Positions 1 through 64,000 of a DNA stretch of 64,000 nucleotides are shown here, one piece after another. A program made the translations under genes and the position numbers. The stretch spans positions 31,726-95,725 of the IMG/VR virus record IMGVR_UViG_3300006750_000004; one strand, given 5' to 3'. Below the pieces are notes generated by a model. The model had not been told where the DNA came from. It saw only the letters and a list, made by a program, of their open reading frames with translations, and did no database searches. Each line of letters opens with the position of its first letter. The first letter of the stretch is position 1. The stretch is from a virus.

Positions 1-105
1 CCAGTTACGGCCTTGCATCAGGTTGTTGAGTTTTTCAGCTGTGTTTAGATAGAGACTTTTTGTCTCCATTCCGCATGGTCCGACTATCCATACAATATCC
101 AGCAT
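1..105 (-). CDS. kdsA: KdsA (Kdo-8-phosphate synthase)/class I-beta DAHP synthase-like protein, 5' part only (runs off window)
   Basis: Not in the ORF track. Manual translation gives MLDIVWIVGPCGMETKSLYLNTAEKLNNLMQGRNW; IVGPCGME matches the KdsA/AroA(I-beta) N-terminal IAGPCxxE motif. The start overlaps the upstream stop (TAATG). Only 35 codons are visible. Confidence 0.55.
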   Translation of the reverse strand, partial: MLDIVWIVGPCGMETKSLYLNTAEKLNNLMQGRNW

Positions 106-1865
106 TAAAGACCTTCTTTATCCAGTCTGGATTCGATCAGCTGTAGAACTGCTTTGACTGCTTTGACGTGTTCTGGTTTCGCTTCACCAAATGATATCCT
201 GTTGGTTGTTTTTAGTAGACCTTTTACGTTCAAGGCAATTTGGAGTGCGCGGTGCCATCCAATAGGTCCGAAGACCGCGAATAGTGGGTCTTCGTACCGT
301 TCTACTATTTTGTGGGCGGTGGTGGTGAGACCTTCTTTCATGGCGATGTAGAAGGCTTCTTCGATCTGTGGATAAATATTGCCGATTCCACCGAGGAAAT
401 TTTGGGCTCCGGCGGGTTGAGTAAGCAAGTATCGACGACAACTACCTCCCGCCGGGAAGATGAGAAATTTGTGATCAGCTTGGCGGCTTACTTTATAGGC
501 CATTTCATAGGAGGTGCTCTCCTCCTTCATGCCGATAATATTATCGTGTTTCTTGAGTTTGGCGACAATCTCGGGTGTGAAGTTGTATGTGCCACCGGCT
601 ACCGCGTTCCGCATGAACATGCCGTGAACCATTACTGGCACTTTTAGTTTGTCGGCTGCCCTGAAGAAATAACCACACACATCCTCGTCTGAGTAGTACC
701 TGTCTGGGTACATGAGCATAACAGCGTCGGGTTCCCAACTATTGGCGTGGTCAATCCATCTACTTAATAATTTATCTGGAACCGGGGGTAGCCCGAGAAT
801 CTTTGTACCTTGGAATTGGTTGCACGAGGCGTTGAGTGCCTCTATTTCATGGTTCGTCAACATGTTGAAGCGGGCTGTGCCAGCTGTCACCAAGATGATT
901 TTAGCACCGTTCTTATGTAGGTGTTCCAGATAATTTTCGACGGCTACTTGGTCGAAGTCGCCTTGGCTGTCGAATGCTGGTGGAATTGGGTAGATGACAC
1001 CGCTGGTGAATTTTTCTGGGAACATTTCTCGTTTGATTCTGTCTGATATCGTCCAGGGGTATTGTTCGTGCTCGTAATAGTTGAATAATTCGTCGATTCC
1101 TGGTGGGATTTGTAGTTCGTCGGATTCTAGGACTGCGGGGATGTTGTTGGGTTTGCGGTCGTTGTCTGGTCGGACGCATATTTTGGCGTCGATGAGTTTT
1201 TCGAGTGGTTTTTTATACGTACTAAAATACTTACTGTGCATGTCATACCCGTAGAATTGGGCTTTCATCGCCACTTTCTCGAGGTCCATTATTGAGTAGT
1301 GATGGCGGATTCCGATTTCTTTGGGTACGGGCCGGATGTCTTTTGGTGCACTACCGCGAATGATTTGTGGTCGGTGGATTAGGACCAGGCCCTGTTTTTT
1401 CTTGTGGATTCTGGCCGGTCTGTTCCAGAATTTCTTGGTGCCATCTTTAGCCACCACTACGTTGTAATATCTATAGTAATAATATTCGTGGTGTGAATAA
1501 TTGAGTGTTTGAGTTTTGTCGATGTAAGCTCTTGTACCCTCGATACATTCTGGGGTATAGAATTCATCTGCATCGATGTGCCAAACATAATCACCTGTGG
1601 CTTTGTTATAATAGGCAGCCACCATAGCATCCTTACCGACCCATGTATCTTTAGTGATAAGGATAATTTTATTATCTGGATCTGGGAAGTCCCTGATTAT
1701 CTGTAGGGTCTTATCCCTGGTCTTGGGGAACTTGTCACCTAGTTCTGTCGATCGCCCTTCGACTATAATTATTTCATAGGCGTGGGGGTACAGATTAATA
1801 AGCTGTTGACGTATCAGATATGCCTCATTATAACAAATGAGACAAAATGAAATTCGCATTTTCAT
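105..1865 (-). CDS. Fusion of a GT2-like glycosyltransferase (N-term) and a DHDPS/N-acetylneuraminate lyase-family aldolase (C-term)
   Basis: N-term ISFCLICYNE...HIDADEFY (GT-A DxD). C-term GVIYPIPPAFDSQGDFD, NIIGMKEES (Schiff-base Lys) and GGIGNIYP are typical of the DapA/NAL TIM barrel. Confidence 0.8.
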   Translation of the reverse strand: MKMRISFCLICYNEAYLIRQQLINLYPHAYEIIIVEGRSTELGDKFPKTRDKTLQIIRDFPDPDNKIILITKDTWVGKDAMVAAYYNKATGDYVWHIDADEFYTPECIEGTRAYIDKTQTLNYSHHEYYYYRYYNVVVAKDGTKKFWNRPARIHKKKQGLVLIHRPQIIRGSAPKDIRPVPKEIGIRHHYSIMDLEKVAMKAQFYGYDMHSKYFSTYKKPLEKLIDAKICVRPDNDRKPNNIPAVLESDELQIPPGIDELFNYYEHEQYPWTISDRIKREMFPEKFTSGVIYPIPPAFDSQGDFDQVAVENYLEHLHKNGAKIILVTAGTARFNMLTNHEIEALNASCNQFQGTKILGLPPVPDKLLSRWIDHANSWEPDAVMLMYPDRYYSDEDVCGYFFRAADKLKVPVMVHGMFMRNAVAGGTYNFTPEIVAKLKKHDNIIGMKEESTSYEMAYKVSRQADHKFLIFPAGGSCRRYLLTQPAGAQNFLGGIGNIYPQIEEAFYIAMKEGLTTTAHKIVERYEDPLFAVFGPIGWHRALQIALNVKGLLKTTNRISFGEAKPEHVKAVKAVLQLIESRLDKEGL

Positions 1866-1873
1866 GGCCTATC

Positions 1874-2317
1874 TTAAGTGGACTGACTAGTTGCCCATTT
1901 CCTAAGTAGCCTCATGATGCGGTTTCGTTCACGACGGGCCGCGATATCAGTACAAAAGAGACTAGATTCGGGCATCCATTCATCGTCAGAGTTTGAATAG
2001 AAAAATTCCGCAGTGTCCCGGCTTCGTATAACCTCTACAATAGTAAATGGTTCGACTCGGAATTCTGAGGTCAATAAAGACGTCATAGCCGCAAAGTCCA
2101 TGTGTTGCAATTTGGGCAACTTAGCTTTGCTGTTCCAAAGTCTCTGGTATGGACCGCGTTCATAGAGGACTTTTGGATGATAACTTACCATCCATTTTTG
2201 TTCTTCATCTAAGTCCGGAATGGAGTCTTTGTTGCGAAAGACTACCCACCAGACTGTTTCACCTGTCTTATAGCGAGACAACTCTAGGACCGATGAAATC
2301 CGTTCTTTTCGAACCAT
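1874..2317 (-). CDS. hypothetical protein
   Basis: 147-aa ORF within the co-oriented minus-strand gene run. Confidence 0.6.
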   Translation of the reverse strand: MVRKERISSVLELSRYKTGETVWWVVFRNKDSIPDLDEEQKWMVSYHPKVLYERGPYQRLWNSKAKLPKLQHMDFAAMTSLLTSEFRVEPFTIVEVIRSRDTAEFFYSNSDDEWMPESSLFCTDIAARRERNRIMRLLRKWATSQST

Positions 2318-2345
2318 TTGGAATGGCCTTGTATGAGCAAGGTTA

Positions 2346-2561
2346 TTATCCGAGAATAACCCTGTTGGTCGCCTGGCTGATAATATCTTCTGCGATTTTC
2401 TTGCTGATTCCTGACGCGACCGCAGTCCAAACCCCGGCCTGGTTTATCTCGATCTGATAATTGCCAGAATTTACATTCTGACCAGGCATTGGGATCGCTC
2501 GGACTGCAGCAGTACCAGCTGCTTTGATTTTTTGAATTGCTTCGTTAACATTTACAGCCAT
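2346..2561 (-). CDS. hypothetical protein
   Basis: 71-aa ORF with GGAG RBS upstream. Confidence 0.6.
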   Translation of the reverse strand: MAVNVNEAIQKIKAAGTAAVRAIPMPGQNVNSGNYQIEINQAGVWTAVASGISKKIAEDIISQATNRVILG

Positions 2562-2599
2562 GGGTTACTCCAGGGTCCTGTTCTAGATTAGTTTTGACA

Positions 2600-3430
2600 C
2601 TATTCTATAAGGGCATCGAACGCGTCCAAAGCCATCTGAAACGTCTCCTGTTTTGTGTGGGCGTCTCCATGGCGTCTTCCGAAGGACGGTTCCATTATAT
2701 ACCAGCCATTGTACCCGTTGCCGATGGCGTCTTTTACAGTATAGTCAATCTTGGAGTCCCCAAAACCTGCTGGTTTGAATCCTTTACCTATCTTCAAATC
2801 CCGAACATCGATCGCAGCAACACTGGATTTCAATAATGTCCAATATTTTACGAATGGGTTTTGATTCTTCCTTAGGATAAATTGGGCTGGGTCATAAAGC
2901 AATTTCCAACGTTTGTGTTTGCGGAATTGGTTGGCTAATGCACTAGGTGTATCAAAATATGAATCAAATGTGATTTCGCACACAGGAGTTATATTGGCAG
3001 ATATAGCTTTGGCAGATATCTTGCTCATCCACTCATCAACGAGGGATGTACATTCTTGCTGACATTGTTTACCAATACCAATTCTGACCATTGGGGCCTT
3101 AAAATAGGCTGCCAGATTGAAGATATGATCAATCCGTGATTCACTGATTCGACTCAGGTTATTTGCCGCCTCGTCGCCCAAATCGCTGGCGATCATAATT
3201 ACTGTCATATCCTTGTCGGTTATGATCTTACGTAATTTCTGGCAGGCGGTATCGGCGAGTGTGCCGATATTCCCGGTCCAGATATGTTTTAGAGCTATGT
3301 AGTGAATTCCGAAACCTAGGAGGTTGTCGCAGGAGATGCTAGGGTCTTCTCCGGCTTCCTCAAGATAAGAGGCGACTCGGAGAGTATCACGCACTCTTCC
3401 TGGTTTAGTCGGTATTGTTTGCTTATCCAT
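2600..3430 (-). CDS. Xylose isomerase-like/AP endonuclease 2 TIM barrel (sugar phosphate isomerase/epimerase family), divergent
   Basis: VCEITF...LLYDPAQF...AIDVRD...PAGFGDSKID...GYNGWYIMEP follows the family C-terminal pattern. Confidence 0.6.
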   Translation of the reverse strand: MDKQTIPTKPGRVRDTLRVASYLEEAGEDPSISCDNLLGFGIHYIALKHIWTGNIGTLADTACQKLRKIITDKDMTVIMIASDLGDEAANNLSRISESRIDHIFNLAAYFKAPMVRIGIGKQCQQECTSLVDEWMSKISAKAISANITPVCEITFDSYFDTPSALANQFRKHKRWKLLYDPAQFILRKNQNPFVKYWTLLKSSVAAIDVRDLKIGKGFKPAGFGDSKIDYTVKDAIGNGYNGWYIMEPSFGRRHGDAHTKQETFQMALDAFDALIE

Positions 3431-3535
3431 TCTATCGGGAACACTCCTGGTGTCTCAATGTTTGTGAGGATGTTACCTGCCCAACACCAACTATATACAG
3501 TGAGACTGCAGTCGCGTACGAGATTACCTGGCATC

Positions 3536-4705
3536 TTAATCCAGGAAGCAAACATGGTTGTTTTGTGGACCGGTTCCAACAATTGTGACTGGAATACCAG
3601 CAATATCTTCAACCATATGTATGAAATCCGTCACCTTTTTAGGTAGTGCACCATATTCGTTGGTGCCATAGCACGACCAATCAATATAATTGGCGAAATT
3701 CAGAGCTATTTTGTTAGCTCCGTTGACGAGAGCAGCTTCTTTGAGCTGTTTCTTCGAGAACGTGAATACACGTCGTAATCTCTTGGTAACGGTGGTTAGT
3801 TCGCCTTTCATCACTTCTGGCGGGGCGTTTGCCTCTCGTGCTATGTTCTCCCACGATGTTTCTTCGTGGTCGTCGTAGTGGCCACCAGAGTGTCCAACCG
3901 TCTTACCGTCTTCGATGACATTGCCGACACGGATTGGTGCGGGTCTGATTACTAAATAGACGTCACCCATAGCAGTATGTGGTAAGCCCATGTCCGCCAA
4001 GTTCTGAATGGCGGTAGTACCCCGACTAGTGCATTGTGGGTAATGTGAGCCATGATTAATGTCGAGAGAGAACCCTTGGGCTCCTTCATGTAGGATAGTA
4101 ACCCCGAAACGTTCCATAAGGACCATCAGCGTTTGTGGCAGGCTCATTCCTTGAACGTAATCAGAAATTTCTGGGTCGACATTATCAATCTTCTTGCCTA
4201 TAGCCGATGGCATGTAACCAGATAGGGCATCATAATCTCGAGCAAGTTTAAGTTCCCTCTTACGCATGATTTTATCTGCGAGAAAGGACCCACAACCCTG
4301 CATTGTGCTGGCTAGGTGTTTAGTACCAGTGGTTAGGTTGCCTTCGGCTTCCTTGTGGGCGTCTGTAATAACTCCAGCTCGTTCGTGGATTGTGAGTTGA
4401 TAGCTGGATTCGGTTTCCTGGATCTCTTTATGCATCTGCTCAATGGTGAATGCTGCACTACACCCCACGACGATGTGTGGATCATATTCTTTGATCCACT
4501 TGCGAAGAATAGCTGCAGAGGGAAGAGCTTTTGCTACAAATTCGTCTTTGCCGTTTTCGTGAACGGCGGTATGGCCCGCATTAGCCATATTCGTAGTTGA
4601 GATGATTCCGGGGCGATAACGTGATGCTATGGCGGTACAAATAAGACCTTTGCCGCAACTACCCCAAGATCCGTCAGTTACTACATTAAATCGCCGGTCT
4701 TGCAT
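3536..4705 (-). CDS. purZ: PurZ-type adenylosuccinate synthetase homologue (2-aminoadenylosuccinate synthetase candidate)
   Basis: PurA-family motifs NAGHT, EGAQG, YPQCTSR, ELTTVTKRLRR and VGTGP. The P-loop is WGSCGKG (Ser in place of the PurA catalytic Asp of GDEGKG), and NFANY replaces TKLD. Confidence 0.8.
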   Translation of the reverse strand: MQDRRFNVVTDGSWGSCGKGLICTAIASRYRPGIISTTNMANAGHTAVHENGKDEFVAKALPSAAILRKWIKEYDPHIVVGCSAAFTIEQMHKEIQETESSYQLTIHERAGVITDAHKEAEGNLTTGTKHLASTMQGCGSFLADKIMRKRELKLARDYDALSGYMPSAIGKKIDNVDPEISDYVQGMSLPQTLMVLMERFGVTILHEGAQGFSLDINHGSHYPQCTSRGTTAIQNLADMGLPHTAMGDVYLVIRPAPIRVGNVIEDGKTVGHSGGHYDDHEETSWENIAREANAPPEVMKGELTTVTKRLRRVFTFSKKQLKEAALVNGANKIALNFANYIDWSCYGTNEYGALPKKVTDFIHMVEDIAGIPVTIVGTGPQNNHVCFLD

Positions 4706-4733
4706 TTTCGTCTCCGTAGTTGTGTTGCGTTTT

Positions 4734-4759
4734 CATCACAGCATCTCAATACTGTGATG
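4734..4759. promoter_or_regulatory. Inverted repeat upstream of purZ (operator or RNA hairpin)
   Basis: CATCACAG-N10-CTGTGATG about 30 nt upstream of the purZ start. Confidence 0.35.
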
Positions 4760-4780
4760 ACTCGAAAACTTAACATACAA

Positions 4781-5167
4781 CTATGTGGTGCGGAGAGCTC
4801 TAGATCCTGGAATATCATAGCCATCTTTATCCCAACCATAGACTTGGGCGGCAACATTTACTTCGTCTAGAGTATCGACGGCTGGTTTTAGCAGTTGTTG
4901 TAGTGCATCGGGTAGATTCATTATCCGTATGACTATATCAACAACTTTTCCCTCACTGGAGCGAATAAGTTGCTGCACGGCTACCAAATTCTTCTGTTGC
5001 AACAATCTTTTTATACGTTGAGCCAGCAAGACTGCCCGAAGTTCGGTCGCCTTTTGTTCTAGATCACCTTGTAAGGCATTCCTTTGCGTCTCAAGCCAAT
5101 CATCGTGTCGTGCGAGTAAGTCGGCATCCTCGCCCAACTCATTGATCTGAGTCAGCAAGTGATTCAT
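4781..5167 (-). CDS. hypothetical protein (coiled-coil rich)
   Basis: 128-aa ORF in operon. Confidence 0.55.
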   Translation of the reverse strand: MNHLLTQINELGEDADLLARHDDWLETQRNALQGDLEQKATELRAVLLAQRIKRLLQQKNLVAVQQLIRSSEGKVVDIVIRIMNLPDALQQLLKPAVDTLDEVNVAAQVYGWDKDGYDIPGSRALRTT

Positions 5168-5507
5168 CGATTTTCCTTACCCAATCTTCTGGTACCCATA
5201 GCCTCTTCCCCAGAATTTCGAGATGATAATGTTTGTGTTTACGGCCACAAATGAGGGCAATTTCATTGTGCCAAGGATGTTCTTCATTTACCAGGAGAAC
5301 AATTTCTCCTTCTTCCAATACTGGGAGAATGATTGAGAGATTAACTGATCCAGTCTCCTGGATCGTAACGGCGTTTTCTGAAGTCAGTACGAAGGGTTTG
5401 TTGCAATGGTAACAATGGTAGGGACCGGCAAGATCAGTCCTAATAAATTCCCAACCTATGTTTCCACCGCAATGTGGGCAGGCAATATATTTATTGTGTG
5501 GTATCAT
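5139..5507 (-). CDS. zinc-ribbon hypothetical protein
   Basis: CPHC...CYHC pair. Confidence 0.6.
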   Translation of the reverse strand: MIPHNKYIACPHCGGNIGWEFIRTDLAGPYHCYHCNKPFVLTSENAVTIQETGSVNLSIILPVLEEGEIVLLVNEEHPWHNEIALICGRKHKHYHLEILGKRLWVPEDWVRKIDESLADSDQ

Positions 5508-6207
5508 TTTCGTTCCCCAGCAATCGCCTTAATTCTTCAGGCTGTTGTTGGAGTTCTTTCACCACATTTTTGGCCTGCAGAAGATTTACAGCGAAGCGGG
5601 CCGCGTCATTGCAAGACGTAATAGTCCTGACGTTATTTATATTGCCACTTAGTTTTATTGGCACCTTAACAATGCTACGGATTGTTTCCATAATTTTATT
5701 ATGGATATCAGGATTGGCCTTACTAACCTGAAGTTTCAGTTGAATATCAGTCCTGACATAAGCTGGCGTCCTGACATCCAACAATGCTTCACACAACGCT
5801 TTAATATTATCATCATCACGGCCATTAACTCCTAGCACAAAACGGACTTCTAAGGATTCGGCGAGATGAGTCTTGATGAATTCTGTGAGTGCTTTAGCTT
5901 CGTTGCGGGAATCTATTTTATTCTTTCCGCCAGTCAGTAAGATTTCGAAGCCATCTGCATCTAGGGCATCTGTGGATAGCCCACGCAGTTTGTTCTGACC
6001 GAAAATTTCCCCTTTAGGCCAATCAATAGGTGTGATTAAAAAATATCGTCCACCCGCCCTACCGCGATAGATCTGGGCTTCGGATGCTAGATCTGGGTGC
6101 ACCACTAGTGCTGGTATTTTGTGTTTTGCGGCAAGTTCTGACGCTTCTGCAAGTTCGTTGGCTTGCATGACGTCGATTTCAAGTCGATTGAGGATTGCTC
6201 CGCCCAT
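5491..6207 (-). CDS. DeoC (deoxyribose-phosphate aldolase)-like TIM barrel, degenerate
   Basis: ALVVHP, TPIDWPKG (cf. TVIGFPLG), YVRTD (cf. FIKTST) and IKLSGN (cf. VKASGG). Start re-assigned to the ATG at 6207 to reduce overlap. Confidence 0.5.
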   Translation of the reverse strand: MGGAILNRLEIDVMQANELAEASELAAKHKIPALVVHPDLASEAQIYRGRAGGRYFLITPIDWPKGEIFGQNKLRGLSTDALDADGFEILLTGGKNKIDSRNEAKALTEFIKTHLAESLEVRFVLGVNGRDDDNIKALCEALLDVRTPAYVRTDIQLKLQVSKANPDIHNKIMETIRSIVKVPIKLSGNINNVRTITSCNDAARFAVNLLQAKNVVKELQQQPEELRRLLGNENDTTQ

Positions 6208-6613
6208 ATTTAGTATCCAAGTAATCAAGAGTAAATTGAACGGCTTTATCCTCGTCCCTAAATCGGGAAACAATTGGCCGATTCTGGACTTCTGGTAAGA
6301 AATAGAATGTTTTCTTCTCCCCCATGGTGTCTTGTTCTGTAAGCAAGACGATCTTGACACCAAAAGCTCTGGCTAAACCCAGTTCACAATGTGAACCTTT
6401 ACGAGCCGGGAACACCATAAAGAATACATCGGCGTTCTTAACACCAGTTTCTTCTGCGAGTCCATACTCTGCCAATTCTTCATCGCTATATACTTGTCCG
6501 TGTGTGGTCCAATCATAAGTTATCTCACATCCAGCTTTTTTGAACCTGGCTTGGAGTTCGTTTGCTCTTTTAGCATTTTGTAGGCTTGTGCCTATATAGA
6601 TTCTACCACGCAT
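6179..6613 (-). CDS. Nucleoside 2-deoxyribosyltransferase/Rcl-MilB-like nucleotide N-glycosidase
   Basis: IYIGTSL...ADVFFMV...GSHCELGLA matches the NDT-family IYLAG...D...G(T/S)xxE(L/I)G pattern. Confidence 0.7.
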   Translation of the reverse strand: MRGRIYIGTSLQNAKRANELQARFKKAGCEITYDWTTHGQVYSDEELAEYGLAEETGVKNADVFFMVFPARKGSHCELGLARAFGVKIVLLTEQDTMGEKKTFYFLPEVQNRPIVSRFRDEDKAVQFTLDYLDTKYGRSNPQST

Positions 6614-6675
6614 TTTGCTTTAATACAACGATTGAGAACGGAACGGCTAATATATTTTAGTTATCGCTATTATGA

Positions 6676-7308
6676 TTAAGCCTTCAAGTATTCATAGCCT
6701 GGCCAATCACGCACATCTTGTAATAAGATCTTTATTTTATTGTGCTCAATAGTCTCTCTAGTATATCCAACATTCCAATCAGGACCGATTTCGGGATCTG
6801 GATAAAGATTTAGGCCATCAATATCGACTTCAAGCATAGAACAATTCCCGCACATACAAGGATGGTGTGGACTACCCACAGCACTAGGCATATGAGGATC
6901 TATAAAGTGACCGAGAAGATTATTAACAGCTTGTTTATCTAAAAACAAATAAATGCGGCCTTTTTCATTGGGTCTCAGACCTTTGGTTTTGATAGATGAT
7001 AAATTTTCGGTTGGTGTGATATGGAATGCAAAACCGGTTGTTTGGAATGATTTAGTATCAGTAATCACAATTCGTAATGAATAATACTTCTTGGGTCCGC
7101 CAGAATGATATGGATTTGTTAACTCTTCCGATCCGATTAAATCCCAACCAATTTTGGTTAATTCTTGGCCCAATGCCTTCGTAGGGGGCGACTCAGAATT
7201 AACCCATATGTGGTCATCAAATGAACCCTTGATAAGAACTTTACCAAGATGTCTCTTGATAATTTCTAAAGCATCATTCTTAGATTCACAAATACTTCGT
7301 AGTTTCAT
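6676..7308 (-). CDS. ADP-ribosyltransferase-fold (Tpt1/KptA/DarT-like) protein with MKLxxIxE leader
   Basis: FHITPTENLSSIKTKGL...IYLF...LEVD...YTRETI follows the HxT-x6-I-x3-GL ART pattern; N-term MKLRSICE. Confidence 0.6.
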   Translation of the reverse strand: MKLRSICESKNDALEIIKRHLGKVLIKGSFDDHIWVNSESPPTKALGQELTKIGWDLIGSEELTNPYHSGGPKKYYSLRIVITDTKSFQTTGFAFHITPTENLSSIKTKGLRPNEKGRIYLFLDKQAVNNLLGHFIDPHMPSAVGSPHHPCMCGNCSMLEVDIDGLNLYPDPEIGPDWNVGYTRETIEHNKIKILLQDVRDWPGYEYLKA

Positions 7309-7311
7309 ATT

Positions 7312-8271
7312 TTACAGCTTCGCTGCATGTTCCAAGATTGCGTCAACGTTTTTATGGCTCATTTTACCAAACTCGTTGACAAATCCCCAAGGATTATACT
7401 CTGTACAGAAAGTAAATTTTGCACGTTCATCTGGGGATAAGATCTTGGCGGCTGTGTCGTAGTGTTCTGCTTCTTTCTGGAACCTGTCCGCTCGGTTCTT
7501 TGGTTCTACATCGGGATTATCACCGTAGAAGTGTAGTTTCCCGTCTAGACCGTCTGGGTTCATATCACATCCGAAAATATAGATGTGTTCATATCCCATC
7601 CAGAGAGCAATTTGCATCGAAGCATAGACTGAGGACCGTCCGATATGCAATCCTTTGGACATATCGCGACTGAAGCCGTTGCCGCCCAAATTCTTGAACT
7701 GCATGGACTTCTCTTTTTGCTTTTTAATGGCTGTGCTATTAAAAACAAAGCCATTAAAATTTGTCCATAGGTCCTCATGTCTCCGCATTTGAGACCCGTC
7801 AAAGAATGACCAATGTGATGTTGGCCAAAGTCTTGCGTCTGGTTTGTTGATCGACAGAGTGTCGACGTTGGGAATATTGCGGAGTTTCTCGAGTGGTGTT
7901 TCGTTTAGAGATGGCCCATTGCCGACGATGATTAGGATTTTTCCTTTACCAATATTCCTGATCGAGTTGACTTTGGCAATAGATTGGGGGGATACACCTC
8001 TAGAGACGTATCGAACTTTGGTCGCTCGCCTGATACCACGGCGGTTTTTGTGGACTACCGCTCCTGATGGTGGTATTTGTTGTTGTGGTGGCTGTGCTTG
8101 TTGTTTAGCACTTTGCGACCGGATGCGGACTTGCTTCAGTTGCTTTGGTTCAGCAACTTTGGGCTTGCCAACACTTTTGACTACTACTTTGACGGTCGGG
8201 GGGACCCGAACGATGGCCCTTTTACGGACTAGTTGTGGTTTTAGTCGAGATGTTACAACTTGTTTTACCAC
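7312..8271 (-). CDS. DUF115/Maf-sialyltransferase-like domain protein with basic N-terminal extension
   Basis: ILIIVGNGPSL...LSINK...SSVYASMQIALWMGYEHIYIFGCD...HFY. Confidence 0.65.
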   Translation of the reverse strand: MVKQVVTSRLKPQLVRKRAIVRVPPTVKVVVKSVGKPKVAEPKQLKQVRIRSQSAKQQAQPPQQQIPPSGAVVHKNRRGIRRATKVRYVSRGVSPQSIAKVNSIRNIGKGKILIIVGNGPSLNETPLEKLRNIPNVDTLSINKPDARLWPTSHWSFFDGSQMRRHEDLWTNFNGFVFNSTAIKKQKEKSMQFKNLGGNGFSRDMSKGLHIGRSSVYASMQIALWMGYEHIYIFGCDMNPDGLDGKLHFYGDNPDVEPKNRADRFQKEAEHYDTAAKILSPDERAKFTFCTEYNPWGFVNEFGKMSHKNVDAILEHAAKL

Positions 8272-8488
8272 GGCTTGTCTGCAATAATTGTTGCAGAAGC
8301 GTTGGGAGGTAAGCCGCCAGTCGGCTTGGCTCTCCTAACTTCATGAAACATGTTATTGTAGATTCGCCTTCAGTGGCTGTGTCTGGGTCTAAGAGCAAGA
8401 CGAGTGCCTCTTGATGCTCTCCCAGAAGTGCTCGAACTGATTCTGATGGCTGGTTAGCCTGTCCCTCCGTGGGTTTTTGATCTTTCAT
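8222..8488 (-). CDS. hypothetical protein
   Basis: 88-aa ORF. Confidence 0.4.
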   Translation of the reverse strand: MKDQKPTEGQANQPSESVRALLGEHQEALVLLLDPDTATEGESTITCFMKLGEPSRLAAYLPTLLQQLLQTSRGKTSCNISTKTTTSP

Positions 8489-8644
8489 TGGAGGAACCCT
8501 CTAGTGTTATCATTGATCTCTTCTCCTACATCTATAATACGTTTGCTAGTATTCCCACCAACATGTCATATTAGAGGGTTGGTGTCCGTGAGAGGTTCTG
8601 ATGTCATAGACAAAGCATACTCTATAGATCTTGACAGAAAGATT

Positions 8645-9427
8645 TCAACGTGTTCTAATTGGGCGTCGTGTCGGCGTACGTAGAGACCTTTGCGAATCGG
8701 GGAGAGTGCCCGCTTGGGCAGCTTCAAGCAATCTTGCTTGCCCCTGTTTTCTATTAGACCGCCGATTCATAATTGAATACATACAGCGGTGAATTGTCGT
8801 GGTGAGAAGGTTAAAAACGGGTGCTTTGCCCGGAATATACACAAGCTTTCCTTTAACAAGCTTGTTGGTAACTTGCAAAAGGGCCTCGTTGGCAAGATCC
8901 AACCGCTCTTCATCTGTAGGTTGCTTAAACTTCATTGCGATCCCTTGGCACATTTTATCGATGTCTCTCAACATCGCATGCCAGGACACCTCTTCTGGAA
9001 CCTCTCGCACGTACCCGTTCACTTCGATATGTGGGAGTGTCACATGTTGATTCAACGGGTTCTCCAAATTATGCACCCACGAATCCGAAAGGAGATGCAA
9101 CTCACTGACCAGGGATTCTATTTCGATCGGTTTATGATGACCATCAATGAACACAGTCCCCGAAGATTGCGGAACACCACTATAACTGCTCAAGTATACT
9201 GGATGCCCCAAAGCAATGCAATGGGCTCTTGTCGGATACGACGGGTCCAAAAGCGGTATCCCACGACGACAAATCTCTGTGTCGTCATCCCGTCTAACGG
9301 TGCCAATCACCTTTGTCCACAGCACCCCCGCCTTCCGGAAAGCCTCCAGTGTTGGTACGGACGAAGACAGCAACCAGTTAAACCAGTTCTGTTCCAAAAT
9401 CTTGGTGTCGCAATATTGACTCATCAT
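8645..9427 (-). CDS. T4 gp55-like (late sigma factor) protein
   Basis: C-term CQGIAMKF...DLANEALLQV...YIPGKAPVFNLLTTTIHRCMYSIMNR resembles the gp55/sigma region 2 pattern (D.I.DG...FDP.K..FAYFT.I...AF). Confidence 0.45.
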   Translation of the reverse strand: MMSQYCDTKILEQNWFNWLLSSSVPTLEAFRKAGVLWTKVIGTVRRDDDTEICRRGIPLLDPSYPTRAHCIALGHPVYLSSYSGVPQSSGTVFIDGHHKPIEIESLVSELHLLSDSWVHNLENPLNQHVTLPHIEVNGYVREVPEEVSWHAMLRDIDKMCQGIAMKFKQPTDEERLDLANEALLQVTNKLVKGKLVYIPGKAPVFNLLTTTIHRCMYSIMNRRSNRKQGQARLLEAAQAGTLPDSQRSLRTPTRRPIRTR

Positions 9428-9510
9428 ATCCCTTTTGTAACAAGATTACCGGATGGTTCTCCCCACAATACGGATCTATCAGTGGGGCGTTCCAATAACT
9501 ATCATGACAA

Positions 9511-10866
9511 GTGCAACGTTTCAAGGACGTTTTATCCCAATCGGAGGAATTCATGGCACTCGTACGCCAAATGCCGGAACTTTATCTTAGAGGTTCACTC
9601 GCAAATGTGACCATGGTCAACCTGACACCTGACGAAAAGCAACACGTCGAGTTTATTGTTGATTACGTCGCCAAGCACCCAGGAATGTCACGGCACCGAG
9701 CCGGGATTATGGAAGAGCTTGGAAACACGATTGGAGGCGACTACGCCAGCGACAAACGCTGCGGAGAAGCCGAATTCCAAATCGCCATCTGGAAGGCCAC
9801 GGTGGAACTCTACCACCACCGACAATATACCTTCTGCTGCAAAGCCTGTGGTTCCAACTCCTGGATCACTCAACAAGGCATCTCCCGCCAAATCAATCGC
9901 CAAAAATTAGATTGCCCCAACTGTAAACAAGTCCGCGTCACCGACCCAGGTGACACCAACCTCGTGAAGAACACATACGTTCCCTTCACAGTCTTCCAGA
10001 ACAGTTACAAATATTTCACCCCTGTCCAAACAGCTCCTAAATGTGAATCACCAATCTATTATATTCCAGGAGTTAAGAAATACTTAGACCCCGACAAAAT
10101 CATCAATTGCGACACGCAGCTAGTCAAATTCTTCGGAGAATTTGTCTGGAATTACTTCCGGCAACAACTCGCAGAAAACGGCCGCAAAGAACACCGTAAA
10201 GAGCCCCAAAAAATCTGTGGACGGGCCGACGAAATTATCACGGAAGAGCTGTTATCGCTCTGTCAACGGCTCAAAATTGATTATAATCACAGCACAAGAG
10301 ACCAACCGTCTAATGGTTATTACTCCATCGCCGTTGTTGGTTTACTCACACCACCTGAATTCACAGCAGAGTTCGCTGTATTACGACAAAAAGCAAAAAA
10401 TCACTCAGTTGAGATTAATTGCACGCCGTCCGAGATTCGGGTCATCGAAAATTCCGACGCTGGAGAATTAGAAGCATACGTCTCAAAGCCGGAACACGTC
10501 CTGATTCTCGATAACCACACCAAGAGCGGAGATGATGAGGGAAGCGATTTCACAATCAGCCAACTCTCGTTTCGCACTATCGGAGCACAAAAGATGGATC
10601 AAGACGACCACGTCGCAACAATCGACGCAACAGACGTAATGATTGCAGTACGAGAATCACTCCCAGAAGGCGATTGCCAAAGTATCTTCGATATCCAGTG
10701 CGGACTCGGAGACATCTACAACGAATTCTCCAACGAATATGGCGATGACCGGCCACGAAAAAACCATATTTCCAAATTCCTCGGAATTACGGTACGATCG
10801 GTCACCATCTATATGGAGAATATTAGGACCGTCTGCCTAGCCCACGGATTAGTACCACAGAATTAG
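9511..10866 (+). CDS. Sigma-70-like factor with inserted zinc ribbon and C-terminal HTH
   Basis: EAEFQIAIWKA (region 2-like), CKAC...CPNC insert, FFGEFVWNYFRQ, and C-terminal KNHISKFLGITVRSVTIYMENIR (region 4 HTH). Confidence 0.45.
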   Translation: MQRFKDVLSQSEEFMALVRQMPELYLRGSLANVTMVNLTPDEKQHVEFIVDYVAKHPGMSRHRAGIMEELGNTIGGDYASDKRCGEAEFQIAIWKATVELYHHRQYTFCCKACGSNSWITQQGISRQINRQKLDCPNCKQVRVTDPGDTNLVKNTYVPFTVFQNSYKYFTPVQTAPKCESPIYYIPGVKKYLDPDKIINCDTQLVKFFGEFVWNYFRQQLAENGRKEHRKEPQKICGRADEIITEELLSLCQRLKIDYNHSTRDQPSNGYYSIAVVGLLTPPEFTAEFAVLRQKAKNHSVEINCTPSEIRVIENSDAGELEAYVSKPEHVLILDNHTKSGDDEGSDFTISQLSFRTIGAQKMDQDDHVATIDATDVMIAVRESLPEGDCQSIFDIQCGLGDIYNEFSNEYGDDRPRKNHISKFLGITVRSVTIYMENIRTVCLAHGLVPQN

Positions 10867-11429
10867 GTACCATATCCCGAGCGGTTGAATTGTTGCGGCA
10901 TTCCACGGCCACCATAAGCCTGACCTGGCTCACCAATCGGGCGAGTCCCAGGAGCAAGATCGATATATCCAGCCTTATGATCACCCAACACTCGCGTAAT
11001 AAACGCCACAATCCTGCGAGGAGTAGTCTGACGGCGAGCAGTGGACCCTAAAGTCTCTTCTGGCATAATAATACCAGTCTTGACCTGCCTTGCCAAATCC
11101 TGCAGATTATTGTGGTACGTTTCTCCCAGGTACATCCGTTGATTCCCTAGGATAAACATATTCCACCCAAGGACAGCCTTCCCAATCGACGTGTCGATCT
11201 CCTCAGCGTGGGGGACTACCTCAATCTTATTCGACAAAGCCGGGATGACCATCGGCAAATCCTGAATCAACCCAGGATACATCTGACGATCGAAACTCTC
11301 TACGAATCCCTTATCGACAAAATACTTAATCATCAAACGCCGAATAACCTCGGTGTTTGAGACCTTTTTCAACTTATCAACTGTGCAGGAGTCCATAGGA
11401 TATATTTGCTTTACCTGAACCAATTCCAA
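10863..11429 (-). CDS. hypothetical protein
   Basis: 188-aa ORF. Confidence 0.6.
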   Translation of the reverse strand: MELVQVKQIYPMDSCTVDKLKKVSNTEVIRRLMIKYFVDKGFVESFDRQMYPGLIQDLPMVIPALSNKIEVVPHAEEIDTSIGKAVLGWNMFILGNQRMYLGETYHNNLQDLARQVKTGIIMPEETLGSTARRQTTPRRIVAFITRVLGDHKAGYIDLAPGTRPIGEPGQAYGGRGMPQQFNRSGYGT

Positions 11430-11467
11430 AGGCTAATATCCGTGATTGGTCAAGGCCCACCAAAAAT

Positions 11468-13294
11468 CTACACCACTTCGGTAATCTGAGAAAACCGATT
11501 GGTCCGAGTGACCCGAAGTTCCTTAGGGAATGTATCATACATCAAGTTCCGGTGAGAGATAATTAGAATTGTCTTCACCTTGGGAGCCAGATCATTCTTG
11601 ATGATGTTGATGAGCGAGTCAATGCCGTCATCATCAAGACGGCCATCCACCTCGTCCAGCACTAACATATTGCACTGACGACCATACATTTGTTCATGAA
11701 AATCGAACATTGCCAACATAAACGCGACATCCGTTCTTTTTCTCTCACCGCCTGATTCGAATTCATATCCCCACAAATTACTGGTAATACCCAACGCGGG
11801 CGTCAATTCAATCTGGACATCAAGCCCGAACACGTCCAGATAATGACGTAGTCGACTATTGATAAATGGAACATGTTCCTGGAATACAAAACTCTTGATC
11901 TTAGTTCGATCATTGTATGCTTTATAAATATAAGCATAATGCCGATTCAAGAAGGTCTCTTGTTCAATGTCCTTCTCTAGTTTAGTGATATCCTCACCAT
12001 GCTCCTCTACGGATTTCTTGGTTTCGGCAATAGTAACAGTATGTGGGTTCTTTTCTTTCTGGATTTTAGCGGCGTCGGCCTTAAATCGGGCCATGGCTTT
12101 ATCGTGGCGTTCCCACGATGAATGGGTGTCCTTGGCGGCCCGTATGGTTGTCTTGGGCTTTTTATCAGCCAATTGACCTTCAGCCAATTTAATGGTTTGG
12201 TGGGTTTTAGTGAGATCTTCCTGGTGCTTTGCGAGTTTGGTCTTCTCTTCCACCAATAATTTCTTAATCGGATCAATCTTAGAGGCTGTGTGGGCTGTTG
12301 GTACTTCCTGTTCGCAGGCATTACATATCTTCCCTGCTTTAGCCCCCCAGGTTTTGATCTTCTTACTTAGTGATTCAACAGTTCCTTCAATAGTAGCAAT
12401 TAGACGGGTTGTGACATTGAGTTTGGTCCGAAGTGAGCCGACGTATTCTTCGACTTTTTTAACCACGTCCCATTTGGCTTGTAATTTTTCCAGGTTTGGT
12501 CGCTCGATGGCGTCTCGTCTCTTTTTCTCGTCTATAGCGGTCTGGAGTGATTCAGTGACTCGACGGTCACGGTCTTTACCATAATTCTCGGATGCGGCGG
12601 TTAGACGTTCTATCTCTTGGTTGAGCCGCACGATATTTTGGTTGAGCGTATTAATCTGACCACGTTTAGTGTCGATACTACTATCAAGTTGACCACACTT
12701 ACCTTTAGCATTCTTGGCGTAATAGGCGAACCGGTCTACATGAAGCACTCTTTCAATCGCTTTTTTACGTGTTGAATCAGCCATCTCCATCCACGGTTTA
12801 CCGTATTGGTTGAAGAATATGGATCCACAGAATACTTCCCAATCCAGATTGAATTCTCGATTGAGCTGTTTTTGTTGATTCTTCTGAGTGGATAAAGTCT
12901 CACTCGTCAAAGTGATCTCATTGCCGTCTTTAACGAAGTGTAACTCATTGTGGCCGCCAGATTTTCTAGTCCTGGTTATAAAGTCGCCGTTGGTGAATTC
13001 TAGACGTGCTACACAGTCTTTACCGGTGAAATAATTGACTATTTTATCACCAGGACTGCTAGAGTGCATGGTCCGACCAAAAAGGACCCATTGAATAGCA
13101 TTAACTACCGTAGACTTTCCGGCACCATTGGATTTGGTGATTTGTAGATTGGCACTATTATCGTATAGTGACTTATCACCATCCACCACCTCTCCGGTAA
13201 TGAGGCATTGGCCTAGTTCGTCCAGGTTTAGTACCGTCTCGTAATCGCCATACGACATGAAATTCTGCCAGGCGACTGTCTTCAGCTCAAGCAT
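11468..13294 (-). CDS. Rad50/SbcC/T4 gp46-like recombination ATPase
   Basis: WQNFMSYG, Walker A NGAGKST, zinc hook CNAC, signature SGGE, Walker B LVLDEVDGRLD, IISH. Confidence 0.95.
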   Translation of the reverse strand: MLELKTVAWQNFMSYGDYETVLNLDELGQCLITGEVVDGDKSLYDNSANLQITKSNGAGKSTVVNAIQWVLFGRTMHSSSPGDKIVNYFTGKDCVARLEFTNGDFITRTRKSGGHNELHFVKDGNEITLTSETLSTQKNQQKQLNREFNLDWEVFCGSIFFNQYGKPWMEMADSTRKKAIERVLHVDRFAYYAKNAKGKCGQLDSSIDTKRGQINTLNQNIVRLNQEIERLTAASENYGKDRDRRVTESLQTAIDEKKRRDAIERPNLEKLQAKWDVVKKVEEYVGSLRTKLNVTTRLIATIEGTVESLSKKIKTWGAKAGKICNACEQEVPTAHTASKIDPIKKLLVEEKTKLAKHQEDLTKTHQTIKLAEGQLADKKPKTTIRAAKDTHSSWERHDKAMARFKADAAKIQKEKNPHTVTIAETKKSVEEHGEDITKLEKDIEQETFLNRHYAYIYKAYNDRTKIKSFVFQEHVPFINSRLRHYLDVFGLDVQIELTPALGITSNLWGYEFESGGERKRTDVAFMLAMFDFHEQMYGRQCNMLVLDEVDGRLDDDGIDSLINIIKNDLAPKVKTILIISHRNLMYDTFPKELRVTRTNRFSQITEVV

Positions 13295-13339
13295 AATCGC
13301 GTTCCCCAGGTATAGAAATATACCTTAAATACGCGATTA
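13294..13339 (-). promoter_or_regulatory. Nested RNA hairpin covering the gp46-like RBS and start
   Basis: Outer 9-bp repeat TAATCGCGT/ACGCGATTA and inner 7-bp repeat AGGTATA-GAAA-TATACCT. Confidence 0.5.
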
Positions 13340-13810
13340 CTCGTCTGGATGAGCAATACTACCATACAACTCTTGCATAGTATCAGCAACCACCATGCTG
13401 TCGAATTGTTTCTGTTGTTCTATAGCCCATTCTGGAAAGATTGCTTGGCGATTATTTCCATGAATAGCGTAGATCCAACAGTCGTTATGTTTGGCAAGCC
13501 TAGAAAGAATGCCGATTATGGATTCTTTGGACCATTGATCGGGTTCAGATTGGTGGCAGATAATCGCCAGACCTAACGGAGTGTTGTGGATATCAATGAT
13601 ACAACCAAGCTTGTCTGGTCGAAGCTCTTTTGGCACAGACTCATCAGATCTCCATTGACATTGGTAAGTCCGACATTCTTTGGGTTTGCTTATGTGGATA
13701 TCACATCCACCTTCGCACTGATGCTTACATCGTTGGTGAGGGTGTTTGACTAGTTCTTGAACACCGATTAGCATACAACAGAGTTGGCAATCACCACATT
13801 CTCTAGCCAT
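13337..13810 (-). CDS. CxxCxxCC cysteine-cluster (YkgJ-like) protein
   Basis: CGDCQLCC...CKHQC...CDIH..KP.ECRTYQCQW. Confidence 0.7.
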   Translation of the reverse strand: MARECGDCQLCCMLIGVQELVKHPHQRCKHQCEGGCDIHISKPKECRTYQCQWRSDESVPKELRPDKLGCIIDIHNTPLGLAIICHQSEPDQWSKESIIGILSRLAKHNDCWIYAIHGNNRQAIFPEWAIEQQKQFDSMVVADTMQELYGSIAHPDE

Positions 13811-14005
13811 TGAGTATACTCTCTATCCTTGCGAATAATTTCGGATAACCCGAAGAAGAGCTTCTACTGGTTCAACTTCCTTAGTTAGAGTCCACCAAAA
13901 CACACGCTCCTTGAAAATGACTCCAGACGCATGTCCGTTTTGTACTGAATTTGTTGGAAAAAGTGCAACCGACGAACCAGGTATCAACCCATATATAAAA
14001 TTGAG

Positions 14006-15826
14006 TCATTTGTTCTGGATAGCTTCCAAGAACCAATCTGGTAACATATTCTTCGCAACCTTGAGGAAACGATCGATTGCTTCATCAAGAATAAAAGTGT
14101 CCGCGTAATCGTCGACACTACGGACACTACGGCCATAGGATTGAACCAATTTGAGAGCAGTTAGCCACTCATAATACTTTCGGTCGATCTCTACTCGCCG
14201 GGCCAATTGCTCATTATCAAAACAATTTGGATAAGGCACCTTACAGATAATCTGAAACCGGCTCAAATCACCAACTAAATCAATCCCCTCATGCATCGCC
14301 GGAGCAATCAACACATTGCCCGGAGTTCTAGCATGATAGATCAACATGTCAGCCTTATCCCTGAAACTACGCTGATGACAAAGTCGAGCTCTGGTAGTTG
14401 CATGACATTTGGTCAGAATATTGTCCATAATAGCGAAATTGTGAGTGTGAATAATACCCTTATCATTTGGATATTCAGCCACGATCTCATCTACACGACG
14501 CACCACCTTAGGCATCCACCCACCCATTTTCGCCTTGCCGCCAGTCATTTTGGCGACACGATCCAAATAAATTGGGCGATTCTTAGCTGGGAACCGGTTT
14601 TTCATTCGGAACGCAGCCACATCTTTCCGATCGATACCAAGCGATCGACACATCACACCAACATCCAACACCGTAGCACTCAACATCAGAATCTTATCTG
14701 CATATTGAAATAAGAGATCCTCTGGAAAATTCATCGCATACACCGGGCGTAATGTCACAGTCCGATGTGCCACACCGCCCTTACCATCTGCCTTCTCCTC
14801 ATATTCACAAACCCATTCAGCACCAGTTTTAGTGACATGGTTCATAAACATCTCATATTTCTTCAAAGTCCTAGACAGTTCATCCACGACCTTGTTCTTT
14901 TCATCCACTTGAGCCTGTTTGATGATCTGGATTAGAGTCTGTTCAATCTTGGCGTCGCTGAAGAATAGAGCATACGCATCAGCAGTCTCCAACTCCGGAA
15001 TAAAAATCCCGTGATCCTGTAATTGCATATCGTTGATTGTCAACGAAACAAAATCCAACAAAATAGGCTCGACATTATGACACTCGTCGATCACCATCAA
15101 ATTACGCGGCGTGTTGAATCGTGGCGTGAGACTGGTCTGGAACAAGAAACTCGAAAAATTCATCACACATTTGCGGCCGTAGATCGCCTTAAAAACCTGC
15201 TCGTAATACGGACACGTGCTATAATCGTATCCTGGCGGCAGATGATCTAATTCACCAGGTGGAACAATAACTCGAGGAGGTGGTGCTGCCGAATCTTTAT
15301 GTGCTTCAAAGCATTTATTGCATTTGTGTTTACGGATTTTCTTCTTACCTGGCTCCTGATTCCATTTGGTGCGACAGAACCCATCTGCACAAGTACCATG
15401 ATCCTTTTTGAAATTAGTAAGGTCTGATTGACTCCAAAGTTTTTTGTTGATATAATTCTGACCATACCTGTCCCAGAAAGTGCACGAATAAGCATTCCGG
15501 CCTTTCAACTCTACAATAGGATCATGATAGCCGGAATCCTCGCCAAAATCGCCTGTTAGCTGATCCTGCAGGATTTTAGTAATAGTGAGATAGTATGAAT
15601 CCTTCACCATATCTGCGAGAGTCATGGCAACAGGCGACTTACCGCTGCCTGTGGGTGCCTCGATGATGACGATCTTTTTGCCGCTATTAAATGCGTTGGC
15701 GGCATATTCAATAGCGGATTTCTGTCCTTCCCGATATTCTTCCATCGGGAAATGATCGTCTATAGCATCCACATCGAAATGGACAGAGGGACGGAGCATT
15801 GGCTCCGTAGCGGTATCAATTGCCAT
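14006..15826 (-). CDS. DinG/XPD-family SF2 helicase with Fe-S-type cysteines
   Basis: REGQ, EAPTGSGKS, LKGRNAYSC, CPYY, IDECHN, SAT, EGID, QSYGRSVR. Confidence 0.9.
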   Translation of the reverse strand: MAIDTATEPMLRPSVHFDVDAIDDHFPMEEYREGQKSAIEYAANAFNSGKKIVIIEAPTGSGKSPVAMTLADMVKDSYYLTITKILQDQLTGDFGEDSGYHDPIVELKGRNAYSCTFWDRYGQNYINKKLWSQSDLTNFKKDHGTCADGFCRTKWNQEPGKKKIRKHKCNKCFEAHKDSAAPPPRVIVPPGELDHLPPGYDYSTCPYYEQVFKAIYGRKCVMNFSSFLFQTSLTPRFNTPRNLMVIDECHNVEPILLDFVSLTINDMQLQDHGIFIPELETADAYALFFSDAKIEQTLIQIIKQAQVDEKNKVVDELSRTLKKYEMFMNHVTKTGAEWVCEYEEKADGKGGVAHRTVTLRPVYAMNFPEDLLFQYADKILMLSATVLDVGVMCRSLGIDRKDVAAFRMKNRFPAKNRPIYLDRVAKMTGGKAKMGGWMPKVVRRVDEIVAEYPNDKGIIHTHNFAIMDNILTKCHATTRARLCHQRSFRDKADMLIYHARTPGNVLIAPAMHEGIDLVGDLSRFQIICKVPYPNCFDNEQLARRVEIDRKYYEWLTALKLVQSYGRSVRSVDDYADTFILDEAIDRFLKVAKNMLPDWFLEAIQNK

Positions 15827-15827
15827 A

Positions 15828-16406
15828 TCACTTTTTCTCGGCCAGGACTAAGCCGACGCTAATCGGCTTTGTGAGTGTTTGTAGTATTCGCCACCCCGTA
15901 TGCTTTTCGAGATATGGGCGTAGCTTTACACATTTTTCTGCGACTACAATACGCTCGCCATCATTGTGTTCTATTCTGTCCCAGTCATGACAGGCAAACC
16001 ATGACCCAGATGCCATTCTAGTTTCTAAGAGTTTGAAATCCGAAAGTGATAAGTCCGCATCATTTGGGCCATCAAAGAAAGCAAAGTCTGGATTCAAGGT
16101 TGGAATAACCTCTGTCGATGGTTTCAAGAGGCATGTAACATGTGGTCGCCAATGATCCGTATTGAATATTTTTTTGGCTTCTGTATAGAGTATTGGGTCT
16201 ACTTCGCATGTGGTGAGATGGCCTCCCACATTCGCATCACGGATAGCATTAGCTATTTGCCAAGTTGAACCACCGCCCTTCCAAGTTCCAACTTCTAACA
16301 CAACTTTGGGTTGGGATTTCTTGACCCATTCATACAGACTTTGCCGCTCTCGCGGCTTTAGTTGTCCTTGCATATTTGGCCTATTTAGATCTTGTGACTT
16401 TACCAT
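15828..16406 (-). CDS. Class I SAM-dependent methyltransferase (Methyltransf_24-like)
   Basis: VLEVGTWKGGGST, FAFFDG, HD. Confidence 0.8.
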   Translation of the reverse strand: MVKSQDLNRPNMQGQLKPRERQSLYEWVKKSQPKVVLEVGTWKGGGSTWQIANAIRDANVGGHLTTCEVDPILYTEAKKIFNTDHWRPHVTCLLKPSTEVIPTLNPDFAFFDGPNDADLSLSDFKLLETRMASGSWFACHDWDRIEHNDGERIVVAEKCVKLRPYLEKHTGWRILQTLTKPISVGLVLAEKK

Positions 16407-16911
16407 GAATTGTTTCCGGTGCCACAGAAGCCTGAGCTATCTGTTTTGGTGTTGTGGAGTCCACTCCGGGCTGCACCGCTGAGGTGATACCCTTTCTTCT
16501 TGGATCAGGTATTATTAAACTAGTTACGTTGGTGTCATGGGTAATAAATGTGCCCTGTGGACAAGACCATGCCATTTGCCCAGCAATCCCGTTCCTTCTA
16601 GTAAAGAATTCTGGGATACCCAACCGCTCCCAACTCTCATAAGAAATCAAAGATGCCGGTCCATAAATAATGTCTCCATCCAACACCAACGAATCGGTGT
16701 GAAAGAATCCATTATTCCGTGTCCTGGTGAGATGGATCACCTTAATCTTCCAGTGGTGGACCACGACACATTTGTTATCTGCGAAGAAACACCCAGTCCA
16801 ATTCTCGAAGATGAGTGGGACATTATGCTTTGCAAGATCATCCGCCTCACAGATTTGGACATGCTCATAAGATTGTCCATCACCAAGAGAAATAAGTTCA
16901 GCATTAAACAT
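16381..16911 (-). CDS. hypothetical protein
   Basis: 176-aa ORF with GGAGG RBS. Confidence 0.6.
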   Translation of the reverse strand: MFNAELISLGDGQSYEHVQICEADDLAKHNVPLIFENWTGCFFADNKCVVVHHWKIKVIHLTRTRNNGFFHTDSLVLDGDIIYGPASLISYESWERLGIPEFFTRRNGIAGQMAWSCPQGTFITHDTNVTSLIIPDPRRKGITSAVQPGVDSTTPKQIAQASVAPETIHGKVTRSK

Positions 16912-17193
16912 GATAAATCCTCCGCAGTATTTTTAATGAGCAATAGCGTAACTAATGTCAAATCCCTCATTAATCCGATCCGGGAGGCTTACATTCTGTG
17001 TCCTTAAATAGGGCATCTTGAGTCTGGATAGAGCCAGGGGGCATGAAACCAGACGCAGGTTTCCTTTAGCAATACCACGTTTGAGTTGGATGATGTTCCA
17101 GGTGCACCAAGTAATGGGAGCCTAGAGCTGTTCATGTATTGTCCGTAAATAAATGTTACAAATTCCAGAACCACTGTTAATAAAGACAAACAC

Positions 17194-18291
17194 ATGTCAA
17201 AAGTTGCAATTACCGCCGATGTTCATTTTGGCGTCACAGACAAGTTAATGGATACCCTATGGGCATGCAGAGTAATGCGAGAATATTGTCAAGCAGCCAA
17301 TATTGACACCGTACTCGTTCTCGGAGATCTCTACCACGATCGTACGTCAATCGGAATTGACGTACTCTCACATGTTGCAAAATTCTTCGAAGATACAAAA
17401 GAGAAATACAACCAAACCTGGATTGCCTTCCCAGGTAACCACGACATGTTCTTAAGACATTCGTGGGGTGTCAATAGTCTGGACATCATGCGGCGGCACA
17501 TGACTGTTATTGATGATGTTAAATTATTAACACTGGATGACCGCCGATTCTGGGTTCTACCCTTCATTACTTATGAGAAATCATTTATGAAGGTGCTTTA
17601 TGAAATTGAAAAACAAGTGGAAGACGGGGATTGTCTTCTAACCCATATCGGGGTTAAAGGAGCATTGTATAATACATGTTTTCTACTCCAGGATTGGTCC
17701 GTCGTTAATTTCGAACGTACCCCATTCAAACGGATTTATACCGGGCACTTCCACAGCAAACAACAAATTGGAGAGAATTGTTGGTATCCAGGATCACCAA
17801 TTCCCTTTAAATTCGACGAGGGAGATGTTGCTCATGGATTTTATGTATATGATCTAGAGGCGGATTCCCATAAATTCATCAACATTTGGAAAGCTGGTGC
17901 TAAATTCTTCCCAGATGAGGTAGCACCACCTCAATTTCACACATTCTTAGATGAACTTCTGGAAGAAAAAACTGCGGCCGATGTGTCCAATAATATGATT
18001 CGCGTTGGTCTCCAGCGAGAATACACTATAGACGAGAAGCATAGTATACGTAAGTCGTTAATGGATAAGGGGGCCAGAGTCGTCCGCTGGTGGGATCTAA
18101 TCACGAAAAAGGAAGAGAAATCCCAAATTACTAAGGGTATCGATTCATCTCAACACAACAGTCTATTTAATGCATTCTTATCAGCAGACACCAAAGGAAC
18201 GAAAGAGTTGAATCATGAGATACTTCTCAAAAGGCACTCAGAAGTGATCAACGAGGGTGATCACGAGTATACTATAGAGGAATCAGAATAA
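17194..18291 (+). CDS. Mre11/SbcD/T4 gp47-like nuclease
   Basis: ADVHFG, GDLYHDR, GNHD, GHFH, YPGSP. Confidence 0.92.
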   Translation: MSKVAITADVHFGVTDKLMDTLWACRVMREYCQAANIDTVLVLGDLYHDRTSIGIDVLSHVAKFFEDTKEKYNQTWIAFPGNHDMFLRHSWGVNSLDIMRRHMTVIDDVKLLTLDDRRFWVLPFITYEKSFMKVLYEIEKQVEDGDCLLTHIGVKGALYNTCFLLQDWSVVNFERTPFKRIYTGHFHSKQQIGENCWYPGSPIPFKFDEGDVAHGFYVYDLEADSHKFINIWKAGAKFFPDEVAPPQFHTFLDELLEEKTAADVSNNMIRVGLQREYTIDEKHSIRKSLMDKGARVVRWWDLITKKEEKSQITKGIDSSQHNSLFNAFLSADTKGTKELNHEILLKRHSEVINEGDHEYTIEESE

Positions 18292-18373
18292 GATTCAGAA
18301 GTATCAAATAACTCAAAAATACGATAGACATCCAAAAAGCAAGGAGGCTATAGATCAGACAAGGGGTCAAAAC

Positions 18374-18604
18374 ATGATCCAAAATATCATCAAACAGTTC
18401 GGGCGAGGTGAAATCACTCTCACAGAAATGTGGAAACAAATCGACAATATATTAGACATTCATAATTATCATAAGACCTTTACAATTTCTTCTGAATTAG
18501 ATGGTTCATTCACCAGAAGAAATCGCACACTAATTAGTGACACCCATATGGCATTGGCTCCTGATGACATGCCTGACATGCCTGACATTTCTGCACAGAC
18601 GTGA
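18374..18604 (+). CDS. hypothetical protein
   Basis: 76-aa ORF ending in DMPDMPD. Confidence 0.45.
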   Translation: MIQNIIKQFGRGEITLTEMWKQIDNILDIHNYHKTFTISSELDGSFTRRNRTLISDTHMALAPDDMPDMPDISAQT

Positions 18605-18623
18605 TCAGAGCCGAGACTTAAAC

Positions 18624-19907
18624 ATGAATTACTTTGAACTTGAATTATCCCGTGTGCTTGGGGAAGCATTACAAGATAGTGGTCTGGTTGCACAAAAACT
18701 TGGCATAGATCTAGAAGTATTGCAACAGATCTTGGATAAAACGGACCCAACTGCGCACGGCAAGTATGCACAATTTATTGCTAAGTTGATGCTGCGAAAG
18801 CTTGTAAATCTTCCAAAAGATCGTGAACGAGTGTACCAAGCTCTAAGTGCGTTCGATAAGTTTAAAAAACACATTAAGCTCAAGGATATCAATCAATACA
18901 AATCTCTAGAAGATCTTGAAAAAACAGTTGACCCTTTCTTAGCAAAGATCTCTAACCGAAAAGGTGGTTCTGGAGATATCTTTGGGCTTTCTGGAGTGAC
19001 CCAAATCGATCGAGAAGGTGATTTCAGTCTGACAAAAGTTAGTAACCGCCGGTCACTAGAAGAAATTTCGAAAAACACTAAATGGTGCACAAAAGCAAAG
19101 CTTGGCAAAGCTTTGACGTATCTCAAGACGTATAATCGCCTCTATCATGTTTTTTATAAAAACAAACCTGTCTTGATGCTTACTCCGGACCTCTCCCAAA
19201 TCATGGATCATGATAATGAGCCATATAATTTCGAAGATAAGAGAGTAAATCGGCTTATTTCATTTCTCAAGCCTTCCTGGTTACCAGAGGGGGTAGGTGA
19301 ATATGCGACGTATTCTGTCTTTGCTGATGTAAGTCCTGAATTCATTCAGCAATATATTGTACTAGAGATACAGGACGAGGTCGCGAATAGCATCAAGCGG
19401 TTCAATCAGGCACAGGAAAGGATGACCCCCGGCCCAGCGAGCCGTGAATCGCATGTGGGGCTACCTGTTGGGCCGAGGTGGAAAAGGACAATGCAATGGT
19501 CTGACTCGCATGATCGCATAGTGGAATCTTGTACTCCGAAAGCCAAGCATATAATATATAAAAAATTCAAATTTTTTGCGTACATGAGTACGGATGGCCA
19601 GCCAGCCCACGTCAATGGCTGGAGAAGCCCATCACGCCCGGTGGATGTGGCGGTTGGACTCAATCGATTCTACATTCTCAATTATGCTTCTATGCCTCTT
19701 TATAAAGCACTCGTAGAAGCTGGTGTCCCTAATGATGAATTGCCGCGTTTTCGGAATAGGGCTCGGTCGGCTTGGAAACCTTATAAAGCACTCGTAGAAG
19801 CTGGTGTCCCTAATGATGAATTGCCGCGTTTAGAAGAGTCTAACTTTAGTCTTTCCGGAGAGCGCTGGTCGCTCGTGAATGCGCGCCCGCGCGCGCGCGG
19901 CTACTGA
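18624..19907 (+). CDS. hypothetical large-phage protein (DPT..KY / KDINQYKS / TKWCT type N-terminal domain)
   Basis: Motifs DPTAHGKY, KDINQYKSLEDL and TKWCT are of a kind seen in large-phage proteins; start set at ATG 18624. Confidence 0.55.
   Translation: MNYFELELSRVLGEALQDSGLVAQKLGIDLEVLQQILDKTDPTAHGKYAQFIAKLMLRKLVNLPKDRERVYQALSAFDKFKKHIKLKDINQYKSLEDLEKTVDPFLAKISNRKGGSGDIFGLSGVTQIDREGDFSLTKVSNRRSLEEISKNTKWCTKAKLGKALTYLKTYNRLYHVFYKNKPVLMLTPDLSQIMDHDNEPYNFEDKRVNRLISFLKPSWLPEGVGEYATYSVFADVSPEFIQQYIVLEIQDEVANSIKRFNQAQERMTPGPASRESHVGLPVGPRWKRTMQWSDSHDRIVESCTPKAKHIIYKKFKFFAYMSTDGQPAHVNGWRSPSRPVDVAVGLNRFYILNYASMPLYKALVEAGVPNDELPRFRNRARSAWKPYKALVEAGVPNDELPRLEESNFSLSGERWSLVNARPRARGY
19700..19831 (+). 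repeat. 51-nt perfect direct repeat (x2) separated by 30 nt, in frame
   Basis: TTATAAAGCACTCGTAGAAGCTGGTGTCCCTAATGATGAATTGCCGCGTTT at 19700-19750 and 19781-19831. Confidence 0.9.
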
Positions 19908-20115
19908 TGAAATCCTATCGCGCTCCTCAATGGGCACGCCCCTAGCGACGTCCTAAATACGGACGTGCTTCTTCTTGAATTCGGGCGTTGCCGATAGTGG
20001 TGTCAGTCTTGATTAGATCAATGGCTATCAAGACCATGGTTGGACATTGCTTGAATTTAACCAGTACGAATCCGCTGCAACAATGTAGAAACTTAACTTT
20101 CGTACAGGAGATCCT

Positions 20116-20904
20116 ATGGGCTTTTTCAGAATGCCGGATATTTTCTATACCAAACCGGCACCGCCAACTCTCTTCAAGGAACGCTACGGCAAGAAGCCGA
20201 TGCAGACCATCAACGTCCGAATCCCGGACGGCGACGGCCCCTTCCCCACGATCTTTCTTATCCACGGAGGCCAATGGAAGAAAGCCTACACTCACAAGCA
20301 GATGGAATACCTGGCCGAAGAACTAAAAGCCCAAGGAATCACTACCTGCAACCTCGAATTCAAAAGACTCGGACACATTGACGGCGGATATCCAGGCACC
20401 TTCCGCGACCTCCTAGATGGCATAGCATACTGCCTCCAACACGCCAACGAATGGAAGCTAGACACTAATAAGCTCTCAATTCTTGGTCACTCATCAGGAG
20501 CCCACCTAGCATTCTGCCTATGCGGAGCTAAAGACTTCGACGGGCATGCCCTCAGCCCCGACAGTGCCTTAGGCTTCACCCCTTACTCTGCGATCGGCAT
20601 CGCTGGTGTCTACGATCTGCGAAACGCCAGAGAGGGCTTACAGACCCCGATCAACGATTTCTTCGGCGATCACCCCAAGCTCTCACCAATTGAAATGCTG
20701 CCGACCGGAATCCGGCAACGGCTCATTGTCGGCGACCAAGATAAGCTGACCGAGCAAGCCCTCAGCTACGTCGAAGCAGCCCAAGAAGCTGGAGAAGACA
20801 TCACCTTCACTCTGGTCAAAGGTTGCTCACATTTTCGGGTCATTGATCCAACATTCGAAGGATGGGCGACCATCCTAAACGCCATCACCGAAATAACCAA
20901 GTGA
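20116..20904 (+). CDS. alpha/beta hydrolase (esterase/lipase)
   Basis: IHGGQW oxyanion motif, GHSSG nucleophile elbow, GDQD, SHF. Confidence 0.88.
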   Translation: MGFFRMPDIFYTKPAPPTLFKERYGKKPMQTINVRIPDGDGPFPTIFLIHGGQWKKAYTHKQMEYLAEELKAQGITTCNLEFKRLGHIDGGYPGTFRDLLDGIAYCLQHANEWKLDTNKLSILGHSSGAHLAFCLCGAKDFDGHALSPDSALGFTPYSAIGIAGVYDLRNAREGLQTPINDFFGDHPKLSPIEMLPTGIRQRLIVGDQDKLTEQALSYVEAAQEAGEDITFTLVKGCSHFRVIDPTFEGWATILNAITEITK

Positions 20905-21249
20905 GAACTTACATCTACGAAATAGCCGGAATCCACGCTGTCGTCGTCGCACCCAACTCGGTGGCAGCGTGGAAGAAGGTCCGTACCAAATACCAAGCAT
21001 CGCCGAGATTGTTATGGAGCACCGACTTACCCACCGACGAGGCGGAGGTAATCTGCCAGATTACTACGACGCCACATGGCACTATATCGTGCGAGAGTGG
21101 AAGCATGATGGCCCCAACGAGTACCTCGCAATAGCCACAGATGGCTGCACCGACAACATTAACACAGCATACCAGATCTGTAACAGTTCCAATAGGCCAA
21201 GGCACATTTTTGACACCCGGCAAGACAAAATCATCTACAGGAGCTACTG

Positions 21250-21465
21250 ATGAAAACTTCTGACGACGAACTGGCTGTCCGTAAAGTGAGTGAAGAGTTG
21301 CTCGACGCAGCCGTCCTCACTGAGAGCGCACTAGTCCACTTCGAAGACATCATCGTATCAGAACCAAGCGACAGTTTCGCCGCCGCTGTGATCCTCGCCC
21401 TCAAATCCGCTCATAACGTAATGAGCAAAGCATCCGACGATCTGACGAAAGTAGTGGGAGAATGA
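21250..21465 (+). CDS. hypothetical protein
   Basis: 71-aa ORF with AGGAG RBS. Confidence 0.5.
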   Translation: MKTSDDELAVRKVSEELLDAAVLTESALVHFEDIIVSEPSDSFAAAVILALKSAHNVMSKASDDLTKVVGE

Positions 21466-21891
21466 TCAATATGCGATTTCCTGGAATCCCTGCCATTGTT
21501 GCCAGCTAATAACATTCCAATTATCGCCATAATTGATTAGCCAAGATACACCATATGTGTCAGTTACCCAAATCACAAATAGATCGTTAGTGAAATTTGG
21601 ATCGCGTCCTGGAGTTATAACACGTCCAACTGGGAGGGTGGCGAAGTAACTGGGTACGACTGGAACGTCCTGATCCAACTCACCAAATCGACGACCATCA
21701 GGAAGTCCTTCTAGGATCCCATGTTTGTCGACAATATTGATCACGCCATTATTCTCTATTGCTTTGATACCCTCTTGATGGAAATAAGCAGCTATTTGTT
21801 CGGCTTCTTGTCGATTAGAACCATCATCGAATTGGTCGTTGTCTTCGAGACCGTCGTAGTCGGATGATTCGGTGATATATTTAAGTTTCAT
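21466..21891 (-). CDS. GLED-tag family protein, 1 module, MKLKYITE leader
   Basis: MKLKYITE-SSDYDGLEDNDQF followed by unique cargo. Confidence 0.8.
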   Translation of the reverse strand: MKLKYITESSDYDGLEDNDQFDDGSNRQEAEQIAAYFHQEGIKAIENNGVINIVDKHGILEGLPDGRRFGELDQDVPVVPSYFATLPVGRVITPGRDPNFTNDLFVIWVTDTYGVSWLINYGDNWNVISWQQWQGFQEIAY

Positions 21892-22697
21892 TAGTACTCG
21901 GCTGCACTGAAGATGTCTAATATTGCTTGGATGTCTTCTTCTTTGAGTTCTGGGCCGTTCCAGTCGTACCCAGTTACTTCGTCACCCTGAATGGCCAGCC
22001 AGCCCACGTCAAGGCGGTCGTAGTAGAGAGTTAATCTACCTATGAATGGTTTGAAAGTTGGGTCAGGACTTCCTGCTTCTTGAGTAGCCAATAATTCAGC
22101 TTTTCTGGCTGGGTCTATATCCACGGGCTCGGGGTCTGCCGCATCACCGCCAGCTAGGGCATCGCCAGCTACGCGCGCGCGAATATTATCCACCATTGTG
22201 GTGCCGGGTTGTCCGGCTACTTGTATTTCAATAATCCAGGATCGTGATCCTTCTTCATTCTGGTCTTCTGGAACTGATGTTACATCTATTTGAACCCACC
22301 TGTCCATCATGTCGACAAGATGGAGACCCTCTTCACCGTGTGGGTCGTAGAATCTGTCGTTGTCTTCGAGACCGTCGTAGTCGGATGATTCGGTGAGCTT
22401 CGGACGCTTACGGAGATCCGAAGGGAACGCTGATTTTATACATTTTTTACATTGTCCAGATGACCCGAAACTCGGCAGTTCGCCACAAAATCCACAAAAC
22501 AGATAATCACATTCAGTACAAGAAGCAAGGGATCGTTCATAACCACTCACATCACAATAATCACAATTTTCCATTGTATCTTGATCATCGTCATCTGGTT
22601 CCTCGATGAATTCGTCGGCGTCTTCGAGGCCGTCATAATCAGATTCGTCCGGATCTTCCGAAATCATTCTGGCTATTTTTTTAGGGTCAATTTTCAT
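21891..22697 (-). CDS. GLED-tag family polyprotein, 2 modules (Zn-finger plus unknown), MKIDPKKIARMISE leader
   Basis: Start re-assigned to ATG 22697 by identity with the starts at 25356 and 25825; tags at 22608-22640 and 22350-22382. Confidence 0.8.
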   Translation of the reverse strand: MKIDPKKIARMISEDPDESDYDGLEDADEFIEEPDDDDQDTMENCDYCDVSGYERSLASCTECDYLFCGFCGELPSFGSSGQCKKCIKSAFPSDLRKRPKLTESSDYDGLEDNDRFYDPHGEEGLHLVDMMDRWVQIDVTSVPEDQNEEGSRSWIIEIQVAGQPGTTMVDNIRARVAGDALAGGDAADPEPVDIDPARKAELLATQEAGSPDPTFKPFIGRLTLYYDRLDVGWLAIQGDEVTGYDWNGPELKEEDIQAILDIFSAAEY

Positions 22698-22734
22698 ATC
22701 CGTCTCGTCAGTAAGCTTCAATGTTCTTGGCGTA

Positions 22735-24228
22735 CTATCGCCCGTCATCTCGTCGTCGCCAATCGAGTCGCTCTGCCTCCTCACAATTCGGACATCGCTC
22801 GCAGAAGGGACCGTGGATACAAGAACAAGAGAGAGGTAAGGCCGTAGTGCACCATTGACAATTCCAAAAATCACTTTGTTCTTGTTTTTCTACACATACA
22901 TCGCACCACATTGTGTTGCAGGAGGCGCAATAAACACCGTGATTAATTATTGCAAGGGGGGAATCCCCCGTAGATTCATCTTCTACTGGTGTGCCACACG
23001 TCGTGCATGGTGCACTATACCCTTCCGCATCGCTAAACTCATCGGCATCTTCAAGCCCCGCATATTCGCCAGACTCTCTAATATTGCTCTCGCGGGCGAA
23101 GTCTTCATCAGCTATGCAGTCTTGGCAGATATCAAGCGGGGATATTCCCCGCCATCCTGCATGTGAAGTACAATCGTCACACATTGATTGATTGCATTTG
23201 TAGCAATGTGTGACACGATCCCCTTCTTGCCAGGCAGTTCCACACCAACAAAAAGAATTATCTTGAAATTCATCGGCATCTTCAAGCCCGGCATATTCAT
23301 TGGCATCTTCATTCACATTTTCAGGTCCAAGAGAACCATGTCCTTGGCAGTAGTCAGTCCGCTCCCCACAATCCGGACACGTCTCGCAGTATTCCGCATC
23401 GGGATCGCAAAATTCGTCGGCGTCCTCGAGTCCCTCGTATGATTCGTTTACGTTGCGTTTATTGGCGGAAGAGATCCATTGTTGACGATTTGAGCGTCTA
23501 AAGAATCCTAATGGCCCTTCCCGTCCGTTGAATTCTTCCACATCCTGGTCGTTGGCGACCAGAAGTGCGCCGAGGTTCTGAATGAATTCTTCACTGTCCA
23601 AGTACTCTTTACATGATCGACAATATTGATCGTCCTGCTCTAGATCGTTAGTTCCACACACGCCGCAAACATTTGGTTCGCCGAATTCGTCGGCGTCCTC
23701 GAGTCCGGCATAGTCGGATTCGGTAATATGCTTGAGTTTCATTGGAGACCGACGCGCCTCGGACAACTCGCCGTCGTTCCAGAGATCCATATCTGGCGGC
23801 ACAGTTTCCTTATAGTGAGCGAAAGCAATATCTTGGATGGCATCTCTTAGGATAGAGGGCTTTGATCCCAATTGGGGATTTTGGTTTTGGAACCATTGTT
23901 CATATTTGGGGTATTCGGCGAGAATAGCGTCTTTAATGCTATCTAGTTCTGAACACCAGCGACATTTGTCAAGGTCGTAGTCATTTCCGACAGCCCAAAT
24001 TGGTGGGCCTGTACGAACTGGCTTTTCGAATGCTTCCGATCTGACGAAGATTATTACACTGTCAATATCCCTACTTTCTTGTTCGTACATGGTGTGAGCA
24101 GTGAAGAGATATGGTCCTACTTTCACTGGGCCATAATTATCTTGTTGCCATTCAGCTACGTCGTCAGTGAATTCGTCGGCGTCTTCGAGGCCGTCGTAGT
24201 CGGATTCGGTGATGTGGCGAAGTTTCAT
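22735..24228 (-). CDS. GLED-tag family polyprotein, 5 modules (4 Cys-rich), MKLRHITE leader
   Basis: Tags at 24169-24201, 23683-23715, 23410-23442, 23266-23298 and 23035-23067; an internal second leader MKLKHITE starts at 23742. Confidence 0.85.
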   Translation of the reverse strand: MKLRHITESDYDGLEDADEFTDDVAEWQQDNYGPVKVGPYLFTAHTMYEQESRDIDSVIIFVRSEAFEKPVRTGPPIWAVGNDYDLDKCRWCSELDSIKDAILAEYPKYEQWFQNQNPQLGSKPSILRDAIQDIAFAHYKETVPPDMDLWNDGELSEARRSPMKLKHITESDYAGLEDADEFGEPNVCGVCGTNDLEQDDQYCRSCKEYLDSEEFIQNLGALLVANDQDVEEFNGREGPLGFFRRSNRQQWISSANKRNVNESYEGLEDADEFCDPDAEYCETCPDCGERTDYCQGHGSLGPENVNEDANEYAGLEDADEFQDNSFCWCGTAWQEGDRVTHCYKCNQSMCDDCTSHAGWRGISPLDICQDCIADEDFARESNIRESGEYAGLEDADEFSDAEGYSAPCTTCGTPVEDESTGDSPLAIINHGVYCASCNTMWCDVCVEKQEQSDFWNCQWCTTALPLSCSCIHGPFCERCPNCEEAERLDWRRRDDGR

Positions 24229-24577
24229 TGATGCTCCAGAATTTCATTGTATCTTCGCCCAGATGGTGCCGGTATTTAACGAGTGACGGTAGCCCAACTG
24301 CCGTCGACATAGTGGTGACGTTTACCACGAATGATTTCTGCTAATCTTGATCGGTTGGAGCATCGGTTCTTATGGTGTTCTTGTGGCTTCCTTCGGGGAG
24401 TCCGGGTCTCGACAAAGTCGGGTCACCTGCTTCCAACCACCTTACAGGACGTAAGGCTTAAAAGAAACACTGGGCCTATCTGATAATGATTATCGGCTGC
24501 CCGAGATTAAGATGACCGCAGGCTTGGTGAGAACATTGTTGGGGTTACCCAGTGTACCAGCAGACAGATTTGAGCGT

Positions 24578-24784
24578 CTAAAGAATCCTAATGGCCCTTG
24601 TGCAATTATTCAAGATAGTCCGAAGCTCAAGCGTAAAGTCTGTAAGCATTGGCAGTTGTAATATTTCATCAAGTAACTCGACGTCCTTGAGAATGCCGAA
24701 CCTGATAGAGCATTCGGACTCCCTGGCGGGAGTTGATGACGGCAAGGATATGGACCAGGGGTCGACCAGCACAATTCTCCCCAA
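24578..24784 (-). CDS. hypothetical protein or gene remnant
   Basis: 68-aa ORF whose 3' end lies in a 33-nt repeat also present at 23487-23519. Confidence 0.3.
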   Translation of the reverse strand: MGRIVLVDPWSISLPSSTPARESECSIRFGILKDVELLDEILQLPMLTDFTLELRTILNNCTRAIRIL

Positions 24785-24919
24785 ATCGATTTTAGTGTTG
24801 GAGCTTTCCTGAAATCTGAGAGCGGCAAGTCCGCTAACCCGCTTAATTTGTCAGAGACTAAATGAAAGTTTTTGGCGGTTAGGACGGGGGGAAACGATGT
24901 CTATCTATAATACTTTCAA

Positions 24920-25066
24920 ATGACTAAAATCCAGAAATTGGAAGCCCCTGACTTTCTAATAGCTCTAAAGCTCACACTATTAATATCAGACCACGCTGGG
25001 GCAATCGCTGACACGTTGTTTTTATTGGACAAAGCTGGGCAATGTGCAGTCTATCGAAGGGACTAG
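24920..25066 (+). CDS. possible small leaderless protein (48 aa)
   Basis: MTKIQKLEAPDFLIALKLTLLISDHAGAIADTLFLLDKAGQCAVYRRD, with TATAAT at 24906-24911. Confidence 0.25.
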   Translation: MTKIQKLEAPDFLIALKLTLLISDHAGAIADTLFLLDKAGQCAVYRRD

Positions 25067-25356
25067 CCATTATGATTCTGCTCGATCCTCGCCAAATCAT
25101 CCTTGAAGTACTGCTGGCAGGAATGGCAGACAATCAGTTGGCCAGATGGATCTTTTAGATTGAAATTGCTGATACAATCGCTGCAGAAGTATGCATTTCG
25201 GCATCCATCACAACGGAACAACATATGTATTCCGAGTCCGCATGCGTCACATGTTTCCTTATCAACGAACTTGTCATCGTCTTCGAGGCCGTCATAATCA
25301 GATTCGTCCGGATCTTCCGAAATCATTCTGGCTATTTTTTTAGGGTCAATTTTCAT
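25063..25356 (-). CDS. GLED-tag family protein, 1 Zn-finger module, MKIDPKK leader
   Basis: MKIDPKKIARMISEDPDESDYDGLEDDDKF followed by CDAC..CDGC..CSDC..CHSC. Confidence 0.8.
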   Translation of the reverse strand: MKIDPKKIARMISEDPDESDYDGLEDDDKFVDKETCDACGLGIHMLFRCDGCRNAYFCSDCISNFNLKDPSGQLIVCHSCQQYFKDDLARIEQNHNG

Positions 25357-25825
25357 GAATTATACGCCTATTTATCGGAGGTTCGCCGGGGAGCCAACCA
25401 TGATCGTCGGCATACCAAGCACGACCACCTGCCCCGTTTTTGGTCACAATGGCCCATTCATTTTCATTATCGATTTCTATTTCATAAGTATTATCGATCC
25501 CCCAATGTTCGTTTTTAGGATTATCTATTGTTGTTATATAACTATCTGGTTCTGACACCTCGTCTTCGTCATCTCCAGAAGGGAAATCAGCATCTATATA
25601 TAATACTCCAAGCTTACCATGGCCCGCTGATACATATCCAGCTTCAACATTATAATGATTGAGAAAGTCTGCAAAGTTACCATTTTCATCCCCAAACTCA
25701 TCGGCATCTTCAAGCCCCGCATATTCGTCATCTTGTTTGTTAGATATGTATTCATCGGAGCGATCACTAGGAATATTCGGATCTTCCGAAATCATTCTGG
25801 CTATTTTTTTAGGGTCAATTTTCAT
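25346..25825 (-). CDS. GLED-tag family protein, 1 acidic module, MKIDPKK leader
   Basis: MKIDPKKIARMISEDP...EYAGLEDADEF. Confidence 0.8.
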   Translation of the reverse strand: MKIDPKKIARMISEDPNIPSDRSDEYISNKQDDEYAGLEDADEFGDENGNFADFLNHYNVEAGYVSAGHGKLGVLYIDADFPSGDDEDEVSEPDSYITTIDNPKNEHWGIDNTYEIEIDNENEWAIVTKNGAGGRAWYADDHGWLPGEPPINRRIIHEN

Positions 25826-25914
25826 TTGCAAGCCTTATAATATAGAACTTTTTGATCACCAAGGGCCTGCTTCTCTAGACCATCTTTCCCAGGTACCCTC
25901 TTCTATTTCGTATT

Positions 25915-26418
25915 TCACACACGGTTTGTGCTGGCGGCAAGTTGTGCTGCGACGATTCGTGCTGCAATAATATTGGCAGCTACTGTGGGTTTGGTTCTGA
26001 GTGATGCTTGTGCTTGGGAGGTGAAATTAGCGACTATATTATCACCAATTTGTTGGAATTTATCGATTCCGGCTAGTCCATTATCAGCTCCGGCTGGAGA
26101 GCCATCCCGAAGTCGATTCCCGCCGATTCCATATGCTTGGCATGATTTAGCTAATTCATGTTCGATTAATTTTTCTAGTTTGATTGTCATTTCTTCTGGT
26201 GATTTGTTGATTATCCATTCGCGTAGTGGTCGGTCTTCGATACAATCGGTGCATACTTCTTCTGGTTCATGTTGCCGATGGGAGTATCGCCATCGTATTA
26301 TATCTGCTGCATTAGATCCTATTCCGCAATCGACACATCCATCCGAGAATTGGTCATCGTCCTCGAGACCATAGTAGTCGGATTCTTGGTCGTTTTCGAT
26401 TATGTGTCGTAGTTTCAT
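25915..26418 (-). CDS. GLED-tag family protein, Zn-ribbon module, MKLRHIIE leader
   Basis: MKLRHIIE-NDQESDYYGLEDDDQF followed by CVDC...CTDC. Confidence 0.8.
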   Translation of the reverse strand: MKLRHIIENDQESDYYGLEDDDQFSDGCVDCGIGSNAADIIRWRYSHRQHEPEEVCTDCIEDRPLREWIINKSPEEMTIKLEKLIEHELAKSCQAYGIGGNRLRDGSPAGADNGLAGIDKFQQIGDNIVANFTSQAQASLRTKPTVAANIIAARIVAAQLAASTNRV

Positions 26419-26458
26419 ATTCTAATTTTGGCGGGATGTAGATAAAAGATATGATGAA

Positions 26459-26502
26459 ATTTTGTGTGAGAAATGAGTATATTTTGTGTGAGAAATGAGT
26501 AT
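26459..26502 (+). repeat. 22-nt perfect tandem repeat spanning a start codon
   Basis: ATTTTGTGTGAGAAATGAGTAT x2. Confidence 0.85.
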
Positions 26503-28246
26503 GGCAGATAGTTGTGAAACCAAACCATTCCTGCCACGAAAGGGATCTGAAGGGGATGAGGTTTGTGACAAGTACGGGAATCGTTGGAAGTATGATCTAG
26601 AGAGTAATGGTTGGATTTCTTCTGGCACGATTACTGATACTCCATTAGTCACAGAGAAGATAGATGGATTGATTACATCTGATGCTTTTTCCAATCTTCG
26701 GAAATTGCAGACGTACGTTGATCTGGATCCGGACCTCAACACCTTTAAGATGCTCCCTGGTAGGGATGCATATTGGTACTATTTCCGATCCAGCGATAAG
26801 CTCTTCCGGTTTAGGCAGGAAGGAGAAGATTGCCTCCGTGTCGAGGTGGATAAGGGGCGGTTTTTTCAAATTTTGATGAAGGAGGTGTGCCCCGGTACTA
26901 AGGGGCCAAAGGGAGAGAAGGGCGATAAAGGATTGCCGGGTAATGTTGGGACGGCGGAGGTTTGCTTTACTCCGTCAGCGATTAATGGCGATCAGATGGA
27001 TTTCGCCATTTTTACCCCGACTCCGTTGGTTGAGAATGGTCCGATATCCCTGCCCGGTGGTGTTGTGCCTAATGTCTCTGTTCGGTTGTTTGAAGCAACT
27101 ATCCCGATTGGTGCGACAGCTACGCAACAAGACCAGATGCAAGATCTGGCTATCTTCTTCAACAATCATGATCCACGAGACGAGATACTTCCCAAATTCC
27201 AGGCTACTAGGGATTTGTTGCGGAAACGCAGTATGGGAATTATTGCTCAGGATAGTTTGTGCCAGATTCCTTTGAGTCAGGTTGCTGTTTTACCGTCTGG
27301 CACTACGTTAGCTGCTGCACCAAGTGTTACGGTTGAGGTGAATCCGGCAAATCCGTCTCAAGTCACTATTAGTGGTACTATTCCGGTTGATAATGTCCGT
27401 ACTGCTAATTCGATTCAGTTTGATCCAGAAACGAATATTGCATGCGGTTCTATTATTTTGGAGCCAGGTAATCAATGGTCTGACTTGGAAGCTGATGATT
27501 GGTGTATCAAGTCTCGTCAGAAAGGGCCGAATGGTCTGAAGGGGGATGCTGGAGAGTGTCGTATCAAGATCGTTGAGTGTTTGATCGATGATACGAATAT
27601 TCGTGCTACGTGTCCTATTGTTAATGCGAGACTCGATTGTGATCGTGAGATAATTTATACCTTATGTTCTGATTTATTGACAGAAATCTGTGTCGATAAA
27701 GTTAGTTTGCTCCCTGAGTCGACGACACTGGCGAATACCAATGCTTTTAAGAGTGTTTTTGCTGCGGCAGAGATGACTCTTGAGGAATGTAAGAGAATCA
27801 ACCGCTACAAAGTGGGATTAGAGGCGGATGAGCTGCCTGAACTTGATTTGTTGCATTGGGACCCACAACCAGGTTGTTCTACAAGGAGGCATTATGACAG
27901 ACACAAGTTTAATTGGATTCCGGACACTGACCTTCCAGCATGTGATTCAACCGCTGCTTGGTTTGGGCCTGATACGGTTCGATCTGGGAAGTATCCGCAT
28001 GAGATTGTCATACCTCCAGAACCGCCAGTTGACGAGTGTTGTCAGGATGAATTCTTCTATTGTCCCAATGTTCAGGAAGCACCATGCACTGATGACCCGC
28101 CATCACCGCCATCACCGCCATCGCCACCGTCATCGCCGTTAGCGGCAGCAGCGGGTCGTGCGGAGGTAGGCGATATACCGCTTGGTGGGAGACCCTCTTC
28201 TCCTCAACTTCAAATGGGTACGCGTAAGTGGCAGGTAAGGACTTAG
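26495..28246 (+). CDS. Cys-rich protein with short collagen-like (Gly-X-Y) repeats and a Pro/Ser tail; probable virion fibre/structural protein
   Basis: GTKGPKGEKGDKGLPGNVG, KGPNGLKGDAGE and PPSPPSPPSPPSSP. Confidence 0.6.
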   Translation: MSMADSCETKPFLPRKGSEGDEVCDKYGNRWKYDLESNGWISSGTITDTPLVTEKIDGLITSDAFSNLRKLQTYVDLDPDLNTFKMLPGRDAYWYYFRSSDKLFRFRQEGEDCLRVEVDKGRFFQILMKEVCPGTKGPKGEKGDKGLPGNVGTAEVCFTPSAINGDQMDFAIFTPTPLVENGPISLPGGVVPNVSVRLFEATIPIGATATQQDQMQDLAIFFNNHDPRDEILPKFQATRDLLRKRSMGIIAQDSLCQIPLSQVAVLPSGTTLAAAPSVTVEVNPANPSQVTISGTIPVDNVRTANSIQFDPETNIACGSIILEPGNQWSDLEADDWCIKSRQKGPNGLKGDAGECRIKIVECLIDDTNIRATCPIVNARLDCDREIIYTLCSDLLTEICVDKVSLLPESTTLANTNAFKSVFAAAEMTLEECKRINRYKVGLEADELPELDLLHWDPQPGCSTRRHYDRHKFNWIPDTDLPACDSTAAWFGPDTVRSGKYPHEIVIPPEPPVDECCQDEFFYCPNVQEAPCTDDPPSPPSPPSPPSSPLAAAAGRAEVGDIPLGGRPSSPQLQMGTRKWQVRT

Positions 28247-28274
28247 CGTACGTAGTTGGAAACATGAGGATTCA

Positions 28275-29693
28275 ATGGCATCACTTATTGTCTATCTTGC
28301 GGATACCAAGTATATTGGTCGTACGTTGGCTGAAATAGCTGACAAAACACCACCGTACTTGCTTGAAGACTTAATCATCTGCAATGACACCGGACAAGAA
28401 TACGAAAATGATCGTGCTCTAGTGATCAATTCAGATAGGATTGGTCGATCTAAATGCTGGAACGAGGCTGCCAAACAAGCTACGTCTGACGAATTGGTGT
28501 TCCTACGTGATACTACCAAACTGAGTAAGGACTGGTTGCAACCACTTATTTCGAGGGTGAAAGGATCTAACTCCTTGGTGAGTCCTAGAATTCACACTTT
28601 AAATACTGATTTCTGGAGTACCGAGAATGAGTCGTGGCGGCGATTTGGGTGGAGATGGGATCTGTCTTTATATAGTCGCCAAATGCTTCGGAATTCTGAA
28701 TCTCCGGCGGTATCTTCTAATTGTATTGCTGTGACAGCTGATTGGTTTGAGCATCTTGGTGGGTTTGATGAGGGGATGGTTGCTGGGGTTGGTGAGGATA
28801 TTGAGCTGTCGATTCGGTCTTGGTTATTCGATGGGAAGGTCGAGGTTGAGGATGATAGTTTGATTGCGGTTCGGTCTGAGATAGACAATAGTCGGCATAC
28901 GATTAACAATTTGGCGAGGATTGTTGAGATTTGGATGCCAAAATATTCCAGCCGGTTTTATTCTGCCAGGGATGTGAAGCCGAGTGAATTGGATACAGGT
29001 AAGTTGTCTAATCTGATGATGCTTCAAGATAGACAAATCCACAAGATTTCATGGTTTCTTGAGCGTTGTCAGCCAGAGCTTGGTGATGTATATGACTTGA
29101 GGGGGACGGCGTCTGGCAAGTCTGTGGCGGTTATTGGTCCTGGTGCTTCGGTGGATTTGATTGATCCGTCATTGATTTATCGTCATGATTTAATTATCTC
29201 TGTAGATTATATGGGGATGGCGTTTGAGTCTGATTATGTGGTTACGGATTTGTCGCATGTGGCGGTTGAGTTGAGGTCGCGGTATCGGGACAGGCAGTTT
29301 GTGTTGCCATTGGCTTTGGCGGATCGGACTTCGGCGGAGTTTATTGCTGCTGGTGAGGTGGTGGTTGATTGCTATCAGTTTGAGTTGTCTGGTTTGCGTG
29401 GTAGAGTGATTTCTGATTCTCCTCCATTTTGCAATTTTGAGCAGTCGTTGCATTCGGCCGTGAATTTTGCTTTGTTTTTGAACCCTAGGACAATTTCATT
29501 ATTCGGGTGTGATAATAAAATTGTGGGGGATAGGAGTCATTCGGCGAAGATAGAATATTATGATGATGGTAGGTTGTGGCCGGATTCTGATGCTACTCGG
29601 CGGAAGTTTGCGTATTCCGAGTTTGGTATCGGCCAGCTTGGGAACCTTGCTTATTCTTTGGGTATTCCACTAATCCGGATGAATCATACATAA
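28275..29693 (+). CDS. Two-domain glycosyltransferase: GT-A (ppGalNAc-T/GT2-like) plus DUF115/Maf-like domain
   Basis: WLQPL...VSPRI, FEHLGGFDEGM..GEDIELSIRSWL; C-term VAVIGPGAS...SAVNFALFL...ISLFGCD. Confidence 0.7.
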   Translation: MASLIVYLADTKYIGRTLAEIADKTPPYLLEDLIICNDTGQEYENDRALVINSDRIGRSKCWNEAAKQATSDELVFLRDTTKLSKDWLQPLISRVKGSNSLVSPRIHTLNTDFWSTENESWRRFGWRWDLSLYSRQMLRNSESPAVSSNCIAVTADWFEHLGGFDEGMVAGVGEDIELSIRSWLFDGKVEVEDDSLIAVRSEIDNSRHTINNLARIVEIWMPKYSSRFYSARDVKPSELDTGKLSNLMMLQDRQIHKISWFLERCQPELGDVYDLRGTASGKSVAVIGPGASVDLIDPSLIYRHDLIISVDYMGMAFESDYVVTDLSHVAVELRSRYRDRQFVLPLALADRTSAEFIAAGEVVVDCYQFELSGLRGRVISDSPPFCNFEQSLHSAVNFALFLNPRTISLFGCDNKIVGDRSHSAKIEYYDDGRLWPDSDATRRKFAYSEFGIGQLGNLAYSLGIPLIRMNHT

Positions 29694-29695
29694 CC

Positions 29696-30019
29696 ATGGT
29701 AGATATTGTAGTTTCAATCTTTTTGATGGGGACCTTGGTGTGTGAGATCGCTGTTGTGGTTTTGGCTTACCGGGTCGTGTCTAAGATTGGAAGTATTCCC
29801 GCCAGTACTTTGAGAGACATAGCAAATGCCTGGAGCGAACGACGAGTTGCTCCGGTCGATGAAGCATCAACTGGATATAACGAGAGCGAAAGCAGACAGC
29901 GAGCAGCCACAAAAGTCGAAGAAATCCCGCCAGAAATCTTCGCACCAAGTCTCAAAAAACCGCCAAGGCCCGAAGGTGGTTTCGGCTCTCGTGTCAGTAA
30001 AGATGATGGCGATCCATAA
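29696..30019 (+). CDS. single-pass membrane protein
   Basis: Hydrophobic N-terminus IVVSIFLMGTLVCEIAVVVLAY. Confidence 0.55.
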   Translation: MVDIVVSIFLMGTLVCEIAVVVLAYRVVSKIGSIPASTLRDIANAWSERRVAPVDEASTGYNESESRQRAATKVEEIPPEIFAPSLKKPPRPEGGFGSRVSKDDGDP

Positions 30020-30067
30020 TTTTTCCAAAAAGATAAGAGTCCAAACCCAAGAAGTAAAGGTAGTACA

Positions 30068-30319
30068 ATGCGAGACGAAACCGTTAGCCGAGATGCCGCA
30101 GCTAAAAGCGAGTGCTGTGGTGGAGCCGAGAGTCAAGAAACTCCCCGAGAGGAAGAAGGCTGTTGCGGCAGAAAAGCTTCCAACCAAGAAGCCGATTCTG
30201 GGTGTTGTGGAGATGACCCCACTCCTACCAAGCTCCAATCCAAAACTTCCACAGACACCACTCCCACCAAGCTCCAATCCAAAACTTCCACAGACACCAA
30301 GTCCAAGCCCGGTGGCTGA
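30068..30319 (+). CDS. small protein with three CCG motifs (metal-binding candidate)
   Basis: ECCGG, GCCGR and GCCGD in one frame; AAGG upstream; 39-nt tandem repeat at 30219-30299. Confidence 0.5.
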   Translation: MRDETVSRDAAAKSECCGGAESQETPREEEGCCGRKASNQEADSGCCGDDPTPTKLQSKTSTDTTPTKLQSKTSTDTKSKPGG

Positions 30320-30407
30320 CGCCCTTTCAAGCGATAGCCGAGTTTCGGCTAATCCGAACTATCAAGTATACAGGCTCGGTGATGTCTTCACCGGTAGGAG
30401 AATATTG

Positions 30408-31532
30408 ATGAAACAATTAGGGATTGATATCGGGACCAAAACTGTTGTCGTTGCCTATCGAGGTGATGACGGGGAAATTGGATATATCTCCGAAATCAAT
30501 GGATGGTGGCCATTCGAGCGAGCCACAAAGTTCATTGAGAAACTTCTGGCCGATCCGACTAAAGTCCGATCTGATGGTACGCAACGACCAGCTCGTTGGA
30601 TTAAGATGCCAGAAACCAATCAAATCGTCGTATTAGGTAAAGACGCGGAAGAATTTGCGTATGCTAAGAACGACACCCTACGCCGCCCTATGGCCGAGGG
30701 CGGTATCTCTGCAGACGAAGAGGCGATGATTATTCTTGCTAGTATCGTCCAAGGTCTTATGGAAATGGCGGAGACTGAGTTAGGTGAATTTGGTGATTCA
30801 GTAAAGATTACTTATTGCACCACTGCCCCAGCCATCAATAAGAGATCCTCTAATGTAGAGTATCACGAGAGAGTCGTGAACTTGATCATCGAAGGATATG
30901 AAACCAAGGCCAAAGTTGAGCTGGTTGGTCCATACGACGATCATCAAGGTGCTATAAAAGAATCGCACGCTATCGTCCTGGATATGGACGATCAACACGG
31001 CAATGAAGGTACTGGCATTGGCATCTCGTGGGGGGCTGGTACCGTCACAGTCAGTTACGTGAAATGGGGAGAGGAAATCTATTCGTTCTGTTGGGTTGGT
31101 GCTGGTGACTGGATTGATAATGAAGTGGCTAAACGGCATGGGTACGAGCCTGATGTTATGAGTATAATGAAAAAGGCTAAGGAAACACCTACTACCGTTG
31201 CCAAGCGGAAAGAGACAGTTGACCTAACCCCAGGAATAGAACCAGAAGATCGCGTTGGCCTAGATATTGTGCTACATTATGACGTGCTCATCGCCAAAGT
31301 CATTGAAGGTGTGGTAGCCGGATTTGTAGAGAATGAAGACAGAGCCCGTATTGATGGTGCTGTCAATATTTATATGGCTGGTGGTACTAGCTCCCCACAA
31401 GGATTCGTGGAACGTGTGGCTGCCAAGTTTGACGAGAAAGATCTACCGTTCGAAATCGGTCAGATTTTCAAATCTGATAAGCCTCTCTATTGTGTGGCTA
31501 CTGGTTGTCTCAAGGCAGCTGAAATGTTCTAA
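30408..31532 (+). CDS. Actin-like ATPase (MreB/MamK/ParM superfamily)
   Basis: Phosphate-1 LGIDIGT, RRPM..G, phosphate-2 GISWGAGT, adenosine AGGTS, VATG; AGGAG RBS before ATG 30408. Confidence 0.85.
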   Translation: MKQLGIDIGTKTVVVAYRGDDGEIGYISEINGWWPFERATKFIEKLLADPTKVRSDGTQRPARWIKMPETNQIVVLGKDAEEFAYAKNDTLRRPMAEGGISADEEAMIILASIVQGLMEMAETELGEFGDSVKITYCTTAPAINKRSSNVEYHERVVNLIIEGYETKAKVELVGPYDDHQGAIKESHAIVLDMDDQHGNEGTGIGISWGAGTVTVSYVKWGEEIYSFCWVGAGDWIDNEVAKRHGYEPDVMSIMKKAKETPTTVAKRKETVDLTPGIEPEDRVGLDIVLHYDVLIAKVIEGVVAGFVENEDRARIDGAVNIYMAGGTSSPQGFVERVAAKFDEKDLPFEIGQIFKSDKPLYCVATGCLKAAEMF

Positions 31533-31556
31533 ATCGATAGGATTCTGTAGGACTTA

Positions 31557-32753
31557 ATGTTTACAGATGAAGGCGAACCTCTCTGTACCGCCCCTTTCAC
31601 CAGCTTCCTTGTAGACGTCAACAAAGGTGTGAGGCCATGCTGTGTCTGGGAAGGACCATATCTAGGAAATCTCAAAGACTCCGGTATTCGTGATATAATT
31701 AACGGAGCCGAATGGGTCAAACTCCGGCGACAAATGATGATGGGTCTCTGGCCCGACAGTTGCTTAGAATGTCGTCATCGTGAAGAAAAGACCGGATGGA
31801 GCGTCAGGAAAGAATTCCTAAAAGGAGGAATTTTCCATAGCGACAATTGGAAAGAGATAACCTATATAGAATTCAGTGATTCTAATGTCTGCAATCTCGC
31901 TTGTATGCATTGTTCCGCCGGATTCAGCAATAGCTGGATACAACAAGAGAAAATTTTCCAAGACATATTACCCGATCGACAAAGCCCAGAAGACAACACT
32001 AGATATAGAACCCATGAAGTCCATGCACCAGATGAATCAGTAATAAACGATATTGTGTCCAAAGTAGAGCTTGGTTATCTTGAACAAATCATGATCAAGG
32101 GCGGTGAGCCGATGCTCAACAGTGATGTGGCATTACTTCTAGAGCAATTGGACGCGGCCGGTATCCTAGCACTGATTAAGGTCAACATGGTTACCAATGG
32201 GACACGCCCACATTCAACTCTCACCGACAGAATTTATAACTTGTTAACTAAAGCTCGCGAAGTGCACTTCGACGTGAGTGTTGATGGGGTTGGCGACGTC
32301 CAGGAGTATATTCGGCATGGTAAAGGATCAGATATTGCCACCATCGAATCGTTTATCCGGCGATTTTCTATGATCCCACAGGCCAGGTTCTCACTGTTGA
32401 CGTCTATTATGGCTTATAATATCTTCAATCTGCCCGCTATTGTTGATTGGTGGTCAACATTACCGTTTCAGAAATCATTACATCATCATGGACAATTTAG
32501 GCTTATGGTGGTGAACCCTGCATACCTATCTGTCCAATGTCTTGCAGACAAGACTAGAGCTGAATTGGTGGAGAGATATGAACCTTTTAGTGACACTTAT
32601 AAAAGTGTCGTGCAGAGTCTGAAGGGTGACTGCTTGGGTGAGGGACCTCGAGAGAAGCTCAGGAAGTTCACCAGCATGTTGGACGAGCATCGTGGTACCA
32701 ACCTAGAAGCTGTGGTACCGGAGCTAGCGGAAGATCTTAAATTACGTCCTTAA
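31557..32753 (+). CDS. Radical SAM protein with N-terminal SPASM/twitch-like domain
   Basis: CTAPF...PCC...CLEC followed by CNLACMHC, KGGEP, VTNGT, SVDG. Confidence 0.85.
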   Translation: MFTDEGEPLCTAPFTSFLVDVNKGVRPCCVWEGPYLGNLKDSGIRDIINGAEWVKLRRQMMMGLWPDSCLECRHREEKTGWSVRKEFLKGGIFHSDNWKEITYIEFSDSNVCNLACMHCSAGFSNSWIQQEKIFQDILPDRQSPEDNTRYRTHEVHAPDESVINDIVSKVELGYLEQIMIKGGEPMLNSDVALLLEQLDAAGILALIKVNMVTNGTRPHSTLTDRIYNLLTKAREVHFDVSVDGVGDVQEYIRHGKGSDIATIESFIRRFSMIPQARFSLLTSIMAYNIFNLPAIVDWWSTLPFQKSLHHHGQFRLMVVNPAYLSVQCLADKTRAELVERYEPFSDTYKSVVQSLKGDCLGEGPREKLRKFTSMLDEHRGTNLEAVVPELAEDLKLRP

Positions 32754-33834
32754 AGACGTAATCTTTGACGATATTGGCGAATCTACCGGCTAGTGTTCTA
32801 TCATCGATCTTTCTGATCATTTTATATGCTTTAACCCTGTAATCGTGGTATGAATCCCAGTTGCTTAGAATTTGATCAATGACTTCTGATAGGTCTGAGA
32901 AGTCAACTCTGCATGGGATGTGTGGGATGTTTGGCCATGTTTCGACGAAGCTGGTGTCTGGTTTAACGACGATACAACCGCACAGTACTGCTTCGATATC
33001 TCGATAGGTTACTGGTTCCCATCCCCATGGTGATACTACTATTTTAGCTTCTTGCATGCTTTGCAGATATTCGAGTCGACATATTCTTTTGTTAGTTACT
33101 AGCTTTTTGCATGTGAGTTTATCCATAGCTTCTATTGCGTGCTGGCGGTGTTTGGTTAGAACTGTGCATGCGTCAGAGTAATTGCTCCCAGCATGTGGGA
33201 TAGATCCAAGATCGAAATGCAGATTCCCCATGAAGTGGACATCATGTTTTCGTGGGTTATCAAACGCTGTTTTTTCGAATTGGTAGGCAGAGAACGCTAT
33301 TTCTGGTCCACCTCTAGATGGTTTAAATAAAGCCCAGGCGATCCAGTTCCACATGACCCGAATATTCGGTAGGAGGTCTGTTTTTATCGGTTCTCCGCAA
33401 CATCCAAGTTTCGCCTCTGATTGGAGTTGCTCATCTGCTTGTATGATTCGGTGTTGGTGTGTTGAGTAGTTGTAGTGTTTGCTATTATACTCGGAGCGGT
33501 CTGAGAGGGCCATCATCTTAACGACGGCTCTAATATTGACGTGACTCAATTCTTGGCGTATGTCGTTATAGATATCTGGGCTGGTACGGTAATCTTCAAG
33601 GATGATTGGCTTGTTACTTTCGATTAACTCTTCGGTGAGTTTGTCTTGGGTAACCCAGATGAGATCTGGTTCAGCCCACGCTTTATTCCAGCCGGTTAAT
33701 TTGATGTCGTTGACGCCGAAAGAGTCAGAGACTCTCAGCAGCGACATGGTTTGTCGGTTGTAAAACAGAGCTGGACAACCATCATAATAAATGTGGATCA
33801 AATGACGTCCGCCTCTTCTTTCAAGGAAATGCAT
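32737..33834 (-). CDS. GT-B-like glycosyltransferase
   Basis: YLQSMQEAKIVVSPWG...YRDIEAVLCGCIVVKP. Confidence 0.7.
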   Translation of the reverse strand: MHFLERRGGRHLIHIYYDGCPALFYNRQTMSLLRVSDSFGVNDIKLTGWNKAWAEPDLIWVTQDKLTEELIESNKPIILEDYRTSPDIYNDIRQELSHVNIRAVVKMMALSDRSEYNSKHYNYSTHQHRIIQADEQLQSEAKLGCCGEPIKTDLLPNIRVMWNWIAWALFKPSRGGPEIAFSAYQFEKTAFDNPRKHDVHFMGNLHFDLGSIPHAGSNYSDACTVLTKHRQHAIEAMDKLTCKKLVTNKRICRLEYLQSMQEAKIVVSPWGWEPVTYRDIEAVLCGCIVVKPDTSFVETWPNIPHIPCRVDFSDLSEVIDQILSNWDSYHDYRVKAYKMIRKIDDRTLAGRFANIVKDYVFKDVI

Positions 33835-34715
33835 GATTTCAACCCGCGTCTGGTCAGGTTGACACGGATATCCATTAATTTCTTATCATATTCTTGCATG
33901 TGACCTTGTAGCAGGTAATCTTCACCACTTTCTATCTTGTTGATAGTAACTGGGGAGAAATGGATGAACACAATTGGTTGTCCATTGATAAGGATTTGAT
34001 GGTTACTGCTCTCCCGCTTCAGGTAGTGAATGTTCCAACCAGCCACGTTACACCCACTGTGTCGGATGATACTGACTCCGTCGAAATATAAGGGCACCAC
34101 ATCAAGATATTTCTGGTCGACGTAAGTGCCATTGCTGCTCTCAGCTGAGCATTCGATAGCACACATTTCGGTCCACCATTGTAGGAAATCATCTGCGTCT
34201 CTGGTGGCGAAGAAACCTCCGTTATAGAGGCCGTGCATGAAGTTGTATTTGTAATCGGTGTTGGCGACTGGGGATATCTCACGCCAATGGGGTGAGATGA
34301 CGATTCGGTTATCATCTAACATATCTGTCAGAAATTTATAGTCGTTGTAGAAATAGAGATCACAATCACAATAAATGACCCTTTCATATTCTTTATGCAG
34401 CATTTGGATGAATGATGGCTTTAAGGCCCACCGGAGGTAATCATAAAATGAGATGATGCCTTTTAGTGGGAGTTGGATTTGCCCATCAGATTCGTGACCA
34501 ACGTACTTGGTCAGGATGATTTTGTTGATTGGTTCTGTGAGCAATTCTTGTTGGGTGTGAATAATTAATCCAGGATGGTCTAATTTTTGTGGTTGCATGG
34601 TCAAATCGACAATATAGATGTGCAATTCTGTTTCGCCGAATTGTTGTAATGAAGTCAGGAGGGCGAGAGCCTTATCTAGATGGTCCATTGTGATGATGGT
34701 GGCGAAATGGTTCAT
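33798..34715 (-). CDS. GT-A glycosyltransferase (GT8-like)
   Basis: ALKP, VIYCDCDLYFY, SPH, GLYNGGF, DQKYLD, CNVAGWN, FIHFS. Confidence 0.8.
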   Translation of the reverse strand: MNHFATIITMDHLDKALALLTSLQQFGETELHIYIVDLTMQPQKLDHPGLIIHTQQELLTEPINKIILTKYVGHESDGQIQLPLKGIISFYDYLRWALKPSFIQMLHKEYERVIYCDCDLYFYNDYKFLTDMLDDNRIVISPHWREISPVANTDYKYNFMHGLYNGGFFATRDADDFLQWWTEMCAIECSAESSNGTYVDQKYLDVVPLYFDGVSIIRHSGCNVAGWNIHYLKRESSNHQILINGQPIVFIHFSPVTINKIESGEDYLLQGHMQEYDKKLMDIRVNLTRRGLKSCISLKEEADVI

Positions 34716-35686
34716 ATATTGATTACTCTTTCTGTTTTAGCGTGGAATGGTAGCTTGGTCGGGTTGGTGTAAATGTAGTCTCTGAATACTGGTCCAACAA
34801 ACATGGTGTGATCAAACAGGGCTTTTTGCTCATCGTGAACCGCAGCAACATCGCTATCAAGATGTCGTGCAAATTTTGGCCAGTCATACTGCGGGAAGTC
34901 CATGGCGTTGGGTGTATACTTCAGGCATACGTAATCGCCGGTGGATGTTTTAGCGATTTTGTTCAGGAACCTTAAGAATGTTATTGAGGTTTTGTCTTTA
35001 TGTTGGTGTATGAATTCCTGGAGGTTGTTGGCTCTTCTTTCTGCTAGATAGCCTCTCTCATGGATCTTGATTGATCTGTTGGTGTTGTGGAGTCTGGCTT
35101 CGTAGGGGGTGTGGTTTTTGGCATAGCGGAATCCGTATTCAACTACTTTCCTCCAGAATAACCAGTCCTCGTGATAGTCCTTATTGTCGGGGTGGTCTTT
35201 GAATGGTTCGCTGAGTTCGATGGCTATGCGGGAGACCACACACCCAACATGCAGGAAGTTGGTTTGCCATAATCTTTTTGGTTGGATGTCGTTTGGAAAT
35301 TTAACTAGGGTGGAGGCATGCCCGAAGTACTGGAGGTCGGAGAAGGCGATGTCTACGCCGTGTTGGGTGATGGTAGATGTGGCGTCGGCTAAGTAGTTTG
35401 GTGGCAACCTGTCGTCGGCGTCTAGGAAGCACACTAATTCTGAATTGGTTGCTTTAAACCCAGCCTCTCTAGCATAGAGAGGGTTTTTGAATTCAGTACG
35501 AAGATATCTGTAGCCAAATTGTTTGACGAGGTCTTCGCATCTTTTGCAAGACCCATCATCTACGACGATGACGTCCTTTGGTTTGAGGATTTGGGCTTGG
35601 ATGCTAGATAAGGCATTGGGCAAATAATGTAAATAATTGTGGTTCGTCACAATAACTGCGACAGTTTTTCGGTCTTGTAGAAACAT
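34712..35686 (-). CDS. GT2 glycosyltransferase
   Basis: VAVIVTNHNY...VVDDGS...FLDADD...EDW. Confidence 0.85.
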   Translation of the reverse strand: MFLQDRKTVAVIVTNHNYLHYLPNALSSIQAQILKPKDVIVVDDGSCKRCEDLVKQFGYRYLRTEFKNPLYAREAGFKATNSELVCFLDADDRLPPNYLADATSTITQHGVDIAFSDLQYFGHASTLVKFPNDIQPKRLWQTNFLHVGCVVSRIAIELSEPFKDHPDNKDYHEDWLFWRKVVEYGFRYAKNHTPYEARLHNTNRSIKIHERGYLAERRANNLQEFIHQHKDKTSITFLRFLNKIAKTSTGDYVCLKYTPNAMDFPQYDWPKFARHLDSDVAAVHDEQKALFDHTMFVGPVFRDYIYTNPTKLPFHAKTERVINI

Positions 35687-36365
35687 GATTACCATCAAGT
35701 ATGCTAGTGGTGAAACTGTTGCTTTTCAGCTAGAGGGCGATATTTGGTACCTGCGTATTGGGCCTGGTATTCCGTGTCTTTTTGATGAGCGGCTTCGTAA
35801 GCAGGTGGTTCCAAATTTAGATAGCTGGTTTCAATCTAAGACTGGACAACGTTATTCATATCGTACTGTGTGTGATATGGCCGTAGCATTTGCCACTGGC
35901 CTGAATTGCTCTTATCGTGCGGAGGATGTTGTCCGTGTTTGTACCCAAGCGTCTCGTTCTACTGTTGCTCAGGTATTCAGAACAGAATTAGTAAATGATT
36001 ATCGTCGGGCTTACTGGATTGAAATTTTAGATCCCTTGCGACTACCGGAACAAGCACAATCTATTAGGGAGAAGTTCGACTTTCTGCGTAAGAAATTGGG
36101 GGACGATGTCTTTTATAATTACCTGTGTCGTTTATGGAGAGCATGTAGTCTTCAAAATCCGAATGAGACAGCTGTATTTGAACGACTCATTCAACGACTC
36201 GGGCGACAGGCAGCGGACCCGAAGTACCCAGACACAGAAGAATTGGACAAGAAACTTTGTGAGCGTGTGGTCGGTGGGATATTGAGAAGAGACCTACCAC
36301 AATACCGCAATATTCCAGATGATATAATGAGGAACGTTGATGGTATTCAAGCCGGAAGAATATAA
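35685..36365 (+). CDS. hypothetical protein
   Basis: 226-aa ORF upstream of dnaE part 1. Confidence 0.6.
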   Translation: MITIKYASGETVAFQLEGDIWYLRIGPGIPCLFDERLRKQVVPNLDSWFQSKTGQRYSYRTVCDMAVAFATGLNCSYRAEDVVRVCTQASRSTVAQVFRTELVNDYRRAYWIEILDPLRLPEQAQSIREKFDFLRKKLGDDVFYNYLCRLWRACSLQNPNETAVFERLIQRLGRQAADPKYPDTEELDKKLCERVVGGILRRDLPQYRNIPDDIMRNVDGIQAGRI

Positions 36366-37767
36366 AGGACCGAAGGAATTCGTCCACCTACATAATCATA
36401 CTGTATTTTCCGCTCTAGATGGAGTGGCTACACCGGAGCAGTATGCTGAGCAGTGTGTAGAACGCGGTTATCCGGCGATGAGTGCTACTGAGCATGGACA
36501 TATGGCATCAGTGCCCGATATGTATCTAGCATTCAAGAAAGCAGGGGTGAAGTATATTCCAGGGTGCGAGATATACTTCAACGATTTTGAACCTGCTAGA
36601 CAAGACTTAGTGGCTAAAGGTATCAAAATCCGGTCACAGGATTGGCGTAAACAAAATCCGGAGATGGCCGCAAGATTATTTCGTAATCGTCATCTCACTG
36701 TTCTTTGCAAGAATAAGACCGGATTCCACAACCTAGTTAAATTGACGACTCAAGCATATGAGACTGGCTTATATGGCATGGGTCGAATGCAATTCAACAG
36801 GGTCTGGTTTGATAAGCTTTGCGAATACAAAGAAGGGCTTATAATCTTATCTGGGTGTCTCAATGGTCCGGTGTGTCATGAACTCCGATACAAAGAATTA
36901 ACTGATCGTGAAGGCAATGTGATTAGTGAGAGACCAAACGCAGACCGAATACGCGACGCTGTGGATTGGGTGAAGAGATTCAAGGCGGAGTTTGGAGAAG
37001 ATTATTATATAGAACTTCAGATGCCAGGTATCCCTGAGGATGATAAAATCTTTAGACTCATGATATCGATTGCTGATCAATACAAAATACCGCTCGCACT
37101 GGCTAATGATTGTCACTATCTTCGTCGTAAAGACTTTATGCTACAGAAGATTATGATGGCTGTGGCTCAGGATACGACGGTGGATTCGCCAGATTTGTTT
37201 CATGTCAATAGTGACGAACAATTTATGAAAACTAGGGCTGAATTGTGGACGCAATTTAAGAATGGCGGTTACGACAAGGGATTGGATGATGGGGTGTTTG
37301 AGGCGATGTGTGATAATACTTTGATGATAGCTGATAAATGTGAGGCGTTTGCTGTCGACACTTCCCCAAAAATCCCGGAAATCCACAATGCTGATGATCA
37401 GTTGAGAAGGTTGGTGGCTGAGAGGTTACAGAGCAGTGGCTTGGTAAAGGAGGATAAGAAGTTCGTGATCGATGGTAAGGAGGTCACTTACGTTCAGCAG
37501 GCCAAGATTGAACTTAATCGATTTATTGACAAAGGGTTTTCCAGTTACTTTATTATCACTAAGGATTTGGTGGGATATGGTAAGTCACGGGGGTGGCCGT
37601 TTAGTCCTCGTGGTAGTGCTGGTGGTTCTTTGGTGTGTTTCCTTTTAGGTATTCATACTTTGGACCCAATGCTGTGGGAATTGTCGTTTGATCGTTTTCT
37701 GTCTCCGAGTCGTGGTGGGTATATGTTGAATGTGAAGATGCCGGAGCCGATTGACCGAAGCACGTGA
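36340..37767 (+). CDS. dnaE: DNA polymerase III alpha (DnaE), part 1: PHP domain plus start of the palm
   Basis: HLHNHTVFSALDG, TEHG, GCEIY, HLTVL, SGCLNG, NDCHY, RGSAGGSLVCFLLGI..DP, FDRFL; ends before PDID. Confidence 0.92.
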   Translation: MVFKPEEYKGPKEFVHLHNHTVFSALDGVATPEQYAEQCVERGYPAMSATEHGHMASVPDMYLAFKKAGVKYIPGCEIYFNDFEPARQDLVAKGIKIRSQDWRKQNPEMAARLFRNRHLTVLCKNKTGFHNLVKLTTQAYETGLYGMGRMQFNRVWFDKLCEYKEGLIILSGCLNGPVCHELRYKELTDREGNVISERPNADRIRDAVDWVKRFKAEFGEDYYIELQMPGIPEDDKIFRLMISIADQYKIPLALANDCHYLRRKDFMLQKIMMAVAQDTTVDSPDLFHVNSDEQFMKTRAELWTQFKNGGYDKGLDDGVFEAMCDNTLMIADKCEAFAVDTSPKIPEIHNADDQLRRLVAERLQSSGLVKEDKKFVIDGKEVTYVQQAKIELNRFIDKGFSSYFIITKDLVGYGKSRGWPFSPRGSAGGSLVCFLLGIHTLDPMLWELSFDRFLSPSRGGYMLNVKMPEPIDRST

Positions 37768-37820
37768 AGCAACTTGCACTTGGCCAGATGGGCAAATCTG
37801 TCAAGTTATTTGGTTAACAA

Positions 37821-38282
37821 TTATTTTATACGCTGCTTGTCAAAGCTGACAGACCCTCCCTCTACCCTCGGAGTGAACTCCCACACCTTGGTGATTTTGT
37901 CTAGTGGCACAGGCCCCTTAGCCCAATACTCACCCTTATGGACTTGTGAATCATCCTTATAATCATCAACCAAATGGCGAGAAACCTCCGCAACGATGCC
38001 CGTGTAAGGCATTTCACGCGGAGACTCCGAACGCCATTCAAAATCGATATGTTCAGGCGTCTCGATAGGAAGTTCCGTGGCGTAATACACCGCATCGTCG
38101 TAGTCGCCGAAGCAGGAAATGTTCTCCTGGCTCTCATAAGGAGCAAACCGGCAATCAGACAGGATATATCCACGATTAATGGCTTCTGCCCACTCTACGT
38201 TGCTCATGCCGCGATACACGAATTTAACGGAAGCCGGTTCTTGCTTATCGCCCAGTGATTCGTAAATTTGTCTAAGTCTCAT
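37821..38282 (-). CDS. ADP-ribosyltransferase-fold (R-S-E type) protein with MKLRQIYE leader
   Basis: FVYRGMS..EW....RG, ISCF....AVYYA, GEYWAKGPVP...I. Confidence 0.5.
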   Translation of the reverse strand: MRLRQIYESLGDKQEPASVKFVYRGMSNVEWAEAINRGYILSDCRFAPYESQENISCFGDYDDAVYYATELPIETPEHIDFEWRSESPREMPYTGIVAEVSRHLVDDYKDDSQVHKGEYWAKGPVPLDKITKVWEFTPRVEGGSVSFDKQRIK

Positions 38283-38551
38283 AATTTATTTTTGAGTAAT
38301 AAGCCAAAACCCCTGCGAACAGAGGTTCTGGCTTTATAGCTTAACCTCTATTGATAAAATCAATAAGAAAATTAGGCCACCAACCTTGTCACACCCCAGC
38401 AAAATAAATAGCGGGGGCGATCGACCCTAAAAATAGGTAATGAGCGATGATGGCGAGAAGGCGGGTATTATCTGGAATGAGAGAGTAGATACTTCATGCA
38501 CTGCCGTTACTGGATTTGATGAAACAGTACCGTCCAAATGGTTGAAATATA

Positions 38552-39076
38552 ATGACTGATGAAATAACATCTGTTGAGGAATCACAAGTTGTTGGTGGTG
38601 TTCCACATAAGCCGATTGCTTATAAGGATTCACCCACTGCTCGAGATGAATTACGTCATTCTGTCCACCTCCATCTGATGATTATGAATGGTCCGACGCA
38701 GCAATTGGTTGTGTTTCTGACCAAGACGCTTGATCTCATTCCAGATCCTGGTGAAGAAACTTATGATTTTGCCTCTAACGATGTGGAGATGGGGATATTG
38801 GCTTATAGCATTATTGAGGCTTTGGCCCTTCATGTCCAACGATCTGTTGATGATCGTGCAGCCCGTGCTCAACAGCGTGGCGAGAAGTTCCCGGTGTCTG
38901 TCCGTCAAAAGGGTGATGAGATTTTGGTGGTTGTTGGGAAGACCCGTAGCTCTGGGGATCAAGTGACTTCTAAGAATGCCGTTCTTAAGGCTATTGCCGA
39001 TGCCTTGCATGCTCTTGCTACTGTCACCAAGGCCAAATATCCGGAGATACGGACTGCACGCGGTCAAGTGTTATGA
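38552..39076 (+). CDS. hypothetical protein
   Basis: 174-aa ORF. Confidence 0.6.
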   Translation: MTDEITSVEESQVVGGVPHKPIAYKDSPTARDELRHSVHLHLMIMNGPTQQLVVFLTKTLDLIPDPGEETYDFASNDVEMGILAYSIIEALALHVQRSVDDRAARAQQRGEKFPVSVRQKGDEILVVVGKTRSSGDQVTSKNAVLKAIADALHALATVTKAKYPEIRTARGQVL

Positions 39077-39558
39077 GAGTCGATCTGGTCTGTGCTGGTG
39101 CTTGCCAAGATGATGGCCTGCCTACTCAGATTGCTGGTTGTGGTATTATTATCAGACTTATTGATGATCACGACCGTGTGCAATCCCGCGAGTTTGGGTG
39201 GGCACTTGGTGGGTCTACCGCTAACCTAGCTGATGTTCAAGCCGTGCGGCTTGCCTTGAGTAGTGTATTACCACAATTCCGTGGTTACCCAACTATTCTG
39301 TATGTGAATAGTAATTATGTGTTTAATCTTTTGGAAAAGGAGAATAAGCACACATTCAAGGCTACTTCGAAGAAAAACAAATCAGAGATCGAAGAGATGC
39401 GGCGATGGTTCGGCTATTATAAGTCTATCTCGATGGTCAAGTATAACCAACACGCTGATATGGATGTAGAGATATTGACCAGAACTATTCAGTTAGCTCA
39501 AGATGCCTTAGAGTCACAACAACATCACGATTCAGGGACCATTGGGCTTGATGCTTAA
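39073..39558 (+). CDS. RNase HI-fold protein with degenerate catalytic residues
   Basis: LVCAGAC (cf. YTDGAC), GCGII, STANLADVQA (cf. TNNRMELMA), LYVNSNYV (cf. STDSQYV). Confidence 0.65.
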   Translation: MRVDLVCAGACQDDGLPTQIAGCGIIIRLIDDHDRVQSREFGWALGGSTANLADVQAVRLALSSVLPQFRGYPTILYVNSNYVFNLLEKENKHTFKATSKKNKSEIEEMRRWFGYYKSISMVKYNQHADMDVEILTRTIQLAQDALESQQHHDSGTIGLDA

Positions 39559-39572
39559 TGTGTTAAGGCAAT

Positions 39573-40052
39573 ATGTCAATTAGGGACCAGCTACAAAAAA
39601 TCGCCGATACGGGGTCAAAACGCACCGAAGGTATCGATTACGCGAGTATTGCATTACTCTTAGTGAAACCGCCATCTCGTGTTCTTTCTTCACATCGCAT
39701 CAAAAACAAGGCAGAACATACTAAACTTTTGGAAATTGCTTTTAAAAAGCAATGTCTCATTTATTTCGCATCTGTTGCACATCGTGATGGGAAATACTAC
39801 GCTGCCCAGCCATGGATTCTTGATTTGGATTCTATTAATGCTCTGTGTGAGATAGATGATACACCTAAGGTTGAAATTAAGAAAGAAGAGAGAGGCAAGA
39901 AGGCAGAAGATATTGCTCCACTAACCCTTTATTGCCCATATTGCGACCACCCAATAAACAGTACACCAGGCCGCACTCTCCACATAAAGAGTAGACATCC
40001 TGATAAACTCGAGGATTACAAAAAATGGCTGAAGTCACATGGGAAGAAATAA
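39573..40052 (+). CDS. C2H2 zinc-finger protein
   Basis: CPYC-x11-HIKSRH. Confidence 0.6.
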   Translation: MSIRDQLQKIADTGSKRTEGIDYASIALLLVKPPSRVLSSHRIKNKAEHTKLLEIAFKKQCLIYFASVAHRDGKYYAAQPWILDLDSINALCEIDDTPKVEIKKEERGKKAEDIAPLTLYCPYCDHPINSTPGRTLHIKSRHPDKLEDYKKWLKSHGKK

Positions 40053-41998
40053 AGTCTCTCGCACGCGAGGAACTTGACCAGCGTGGCTTGAACGGAGTAT
40101 ATCTCGACCGCTTGGCATTCGAACAGCGGGAAGTCGAGAAACAGGGAGCCACAGCTTATTGGACCAATCTTGTCAATGACGGCAAGAAATTCGCGTCCAA
40201 CCCTAGCCATTTAATGCTTCCCTGGTTATTAGGAATGGTGGATGGCGACCCAATTCCCAACCGTGTAGACGATATGCTCTGCACAGTACGTGCCTCTGAA
40301 GTAGTCAAGTATAAAGATTCCAAAGGCCACGTGCCATCCGATTTCATCAAAGACCCAGATATGCCAGATATCGATCTGGACTGTCTGCCAGAAGCTCGTG
40401 ATCCGATCAAGGAGTATGCCGCCAAGAAATATGGTATGAACATCACTGACGGGTATGGCCCGGTGTGCTCGGTCGGTACATGGCAGACTTATAAGTTGAG
40501 ATCGGCAATTATCGACGTTTGTACTGCTACAGCCAAAGTCGATAAAGCGGAAGCGTATGATCTCACTACCAATCTACCGGATGATGTGGATGATCTTAAA
40601 GATGGCGGCTACTCTAATTGTAAAGGTAGACCCAAGAACCGCGACGGCGAAGAGATCGAATGCAATGTATCCCATAACAGAACCAAATGCCCGGATTGTG
40701 ATTCAGAGGCAACAGACGGGCCGACAATAGGGAAACTCCTCCAAGAACACGAATTGTTACGAAATTTCGCTATAAAGTATCCAGATGTCATAAACTATGC
40801 TGTCCAAATCATCGGCCGAGTCCGGAATATGGGTATGCATGCTGGTGCTCTGATTATTGCGGACCGTACCTTATTTGGAAATATTCCATTAGCTAAGGGT
40901 GGCAAGAAGGATTATTGGGTCAGTATGTGGTCCGAGGGTCGGAATACCCAATTGTCCAAATTTGGATATATCAAGTGGGATATCCTTGGTCTCAAGACCC
41001 TCAAGTACATCTTCGAATGTTGCCGTCTGATTGAACAGAATCGTGGTATTTCGTTTGGCAAGAAGATCGAACTAGAATCGGACCACGGCCAAGAACTCCC
41101 ACCGGCTATGGATGGATGGGATGATATTGATCCAAGTAAGAACAGGGCTGGCCATTATTATGACCCACAGGGTAATAAGCACTATATCGAATTGAATGAT
41201 AAACATGTTCTCAGCTTGGCCAATGACCAGAAGACCGATGGTGTCTTCCAGTTCGACACGGATTTGGCTAAAAGCACTTTGGCGAACGGCGTCCGGAATT
41301 TTGAGGACTTAATGCTGTTTAATGCTATGGGACACCCTGGTCCGATGGCATCGATTCCTGAGGCTGTTGAGAACCGTGACGACATGTATGGGTCGTGGAA
41401 GAAGAAATTACATCCAGATATTCTCAGGGTTCTTGAATCGACGTATGGTGTGATTGTATATCAGGAGCAATTACAGGCTATTTGGCAAATAGTCGCTGGA
41501 TTTACTGCTCCCCAGGCTCAGGAGGCACGGAAAGCTGTTGCTAAGAAGTGGGTCCACAAATTGAAGCCTATTCGTGAGCAGTGGATTGTTGGTGCTACGC
41601 GGGTTCTTGGTGCTCGCGAGGCGGAGATGTGGTGGCCCAAAATGGAGACGTTTGGTAGATATGCATTCAACCGATGCCTTAACAAAGATACACCGCTTGT
41701 TGATGCGATAACCGGAGAATCATTAACAGTCGAAGAATGGTATGAGTCAAACAGATCTCCATCATTACCGTCATATGTTGACGAGGTTGTTGTTGATAAA
41801 TGTGTCGACATTCATTACAGCGGTGAGCTTGAAGTGTTTGAAATTGAATTTGATAATGGGGATAAAGAAACAGTGACTATGGGCCACAAATTTTTGTGTG
41901 GCGATGGAGAATACCATGAAGTGCGTGAAATTATCGAGCAAGGACTGGAAATCGCCGAAGCTTCGGTTGGTCTCTGTGGATCAAAAACCCAGAGTTAG
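40025..41998 (+). CDS. dnaE: DnaE part 2 (catalytic palm/fingers) fused to split-intein N-half
   Basis: PDMPDIDLD, GMHAGAL, KWDILGLKTL, GVFQF, TYGVIVYQEQ, YAFNR, then intein CLNKDT... Confidence 0.92.
   Translation: MAEVTWEEIKSLAREELDQRGLNGVYLDRLAFEQREVEKQGATAYWTNLVNDGKKFASNPSHLMLPWLLGMVDGDPIPNRVDDMLCTVRASEVVKYKDSKGHVPSDFIKDPDMPDIDLDCLPEARDPIKEYAAKKYGMNITDGYGPVCSVGTWQTYKLRSAIIDVCTATAKVDKAEAYDLTTNLPDDVDDLKDGGYSNCKGRPKNRDGEEIECNVSHNRTKCPDCDSEATDGPTIGKLLQEHELLRNFAIKYPDVINYAVQIIGRVRNMGMHAGALIIADRTLFGNIPLAKGGKKDYWVSMWSEGRNTQLSKFGYIKWDILGLKTLKYIFECCRLIEQNRGISFGKKIELESDHGQELPPAMDGWDDIDPSKNRAGHYYDPQGNKHYIELNDKHVLSLANDQKTDGVFQFDTDLAKSTLANGVRNFEDLMLFNAMGHPGPMASIPEAVENRDDMYGSWKKKLHPDILRVLESTYGVIVYQEQLQAIWQIVAGFTAPQAQEARKAVAKKWVHKLKPIREQWIVGATRVLGAREAEMWWPKMETFGRYAFNRCLNKDTPLVDAITGESLTVEEWYESNRSPSLPSYVDEVVVDKCVDIHYSGELEVFEIEFDNGDKETVTMGHKFLCGDGEYHEVREIIEQGLEIAEASVGLCGSKTQS
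41675..41998 (+). mobile_element. Split intein N-half (107 aa)
   Basis: Block A CLNKDTPL, block B VTMGHKFL, then a stop codon. Confidence 0.85.
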
Positions 41999-43436
41999 AG
42001 ACAGAGTTACAGTTTGTTGTTCTCAATGCAACAATACTTTGTCAGTAGTGTTTCGCGATTTAATAAAGTCTACCAATACTCATTTGTCGATTGGTCTTGA
42101 TGGGTATTATTGTGCATCTTGTTTGAAGACAACGCCTGCATATAAAGAAATGCATCGGAATAACTCTATTAATTCTAAATCTTTAATAATCGCAGGTGCT
42201 TCCGAACGATCTAAAAAGCTGTGGTCTGATGATGAGTATCGTGCCAAGATGGCGGCTAACAGTCTTCATCTTTCTGAATCCAAAGAATTTAAAGAGAAAA
42301 TGTCTCGTGTTATAAGTGAAAAATTCAAAGATCCACAGTACTCAAACAGTGTGAAATCAGCTAGGAAAAAGTATTGGCGTGATCTGGATTATCGATCATC
42401 TAAATCATGGTCTTTGGAGCAGTTTTTAAAAGCCGCTGCTAGAGAACATGGCGACAAATATCAATATCATCTTGTTGACTATAGGAATATTAAAACAAAG
42501 GTTGCTATCGTTTGTGAGAAACATGGAGAATTTTTGCAGCGTCCGAGTCACCATATTTTTTATGGTAACGGATGCCCGCGATGTTCTTTAGAAATTAAAG
42601 TGTCCAAGCCCCAACAAGAAATAGCCGAATGGCTTGAGGGATGTGGATACGATGTTTCTATGAATGATAGAAAGAGGCTCGACGGTCTTGAATTGGATAT
42701 TTTGGTACCTAATCGCAATTTTGCTATAGAGTATCATGGTGGGTTTTGGCATTCTTTTGATGTTGTTGAATCTGCATCTCAAAGAGCTAGGCATTCTCGC
42801 AAGGCTGATGTTGCTATACAAAACAATGTTGTTTTAATGCAGCTTTTTGATGTTGAGTGGGGTGCTAAGAAAGAACTTGTGAAGTCAATGATTTTACACC
42901 GATTGGGTGGATCATCAGAAAGGATTTATGCTAGGAATTGTACAGCTGTTGAATTGGATGGGAAAACTGCAAATCAATTTTGCGATGAAAACCATATTGC
43001 TGGTGGCAGGTATGCTGAATTGTATTATGGCTTAGAAATTGGTGGATCGTTGATTTCTGTTGTTTCATTCAAACAAACCAATGATGGATTTTTTGAAGTC
43101 ATCCGATTTTGTAGCCAAATTGGGGTGTGTGTTGTTGGAGGGTTGTCTAAAATGTTGGCTGCTTCCAGAATTGGTTCATTTATGACATATGCTGACAGAA
43201 GATACTCAACCGCTAATGGGTATCTGGCAGTTGGATTTAAAAAGATTTCTACTACTAAGCCTGGATATTACTATTGGCGAAACAATAAATTGTTTAACAG
43301 GATGAAATTCCAAAAGCATAAGTTAAACAAAATGCTAAATCTTTTTGATGGTAGCCTGACAGAAGCTGAAAATATGTTTATGAATGGATACCGTAGAATC
43401 TGGGACGCTGGCCACTATAAGTTAGTGAAGTCATGA
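41916..43436 (+). mobile_element. Free-standing homing endonuclease (Zn ribbons, DUF723-like repeat, PD-(D/E)XK/Vsr-like domain)
   Basis: HGDKYQY...CEKHGEF...GCPRC, ELDILVP...AIEYHGGFWHS, RIYAR, YADRRYS, RIWDAG; AT-rich; lies between the intein halves. Confidence 0.8.
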
Positions 43437-44692
43437 AAATTAAATCTATTCGATCTCTTGGTGTTCAGAAGACTTTCTCTCCAGAAATGGAGAGTGCCCA
43501 ACATAATTATATAACTGGGAATTCTAATGCTGTTCATAAGAATTCGCACGCTGTTTCTTACTGTCTGGTGGCACATAGATGCCTGTGGCTGAAAGCTCAT
43601 TTCGCCCCAGAGTGGTGGGCGGCGGTTATGAGTGATTGTCATCCACTTAAATTGATTCGGTATATGGGTATTGCTAGAGCTGAGAAGTGGGAGGCAACGG
43701 ATATCACTTACCAGGGCACGTACCAACCGGAGGAGAGGGCCACTAGTGTCGTATTCGACACGATTAATGTGCATAATCTCACTACGGACTTTACGGCTAC
43801 TGGTGATAAGGTCAACCAGGGGATGATTGGTATCAAGGGGATCGGGGAGGCTGCGGCTGGGTTGTTTGTTGGTCGTGGTGAGTTCTTGGATATCGACGAT
43901 TTCATTGAGAAGAAAGGTGCTAAGAGCAAGGTGGTGATGGAGCGTTTTATCAAGCTTGGTGCTTTTGGTACTTTGGAAGGTCATGAGAACAGTTATGCCA
44001 CTTGGATGTGGTATCAGTATAAATATTGCAGTGGTAAGGATATCACTCAGTTGCGGAAACAGGTCCGGCAACGGTTGTTGGATGAGGACAAATGGGATGA
44101 AGATGCTGTGGAGGAAGAACGGCAGAGGCAGACGTCTGAATATAAAGCCCAATTCCCCAATCGCCGCAAGATTCCGAATAAGATCCAGAATTGGAAGCCG
44201 AAGCCTGATGATCGGCGTGAGCGAGTGATGGCTTTATATGCTGACAAGTTGTTCTCCCTGGAGGAGACTTTGGAGTTTGAGAAACAATATCTTGGATATT
44301 ATCTGCACTCTCCCTTGGATCTGTATGATATTCAGGGCGATTGTAATATTGAGGCGGCTAAGGAGGTTAGCAAGAATGGTGGTGATCCCAAGTTGGAGGT
44401 GGTGATTACTGATTTGCAATTTGCTGAGACAAAGACAAAGAAGGAGTATGCTAGGCTGATTGTGAGTGATGGGATGCAAAGTGCCTTGATTCTTCTTTTC
44501 AGCAATGAATTGGCGATGCAGGCTGCGAATAGCTTGGTGGTCGGTACTGGTGTTCAGGCATGTGTTGATTATGACGAGATGCGTGGTACTTTTACTATGA
44601 AGAGGAACCAGATCCTTGTCAAACTCCTCCCGAAAAATTGGCGTGAACGTCAAAGAGAAATTGACGGCCTTCCTCTACTTGATGATGCGTGA
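43433..44692 (+). CDS. dnaE: Split-intein C-half (37 aa) fused to DnaE part 3 (HhH plus OB fold)
   Basis: MKIKSIRSLG...HNYI...VHKN|SHAVSY...WLKAHF; IKGIG; LEFEKQYLGYYLHSPL. Confidence 0.9.
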   Translation: MKIKSIRSLGVQKTFSPEMESAQHNYITGNSNAVHKNSHAVSYCLVAHRCLWLKAHFAPEWWAAVMSDCHPLKLIRYMGIARAEKWEATDITYQGTYQPEERATSVVFDTINVHNLTTDFTATGDKVNQGMIGIKGIGEAAAGLFVGRGEFLDIDDFIEKKGAKSKVVMERFIKLGAFGTLEGHENSYATWMWYQYKYCSGKDITQLRKQVRQRLLDEDKWDEDAVEEERQRQTSEYKAQFPNRRKIPNKIQNWKPKPDDRRERVMALYADKLFSLEETLEFEKQYLGYYLHSPLDLYDIQGDCNIEAAKEVSKNGGDPKLEVVITDLQFAETKTKKEYARLIVSDGMQSALILLFSNELAMQAANSLVVGTGVQACVDYDEMRGTFTMKRNQILVKLLPKNWRERQREIDGLPLLDDA

Positions 44693-44855
44693 CGAGGTGT
44701 CTGTGGGTGTGGTCTGTAAGAAAATTATGGACCTAGACTCAGAGCGTGATGTGCACGACGGTGGGGATGTGACCAAATATGAGTTCACTAATCCTCATTT
44801 GGCGGCGTTGGCGGACGATTATGCGGGTCGTCTTTTAGATGGGTGTTGGGATTGA
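44643..44855 (+). CDS. hypothetical protein
   Basis: Short ORF after dnaE part 3. Confidence 0.45.
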   Translation: MNVKEKLTAFLYLMMRDEVSVGVVCKKIMDLDSERDVHDGGDVTKYEFTNPHLAALADDYAGRLLDGCWD

Positions 44856-44919
44856 TCCGCAAACGAGCTGACGAATTCTTTTCGGTATTCGCCTTGGACT
44901 GTGCTACAGGAGGGCAATC

Positions 44920-45468
44920 GTGCAAACCAGTGATAGAACAGGTATTGTTTGCGATCATTGTGGTACTCAGTACAAGAATGATTTTACGTACTATTCATGG
45001 GATTTTCGTCCTGTGTCTGTGATGAATAGTATTCGTCCGGCGTTGAATCAGATATTTCACACCCAGACGGTGTTTTCTTTGGATATCTGCACTTCTTGTT
45101 TTGACAAGTTCAAGAAGGGGATAATTCATAATTATGGGCAATCGATGGATAAGAAGGGTGCATTCACGGTTTGCGAACTTAGTGGGAACAAATTCACTGG
45201 CACATATAATTATTATCATGTGGCAGTCGCTAGCGTGTCTGTCAGGATGACGGGGCAGCCAAATATTTGCACTAAGTGTCAGCACAAGACGTTCGACAAT
45301 GATAAGGTGTGTTCGAAGTGTCAGGGAACGGATTTTATCAGGCCCGCTGTTATTGATCAGCAGGATCGCTTTGTCGAGTTGAACATGTGTGAAGGAGCTA
45401 TGGACATGCTTCGTGAGAAAGCGGAGCAAATGAGAAAGGTTGCGGGGCAGTGGGCGACAACAAGTTGA
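44920..45468 (+). CDS. multi-zinc-ribbon protein
   Basis: CDHC, CTSC, CTKC, CSKC; GGAGG RBS. Confidence 0.65.
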   Translation: MQTSDRTGIVCDHCGTQYKNDFTYYSWDFRPVSVMNSIRPALNQIFHTQTVFSLDICTSCFDKFKKGIIHNYGQSMDKKGAFTVCELSGNKFTGTYNYYHVAVASVSVRMTGQPNICTKCQHKTFDNDKVCSKCQGTDFIRPAVIDQQDRFVELNMCEGAMDMLREKAEQMRKVAGQWATTS

Positions 45469-45676
45469 GAGAGAATTTTAGACGCGATGCTCCGGAAGGT
45501 ACTTATAATTCGGTTTGAATTTTCGGAGTTTAAGCCCATGCCGTCGTAATTGGGTAGCACGTCCTGAAACACATCGTATCGATCACCGCAATTGCTGACC
45601 GTGACCAATCATTGAGTACAAATAACAATTAGGGCTCAAGTTGGTCTTAGCGTAAATATCCACACCCAAGGAGAAT

Positions 45677-46477
45677 ATGATGGCAGAGTATAATCCCTAT
45701 GATTTAATCGTTGTCCGCATTGAGGGCGTTGAGATCGATGGGCGACCATATGAATTCGATTCACAACCAGCTAACAACCAGACGATGCAGAATGAGTTTG
45801 GCAATTATGTCAAACCAACACATATTTCTACGGTGTGTCCACAGTGTGGCCAGGGTATCAATGTGGAGAATATTCAATTACCAGAACCCCCGTTTCCAGT
45901 GATTGATTGGGTCTGTCCGAATTGCAGCCCCAGCATCGATCCTCCGGTAAATGCATTCATGAATCCGTTGGATGCGGGTAGGATTGAGAGCTTTCAGTTA
46001 GATCCTTTGCTGCATGATCCTAATGAACAAGTTATCGTTGACGATCCGGAGGAGACGGTTGCTGATCGTTTGGCGATGGTTGATGGTGCTGATGGTGCTG
46101 ATGGTGCTTCACATTCAACCAGTGCCCTATTGGAAGATGATTCTGAGACCGATCTGAATGACGAATCGCTCGCTATTGAGCAACCGAAAGAGCCGTCTGA
46201 GGAATCAGTGGTCGAGGAGCCGAAGAAGACCAAGAAAAAGGCTGCCAAGAAGACCAAGAAAAAGGCTACGAAAAAGGCTACGAAAAAGGCTACGAAAAAG
46301 GCTACGAAAAAGTCTAAGGGCGACGCCCCTCCTCAGCCGTCTGAATCTGCTGGAGCTCCACCGGAGGTACAGGAGACACCTTCGTTGGCCACAGAAGACA
46401 GACCTATCCCTAAGCTGGAACCAGCCGAAGGGATGTCAGAGGAAAAAGACCTCGACGATCTGGTTGATGATGAATGA
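45677..46477 (+). CDS. acidic Zn-ribbon protein with histone H1-like KKAT repeats
   Basis: CPQC..CPNC; KKTKKKAAKKTKKKATKKATKKATKKATKK. Confidence 0.65.
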   Translation: MMAEYNPYDLIVVRIEGVEIDGRPYEFDSQPANNQTMQNEFGNYVKPTHISTVCPQCGQGINVENIQLPEPPFPVIDWVCPNCSPSIDPPVNAFMNPLDAGRIESFQLDPLLHDPNEQVIVDDPEETVADRLAMVDGADGADGASHSTSALLEDDSETDLNDESLAIEQPKEPSEESVVEEPKKTKKKAAKKTKKKATKKATKKATKKATKKSKGDAPPQPSESAGAPPEVQETPSLATEDRPIPKLEPAEGMSEEKDLDDLVDDE

Positions 46478-47430
46478 ATGTAATCTTTGGATCAGGGATT
46501 GTGGGATTACTTGCCAGAATCATTTTAGGTGATTCCTGGACTGTCATACCATTTTATAGAAGTCGATTCTTTAGTTTCAACCCTGCTTTAGATGATAACT
46601 TCATAATCTGTGACGACCAACTCGATCCCTTCATCAAGGATTTGATGAAGGATATGGCTCCCCAGCGGTTTATTTATACTAGGGCTTGGTCCGTTGGTGG
46701 CGAACTTCTCAGAGAGTGGGACTCTGGTGTCTTTAATGACTGGGCCTACAAGATATTCGGGTCCCAAATTCCCCCACAGACCGAACCTTATATGATAAAT
46801 AGGATGAGTCTGTTTGTTTACGATATTCGTATCAACCAACTCTACGAACAACTCCAATCGATTTATATCGACGAACTCAGGGAAGAGGTTACGAAGGGTG
46901 AAGTGACAGAAATTGGAGATCATTATTTCATTCAGAATGGGGTGCGACGGGATTTTGACAACGCGGTCAGTACTATCCCACTTGATGCATTATTACGCCT
47001 GATGAAGCAAGAGACCACCCTTCCGTCTAAAACTGTGCACTATCTGCACATCCAGACGGAGGATTTGGATTTTGAGGGCATAAACCAGGTGATGGTCTCC
47101 GATCCGATTTTCAGCTTTTTCAAATCGACGAATGTATCTCCCGGCAGGTACTTGATTTACTGCCATGAAGAAATCCCAAATCCTGGGATTTACTTTATGA
47201 GTTTTATCAAGAAATTTGATATTCTAGATGGCACCTCTATCGATGGTGCTATTCCAATGGGGCCAATCCCGAAGATCGACGCTGTAGAACAGCGTGGGAT
47301 TTTTAGTGTTGGTAGTTCAGCCCAGTGGGATTGGTGTATGGATGTTGGCTCGTGTATGATTAGGATATTGAAATATTCACAGCGTGGTGCTAAACCTGGC
47401 GGCAAATCCAAAGAGGTAAAACTTGGTTGA
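46474..47430 (+). CDS. FAD-dependent oxidoreductase-like protein (UDP-galactopyranose mutase/PPO-like fold)
   Basis: N-terminal VIFGSGIVG dinucleotide motif, VSTIPL, C-terminal IFSVGSSAQW. Confidence 0.55.
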   Translation: MNVIFGSGIVGLLARIILGDSWTVIPFYRSRFFSFNPALDDNFIICDDQLDPFIKDLMKDMAPQRFIYTRAWSVGGELLREWDSGVFNDWAYKIFGSQIPPQTEPYMINRMSLFVYDIRINQLYEQLQSIYIDELREEVTKGEVTEIGDHYFIQNGVRRDFDNAVSTIPLDALLRLMKQETTLPSKTVHYLHIQTEDLDFEGINQVMVSDPIFSFFKSTNVSPGRYLIYCHEEIPNPGIYFMSFIKKFDILDGTSIDGAIPMGPIPKIDAVEQRGIFSVGSSAQWDWCMDVGSCMIRILKYSQRGAKPGGKSKEVKLG

Positions 47431-47483
47431 GATCCTGAACGAGCTGTTAGTTTGCCGCCGAAAAAGAGAAAGATTATATAATT

Positions 47484-48203
47484 GTGGCAATAATAATCAT
47501 ACCGGCTCGTCTCGCTTCTACCCGTCTGCCTAATAAGCTGTTGCTTGCTGAGACTGGTAAATCTCTTCTCCACCATACCATCGATAGGGCCAGGGAGTCG
47601 AAATTAGCTAATAAAATTATTGTGGCGTCTGAGGATCAAGGGATCCTGGATGTTGTCCCCAGTGATATTATTACTGCATTGACCCCTAAATGCTTTTCTG
47701 GTTCTGAGAGAGTGGCTTGGGTTACTGAGAATTGCGTTATGCCAGATAATATTGTGGTGAATCTCCAAGGTGATGAACCGGAGCTGTCTGGTGAACATCT
47801 GGACTCTTTGATTCAAGTTCTCCAGGATGATTCTGTTGTGGATGTGGCCACTCTAGCTGCACCTGCTAATAGTCTCGACTACAAGTCGTATAGTGTTGTT
47901 AAAACGGTGTTAAACCATGATGGTGATGCGATGTACTTCAGTAGGTGTGCTATTCCGTATGGGGCTGGGAGTGCTGATAATGTTTGGCCTTTGAAGCATA
48001 TTGGTGTATATGCGTATCGACGGGAATTCTTGCTTGCTCTAAGCAGTATGGAACCTACCACTTTGGGTAGCGAATCCTTGGAGCAATTACAATGGTTACA
48101 GAGTGGGTTCAAGATACGGGTACTAGAGAGAGATATTAAAACAACAGGGATTGATACGATTGATGAATATCAATCATTCGTTCAAAGAGTTGGAAAATTT
48201 TGA
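47484..48203 (+). CDS. kdsB: CMP-Kdo synthetase (3-deoxy-manno-octulosonate cytidylyltransferase)
   Basis: IIPARLASTRLPNKLL, SGSER, VNLQGDEP, AMYFSR, HIGVYAY, ESLEQL, GIDT. Confidence 0.93.
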   Translation: MAIIIIPARLASTRLPNKLLLAETGKSLLHHTIDRARESKLANKIIVASEDQGILDVVPSDIITALTPKCFSGSERVAWVTENCVMPDNIVVNLQGDEPELSGEHLDSLIQVLQDDSVVDVATLAAPANSLDYKSYSVVKTVLNHDGDAMYFSRCAIPYGAGSADNVWPLKHIGVYAYRREFLLALSSMEPTTLGSESLEQLQWLQSGFKIRVLERDIKTTGIDTIDEYQSFVQRVGKF

Positions 48204-48927
48204 TTGGTTCTGGCTCAGTAAGAGTACTGCTCCTGCGAAGTCATTCAAGCCAGTATTTGTGAGTATTATGCAATCAATACAGCCTGAAAAGCTTTATGAC
48301 CGTAAGTTACGCATGTTGCGACAGTTGGATGTCGCATGCGTTGCCTGTTCGATGTGTGAGCTGGGCTTGAAGGAGGCTGTGAAGAATAATACCGTTCGTG
48401 ATCCACATGTCTTTAGTAATCTAAATCCCACTAGATATATGGTGGTTGGCCAGAATCCAGGTTGGAACGAGCTTGAGAAGCGAGAGCCATTTGTTGGAGC
48501 GGCTGGGGCTAATTTCGATAAGGCAATTGCCCCTCATGGTTTGTCGAGGAATGATTTTTATATCTGCAACACTGTCCGATGTTTTACGATTAGTAATACT
48601 AAACCCACGGATAAACATAAGAAGAGGTGTGAATCATTCCTGCAGATGGAGATAAATCTGATAAAACCACGCCTTGTTATTGCCCTCGGTGCAGTTGCTT
48701 TTTCACAATTATGTCCCGAGACTGAATTTAAGAATGGCCTAAAGAAGATTACTAAAAGTTCTGTTTATAATAATGCTCCTGTTTTTGCGATTTATCATCC
48801 ATCACCAGTGAATTTTCGCGATGGCACCAGACGGGAAGCCTTTGCATCACAGATCCAAGTGATGTGCGGTCTTGTAAAGGAACTTCAAAGACGTGATAGA
48901 TCAGGATCCACCAGAAGTATACAGTGA
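48163..48927 (+). CDS. Uracil-DNA glycosylase, family 4-like (Fe-S)
   Basis: CVACSMC, VGQNPG..E....PFVGAAG, NTVRC, ALGAVA, HPS. Confidence 0.85.
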   Translation: MNINHSFKELENFDWFWLSKSTAPAKSFKPVFVSIMQSIQPEKLYDRKLRMLRQLDVACVACSMCELGLKEAVKNNTVRDPHVFSNLNPTRYMVVGQNPGWNELEKREPFVGAAGANFDKAIAPHGLSRNDFYICNTVRCFTISNTKPTDKHKKRCESFLQMEINLIKPRLVIALGAVAFSQLCPETEFKNGLKKITKSSVYNNAPVFAIYHPSPVNFRDGTRREAFASQIQVMCGLVKELQRRDRSGSTRSIQ

Positions 48928-49267
48928 ATCAGAATTGAAAGTATATGGGAGGAAAATAGCCCAGCAGGTTTCACAAGTAGATGGGATGAATTCCAGGGTC
49001 GATTTCAGAGAAATCAACAAGTTGTCATTGGCGGAGAAGAAAGAACAGGCACTCCGCCAATTAGGTGTTTCAGCTAGGGCTGCTAATGCCTTGGAGACAC
49101 ATAAGGGAATTCTGTTCGTTGGACAATTATTACAGGTATCGTGCTTTGAGATAATGGCGATACCAAATTGTGGTAAGAAGACAATTATTGATTTGATTAA
49201 TTGCCTCGAGTGTCTTAATCTTCTGGAGTTGTGGGATTGGGATCCGGAAGAATTTCCACTTGATTGA
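48893..49267 (+). CDS. Stand-alone RNA polymerase alpha-CTD-like protein
   Basis: LGVSARAANALE...GILFVGQLL....EIMAIPNCGKKTI matches the alpha-CTD pattern LSVRSxNCL...IxxxGDL...LLxxxNxGxKS. Confidence 0.75.
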   Translation: MIDQDPPEVYSESELKVYGRKIAQQVSQVDGMNSRVDFREINKLSLAEKKEQALRQLGVSARAANALETHKGILFVGQLLQVSCFEIMAIPNCGKKTIIDLINCLECLNLLELWDWDPEEFPLD

Positions 49268-49667
49268 ACGGCTCGAAGGTGTAGACTGCCTTTTTATTCC
49301 GTTTTTTGCGGGCGATTCTGAATGGATGCCCCTTATCTTTCAAGATCTTTTTCATCCTGAGTGTGAATGCTGAGGTGTTGGGGACAAATTCCTGGATAAT
49401 AGCCATGATGTCATCTACAATGACTCCATCTTCACCGGCTTTCTCTAGTAGTTCATATACTTGTCCCATTGCATTAGTGACTTTGTCGTCACTTTCTTTT
49501 TTGGCTGCAGCACGTTTGTTTTTGACTTCGTCTACTTTCTTCCGTTCTTCTATGGCGGTATCTAACTCTTGGCGGGCTTTGCCGGTTAAGCTCACTACGT
49601 TTTCGGAGATAATGTCTTCTACCCGTGCTCCTAGAGTTACGTCGATGATAGATACTTTTGTTGCCAT
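49215..49667 (-). CDS. hypothetical protein (possible winged helix)
   Basis: 150-aa ORF. Confidence 0.55.
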   Translation of the reverse strand: MATKVSIIDVTLGARVEDIISENVVSLTGKARQELDTAIEERKKVDEVKNKRAAAKKESDDKVTNAMGQVYELLEKAGEDGVIVDDIMAIIQEFVPNTSAFTLRMKKILKDKGHPFRIARKKRNKKAVYTFEPFNQVEILPDPNPTTPED

Positions 49668-49780
49668 GTGTATTACCTAATATGGATGAATGTGCAAGTG
49701 TGGTTTATGTACCAACACGGAAGAAACAACATCAATGTCCAGAGTGTTTTCGATAAGAAATACTCTTAAGGAATTTAAAG

Positions 49781-50551
49781 ATGGCTCAATGTGTCTACTG
49801 TGATAAAGTAGAAAATCTTAATACGCAGCTTACCGTCACTTTGGAGGATGGTAATCGGATCACTGTGGATATCTGCGATGAACATGCAGAAGAAGCATCT
49901 ATCAAAACGGCCAAGGCTGCACATCTTGATAAACAGAGGAAGATTGAGGAAGTCCTAGCACAAGCTAAAGCACTTGGTTTGGATCTGAGTCAGACTGACA
50001 GTGGCCTTACCGTTGCTGCTACCCAACCTACCCAGCCTACCCCGGCCTCCCCTACTCCAGTAGCTCAAAATCCAGTATTGGAGGATATGGGCGGGGATGA
50101 TGTTATTGAGACTGGTCTTATTGACAGTAGACCTGGAATGACATCTGTTGGTGGATCCACTGATATGGGTGCTGTTGCTTCCCACACTTCTCATCAAGTA
50201 ATTGGGCAAGAGGATATTCTGTCCGAAGAAATCCTGAAGGGCAAGGCGAAAATGGGATTGGCTGAGGGGCGTGAGGGTATGCCTATGGCCATCCCTGAGA
50301 AACGAGTAGATGGTACTGGTACCACACGTATTAAGATCACTAAGGCAGAGGACGACCAAAAATTACAAAGTCGGTTTAAGAAAATGGCCGACGACTCGAT
50401 GCATGACAAAGTACCAGATTTCGCAAGGTCGGGATATTCGAATACGACCGTTAACTGCGGAATGTGTAGGGGTGAGGGGTCAATTAATAATGCTGGTAAA
50501 ATTATAGAGTGCCCCAAATGTGGGGGAGCAGGGATTATTTCTACTTATTGA
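49781..50551 (+). CDS. Protein with C-terminal DnaJ-type zinc finger
   Basis: CGMCRGEG...CPKCGGAG. Confidence 0.7.
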   Translation: MAQCVYCDKVENLNTQLTVTLEDGNRITVDICDEHAEEASIKTAKAAHLDKQRKIEEVLAQAKALGLDLSQTDSGLTVAATQPTQPTPASPTPVAQNPVLEDMGGDDVIETGLIDSRPGMTSVGGSTDMGAVASHTSHQVIGQEDILSEEILKGKAKMGLAEGREGMPMAIPEKRVDGTGTTRIKITKAEDDQKLQSRFKKMADDSMHDKVPDFARSGYSNTTVNCGMCRGEGSINNAGKIIECPKCGGAGIISTY

Positions 50552-50748
50552 TGGATAGTATTATGACGCCAAGGACGTGCTTAGGCCCTGGATGTGGGAA
50601 AACTTTCTTATCAGATAGGCCAAAATCACAACACCGGATTTGCCCGGACTGCGATAAAAAACGACCCAAGACATATGGGAAGACTTCCAGCAGTGGTAAA
50701 GGCAAGAGAGCTGGAAAATCTGTTAATTCTGGCGTTGACTCTGGTTAG
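50551..50748 (+). CDS. small basic zinc-finger protein
   Basis: CLGPGC...RICPDC; TGATG coupling to the upstream gene. Confidence 0.55.
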   Translation: MDSIMTPRTCLGPGCGKTFLSDRPKSQHRICPDCDKKRPKTYGKTSSSGKGKRAGKSVNSGVDSG

Positions 50749-50987
50749 AGTCTGATCGTCCCTGGTCTTGCTTCCATACCGAGGTATTGGCGGTGTCGTG
50801 GTTTTTGCGGCACCCCGGTTGGGAGATAAGTGCCACTAGATACCCTGGTACCAGAATCCATCCCTCTAGATGAATCATAGAGTTGGTTGGATGTGACGAA
50901 TGGACGTGCGGCGAACGGCCCAGACCTGAGTAGTTGCCCCCGGACTTGCTGCATGATCAGGTTTTCGTTGATTTGCCGCAATTTCAC
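50745..50987 (-). CDS. small protein with MKLRQINE leader
   Basis: Shares the MKLxxIxE leader. Confidence 0.6.
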   Translation of the reverse strand: MKLRQINENLIMQQVRGQLLRSGPFAARPFVTSNQLYDSSRGMDSGTRVSSGTYLPTGVPQKPRHRQYLGMEARPGTIRL

Positions 50988-51020
50988 GCTAATTTGGCCA
51001 TTTGACGGGGTTAGTGTCCA

Positions 51021-52013
51021 TTAATAATACCAATCAGGTGGTTCTTTTGGTGGGAAACCTTGAGGAGGTTCCCAGAGGCGGCCCCATTGCGGAGGCCAGC
51101 GCCACCTATTATCTTTGTACGCTCTGAGGTAGACCTTATCTTTAATCATTTCGGTCAACTTCTCATACGACGTCTGATGATAGAATTGGACTCCTAACCA
51201 GGTGGCAAGCTCCTGGATGAAGCTGAGGTCGAAATCATCTATGATGTTCTCACCGAACATCACATCCCACCGTTGGGGACTATTGACGTCAATCAGGAGT
51301 GTGACTTGGTCGCATGCTATGGTGAATTGGTAAACCGATCTCCATTCTATCTCGTAGTCCTTCTCGAATTCGTCCGCGTCCTCGAGACCGTCGTAATCAG
51401 ACGATTCCGTTAAGTTCCCAGTTTTGGCACAATTTGGGCAAGTGTAGACGTCGTAGCATCGAGTGGCAGCTAGTACTCGCTGACCCTGGAGAACATTGTG
51501 ATTTTGGCGAAAATATTGCCCTGGTTCTGGGCGGTAGTACCAGCCGGTCGATGTGATTCCTTCCCGTTGGCTGTCGTATTGGTGAATGTCTTTTTGGGTC
51601 GGCATCGCACAACTGAAGTGGACAGCGATATCGCATCTGTCACATACCCAAGGGCCGACGCTGTCTTCTGGGACATCCATTCTGCAGCCATAGCACGGAC
51701 CTAGAGAAGGTTCGCCGAACTCATCGGCATCTTCGAGTCCGTCGTAATCAGATTCAGATACTGGTTTTGCCCAATGTCTACTGCCCCAGCAATTTGGACA
51801 CCATCTTTGTGCGTTAAAAGAATATGATTCGCGATCCTCGTGACGTCCCGCACATTGAGCACAGATATCTAGTGGTACTTCTTTGCCACACCCACCAATA
51901 CACGGTATATTGGTTTGTTCATAGAGCTCGCCGCAATAATTACAGTTAGATGCGAACTCATCGGCATCTTCGAGTCCGTCGTAATCAGATTCAGAGATCT
52001 GGAAGAGTTTCAT
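51021..52013 (-). CDS. GLED-tag family polyprotein, 3 modules (Zn finger, PHD-like finger, unknown), MKLFQISE leader
   Basis: DYDGLEDADEF at 51954-51986, 51717-51749 and 51366-51398. Confidence 0.85.
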   Translation of the reverse strand: MKLFQISESDYDGLEDADEFASNCNYCGELYEQTNIPCIGGCGKEVPLDICAQCAGRHEDRESYSFNAQRWCPNCWGSRHWAKPVSESDYDGLEDADEFGEPSLGPCYGCRMDVPEDSVGPWVCDRCDIAVHFSCAMPTQKDIHQYDSQREGITSTGWYYRPEPGQYFRQNHNVLQGQRVLAATRCYDVYTCPNCAKTGNLTESSDYDGLEDADEFEKDYEIEWRSVYQFTIACDQVTLLIDVNSPQRWDVMFGENIIDDFDLSFIQELATWLGVQFYHQTSYEKLTEMIKDKVYLRAYKDNRWRWPPQWGRLWEPPQGFPPKEPPDWYY

Positions 52014-52552
52014 TAGTCACTGGGAGTCCGGTCAGGACTTGCGTTGCCCGGATCCCAATCGACATTTGAGTCAGTGGGCCAGCCATCGACTTCTTCGATA
52101 TTGAAGTCCATCGGTTGTTCGGGCTTGCTGGCTTCGCGGATTTCGTTTAATGCTGGGTTGAATCCGAAATCCTTCTCTTGCCATTCTTTTTGTTCGGTCT
52201 TCAGCTCTTTGATAATGGCTGGGACGAAGTCGGTGGCTTTGGTGCGTTCGGCGGCTGGCACTGCTTGGGCCACCATTTGCTTTTCCATAGCGGTGCCGAA
52301 GGATGGATCGTCGACATACTTATAATTATGCACTGAGCGGAATGCTTGGCAAACGCTTTCTGCGTGTACTAGTTCGGCGGCCTTGACCTGGAACATATCG
52401 TCGATTTGGCCATGTAGATATTCATATCCACGTTCGGCCGCACCGGTTTCTTCGTGCTGCTTGTCGTGGATGACCAAACCTAGTTTGGCGTCCTGCTGGA
52501 GCATCGAATCGATGGCCTCCAGGACAAGCTTTTCATTCTTATTCAGTGCCAT
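52013..52552 (-). CDS. hypothetical acidic protein
   Basis: 179-aa ORF with GGAGG RBS, coupled (TAATG) to the polyprotein gene. Confidence 0.65.
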   Translation of the reverse strand: MALNKNEKLVLEAIDSMLQQDAKLGLVIHDKQHEETGAAERGYEYLHGQIDDMFQVKAAELVHAESVCQAFRSVHNYKYVDDPSFGTAMEKQMVAQAVPAAERTKATDFVPAIIKELKTEQKEWQEKDFGFNPALNEIREASKPEQPMDFNIEEVDGWPTDSNVDWDPGNASPDRTPSD

Positions 52553-52601
52553 TTTTATCCTCCGAGAAATCCATTGGTAATTTTGAACGAAGAGTGACTG
52601 T

Positions 52602-52910
52602 ATGGCGGAACAACAACAAACGAAAATTGGTAGGTTCGATCAGGTCAGGCTGATGACTACTAAAAATGTCGATTATTTATCTGCTCCATCTACCTCTGAA
52701 GCACAACCTGGTGGGATATGGTCGGTGGCTGCGATTGTGGCCGAAGATCATTTGTTGGTCGTGAAGAACAATGTTACGATCCGTATCCCCGCTGCTGACG
52801 TGTTAAAAATTGCTGGCTATACATTAGAAAAGATCACAAGTCGACTTGGGAGATTATCACGTGGCGAAAGAGAAGAAGAAGGTGGCCCCAAAGCCCAAGG
52901 ATCTCAATGA
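52602..52910 (+). CDS. hypothetical protein
   Basis: 102-aa ORF. Confidence 0.55.
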   Translation: MAEQQQTKIGRFDQVRLMTTKNVDYLSAPSTSEAQPGGIWSVAAIVAEDHLLVVKNNVTIRIPAADVLKIAGYTLEKITSRLGRLSRGEREEEGGPKAQGSQ

Positions 52911-54000
52911 GCTACGTGCCCAATGTGATAAGGAATATGGTGCTGGCACATTAATTATGGGTCAGGATGCTATTGTCGATGTGGAGGTCTGGCCTTCTGG
53001 TATTGCCCAATTGGATCGTGAGATTGGTGTTGGGGGTATTCCTCGCGGTAGGATTCTCGAGATCTTTGGGGTAGAGAGCTGTGGCAAGACTACTCTATGC
53101 CACCATCTTGCGGCAGCTTGTCAGCGGCATTATTTCGAGGACAAAGACCGGAGTGGTGTGGCCGCCTTCATTGACGTGGAACACGCGGTGGACCCGGATT
53201 GGGCACAATCATGTGGGGTGAATTGGGAGACTCTATTGTTCTCCCAGCCTAATAGTGGTGATGAGGCACTAAAGTTAGTCCAACGTGTTGCTGATAGTGG
53301 ATTGGTGGATCTAGTTATTCTCGATTCTGTTGCGGCCTTGACACCACAATGCGAAATCGATGGTGAAATTGGTGATGTCCAGATTGGTGCCTTGGCTCGC
53401 TTGATGAGTCAATCGATGCGGAAAATCCATGCCGCATCGGCGAAGAATAAGTGTACTATCATTTTCATCAATCAAATCCGCGAGAAGATTGGGGTTATGT
53501 TCGGGAATCCCGAAACTACTCCCGGCGGCAGGGCACTGAGACATTATACTTCTGCACGCATGGACTTGACGAAGGGTTCTAAGGTTAAGGATGATAATAA
53601 GGTTATCGGATTCAGCCCGAAGTGCAAATTCATCAAGACCAAGATTGGGCAGCCCTTCCGTGAGTTTGAGTTCAAGATTTATAGTGGTGACCCCGTATCT
53701 GGAATTGATACGATCGAGTCGTTAGTGAAAGTGGGGTTGGATTCTGGCATCTTGACCAAGAAGGGGCATTTTGTCAATTTTGGTAAGGAGACACTTGGCA
53801 ATGGGATGGCGAACGCCTACGATAAGTTGAGGTTAGATGTGGCACTCGCCGATGATCTCAGGAACCAAATCTACAATGGACTCTATGCGGAGATCGAGAA
53901 GAAGAAAGCGAAGGCCAGAGCTGCTGGTACCTTGATCTCGCAGTCCGAACATGATGCGGTAATTGAGAATATCTCGGAGGCACTAAACGATGGCGATTGA
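52861..54000 (+). CDS. recA: RecA recombinase
   Basis: GGIPRGRILEIFGVESCGKTT, FIDVEHA, LDSVAAL, ARLMSQ, FINQIREKIGVMFGNPETTPGGRAL. Confidence 0.97.
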   Translation: MAKEKKKVAPKPKDLNELRAQCDKEYGAGTLIMGQDAIVDVEVWPSGIAQLDREIGVGGIPRGRILEIFGVESCGKTTLCHHLAAACQRHYFEDKDRSGVAAFIDVEHAVDPDWAQSCGVNWETLLFSQPNSGDEALKLVQRVADSGLVDLVILDSVAALTPQCEIDGEIGDVQIGALARLMSQSMRKIHAASAKNKCTIIFINQIREKIGVMFGNPETTPGGRALRHYTSARMDLTKGSKVKDDNKVIGFSPKCKFIKTKIGQPFREFEFKIYSGDPVSGIDTIESLVKVGLDSGILTKKGHFVNFGKETLGNGMANAYDKLRLDVALADDLRNQIYNGLYAEIEKKKAKARAAGTLISQSEHDAVIENISEALNDGD

Positions 54001-54328
54001 ATCACCACTCTATGATATTAATGAGGTAGTATACCTGAAGGAATCGGCTGCCCTCGGTTTCTTGGAAGCCGTTCGTGTCAGTGGTATTAGTCGTGCTAAT
54101 GGGACTTGGATATACTCTATTTCTGCTAAGGCTCCGCAACCTACTGCTGTATCGCACCATGGGGATCGCATTACTGCGGTAGCGGGCATGATCTTGTATT
54201 TCACAGAAAGCGATTTCGTGCCTTTGTGTGACGCCCTGTCTTTAGCTGAAGCTAATGCTGCCCGGCAGCTGGCTCAGATTCAGGCACAACGGGCGAGTAT
54301 TTGTATTGAGCCTACAGCGGGAACCTAA
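53990..54328 (+). CDS. hypothetical protein
   Basis: 112-aa ORF between recA and the helicase. Confidence 0.6.
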   Translation: MAIESPLYDINEVVYLKESAALGFLEAVRVSGISRANGTWIYSISAKAPQPTAVSHHGDRITAVAGMILYFTESDFVPLCDALSLAEANAARQLAQIQAQRASICIEPTAGT

Positions 54329-55668
54329 TGTCTACGTTATCGAAGCTCCAAGACTTGACTGAAGATTCAGATGAGATCAAACCTTTTGGGCCATATCAAG
54401 AAGAGGCGATAATATCACTGGCTCTCGATCATCCGGAGTTCTTTACTTCGGTTGGGAGATTTATGAAGCCAGAGATGTTTGGTAGTCTTGAATGCCGGTG
54501 GGTGATAGCAGAGATTCTCAATTCTTTTGAGAAACACAATGTTGTACCGCCACGCCCTTTGTTACGGGACAAGATGGTTGCCTCTCTGACCGAGGACGAT
54601 CCATGGCAGCGAATTTTGGAGCTGGTGGATCGTCCATCTGATCCCCGTGAGGTACCGATCATTAAGGATACCTTATTACGGTGGGCACAGGATAGGGCGT
54701 ATGGGTTGATTTATAGTGAAGAGGCACAGGAAGCTTATGCTAGAGGGGATTATGAAGAACTGGAATCTATAGTTGAGAGTGCTAATCGTATCGCTGATGT
54801 TGGGCAGCAGGCATTTTGGTTTCTAGATAATTACGAGATTTTGTTTGAGCCAGATGTTATTGACCATAAGACCACCGGATTTCCGAGTCTTGACCGTAAA
54901 CTGAATAATGGCGGTCCATCTACTAAAGAAGTGGTATGCTGGTTGGCGGCGACGAACGTTGGTAAGTCTATTGTCCTCTGCAATAATGCTATCTCGTCTT
55001 TAAAGGGTATTGGCAAGAATGGTAAACCGGGACAGGATGTCCTGTTGATTACTTTCGAACTGGATACGATCAAAACTGCGATGCGGTGTTTGGGTGCAGC
55101 TACTGATGTGCGTCTCGATGAGATACCTGAAAAACGTAATTATATCGAGCGTATTATCGCCCAAATGAAACAGACGTATAACAAGAGATTCGCTATCTTC
55201 GAATGGCCACCTGATGAATGTAGTGTGAGCCATGTTTATGCTCTATTAGATAATCTTCGGCGAACCGATGGGTTCAGGCCGGATGTAGTCATCTTAGACT
55301 ACATGGATTTGATGATGAGCCGTCACCCTGCTTTGAACAAGGATGACTACACACGGCAAAAACATGTCGCAAATGAGATTCGAGGTCTTGCGAAGAATGA
55401 GAATGTTTTAGTCTTCACCGCGACGCAAACTAACCGTAGTGGTGCGTCCGGTGAAGGTGTAGCTGATTTGACTAAGGCTGCGGAGAGTTTTGCCAAGCAA
55501 TTCTCATTGGATTATGTGGTTAGTCTTAATCAATCTGAATCACAACGACAGGCAACGCCTCTTCCAAGATTGAGCATGTTTATCGCCAAAAATCGTAATG
55601 GACCTAAGCATGAAACTGTGAACTGCACCATCAATTACAACAACATGCTTGTTAGAGAAGAAACATGA
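54328..55668 (+). CDS. DnaB/T4 gp41-like replicative helicase
   Basis: TTGF..LD..LNNGG, AATNVGKS, ITFEL, LDYMD, TATQTNR, AES, KNRNG. Confidence 0.93.
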   Translation: MSTLSKLQDLTEDSDEIKPFGPYQEEAIISLALDHPEFFTSVGRFMKPEMFGSLECRWVIAEILNSFEKHNVVPPRPLLRDKMVASLTEDDPWQRILELVDRPSDPREVPIIKDTLLRWAQDRAYGLIYSEEAQEAYARGDYEELESIVESANRIADVGQQAFWFLDNYEILFEPDVIDHKTTGFPSLDRKLNNGGPSTKEVVCWLAATNVGKSIVLCNNAISSLKGIGKNGKPGQDVLLITFELDTIKTAMRCLGAATDVRLDEIPEKRNYIERIIAQMKQTYNKRFAIFEWPPDECSVSHVYALLDNLRRTDGFRPDVVILDYMDLMMSRHPALNKDDYTRQKHVANEIRGLAKNENVLVFTATQTNRSGASGEGVADLTKAAESFAKQFSLDYVVSLNQSESQRQATPLPRLSMFIAKNRNGPKHETVNCTINYNNMLVREET

Positions 55669-55886
55669 AACTTAGAGTAATAGTGGACGTGGACGTGTCG
55701 CCAACATTGGCTGAAACCATCCAGCGGGGAGGATTCACCTTGTGTGCCGATGGGTCAGGCCAACAGGTCAAAGTTGGTGGTACCTCCCCAGCCGTCCCGA
55801 AGAGAAAGACAAAAGTATTGTTCGTCGAGAATCCGGAAACACCAATAACCCACTTCGCTGAGACTAAGGTCTCTGAGAGTAAATAG
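55665..55886 (+). CDS. hypothetical protein
   Basis: 73-aa ORF with ATGA overlap. Confidence 0.5.
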   Translation: MKLRVIVDVDVSPTLAETIQRGGFTLCADGSGQQVKVGGTSPAVPKRKTKVLFVENPETPITHFAETKVSESK

Positions 55887-55919
55887 CAGGTCACTCAAAG
55901 AGATAAATGGAGACCAATT

Positions 55920-56360
55920 ATGGCGACACCAAAGAGCGAGAAGCTGCAGAAAGAGGAAAAAGCCGGGAGAAGTCCAGAAGTCCCGGAAGGATTGGCTACT
56001 GTTATGGCAGAGCAAGATGGCCCTATCCAAGTCCGCGAAGTTCAGTGTCTGAATGATTTCGTGGCTATCCTCCAATTTGAAGTGGATATGGGGAGTATTG
56101 TCGTACCAGACTCGGACTCTAAGTATAAGTTCGAAGGTTTGGTAGTGGGTGTAGGACCTGGTGTTTCTGATAATGCTGGTGGCCGGTTACCACCGCAATT
56201 ATCAGTAGGTGATGTGGTAATGTTCGGAAAGAACATCGTCGCCCAAATCGCCTCCGACAGCCCTCCCTACGCAGGACACAAAATCGTACTCGTTTCTGAA
56301 CGAAATGTTCTCTGCAAATTGCATAAGCAGTTGCCGTGGGAGCGTTATAAAGGTGACTGA
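55920..56360 (+). CDS. groES: GroES-like co-chaperonin
   Basis: LNDFV...GSIVVPD...EGLVVGVGPG...LSVGDVVMF...LVSERNVL. Confidence 0.85.
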   Translation: MATPKSEKLQKEEKAGRSPEVPEGLATVMAEQDGPIQVREVQCLNDFVAILQFEVDMGSIVVPDSDSKYKFEGLVVGVGPGVSDNAGGRLPPQLSVGDVVMFGKNIVAQIASDSPPYAGHKIVLVSERNVLCKLHKQLPWERYKGD

Positions 56361-56848
56361 TGGCGAACTACAATTACCACTGTTTTGACTGCGAGAAAGC
56401 CGCACGCGAACAATACGCTGACCATCTAGTGGTGAATAGCAATGGGGAATCCGAGTTTCCTATTGAGATTTACGAAGAATTGGTGCTGTTCGAGACCTCG
56501 CACGCGATGCAACCGACAGAAGAAGAATTGCATGAGGCAACCGAATGCCCTAGATGCCATGGCCACAACTGTGAAAAAAGTTTCTATGGTGCCCAGATTT
56601 ATGGGTATACAAAGGGGTATGGATGGCTTGATCGAGCTGGTGCCAAACGGGACATGAATAGGCATAAACTGGCTAACGATGATCCATATGCCCCATATCG
56701 GGTAGATGGGGAAGTTGATCATATCGATCAGCAATTGAAGAAAGAAGGTCAATACGACCCTAAGAGGAAGCATTATCTGACCACTCCGGGACCGCATTTG
56801 GGAAAAGAGATAGATAAAGCTACCTCGACTCCAGCTGAAGAAGAGTGA
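56360..56848 (+). CDS. FmdB-type zinc-ribbon protein
   Basis: YNYHCFDC...CPRC...KG.GW. Confidence 0.65.
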   Translation: MANYNYHCFDCEKAAREQYADHLVVNSNGESEFPIEIYEELVLFETSHAMQPTEEELHEATECPRCHGHNCEKSFYGAQIYGYTKGYGWLDRAGAKRDMNRHKLANDDPYAPYRVDGEVDHIDQQLKKEGQYDPKRKHYLTTPGPHLGKEIDKATSTPAEEE

Positions 56849-57432
56849 TGGATTATGATCAACTCCTCTCTGTAGTCACTCATCGTCGTGATATACCCAA
56901 ATTACTCACCGCTTTAGGTCTAGTTGGTTATGGTGCGGAAGTTGGTGTTAAACATGCCGACTACTCAACATATTTATTAGCCAAATCTGAGTTATCACTC
57001 CTGTACTCAGTAGACTTCTGGTGCCACCCCAGTAAGTCCGAGACAGAAAATATCAGCGACTATATCTCCGCTTCTCTCAAGTTGTTTCCATATCTTGGGC
57101 GGAGTGTAATTCTACGTCTAGACCACCAGACGGCAGCTGGTCTCATCCCAAATGGTTCCCTAGATTTTGTTTATTATGATATAGGTCATGATCGGGTAAG
57201 TGTCAAAGAGGGAATCGATACCTGGTGGCCAAAGGTGAAAAATGGCGGTTTATTTTGTGGTCATATATTCCATAAGGTAGTGCAAGAAAACGGGGTGATA
57301 ACAAGTACGATGGCACCGCGTGAAGCACTCAATGAATTCTTGTCGGAAGTCAGATTAGAGGCTCACTATACATCTGAGCTACCAGGTCGTGGGACGAATT
57401 CGTGGATAGTGAGAAAACCAATTGATTTCTGA
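56845..57432 (+). CDS. Class I SAM-dependent methyltransferase (Methyltransf_24-like)
   Basis: GAEVGV, SVDFW, LDFVYYD, WWPKVKNGGLFCGH. Confidence 0.75.
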   Translation: MMDYDQLLSVVTHRRDIPKLLTALGLVGYGAEVGVKHADYSTYLLAKSELSLLYSVDFWCHPSKSETENISDYISASLKLFPYLGRSVILRLDHQTAAGLIPNGSLDFVYYDIGHDRVSVKEGIDTWWPKVKNGGLFCGHIFHKVVQENGVITSTMAPREALNEFLSEVRLEAHYTSELPGRGTNSWIVRKPIDF

Positions 57433-57470
57433 CACGGCCTTGTTTGCCTGTGTTGATAGGTGTCGAGGCT

Positions 57471-58784
57471 ATGATGAGCAATCTTTATGTTTACACATTA
57501 TTTGATCACGTTACTAGACTCCCCAGATGCACCGGAATTTTTGACGGTGGTCAAGTGGTTTTGGCAGAGTTGTATCGTGCTGGCGATCGTAAATCTATCG
57601 CCGATCTCTTTAAACAAACCAAGATTATTCGAAATTTAATCTTGTTGGCTAATACTCAGGGCCGCCCAGTTGTTTTATCTGACTTTAAAAGCCATATTCA
57701 GGCTTTTAATATACCACGGGACACTACTCATTATAACATTTATGATCTTCATCTTCCTGATGTTAGATCAACTGGGAAGAAGCAAAGTGATCATGCTTTG
57801 GTCCGTAAAATCTTGGCCAAAATGGTTGGAGCACCGACTCGGGAATATCAGCGTGTTATGGCCAATGCTGCTGTGGTCTACCAGGATTTAGAGGATAAGG
57901 GGCTGTTGGTTAACTACGGACTTGAAAAGCCGGTTTGGTCGCAGAAGACGTTTTCTGGACGCAGCAAGACTACTAAATTCAATATTCAGGGATACTCTAA
58001 TAATGATAAAATTCGATCTACAGCTATGCCGGATGATTCGATTTTGATTCATTTTGATTGGATTTGTGCTGATATTCGCGTGGCGTCATTACTATCCCAG
58101 GATGAGAACCTTCAGGTTGCTTTTGAATCGTCTGATCCATATATGGTTATGATGGAGGAGTTAAATAAGGGGGCGACGACTGATTTGTTGACTAGGGATG
58201 AATGTAAGACATATCTGCTGAAGTCGATTAACTCAATGGACTTTACTAGTGCCGCTCTCTCATCTGTCTACCCACAACTTGGTGATTGGATTGGGCGGTG
58301 TAAGCAGACTTTGTCGCGTGATAATGGGTATCTTGAGACATTGCTGAAACGTAGATTCCGTAGGGCTCAGGCAAAGAATGATTTGGCGGTCCTTAATGGG
58401 GTGATGCAAGGATCTGTTGCTCATGCTATGCAATTGTCGATCAGGCGGATTTGGGAAGTGATTCCGCAGTGTCTGATTACTGAAATCCATGACTCGTTAG
58501 TCATATCTGCCCATCCCACATCTCGTGGTATCAAGTCAGCGATAGATACTGTTTCCGAAATCATGTTGCACCCATTCAGGGGTGTGCTAAAAACTGATCC
58601 TGCGTTCCCGTTGAAGGTGAGTGTAGGTAAACGCTGGAAGAAATGGCACACGATGCGAGAGTATCGCGAGAGCGGAATTACCCATGTCCAACAAAAGAAA
58701 CAAGACGAAGGCTCGGCAGCAGACCAAGAAGAAATCTCTGGAGCGGAAGCGGAAGAAGAAAAAGCAGGCCGAGAAGAAACGTAG
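57471..58784 (+). CDS. Minimal family A DNA polymerase (no recognisable exonuclease domains)
   Basis: TFSGR...NIQ, motif A HFDWICADIR...LSQD, motif B RDECK, NGVMQGSVA, motif C EIHDSL. Confidence 0.8.
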   Translation: MMSNLYVYTLFDHVTRLPRCTGIFDGGQVVLAELYRAGDRKSIADLFKQTKIIRNLILLANTQGRPVVLSDFKSHIQAFNIPRDTTHYNIYDLHLPDVRSTGKKQSDHALVRKILAKMVGAPTREYQRVMANAAVVYQDLEDKGLLVNYGLEKPVWSQKTFSGRSKTTKFNIQGYSNNDKIRSTAMPDDSILIHFDWICADIRVASLLSQDENLQVAFESSDPYMVMMEELNKGATTDLLTRDECKTYLLKSINSMDFTSAALSSVYPQLGDWIGRCKQTLSRDNGYLETLLKRRFRRAQAKNDLAVLNGVMQGSVAHAMQLSIRRIWEVIPQCLITEIHDSLVISAHPTSRGIKSAIDTVSEIMLHPFRGVLKTDPAFPLKVSVGKRWKKWHTMREYRESGITHVQQKKQDEGSAADQEEISGAEAEEEKAGREET

Positions 58785-59013
58785 GAAGAATGTCAAGTCG
58801 ACTGACACGGTTCGTGCTGAAAATCTCATTTCGCAGCTCGAGCAGCAGAAGGTCCCTAGTTTCAATAGGGGTGCCTTCCAGGCGTCGCGGCCTCCAAGTA
58901 ATACCACATCAGGCACTGTAAAGAGTGCCGTATTAGATAACAAGCAACCAAGTGTAGGCTTCCAAAAGGGAGCGTGGGGACCACCACCGAATGAGCATAC
59001 CGAAGAGGGGTGA
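58684..59013 (+). CDS. basic hypothetical protein
   Basis: Lys/Arg-rich 109-aa ORF overlapping the polymerase C-terminus. Confidence 0.4.
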   Translation: MSNKRNKTKARQQTKKKSLERKRKKKKQAEKKRRKNVKSTDTVRAENLISQLEQQKVPSFNRGAFQASRPPSNTTSGTVKSAVLDNKQPSVGFQKGAWGPPPNEHTEEG

Positions 59014-59518
59014 AATCCCCAAATGGATGGACGAGAATCTGCCCGAAGAATTACTCGGGACTGGTTTGTTCGCATTCAAAGTGAATCTGCGGGTTAAAGA
59101 CCCCAACACCGGTTTACCACGTGTCATAGCCTTGGATATGTTACCCGATCTTATGTGCGATCGGGAAATGATCGAATTCCAAATGGAGGATATTCCGGCA
59201 GCTTATGCTTTTTGGTCCGCAGTTTATTCCGAACTACGGATGAACGTTTCTGTCTTGGAACGAGCTGTCAAAATCCGAAAGGGTCAAGCGGTGAAGGAAG
59301 TCCAAGAGAGTGCGAGAGAAGAGAATATCCGATTTACTGGGGATCAGGTTAAGATCGTTATGGAAGCCGACCCTGAACTTGGCAAATTGGATCAGGGACT
59401 TGCTAAAGTACAAATGCATACCGGCAAGGTCTATCATATGATGGAAGCCCTGAAGATGAAGGCAGAATTAGCTCGGTCACTACTCGCGACCAAGCGACAA
59501 GAGTATGACAAAAGTTGA
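58991..59518 (+). CDS. UvsY-like recombination mediator
   Basis: Helical protein immediately upstream of the gp32-like SSB; MEADPEL pattern similar to UvsY. Confidence 0.45.
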   Translation: MSIPKRGEIPKWMDENLPEELLGTGLFAFKVNLRVKDPNTGLPRVIALDMLPDLMCDREMIEFQMEDIPAAYAFWSAVYSELRMNVSVLERAVKIRKGQAVKEVQESAREENIRFTGDQVKIVMEADPELGKLDQGLAKVQMHTGKVYHMMEALKMKAELARSLLATKRQEYDKS

Positions 59519-59538
59519 TGCTAATACTATTGACCACA

Positions 59539-59561
59539 GCGGGGGTTGGCCCCGCGTTTTT
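59539..59561 (+). terminator. probable intrinsic terminator
   Basis: GCGGGG-GTTGG-CCCCGC followed by GTTTTT. Confidence 0.55.
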
Positions 59562-59597
59562 CATTTCGATGTTAAGGTAACCTCAGGAGTTTGACAA

Positions 59598-60704
59598 ATG
59601 GCTTATGACGTAGAAGCAATCCGCAAAAAGCTCAAGCAATCCCAAGCCGGAAAATACACTGATCCGGATGAATTCAAACCGGCAAAGGCAAAAGACGGCA
59701 CCACCGCTATCAGGTACCGATTTTTCATACTGCCACCTCTCCAACTGGGCTTCAAGCTCAAGAGCGGGGAAGTGTTGAAGGATATGGAACAGTTTTACAT
59801 TCAGCATGCCAACCATTGGGTCAATGATCGACCACACCCCTGCCCACGAGTCTGGAGCAGCGAGGAATGTCCAGTGTGCAAATTCGGCTTCGACATGCTT
59901 AAGGAGGAGAAGGACGAAGATAAGCGACGTGCTATTATCAAGCAATGGATGCCGACGACCTATCAGGCCGTCAACATCTACTTTCCACATTGGAAGCATA
60001 ACCCGGAAGACCTTCGCGGCAAAGTCAAGTGGTACAACGCCCCTAAGACGTTGTTCGATCACTGGACCGCCACCCTGATGAAGGACGACGCCGGGGATCC
60101 AGAAGAACCGGAAGCACATGGTGTGTTCTTCGATGAGTCTGCTGCTTACCTTTATCAGCTTGAAGTCCTCAAGCAAGGAAAGCAGAATAGTTATCGCACC
60201 AGTCACTTTCTCGCTAATGGCGGCATTGGCCAGCCAATGGTGAAGGACGAGGATGGATCGTTGAACGAGAAGGGTGTCGCCACTCTACTCCGTCTCCGCC
60301 ATAACCTCTGGGATAAACTGGAAGAGCCTGATATGGCGAAGATCAAGAAGCTCTATAGCGTCATGGTCGAAGGTGATGACGACGACGATGACGGTGGTGG
60401 TGGCTTCGATTCCGACGAAACCAAGTCGGAGACAAAGCCCACGAAGACGAAGACGAAGACTAAGACGGAGTATAAGAAGCCGCCAAAGGACGATGACGAA
60501 GATGTTGTCGACCACATTGACCCAGGCCCGGCAGACGATGCCCCAGATCCGGGTCCGTCCGACGAATCATCTTCACTTGCCGACGAGGCACCGATTGACG
60601 ACACTGACTCTGACTCGCCGGAGCCGGTAGCTGCCACCGCTGATAGTGGGGAAGAATCGAATGAGATCTCCGCACTGCTTAGTCAATTAGAAGATGATGA
60701 CTAA
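59598..60704 (+). CDS. T4 gp32-like single-stranded DNA-binding protein
   Basis: RFFILPP, HANHW...CPR..EECPVC, GKVKWY, Y..S.F, long acidic C-terminal tail. Confidence 0.85.
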   Translation: MAYDVEAIRKKLKQSQAGKYTDPDEFKPAKAKDGTTAIRYRFFILPPLQLGFKLKSGEVLKDMEQFYIQHANHWVNDRPHPCPRVWSSEECPVCKFGFDMLKEEKDEDKRRAIIKQWMPTTYQAVNIYFPHWKHNPEDLRGKVKWYNAPKTLFDHWTATLMKDDAGDPEEPEAHGVFFDESAAYLYQLEVLKQGKQNSYRTSHFLANGGIGQPMVKDEDGSLNEKGVATLLRLRHNLWDKLEEPDMAKIKKLYSVMVEGDDDDDDGGGGFDSDETKSETKPTKTKTKTKTEYKKPPKDDDEDVVDHIDPGPADDAPDPGPSDESSSLADEAPIDDTDSDSPEPVAATADSGEESNEISALLSQLEDDD

Positions 60705-60714
60705 AGTCATGCTA

Positions 60715-60750
60715 GTCACAGGCGGCCTTCGGGCCGCCTGTGACCTTTTT
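60715..60750 (+). terminator. intrinsic terminator with C(UUCG)G loop
   Basis: 13-bp perfect stem GTCACAGGCGGCC-TTCG-GGCCGCCTGTGAC followed by CTTTTT. Confidence 0.85.
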
Positions 60751-60760
60751 GGGTATAGGT

Positions 60761-61603
60761 ATGAGTGCTAAACCGGCTTTACTGGTGGATGCCAGGAATG
60801 CACTGTACCGAGCGATCTTCGCCACTAAGCATGACACTAGATTCGATGTGAAGTATCATTACTTTGTCATCTTTCTGCGTCAAATGGCGAGTTGGATTCG
60901 GCGGTATGATCCTGTTTCTGTCCACGTTTTTTGGGATGCTCCACGTCAAACGGTGTGGCGTAGGAAGCTCTATCCTACATATAAAGATCGCGATGATAGC
61001 AAGTACACGGAGGATATCTCCGAAGAGTTGTCTATGACAACATCTGTGTCGCAGGCATTTTTCACCAAGATGGGAGTGCGGCAATATTCTAGGAAAGAAA
61101 TGGAAGCTGATGATCTCATCTATGCTGCTGTTTCTGCTCTGCATCCACTACCCACAGTGATCGTGTCCACAGACAGTGACATGATTCAGATCCCATATCG
61201 ATTCTCTAGCTCTGTGGTGTACCATCCCCAGAAGCAAGAAGAGGTGCAAGTGCCAGATGTAAATCCGGTAATGCAGAAGGCACTGATTGGAGATAAATCT
61301 GATAATATTGATGGATATTATGGCATCGGTCCCAAGAAAAGTGCAATCATGCTGGCGGATTTTACGACGTTGGATGATTTTTTGAAACTCAAGGGTCGGA
61401 GGATTTTTGGCTTAAATATGGCATTGATTGATCTGGCTATGTGCCCACGATTACTGGCCAATACTCTATATGTGAACCGCCGATTAGCGGAAGAGGTAGA
61501 ATTTTCCAAGAAGGACATTGACGAGATGACTCGCAAATATAAAGTCAATGGTATGATGCAAGAATACTCTAATCTGGTTCCACCATTTAAGAAATTAGCG
61601 TGA
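60761..61603 (+). CDS. 5'-3' exonuclease/flap endonuclease (T4 RNase H-like)
   Basis: LLVDARN, VFWD, WRR.LYP.YK, EADD, STDSD, GDKSDNIDG..GIGPK. Confidence 0.92.
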   Translation: MSAKPALLVDARNALYRAIFATKHDTRFDVKYHYFVIFLRQMASWIRRYDPVSVHVFWDAPRQTVWRRKLYPTYKDRDDSKYTEDISEELSMTTSVSQAFFTKMGVRQYSRKEMEADDLIYAAVSALHPLPTVIVSTDSDMIQIPYRFSSSVVYHPQKQEEVQVPDVNPVMQKALIGDKSDNIDGYYGIGPKKSAIMLADFTTLDDFLKLKGRRIFGLNMALIDLAMCPRLLANTLYVNRRLAEEVEFSKKDIDEMTRKYKVNGMMQEYSNLVPPFKKLA

Positions 61604-61642
61604 CAGAAAAAATAGGTAGAACCAGCTAACAGGAGAATATAA

Positions 61643-61927
61643 ATGGCTATTGGCATTCATGTTGTTCGAGTCGCCTTCTTGAAAGTAGATGCGACCGGTG
61701 CTGTCCTCAGTAAGGAGGACCCGGATGTCACTCTCAAGCAACAATTGACGGGTGGTCATGATCACCGTATCATTTCAAGTGCTATTGTTCCTAATTCGAC
61801 CACTCAACCTACTGTGAAGGCATACTTAGAAGCAGAGGCGAGTGACGATTATGTTCTGGAATATATGGACCAGAATACAATTATCACTTACCGTAGGACA
61901 GCAGCTGGTGGATTTTCGGCACCATAA
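61643..61927 (+). CDS. hypothetical protein
   Basis: 94-aa ORF with AGGAG RBS. Confidence 0.6.
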   Translation: MAIGIHVVRVAFLKVDATGAVLSKEDPDVTLKQQLTGGHDHRIISSAIVPNSTTQPTVKAYLEAEASDDYVLEYMDQNTIITYRRTAAGGFSAP

Positions 61928-62056
61928 ATGGGCAATATCTATTGTAAATAGGTGTATTCCTGTAATTTCCAGGAAAGCCAGCTTACCATAGTGTGATACC
62001 TAGCGATGGTCGGGAGTGGCTTGGTTTTGTGCAATGGCTACACAAACGCTGAGTGA

Positions 62057-62296
62057 TTGATTGATCCAACAACCCGAACATGTCACACTTATATGAATTT
62101 CAGGGAGTCATCCACCAAACGGATCATGCTCTTGAGCCACGAAATGGGCCAAGAGATGAGTTGTGAAGAAGTACTTAAGAAGGCGAAACGCTTAATTCGC
62201 TACCTTCGTAAGGAAGAAGGTGTTAAAAAAGCGGATATAGATTACGCTCTTCATTACTGGCAAGAATTGTTGGAAAAGAAGTACTATGGTGGATAA
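62057..62296 (+). CDS. hypothetical protein
   Basis: Short ORF; start uncertain. Confidence 0.4.
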   Translation: MIDPTTRTCHTYMNFRESSTKRIMLLSHEMGQEMSCEEVLKKAKRLIRYLRKEEGVKKADIDYALHYWQELLEKKYYGG

Positions 62297-63008
62297 ATCT
62301 GATTGGATGGAAAAAGCTCGTGGTGATCTTGGTAAGCTTACCAAAGATCAACTTATTGAGAAGATTATCCAGAAGCGGAAAGAGACATTCTCTAAAACTG
62401 GTAAACGCAACGTAGCCACCTCGAAAAGCCACGAAAGGCGTTGTAAAAAACTTCTGACTGAATGGGCGGGTGTCGAATTTAGGCGGCGTCGAGTTGAAGG
62501 AAGAGGCGACGATGTGTCCGTCGTAGAGGGTGTTGCGGATATTATCCCAGTAGAAGGAAAAATCCTATTCGCCATCGAATCTAAAAAGGGTGAGGATTTC
62601 AGCCTAGATGGGTTATTCCTCAATTCGCATGGTGCCAGGTTTACTAAATGGTGGCACCAGGTGAATTACGACGCTAAACTCCTAACAGAGAAGCTCGGTG
62701 CAAAGCGGTGGCCGTTACTCTTTTTCAAGCCACATCCTAATTGGGATTGGGTAGCTGTGCCTATCAAGTGCTTTGAGAATGAGATCTTGGTCTCGAAAAA
62801 TTATCCTTCTGATTTTTATGGAGGAAAATGCTGGTTCCAGCATATCTCTTACGATGCATACCGTTGGATAGGTCCGGTCACACACAATATTGCCACATCT
62901 ACTAAGAATAAGGTGATGGAGGCACTTGATCTAGAACCCTGTATTATGTGCCGATGGAAAGATTTTGCCACTAACGTTGATCCGCAATCGATATTCGTCC
63001 AAACCTAA
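62286..63008 (+). CDS. PD-(D/E)XK nuclease, Holliday-junction resolvase-like
   Basis: HERR...L, FRR, ADII...FAIESKK, WWHQ, PLLFFK. Confidence 0.7.
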   Translation: MVDKSDWMEKARGDLGKLTKDQLIEKIIQKRKETFSKTGKRNVATSKSHERRCKKLLTEWAGVEFRRRRVEGRGDDVSVVEGVADIIPVEGKILFAIESKKGEDFSLDGLFLNSHGARFTKWWHQVNYDAKLLTEKLGAKRWPLLFFKPHPNWDWVAVPIKCFENEILVSKNYPSDFYGGKCWFQHISYDAYRWIGPVTHNIATSTKNKVMEALDLEPCIMCRWKDFATNVDPQSIFVQT

Positions 63009-63021
63009 AGAGGAGGACAAA

Positions 63022-63204
63022 ATGACTTGTAAATCATGTGGAGGCAAGAATTCTTCAATCAGAATTGATCGAGCAGGGATACATATTACACCCGCTAAAG
63101 TGGTGAAGACTACTGCCGCTATACAACAGCTCGGATCGAGAAAGCTGATTGCTAGGACTTCTGTCTCTGTACCAGCAAATCGTATCGATAAATATCGAGC
63201 ATAA
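63022..63204 (+). CDS. small basic protein (MTCKSCGG)
   Basis: GAGGAGG RBS. Confidence 0.55.
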   Translation: MTCKSCGGKNSSIRIDRAGIHITPAKVVKTTAAIQQLGSRKLIARTSVSVPANRIDKYRA

Positions 63205-63206
63205 AT

Positions 63207-63467
63207 ATGGCATGTGGTGGATGTGGCGGCGGTAAAGGACGAAAACTCCGCACACAACAAATTTCTAAGTCTAAGGCGAAGCCTCAAAAAGCCGCTAAGG
63301 TACAACGTGTAAGACGGCGTGCCACTCGCCCAGTAAGTATTGCTAGACAACGTGTTGAACCTCATGCCCGATGCCCATCGTGTGGTTACCCAACCATGCT
63401 CGTAAATATCGGCGGACGTGAGAGACAACAATGTAGCAATGCTAACTGTAGGCAGATTATCAAGTGA
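63207..63467 (+). CDS. small basic Cys/Zn-ribbon protein (MACGGCGG)
   Basis: CGGC, CPSC...CSNANC. Confidence 0.6.
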   Translation: MACGGCGGGKGRKLRTQQISKSKAKPQKAAKVQRVRRRATRPVSIARQRVEPHARCPSCGYPTMLVNIGGRERQQCSNANCRQIIK

Positions 63468-63928
63468 TTGACTTTGGACTACTCATCATATTAGTGATCG
63501 CGACTGAAGCGGTGACAGAAATAATTGTTGCTTCTGAGTTCCCACTATTTCTATGGTTCCGCAACAATCTTGCTCAAAGAGCCATTCCAGATACCCCACG
63601 TAATGATTTCAAGCAACAGACTACTGTTGCTGTTTATAAATTGTTTAGTTGCGGGTATTGCTTCAGTGTTTGGACCGCAGGATTCTTCGCTTTATTCACT
63701 CCTGAATTGTTTTACAACCAATTCGTCAACTGGATGTGTATGACGTTCCTTTTGCATCGTTTGGCTAATTGGTTGCATGTAATATATGAATTGGTTAGGA
63801 AAGGAAGGGTCTCTACCCATGATGCTGAATTATCTGTTAGGGTTATTATGGTAGAACCTGATGAGGACGAGGATGAGGACGAGGATGACAACGTTGGTGA
63901 ATTAGTCGAGTCTTTGGAGAAATCCTGA
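63464..63928 (+). CDS. DUF1360-like membrane protein
   Basis: Transmembrane segments with LFSCGYCFSVW; acidic tail. Confidence 0.6.
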   Translation: MIDFGLLIILVIATEAVTEIIVASEFPLFLWFRNNLAQRAIPDTPRNDFKQQTTVAVYKLFSCGYCFSVWTAGFFALFTPELFYNQFVNWMCMTFLLHRLANWLHVIYELVRKGRVSTHDAELSVRVIMVEPDEDEDEDEDDNVGELVESLEKS

Positions 63929-64000
63929 TGGAGAATTTAGAACGTGCCAAAGCTCGGGATGCTCGCCGACTTAGTAAGGTTATCCTTGATCCAGTAGAAG
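63928..64000 (+). CDS. hypothetical protein, 5' part only
   Basis: TGATG overlap; MENLERAKARDARRLSKVILDPVE runs off the window. Confidence 0.4.
   Translation, partial: MENLERAKARDARRLSKVILDPVE

Follow-up and report, generated by a model that had tools for sequence, protein, structure and literature searches.

Why should genes dispersed along a phage genome begin with nearly the same eight residues? This question is raised by a stretch of 64,000 nt (hereafter the window) from an uncultured marine jumbo phage, in which an initial annotation listed eight MKLxxIxE-type sites and read them as the phage's packaging address for the capsid. The window and its clade were analysed together, and N-termini were pooled from this contig (G0), two relatives and 80 related loci.

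Leader and tag genes of the window

A six-frame scan recovered all eight sites, all on the minus strand, as are the leader and tag genes, g107 and the window motif copies described below. Exact MKLxxIxE occurs at 7308, 21891, 23742, 24228, 26418 and 52013, the site at 23742 being an in-frame internal copy within the ORF 22735-24228. Six of the eight sequences had been quoted correctly; the remaining two, given as MKLRQIYE at 38282 and MKLRQINE at 50987, actually read MRLRQIYE, with R replacing K, and VKLRQINE, with a GTG start codon. The second leader reported, MKIDPKKIARMISE, is indeed found three times (22697, 25356 and 25825). The pattern of this class-II leader is M-x(2-6)-I-A-x-[L/M]-I-[T/S]-E-D-P-D, it ends in I-[T/S]-E-D, and it probably does the same job as the first leader.

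The leaders had also been described as followed by unrelated sequence, which is wrong for five of the eight sites: those at 21891, 23742, 24228, 26418 and 52013 run straight into a shared acidic tag, (S)DYxGLEDxDxF, present in 14 copies. These five are paralogues, not independent cases, and unrelated sequence stands only behind 7308, 38282 and 50987. The tagged protein g69 (22735..24228, 497 aa) begins with MKLRHITE (24205-24228), contains the internal copy MKLKHITE (23719-23742) and carries five acidic tags, each preceded by [IV]-x-E. In g66 (21466..21891, 141 aa), whose start overlaps the stop codon of the upstream gene (TAATG), MKLKYITE (21868-21891) is accompanied by a tag, and in g75 (25915..26418, 167 aa) MKLRHIIE (26395-26418) introduces an acidic tag and Cys-rich cargo. 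Class-II leaders are carried by a gene with two tags (21891..22697, leader 22656-22697), by g74 (25346..25825, leader 25784-25825, one tag) and by g73 (25063..25356, 97 aa, leader 25315-25356, one tag), which also encodes a MYND-type zinc finger (zf-MYND match of 23.1 bits against a cut-off of 22.7).

A g107-g106-g105 operon opens with g107 (52013..52552), a gene without leader. Translationally coupled to it, g106 (51021..52013, 330 aa) starts with MKLFQISE (51990-52013) and bears three tags, after ISE, VSE and LTE; it has an orthologue in G1, a close relative of the window's contig, and is missing in the relative G3, where g107 abuts g105. The GTG-started g105 (50745..50987, 80 aa, leader (V->fM)KLRQINE at 50964-50987) belongs to a clade-conserved family of small proteins. 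Its G1 copy likewise starts with GTG, and the G3 orthologue, which starts with ATG and MKLRWIHES, keeps only the leader and a C-terminal TGVPxKPRHRQ block.

Two ART-like enzymes were said to bear the leader. For g85 (37821..38282, 153 aa), in which the leader MRLRQIYE (38259-38282) is followed by a variable linker and an ART-fold-like domain, the best PDB matches are all ADP-ribosyltransferase folds, albeit weak ones (E 0.008-0.1, TM about 0.45-0.5), with the pertussis and cholera A subunits, TreX and Tpt1 at the top. A YRG motif is invariant among its orthologues, which keep MKLxx[IM]xE ahead of an indel-rich linker, and residues 1-16 of its AF2 model have a pLDDT below 50, the leader being disordered. 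It is doubtful that the other enzyme, g45 (6676..7308, 210 aa, MKLRSICE at 7285-7308), belongs to the leader class at all. This gene lacks the promoter motif, lies downstream of g46 in a PurZ (nucleotide-metabolism) operon and is without a homologue in G1 and G3; the Atlas supplies no more than ART/Tpt1-like leads, and the AF2 single-sequence model, which is poor, including residues 85-210, is helical at residues 6-21.

The leader, the head module and a promoter-like motif across the clade

At the scale of the clade, the leader is a short N-terminal peptide common to unrelated proteins, although only three of the eight window cases are truly independent. A pattern search of the kind suggested in the initial annotation revealed a clear enrichment: M[KR]L..[ILM].E matches 32 of 1471 distinct clade N-termini, whereas control patterns with shifted spacing, with I and E swapped or with D, K or R in place of E gave 0-3 matches among the same 1471. 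Likewise, the 549 ORFs of three genomes include 16 leader N-termini where about 0.1 would be expected by chance. Position 3 shows a strong preference for L (32 clade N-termini with it against 6 without), position 6 is I in 26 of the 32 matches and L in 6, E stands at position 8, and position 9 is S, N or G in 24. The leader thus ends in (L/I)-x-E followed by a small residue, as expected of a T4-type prohead-protease motif. All six Leu, all three Ile and both Glu codons are in use, which indicates conservation at the protein level; AAA is the second codon in 23 of the 32 genes.

The proteins behind the leader are unrelated and include GNAT (twice), HD, DUF5662 and ART-like proteins, zinc-finger arrays and small proteins, and the protein-family alignments begin downstream of it. 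This portion is mostly acidic (pI 4-6), and Cys residues abound in much of the tagged cargo. Dispersed leader genes number 5-6 in each of the complete relatives, G3 and G5, although the acidic tag is absent from both.

The clade head module comprises TerL, portal, a 1019-aa protein, an S77 prohead protease (PF03420, E = 6.5e-20), scaffold and a gp23-like capsid protein. A gp21-like Peptidase_S77 protease and a gp23-like capsid protein score above the family cut-off in G2, G4 and G5; in G3 (98% complete) the protease match is split and falls below it. No head genes lie on the window's contig, which is 26% complete, and G1 has no intact head module, so that the link to the protease rests on relatives at about 50% identity. 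G3 is syntenic with the window's contig (57/124 proteins, about 50% identity) and shares 65 of the 207 G2 proteins at a median identity of 51%, the capsid proteins of G3 and G2 being 87% identical. These similarities place the window in the clade.

The suggested comparison of the leader with the capsid propeptides was made at the level of sequence. The capsid protein and the protease have in common with the leader conserved [ILV]-x-E sites followed by small residues: three such h-x-E sites are conserved in 57 distinct capsid-protein N-termini, and the protease N-termini keep [LIV]IAE-TG. Both proteins nevertheless start with MLP[ST]R and not with MKL.

A further connection to head genes is provided by a promoter-like motif, YAAAWWTA, located 20-40 nt upstream of the portal gene in 17 of 23 cases and of the scaffold gene in 37 of 56, and not conserved before protease (2/42) or capsid-protein genes (2/56). 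The motif stands exactly 4 nt before the ATG of 23 genes, compared with 1 in the antisense control; 11 of these 23 are strict leader genes and most of the others are leader-like (Fisher p = 8e-14). Its presence upstream of portal, scaffold and leader genes alike is a new finding of this analysis. Within the window it precedes only five ORFs, three of which are leader or tag units. One copy, CAAAAATA (38287..38294), stands 4 nt ahead of the g85 ATG, where a Shine-Dalgarno site is lacking; another, CAAAATTA (26423..26430), lies 4 nt before the ATG of g75; and a second CAAAATTA (52578-52585) lies 25 nt before the ATG of g107, with a GGAGG Shine-Dalgarno site. Among the 32 leader genes, 11-13 have the motif at 4 nt and no Shine-Dalgarno site, an arrangement that suggests late, leaderless transcripts. 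Judged by its position alone, YAAAWWTA is a candidate late promoter, and a search of the partial genomes turned up no sigma-type factor.

Possible functions of the leader

In our judgement there is about an even chance that the leader, M-[KR]-L-[R]-x-[I/L]-x-E-[S/N/G], is this clade's version of the T4 capsid-targeting sequence (CTS), an N-terminal address for virion cargo. The sequence pattern, the T4-type head module of the clade and the shared motif fit the packaging address originally proposed, even if the premise of unrelated sequence failed for most window sites. Transcription of the leader genes would start from the YAAAWWTA element that they share with the portal and scaffold genes; at stand-alone leader genes, where the element is 4 nt from the ATG without a Shine-Dalgarno site, the mRNA would be leaderless or nearly so. 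The hydrophobic L3 and I6 could then dock the protein onto the prohead scaffolding core, and the gp21-like S77 protease would cut behind E8, between I-x-E and the S, N or G that comes next. In tagged polyproteins, the protease may also cut the internal [ILV]-x-E-S before each acidic tag and thereby release separate modules. The ART-like, GNAT and HD enzymes, zinc-finger modules and small proteins would be retained in the head and would pass into the host along with the DNA. We infer all five steps of this mechanism. The observations themselves are a sequence pattern that recurs across the clade and is linked with the motif, a T4-type head module, and h-x-E sites conserved in head proteins. Against a cargo leader, the M-K start could partly be a need of leaderless translation, and we know of no head cargo of the kind represented by Cys-rich zinc-finger arrays.

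The shared N-terminus could instead be a by-product of expression signals: transcripts of one promoter class, leaderless or nearly so, would have their opening codons restricted by the needs of ribosome binding or by an operator of translation that overlaps the start (compare T4 RegA), and there would be no protein address at all. The fixed 4-nt spacing without a Shine-Dalgarno site and the frequent AAA second codon agree with this explanation. However, the residues L3, I6, E8 and S9 persist whichever synonymous codon is used, so that no RNA sequence is conserved there; the leader also stands on translationally coupled genes without the motif (g66, g106 and G1 27772) and as the in-frame internal copy in g69, and its strict I-x-E-small spacing fits a protease site and not any known initiation signal. 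We therefore regard expression signals as a distinctly unlikely explanation. Free synonymous change together with position-specific conservation also points to purifying selection on the leader peptide, which makes it very improbable that the leader is a functionless relic of common ancestry or of cassette recombination copying 5' ends between genes along with the promoter. While the five paralogous, tag-sharing copies of the window would suit such a relic, the leader persists between lineages whose proteins are 35-50% identical, where the sequence behind it diverges or is unrelated.

Recognition of the leader, the acidic tag or both by another partner, with no capsid loading, is also rather unlikely. 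The partner could be a chaperone or an enzyme that modifies Cys-rich cargo, such as a RiPP-like maturase of the radical-SAM type; the sequence could also serve timed degradation or the binding of a host hub. A radical-SAM gene (31557-32753) does lie 5 kb from the tag cluster, G1 has three, and a good part of the tagged cargo is Cys-rich. On the other hand, the 146 kb of G2 contain leader and tag genes without any radical-SAM match, the radical-SAM gene of the window has no syntenic orthologue in G1, the leader is also found on non-Cys cargo (GNAT, HD, ART-like), and G3 and G5 have it without the tag. Tagged genes were not tightly linked to one radical-SAM maturase family in G0, G1 and G2, partial genomes that make this a weak test.

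An extension of the cargo-leader reading, which we consider improbable, is that promoter-like element, ATG and leader form a portable plug-in by which any gene would become an effector that is expressed late from a leaderless transcript, loaded into the head and injected. In the G0, G1 and G2 lineages, the acidic YxGLEDxDxF tag with its upstream h-x-E would string zinc-finger modules into polyproteins that the head protease cuts into a changeable injected library, each module retaining the tag, whether as a second address or as a handle that mimics DNA.

Should the leader indeed direct proteins to the capsid, the injected proteins of a widespread, uncultured clade of 350-400 kb marine phages could be recognised straight from metagenomes, by an MKLRxIxE start that often has YAAAWWTA 4 nt ahead of its gene. 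Host defences encounter injected proteins before any other phage protein, and in this clade these would include ART-like, GNAT and HD enzymes and tagged zinc-finger modules. The T4 CTS principle would also extend to a distant jumbo lineage, leaderless late transcripts would be indicated in a T4-type phage, and the eight-residue leader would be a candidate tool to load foreign proteins into large capsids.

Comparison with known systems

The T4 CTS resembles the clade leader: it is short and N-terminal, starts M-K, ends I-x-E and stands on otherwise unrelated, fast-evolving accessory proteins (IPI, IPII and IPIII), from which gp21 removes it. The capsid protein is of gp23 type and the protease of S77 type in both T4 and the clade. 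The clade leader has 8 residues (MKLRxIxE) against 10 and no sequence homology to the T4 CTS; its cargo is mostly acidic, with enzymes and zinc-finger arrays, whereas T4 internal proteins are small and basic; and many of the clade's leader genes have a promoter-like motif abutting the ATG. In T4 IPIII, 10 N-terminal residues suffice for head targeting and residues 8 and 10 determine processing, and T4 internal proteins are diverse except for the CTS (PMC9026906, PMC3012670). Hydrophobic positions upstream of the cut site are a further common trait (PMC9026906, PMC3012670), the clade cut site being a predicted one.

T4 Alt is an ADP-ribosyltransferase that is packaged and injected, with processing at ITE-6 and LTE-619 (PMC5694885). 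Like Alt, the ART-fold-like g85 has a very short N-terminal stretch ending in I-x-E (I-T-E in the Alt propeptide, MRLRQIYE in g85), and several tagged window proteins start with MKL(R/K)xITE, comparable to the I-T-E end of the Alt propeptide. With 153 aa against about 680, g85 has no detectable sequence similarity to Alt, and its ART assignment comes from weak fold matches.

In the jumbo phages phiKZ, 201phi2-1 and SPN3US, head and ejection propeptides are cut at (S/A/G)-x-E by S80 proteases, and, as proposed for the clade, many head-internal proteins are trimmed after Glu, including paralogues with identical N-termini and often at several sites per propeptide (PMC5694885, PMC9026906). P3 is small (A/S/G) in these phages and I/L/V in the clade, whose protease matches S77 (T4 type), and the propeptides of these phages are long, with no common eight-residue leader. 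Encapsulin cargo-loading peptides, an analogy only, are short conserved sequences that address diverse cargo inside an HK97-fold shell; they are C-terminal and uncleaved and involve no DNA packaging or injection, whereas the clade leader is N-terminal.

Leader sites and tagged genes in the window

Sequence comparison gives roughly even chances that the class-I leader, a shared N-terminus of the form M-[KR]-L-x-x-[I/L]-x-E, is a virion-cargo leader resembling the capsid-targeting sequence (CTS) of T4. An S77 (gp21-like) prohead protease would clip this leader off the cargo, and polyproteins that also carry an acidic tag would then be cut at internal h-x-E-S junctions. New here are the 8-residue sequence, its setting in a jumbo clade, the putative promoter abutting the ATG and the link to a family of acidic-tag proteins.

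A six-frame scan recovered all eight leader sites listed in the initial annotation, every one on the minus strand as it had stated, but two had been misquoted. MKLxxIxE is exact at 7308, 21891, 23742 (internal), 24228, 26418 and 52013, whereas the site at 38282 reads MRLRQIYE, with R in place of K, and that at 50987 reads VKLRQINE, with a GTG start. The second leader, MKIDPKKIARMISE, does occur three times, beginning minus-strand genes at 22697, 25356 and 25825. Unrelated sequence had been said to follow the leaders; this does not hold for five of them, which run straight into a common acidic tag, (S)DYxGLEDxDxF, and the only independent cases in the window are therefore g45 (6676-7308), g85 (37821-38282) and g105 (50745-50987), all on the minus strand. 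The tag is found in 14 copies distributed in two clusters, with [ILV]-x-E shortly upstream of 13 of them.

For g85, six homologues keep M-K-L-x-x-[I/M]-x-E ahead of a linker that varies in length and an invariant core; residues 1-16 are disordered in the AF2 model. All of the best PDB matches of g85 are weak, and each is an ADP-ribosyltransferase (pertussis and cholera A subunits, TreX, Tpt1). Conservation of g105 among G0 (the window's contig) and its relatives G1 and G3 is limited to the leader and a C-terminal block. The weakest member of the class is g45, whose inclusion is doubtful: it lies at the end of a PurZ operon without the promoter motif, no homologue was found apart from identical copies (one on a 189-kb contig), and its AF2 single-sequence model, with residues 6-21 as a helix, is poor and unfit for a fold search. 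An ART or Tpt1 fold for g45 comes from Atlas leads only.

Distribution of the leaders among related phages

The window covers positions 31726-95725 of the 95.7-kb viral contig G0 (CheckV completeness 26%), which encodes functions of replication and nucleotide metabolism (UvsX, DnaB, split Pol III alpha, SbcCD, SSB, radical-SAM). No head genes were recognised on this partial contig, and searches of it for the S77 protease and the capsid protein found neither. The window's DNA is present in marine metagenomes of 15 studies; among GenBank phages, the tag cluster has no DNA match and g106, g45 and g85 have no protein match. When IMG/VR contigs were searched with a degenerate DNA version of the tag, it was found there too, again behind MKLxxIxE starts. 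The partial contig G1 (146.8 kb) shows collinearity to G0, with matches for 70 of 124 proteins (median identity 72%). The distant relative G2 (146 kb) has a complete T4-type head module composed of TerL, portal, a 1019-aa acidic protein, a Peptidase_S77 protease (E = 6.5e-20), a scaffold protein and a gp23-like capsid protein, with tag genes 1.7-2.6 kb downstream. The G2 capsid protein delimits a large clade of IMG/VR contigs, some of up to 408 kb, whose nearest named relatives for this protein are T4-like gp23 proteins (26-28% identity). G3 (354 kb, 98% complete) shows synteny to G0, with matches for 57 of 124 proteins at ~50% identity, shares 65 of the 207 G2 proteins (median identity 51%) and has a capsid protein 87% identical to that of G2; the window's phage is thus a member of the capsid-defined clade.

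Pooling the N-termini of G0, G1 and G2 with those of 80 loci surrounding the capsid-protein gene gave 1471 distinct sequences. M[KR]L..[ILM].E fits 32 of them, against 0-3 matches for control patterns in which the I/E spacing was shifted, I and E were swapped, or E was replaced by D, K or R. Proteins starting with M[KR]L number 60, including the 32 with the full pattern, and the pattern without L3 is found in only 6 proteins. At position 9, 24 of the 32 have S, N or G. The leader stands on unrelated cargo, namely two GNATs, DUF5662, an HD domain, ART-like proteins, zinc-finger arrays and small proteins; Pfam has few matches for most leader proteins, and the cargo family alignments start behind the leader. 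In each of the complete relatives G3 and G5, four or five class-I genes are dispersed over the genome alongside a single class-II gene, and the class-II leader (…I-A-x-[L/M]-I-[T/S]-E-D-P-D) is likewise found across the clade. Upstream of the window, G0 8922-10727 (plus strand) encodes a 601-aa protein with the leader-like start MKLAKIIT, T replacing E at position 8, and with CAAAATTA exactly 4 nt ahead of its ATG.

A secretion signal was ruled out, as the leader lacks a hydrophobic core, and so was a part of a conserved domain, given the unrelated cargo and the disordered leader of g85. Clustering of leader genes near head genes was also rejected, their density around the capsid-protein gene being no higher than elsewhere.

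Head maturation, promoter-like motif and alternative explanations

The capsid-protein N-termini, which the initial annotation had suggested setting beside the leader, keep three h-x-E sites in 57 distinct sequences, with variable sequence between them: H-L-[T/V]-E before G/S, [I/L/M]-[T/S/N]-E before E/A, and [I/L]-H-E before S/G/A. The protease N-termini retain [L/I/V]-I-A-E-T-G. As judged from sequence, these sites follow the logic of T4, whose gp21 cleaves (L/I)-x-E behind the Glu. The CTS is the sole common part of T4 internal proteins (PMC3012670); the first 10 residues of IPIII are enough for head targeting, residues 8 and 10 governing processing (PMC9026906), and Alt is trimmed at ITE-6 and LTE-619 (PMC5694885). 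Complex prediction for the G2 prohead protease (28-row alignment) with the first 40 residues of a leader-plus-tag protein from G2 scored 0.22, the mark being 0.32, a value that speaks neither for nor against an interaction.

Many leader genes have YAAAWWTA exactly 4 nt ahead of the ATG and no Shine-Dalgarno site. The looser form AA[AT][AT]TA occurs at this spacing in 13 of 32 leader genes versus 15 of 1418 others, most of these 15 starting leader-like (MKLAKIIT, MKLRTIND, MKLNQINK, MEPKDIAKRITEDPD); for the strict form, the numbers with and without it are 11 and 20 versus 12 and 1386 (Fisher p = 8e-14). The motif-ATG distance is bimodal, with a spike at 4 nt (23 genes; antisense control, 1) and a broader maximum at 10-59 nt (134; control, 42). 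To this second maximum belong conserved footprints ahead of the portal gene (gTAAATATA in 17 of 23) and of the scaffold gene (gCAAAAATAA in 37 of 56). The motif is not conserved before the protease (2 of 42) or capsid-protein genes (2 of 56), both of which follow other genes in operons; the capsid-protein gene has a normal GGAG site. Only five window ORFs or operons have the motif, none of them a replication gene: g75, g85, the g107-g106-g105 operon, g58 (176 aa, 16381-16935, minus strand, motif 16 nt before) and a doubtful 79-aa ORF overlapping the end of g103 (50497-50748, plus strand, motif 4 nt before). From its position, the simplest reading of YAAAWWTA is a T4-late-like promoter common to head and leader genes, the latter of which would be expressed from leaderless transcripts. 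A Sigma70_r2 search of the partial genomes G0, G1 and G2 for a late sigma factor gave no match.

With such a motif abutting the ATG, the leader could be a by-product of expression signals, an explanation that accounts for less of the data; all six Leu codons, all three Ile codons and both Glu codons are in use in the leader, and this use of synonymous codons argues for selection on the peptide. A different recognising partner, for instance a radical-SAM maturase, also explains less, no radical-SAM gene having been found in the 146 kb of G2. The same holds for a recombination relic. Against the CTS-like reading itself stand the lack of head genes on G0, the mostly acidic cargo and the doubtful status of g45.

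Tag insertion and interrupted genes

The acidic tag is restricted within the clade, being absent from G3 and G5, and a full-text literature search for its sequence found no paper. The three-tag polyprotein g106 (51021-52013) lies between g107 and g105 in G0 and G1 and is absent in G3 (30732-31531), where the orthologues of these two neighbours adjoin each other; a tagged gene thus seems to have been inserted cleanly in one lineage. The 1019-aa protein encoded between portal and protease (locus L040, 5754-8813) is very acidic and of low complexity, with many h-x-E sites and stretches rich in Gly-Leu-Glu/Asp (e.g. GGLEDLGAEEE, DDDLGLGDDDD) loosely resembling the GLEDADEF tag; it is possibly a core protein imitated by the tag.

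The prohead protease and the major capsid protein of the clade (L040:8826-9575 and L040:10417-12036; loci L045-L124) both start with MLP[S/T]R, a variable basic stretch and h-x-E sites, which may represent a second N-terminal signal shared by shell and core proteins. The protease ORF reaches 640-651 aa, versus the usual ~245, in some clade members (L061:6497-8419, L057:6548-8503), and the S77 match of G3 is in two halves with ~1.1 kb between them, as if interrupted by an intein-type insertion.

The capsid-protein gene of G1 is split, decayed or misassembled, only three short pieces being found at ~114256-114405, 128532-128633 and 129135-129224 (residues 96-145, 472-505 and 507-536), separated by ~14 kb that encodes other functions, among them radical-SAM, RNase H-like, ThyX-like and sulfatase-like genes. 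A tag gene (MKLRRIAESDYEGLEDADEF) directly follows at 129415. Beyond ~130 kb, the predicted proteins are Arg/Pro-rich, unlike the remaining contig, and this end may be chimeric. In the window, the Pol III alpha gene is broken into several parts (36337-37767, 40025-41998 and 43433-44692), the last two matching a single 978-aa ORF in G1; a 512-aa ORF in a different frame (41898-43436) lies in the ~1.4 kb between these two and points to an intron or a homing-endonuclease insertion.

Follow-up and report, generated by a model that had tools for sequence, protein, structure and literature searches.

Tag-bearing genes and their cargos

The window analysed here, a stretch of 64,000 nucleotides, comes from an uncultured marine jumbo phage whose contig of 95.7 kb amounts to 26% of the genome. 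An acidic decapeptide, Y-x-G-L-E-D-x-D-x-F (the tag), has exactly 14 matches in the window, all on the minus strand (six-frame scan with Y.GLED.D.F), and none elsewhere in the contig. They are distributed over seven genes with 1, 2, 5, 1, 1, 1 and 3 copies per gene, as counted in a preliminary description of this DNA. The tag genes and those which carry only a related N-terminal leader are listed below.

6676..7308, minus strand: leader-only gene, 210 aa, MKLRSICE, without the acidic tag
21466..21891, minus strand: 141-aa gene, leader MKLKYITE, tag 21829-21858, cargo without cysteine
21891..22697, minus strand: 268-aa gene, leader MKIDPKKIARMISE, tags 22608-22637 and 22350-22379
22735..24228, minus strand: 497-aa gene of five modules, tags 24169-24198, 23683-23712, 23410-23439, 23266-23295 and 23035-23064
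25063..25356, minus strand: 97-aa gene, leader MKIDPKKIARMISE, tag 25267-25296, MYND-like cross-brace zinc finger
25346..25825, minus strand: 159-aa gene, leader MKIDPKKIARMISE, tag 25694-25723, cargo without cysteine
25915..26418, minus strand: 167-aa gene, leader MKLRHIIE, tag 26347-26376 (YYGLEDDDQF), CxxC ribbon-like cargo
37821..38282, minus strand: leader-only gene, 153 aa, MRLRQIYE, without the acidic tag
50745..50987, minus strand: small ORF adjoining the three-tag gene, begins MKLRQINE, without the acidic tag
51021..52013, minus strand: 330-aa gene of three modules, tags 51954-51983, 51717-51746 and 51366-51395

The start of ORF 25346-25831 was corrected to the ATG at 25825. For the 327-aa ORF 21891-22874, the ATG at 22697 is almost certainly the true start, since the leader found there matches that of two neighbouring genes. 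Its product contains an 8-Cys cross-brace finger followed by a C-terminal domain without cysteine, and over leader and tag its DNA shares 94% identity with the copy at 25262-25356. In the five-module gene, module 2 retains a full MKLKHITE leader (ATG at 23742), which marks a gene fusion; the 497-aa protein is also present in other assemblies (P0005, and L047 at 98% identity). In addition to finger A and the PHD-like finger B, the three-module product has a C-terminal domain of unknown fold. Replication and sugar-metabolism genes surround the tag genes, which lie outside head clusters.

For comparison we used a sister phage (G001, 41% complete), a distant tag-bearing phage (G002) and two complete relatives of 408 kb and 354 kb, whose protease is 77-78% identical to that of G002. 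The clade has a DnaE-type polymerase, and no phiKZ hallmark genes occur in the sequence stretches examined for it. No cultured relative was found, the best phage matches to the polymerase being 26% identical.

The cargos behind the tags are 40-160 residues long and show zinc-finger spacings. They had been described as mostly CxxC-rich, which holds for nine of the 14; the other five are not. Finger cargos match the Pfam families MYND, IBR, FYVE, Prok-RING_2 and zf-HIT, and in this they resemble the prokaryotic RING/treble-clef families (Prok-RING_2 and relatives). The matches are weak, and each family has only 1-3 of them among 63 proteins; that of gene 25063..25356 to zf-MYND has an E-value of 7.5e-5 and 23.1 bits against a cut-off of 22.7. 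Fold matches to PHD fingers, also weak, were obtained for protein 51021-52013 (Z 3.2-3.8). The proposed modular design of tag plus cargo is supported. The cargos appear to be mostly binuclear cross-brace zinc fingers, that is, protein-binding modules, and their targets are probably host or defence proteins. No ubiquitin-like partner genes were seen.

A constant leader in front of variable cysteine-rich cores is also the layout of a RiPP precursor, in which the unit would recruit a maturase such as the radical SAM/SPASM enzyme encoded at 31557-32753, 5 kb away. We consider this extremely improbable. Cargos of such length, with finger spacings and Pfam finger matches, speak against it, and five of the 14 are devoid of a cysteine cluster. 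Furthermore, radical SAM genes are missing from the contig of G002, which bears the tag, and the radical SAM gene of the window has no counterpart at the syntenic place in G001. Short core peptides with a co-occurring maturase, the hallmark of RiPP systems, were not found.

Conservation of the tag and exchange of modules

In 36 copies from three phages, seven tag residues (Y, G, L, E, D, D and F) are invariant, a count to be read knowing that the search expression already demanded the G and both D. The codons vary: Gly occurs in all four, and Leu, Glu, Asp, Tyr and Phe in each of theirs. As seven residues are fixed while all synonymous codons occur, the sequences indicate selection on the tag as a peptide. 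Among 1.84 billion protein clusters the tag was found in 63, always from uncultured phage-like contigs, and the same peptide is kept in phages which have almost no other detectable protein in common. No Pfam or PHROG model covers it, no cultured-phage record contains it and the string GLEDADEF is absent from 8.4 million papers and preprints. The preliminary description was right that synonymous variation points to selection on the peptide; related phages conserve the tag, and it matches no described family.

The DNA of the tag copies is 60-94% identical, some leader-plus-tag stretches being nearly identical, and modules are exchanged at the tags. This could mean that the tag acts passively, as an acidic linker or a recombination cassette which supplies DNA homology for shuffling and a flexible spacer, with no specific partner. 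Such a role seems very improbable in view of the fixed residues under free codon use and of the retention of the peptide in nearly unrelated phages; in a spacer these seven residues need not be invariant.

The exchange of modules is seen in the orthologues of 51021..52013, where whole tag-plus-finger modules have been gained, lost and reordered exactly at the tags (alignment A3). Judged by these alignments, the tags are the module boundaries. One module is a free-standing gene in the window (21466..21891) and the tail of a polyprotein in G001 (59199-60536), the homologous cargos being 41% identical. All seven tag genes are either absent from G001 or 36-61% identical, mostly over part of their length, while genes flanking the tag and leader genes are 65-87% identical and the two phages otherwise ~70%. 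Gene 25915..26418, for instance, has an orthologue at 57428-57856 with 49% identity over only 59% of the length, against 73-80% for the flanking genes. No G001 counterpart was found for 25346..25825 or 25063..25356. The leader-only genes 6676..7308 and 37821..38282 match no Pfam family and are both missing from G001, the former although its flanks are conserved; ORF 50745..50987, read from an internal Met, is 68% identical to G001 29171-29380. At the sequence level, the tag locus is hypervariable between close relatives. Hypervariable cargos behind a maintained leader are also a feature of the T4 proteins which carry a capsid-targeting sequence (CTS).

In the G001 polyprotein 59199-60536, three tagged modules stand behind an N-terminal retropepsin-like domain (PF05618, E 3.7e-34), and in this respect the protein recalls retroviruses. 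More generally, the chains share with picornavirus and retrovirus polyproteins the arrangement of several units in one chain with a short repeated sequence at the joints; they differ in belonging to a DNA phage and in being accessory and hypervariable. The chains could be matured in the cytoplasm by a host enzyme or by the retropepsin-like domain, without capsid loading, the cuts falling at the tags or inside them after the fashion of RNA-virus polyproteins. The equivalence of fused and free modules agrees with this. Yet of five records a single one has PF05618, the contig of the window lacks it, a ClpP-type protease was found in none of the five, and the N-terminal leader on single-module proteins is left unexplained. 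We regard this possibility as quite improbable; the protease acting on the chains would most likely be the capsid maturation enzyme inside the prohead.

In the AF2 model of the three-module protein 51021-52013, the tags fall in segments with pLDDT 25-39, low-confidence linkers between folded domains, and the tag is accordingly predicted to be disordered. Three invariant hydrophobic anchors (Tyr, Leu and Phe) in an acidic, predicted disordered stretch are typical of short linear motifs. The tag could therefore be a cytoplasmic docking motif, with the [ILV]xE which precedes it as a part, binding one host or phage hub inside the infected cell; multi-tag proteins would be multivalent adaptors, never packaged or cut. 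The C-terminal tip of SSB and clamp-binding peptides work in a comparable way, a short acidic run that ends in a hydrophobic or Phe anchor bringing many proteins to one hub, but these are C-terminal or of other consensus. Were the tag required for the function of each module, its presence on all of them would be expected. The tag is also uniform inside one phage, whereas other lineages have other forms (YDDLEDVDEF, YEGLPDEDEF), in agreement with co-evolution with a single partner, and in the phage of the window the tag genes stand apart from head clusters. No candidate hub was identified.

The leader and the head protease

The preliminary description had noted an [ILV]xE ending 1-6 residues before the tag Tyr in 13 of the 14 copies, and the recount agrees, the exception being the tag at 25694-25723. 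Across four phage contigs the site precedes 33 of 39 tags, compared with 9-10% of random positions or other tyrosines, a score reached by none of 5000 shuffles. At gene starts it takes the form of a leader: MKLxxIxE or M[KR]LxxIxE begins at least eight genes of the contig and MKIDPKKIARMISE begins three. The first type consists of eight residues ending in I-x-E and is found on otherwise unrelated proteins, with or without the acidic tag. A short conserved N-terminal leader (about 10-20 aa) ending in (L/I)-x-E on unrelated proteins is likewise a mark of T4-type capsid-targeted proteins. Both leaders recur in the 63 tag-bearing database proteins. In the two complete relatives with the same protease, MK[LF]xxIxE starts 8 and 6 proteins, against 2 and 0 in the reversed control.

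The docking motif introduced above accounts neither for an eight-residue MKLxxIxE leader kept before the tag in free-standing genes, nor for the same leader on proteins without a tag throughout a clade with heads of the T4 type, nor for the T4 protease rule as the residue pattern before the tag. Although the two complete relatives share the head protease and have no tag, as that motif would allow, we hold it to be unlikely on balance.

Phage G002 carries a T4-type head block: TerL, portal, a 1019-aa protein, a Peptidase_S77 protease (67.8 bits, above the cut-off), a scaffold-like protein and a capsid protein of the gp23 family (267.8 bits). The capsid protein can be aligned with residues 6-42 and 82-132 of T4 gp23; in the stretch that corresponds to the gp23 cleavage site it has a single [ILV]xE, namely V-I-L-E|D. 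Within 5 kb of this block there are three tag genes and a leader gene, and next to the closest protease relatives (83% identical) a tag gene lies 7.8 kb upstream. The Peptidase_S77 protease was not found in the 95.7-kb contig of the window or in G001, of which 26% and 41% are available, respectively; head genes are limited to two short gp23-like fragments in G001 and are absent from the available part of the phage of the window. The occurrence of protease without tag in the complete relatives means that the head machinery does not need the tag. Hence, the analogy with the T4 protease gp21 drawn in the preliminary description is made plausible by the S77 protease and the ILE|D-bearing capsid protein of a relative, while the two protease-bearing relatives without a tag qualify it.

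A proposed model for capsid loading and cutting

Because a tag-bearing phage has a T4-type head block, we take T4-style capsid targeting and cutting as the best reading: the tag proteins would be capsid-targeted, cut-apart, hypervariable accessory proteins. We put this forward tentatively, at slightly less than an even chance. Each module is headed by a hydrophobic-x-Glu site, 1-6 residues and the acidic peptide, the site appearing at gene starts as MKLxxIxE or MKIDPKKIARMISE. This leader or [ILV]xE is most likely the clade's counterpart of the T4 CTS and gp21 cutting site. The proteins would enter the prohead core and be cut at every junction by the head protease of the T4 type (Peptidase_S77), so that fused and free-standing versions yield the same small products, which would leave the capsid together with the DNA.

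The T4 CTS has 10 residues with processing determinants at residues 8 and 10, and it is the only conserved part of diverse T-even internal proteins (PMC9026906; PMC3012670). Its documented role in T4 is to bring variable proteins directed at the host into the head (PMC3012670, PMC9026906). With IPI, IPII, IPIII and Alt of T4, processed by gp21, the tag proteins share the short N-terminal leader ending in I-x-E on unrelated proteins, loci that vary strongly between related phages and, in the tag-bearing relative, a T4-type protease with a gp23-type capsid protein. In contrast, the T4 CTS has no conserved peptide behind the cut, where here an invariant acidic decapeptide follows the putative cutting site, and many tag proteins are chains of several modules in which the unit returns at each joint. 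Moreover, the internal proteins of T4 are small and basic, whereas the cargos are acidic zinc fingers; this difference counts against capsid loading.

The acidic peptide may be a second, lineage-specific address, and two roles can be considered. First, it could complete a propeptide of ~20 residues, bind the assembly core and then be removed. Jumbo phages such as phiKZ, 201phi2-1 and SPN3US also have a gp21-related protease (gp175/gp245, cutting after S/A/G-x-E), and their ejection and inner-body proteins are cut after Glu, several times per propeptide. In T4 and SPN3US, N-terminal propeptides of 10-20 residues are known, as are several cuts inside one propeptide and diverged head paralogues with identical N-termini, for example SPN3US gp53 and gp54 (PMC5694885). 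Within the tag, G-L-E is invariant and A-D-E frequent; as both fit the G/A-x-E rule of the phiKZ/SPN3US-type proteases, the whole of the ~20 residues could be a removable propeptide. The propeptides of phiKZ-type phages differ in being mostly >100 residues long, with no fixed decapeptide repeated inside chains, and no long propeptides of this type were found in tag proteins.

Second, mature modules could retain the peptide and use it to dock on one common partner. A cut at [ILV]xE would then leave the decapeptide as module N-terminus and join a changing zinc-finger library to one hub, candidates for which are host proteases, unfoldases and the machinery of ejection or replication. The outcome would be an injected arsenal of tag-and-target adaptors in which the finger picks the victim and the tag its fate. 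We judge this version improbable.

Further observations weigh against capsid loading and cutting. A tag on every module exceeds what packaging alone needs. Inside cargos, [ILV]xE is not depleted (188 observed, 179 expected), another point against this reading. [SAG]xE, one of six motifs tested, is somewhat depleted (187 observed, 223 expected, z -2.8).

If the tag proteins are loaded and cut like the T4 internal proteins, the capsid-targeting principle would extend beyond three small T-even proteins and could be a general plug-in system by which jumbo phages deliver shuffled libraries of protein-binding modules. The acidic tag would then be a new, very short handle to load foreign proteins into large capsids or, alternatively, to identify its binding hub. 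As for the zinc-finger cargos, they are candidates for anti-defence or host-takeover proteins of a type seldom met in phages. Even without packaging, a 10-residue peptide held invariant across nearly unrelated phages points to an unknown conserved interaction.

Tag copies, gene starts and the conserved peptide

In a six-frame scan of the window, Y.GLED.D.F matched 14 times, always on the minus strand and divided over seven ORFs as 1, 2, 5, 1, 1, 1 and 3 copies; location, number and distribution agree with the preliminary description. The remainder of the 95,725-base contig (the window spans bases 31726-95725) contains zero matches. The genes considered here are the following:

21466-26418, minus strand: six tag genes (167, 159, 97, 497, 268 and 141 aa)
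51021-52013, minus strand: tag gene of 330 aa
6676-7308: leader-only gene, without the acidic tag
37821-38282: leader-only gene, without the acidic tag
50745-50987: leader-only gene, without the acidic tag

The most likely start of ORF 21891-22874 is the ATG at 22697, which gives the N-terminus MKIDPKKIARMISE; the same leader is found in the genes starting at 25356 and 25825. For the gene given a TTG start at 25831, the ATG at 25825 is the better choice; with corrected starts, the tag genes overlap by a few bases at most. Inside the 497-aa protein, module two has kept a complete MKLKHITE leader at its beginning, which is the mark of two genes fused. An ORF-free gap of 834 nt (24229-25062) sits within the tag array, and a 33-nt exact direct repeat (23487-23519 and 24567-24599) is shared between the 497-aa coding region and this gap.

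The relaxed tag expression permitted [YFW], [LIVM], [ED] and [FYW] at several positions. With these alternatives open, Y, L, E, D and F occupy the relaxed positions in all 36 copies from three phage contigs, while glycine uses all four codons and Tyr, Leu, Glu, Asp and Phe use every synonymous codon. Both the selection on the peptide and the synonymous variation claimed earlier are thus borne out. At the DNA level, tag copies are 60%-94% identical to each other, and a degenerate tag DNA pattern matched 11 and 11 times in the relatives, versus 0 in the reversed control.

An [ILV]xE ending 1-6 residues before the tyrosine had been described for 13 of the 14 copies in the window; the count was reproduced there and rises to 33 of 39 copies overall, against a background of 9-10%, whether taken at random positions or in front of other tyrosines. 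Composition-preserving shuffles gave a mean of 6.8 in 39, and none of 5000 attained 33. Because [ILV]xE precedes the tags far above shuffles, the repeated unit is [ILV]-x-E, then [S/D/N] plus 0-4 residues, then Y-x-G-L-E-D-x-D-x-F. An EF-hand or DxDxDG calcium loop was rejected for the tag, as the residues before Y and between Y and G vary widely (D/A/E/Y/S/V/W; by inspection). No Pfam or PHROG model covers the tag, and the string GLEDADEF does not occur in the literature searched. The feature is real, and it is undescribed as a peptide family.

Cargo modules and their turnover

The cargos, earlier described as CxxC-rich and finger-like, proved to be mostly binuclear cross-brace zinc fingers. 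One window protein passes the MYND cut-off, and Pfam matches among 63 proteins found by a profile of the repeated unit comprise IBR, FYVE, MYND, Prok-RING_2 and zf-HIT. In a weak AF2 model of the 330-aa protein (seven-row alignment), the three tags have pLDDT 25-39 and lie between domains at 57-84. Its middle finger has a weak PHD-finger likeness (Z 3.2-3.8), and its C-terminal domain gave no clear fold match (best Z 5.0). The 141-aa cargo gave no usable match in the ESM Atlas.

Across orthologues of the 330-aa protein, whole tag-plus-finger modules are present, absent or reordered (alignment A3). What the gene 21466-21891 encodes as a free-standing cargo recurs as the final module of a polyprotein in the sister phage contig G001 (59199-60536; L027/L028, L033), which begins with a retropepsin-like PF05618 domain (E 3.7e-34) and continues with three tagged modules. 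This domain is the only enzyme-like cargo found in the tag family. Searches of five records found no RimK as glutamylation partner for PF05618, and no ClpP for the idea of a ClpP-type degron. In G001, 7/7 tag genes and 2/3 leader-only genes either have no counterpart or have diverged far more than their flanks. The tag might also be a passive linker or recombination cassette, a reading that we consider very improbable.

The phage, its relatives and a candidate expression signal

No cultured phage has a DNA match to the contig, and its replicative polymerase, of DnaE type, is at most ~26% identical to that of any cultured phage. This polymerase is encoded at 40025-44692 (plus strand) by separate ORFs of 657 aa and 419 aa, split by an HNH/homing-endonuclease gene of 512 aa (41898-43436). 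The contig is 26% complete according to CheckV and the genome should therefore be ~350 kb; relatives have sizes of 354 kb and 408 kb. Shine-Dalgarno-like sequences are present at most genes.

A 568-aa protein (29826-31532, plus strand; G001 counterpart 74% identical) matches Volactin, an archaeal actin family in Pfam (E 6.8e-35), and could be an actin-like protein of a phage-encoded cytoskeleton. Together with the acidic proteins it had raised the idea of a halophile or archaeal virus, which was rejected: the predicted proteome has a median pI of 6.3, and strong acidity is confined to the tag proteins (pI 4.1-4.9). A radical SAM protein (31557-32753, plus strand) shows an unusual order, with the SPASM domain N-terminal (residues 10-72) and the radical SAM core behind; a counterpart is absent at the syntenic place in G001.

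G001 (IMG/VR, 146.8 kb) is syntenic, with 81 of 122 proteins matching at a median identity of 70%. A second tag-bearing contig, G002 (146.1 kb), is only very remotely related, with 5-6 proteins detectably in common, and its 11 tags have nearly the same sequence as those in the window. Searched against 1.84 billion representative proteins, the profile of [ILV]xE plus tag found 63 at E < 1e-3 and 20 at < 1e-10, with a maximum of nine tags in one protein (877 aa). Lineage variants such as YDDLEDVDEF and YEGLPDEDEF are uniform inside one protein. Exact Y[AD]GLEDADEF also occurs in metagenome contigs of higher GC, 52-56% (L050 3942-4514, L056 1942-3030, L061 371-1243). These tags have no nearby [ILV]xE, one comes after the minimal start MTPPSE, and two of the proteins have a domain in common.

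Two leaders recur throughout, MKLxxIxE and M-x-I-x-P-x-Q-I-A-x-L-I-T-E-D-P-D-E. An MK[LF]xxIxE start occurs 8 and 6 times in the complete 408-kb and 354-kb relatives, versus 2 and 0 in the reversed control. The acidic tag is found zero times in these genomes, which have the same protease, and this counts against T4-style loading and cutting. Complete relatives that have the leader start and lack the tag indicate two layers: the leader extends over the clade, the acidic tag is specific to a lineage. To read the repeated unit as an RiPP-like leader appears extremely improbable.

The protein best conserved between the two distant tag-bearing lineages is a helical protein of 575-662 aa (G001 35013-36740, G002 56052-58040; 44% identical). 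Its N-terminus is conserved, reading MRLxDIAE in most members, and the G002 member has an inserted IAQMITEDPD form, which ties both leader types together. A fold search with this leader-bearing family gave weak matches only; the PA5oct 'structural protein' (E 4.7e-5, TM 0.22) is too weak for use.

An A/T-rich heptamer, AAA[AT]ATA or a close variant of it, is found 4-6 nt upstream of the ATG in several MKL genes, with cases in each of the three phages. It reads AAAATTA, AAAAATA or AAATATA, often with GAGT next. The sites are:

window 26419-26432: A/T-rich motif
window 38283-38296: A/T-rich motif
window 7309-7320: A/T-rich motif
G001 57417: A/T-rich motif
G001 129404: A/T-rich motif
G002 30735: A/T-rich motif
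G002 62858: A/T-rich motif
G002 80918: A/T-rich motif

The MKL genes behind the motif have no Shine-Dalgarno sequence, and in G002 the same heptamer occurs 27 nt before the portal gene and 37 nt before the scaffold gene. The motif could be a shared T4-late-like promoter yielding leaderless mRNAs, on thin statistics. Ten G002 genes, most of them adjacent to the motif or behind it, gave no family in a PHROG scan, and the other genes behind the motif lack annotation. A sigma-70 promoter and terminator scan of the tag locus did not rise above shuffles.

Head genes and proposed T4-style processing

In G002, the large terminase is followed by the portal, a 1019-aa protein, a Peptidase_S77 protease of the T4 gp21 family, a scaffold-like protein and a gp23-family capsid protein. 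The latter can be aligned to T4 gp23 over residues 6-42, which belong to the propeptide that is cut off, and over residues 82-132. Of the 521 residues of gp23, mature chains in the PDB retain 456, so 65 are removed. The short G002 stretch homologous to the gp23 cut contains a sole [ILV]xE, V-I-L-E|D at residue 94, which makes a T4-like cutting rule plausible for the clade. Three tag genes and one leader gene lie at most 5 kb from this head block. In the closest relatives of the protease (83% identical), a tag gene is located 7.8 kb upstream of it; in more distant relatives its place is taken by M[KR]LxxIxE genes, a few kb on the downstream side. In G001, two ORFs (114262-114732 and 128469-129257; L030, L031) each contain a short piece (43 aa and 34 aa) that is 65% identical to part of the G002 capsid protein. 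A distance of 14 kb, with radical SAM genes among others, separates the two. They could represent a capsid gene that has been fragmented or acts as a decoy, or else what a large insertion has left behind.

T4 loads its internal proteins by means of an N-terminal CTS of 10 residues, in which residues 4 and 7 determine targeting and residues 8 and 10 processing; those of T-even phages are diverse, conserve only the CTS and counter host restriction (PMC9026906; PMC3012670). T4 propeptides have 10-20 residues, giant-phage propeptides have several cleavage sites each, and in SPN3US the same 15 N-terminal residues, containing AxE and SxE sites, occur on diverged paralogues (PMC5694885). The leader fits this grammar, with I at residue 6 and E at residue 8; leader and tag together make 20 residues and contain G-L-E and, in most copies, A-D-E.

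Three further results count against T4-style processing: no head genes were found on the phage's own contig (26% complete), the cargos are acidic, and [ILV]xE inside cargos shows no depletion, which was looked for as a sign of protease exposure. The main rival is a cytoplasmic docking motif, which we regard as rather unlikely; cytoplasmic maturation by another protease seems improbable. The best reading, held tentatively, is that T4-style loading and cutting would be extended to multi-module chains with an acidic address added. This address would either belong to a propeptide that is removed or be retained on each product for docking. The tag system is best filed within the T4 capsid-targeting and processing theme, as a new variant with a proposed mechanism.
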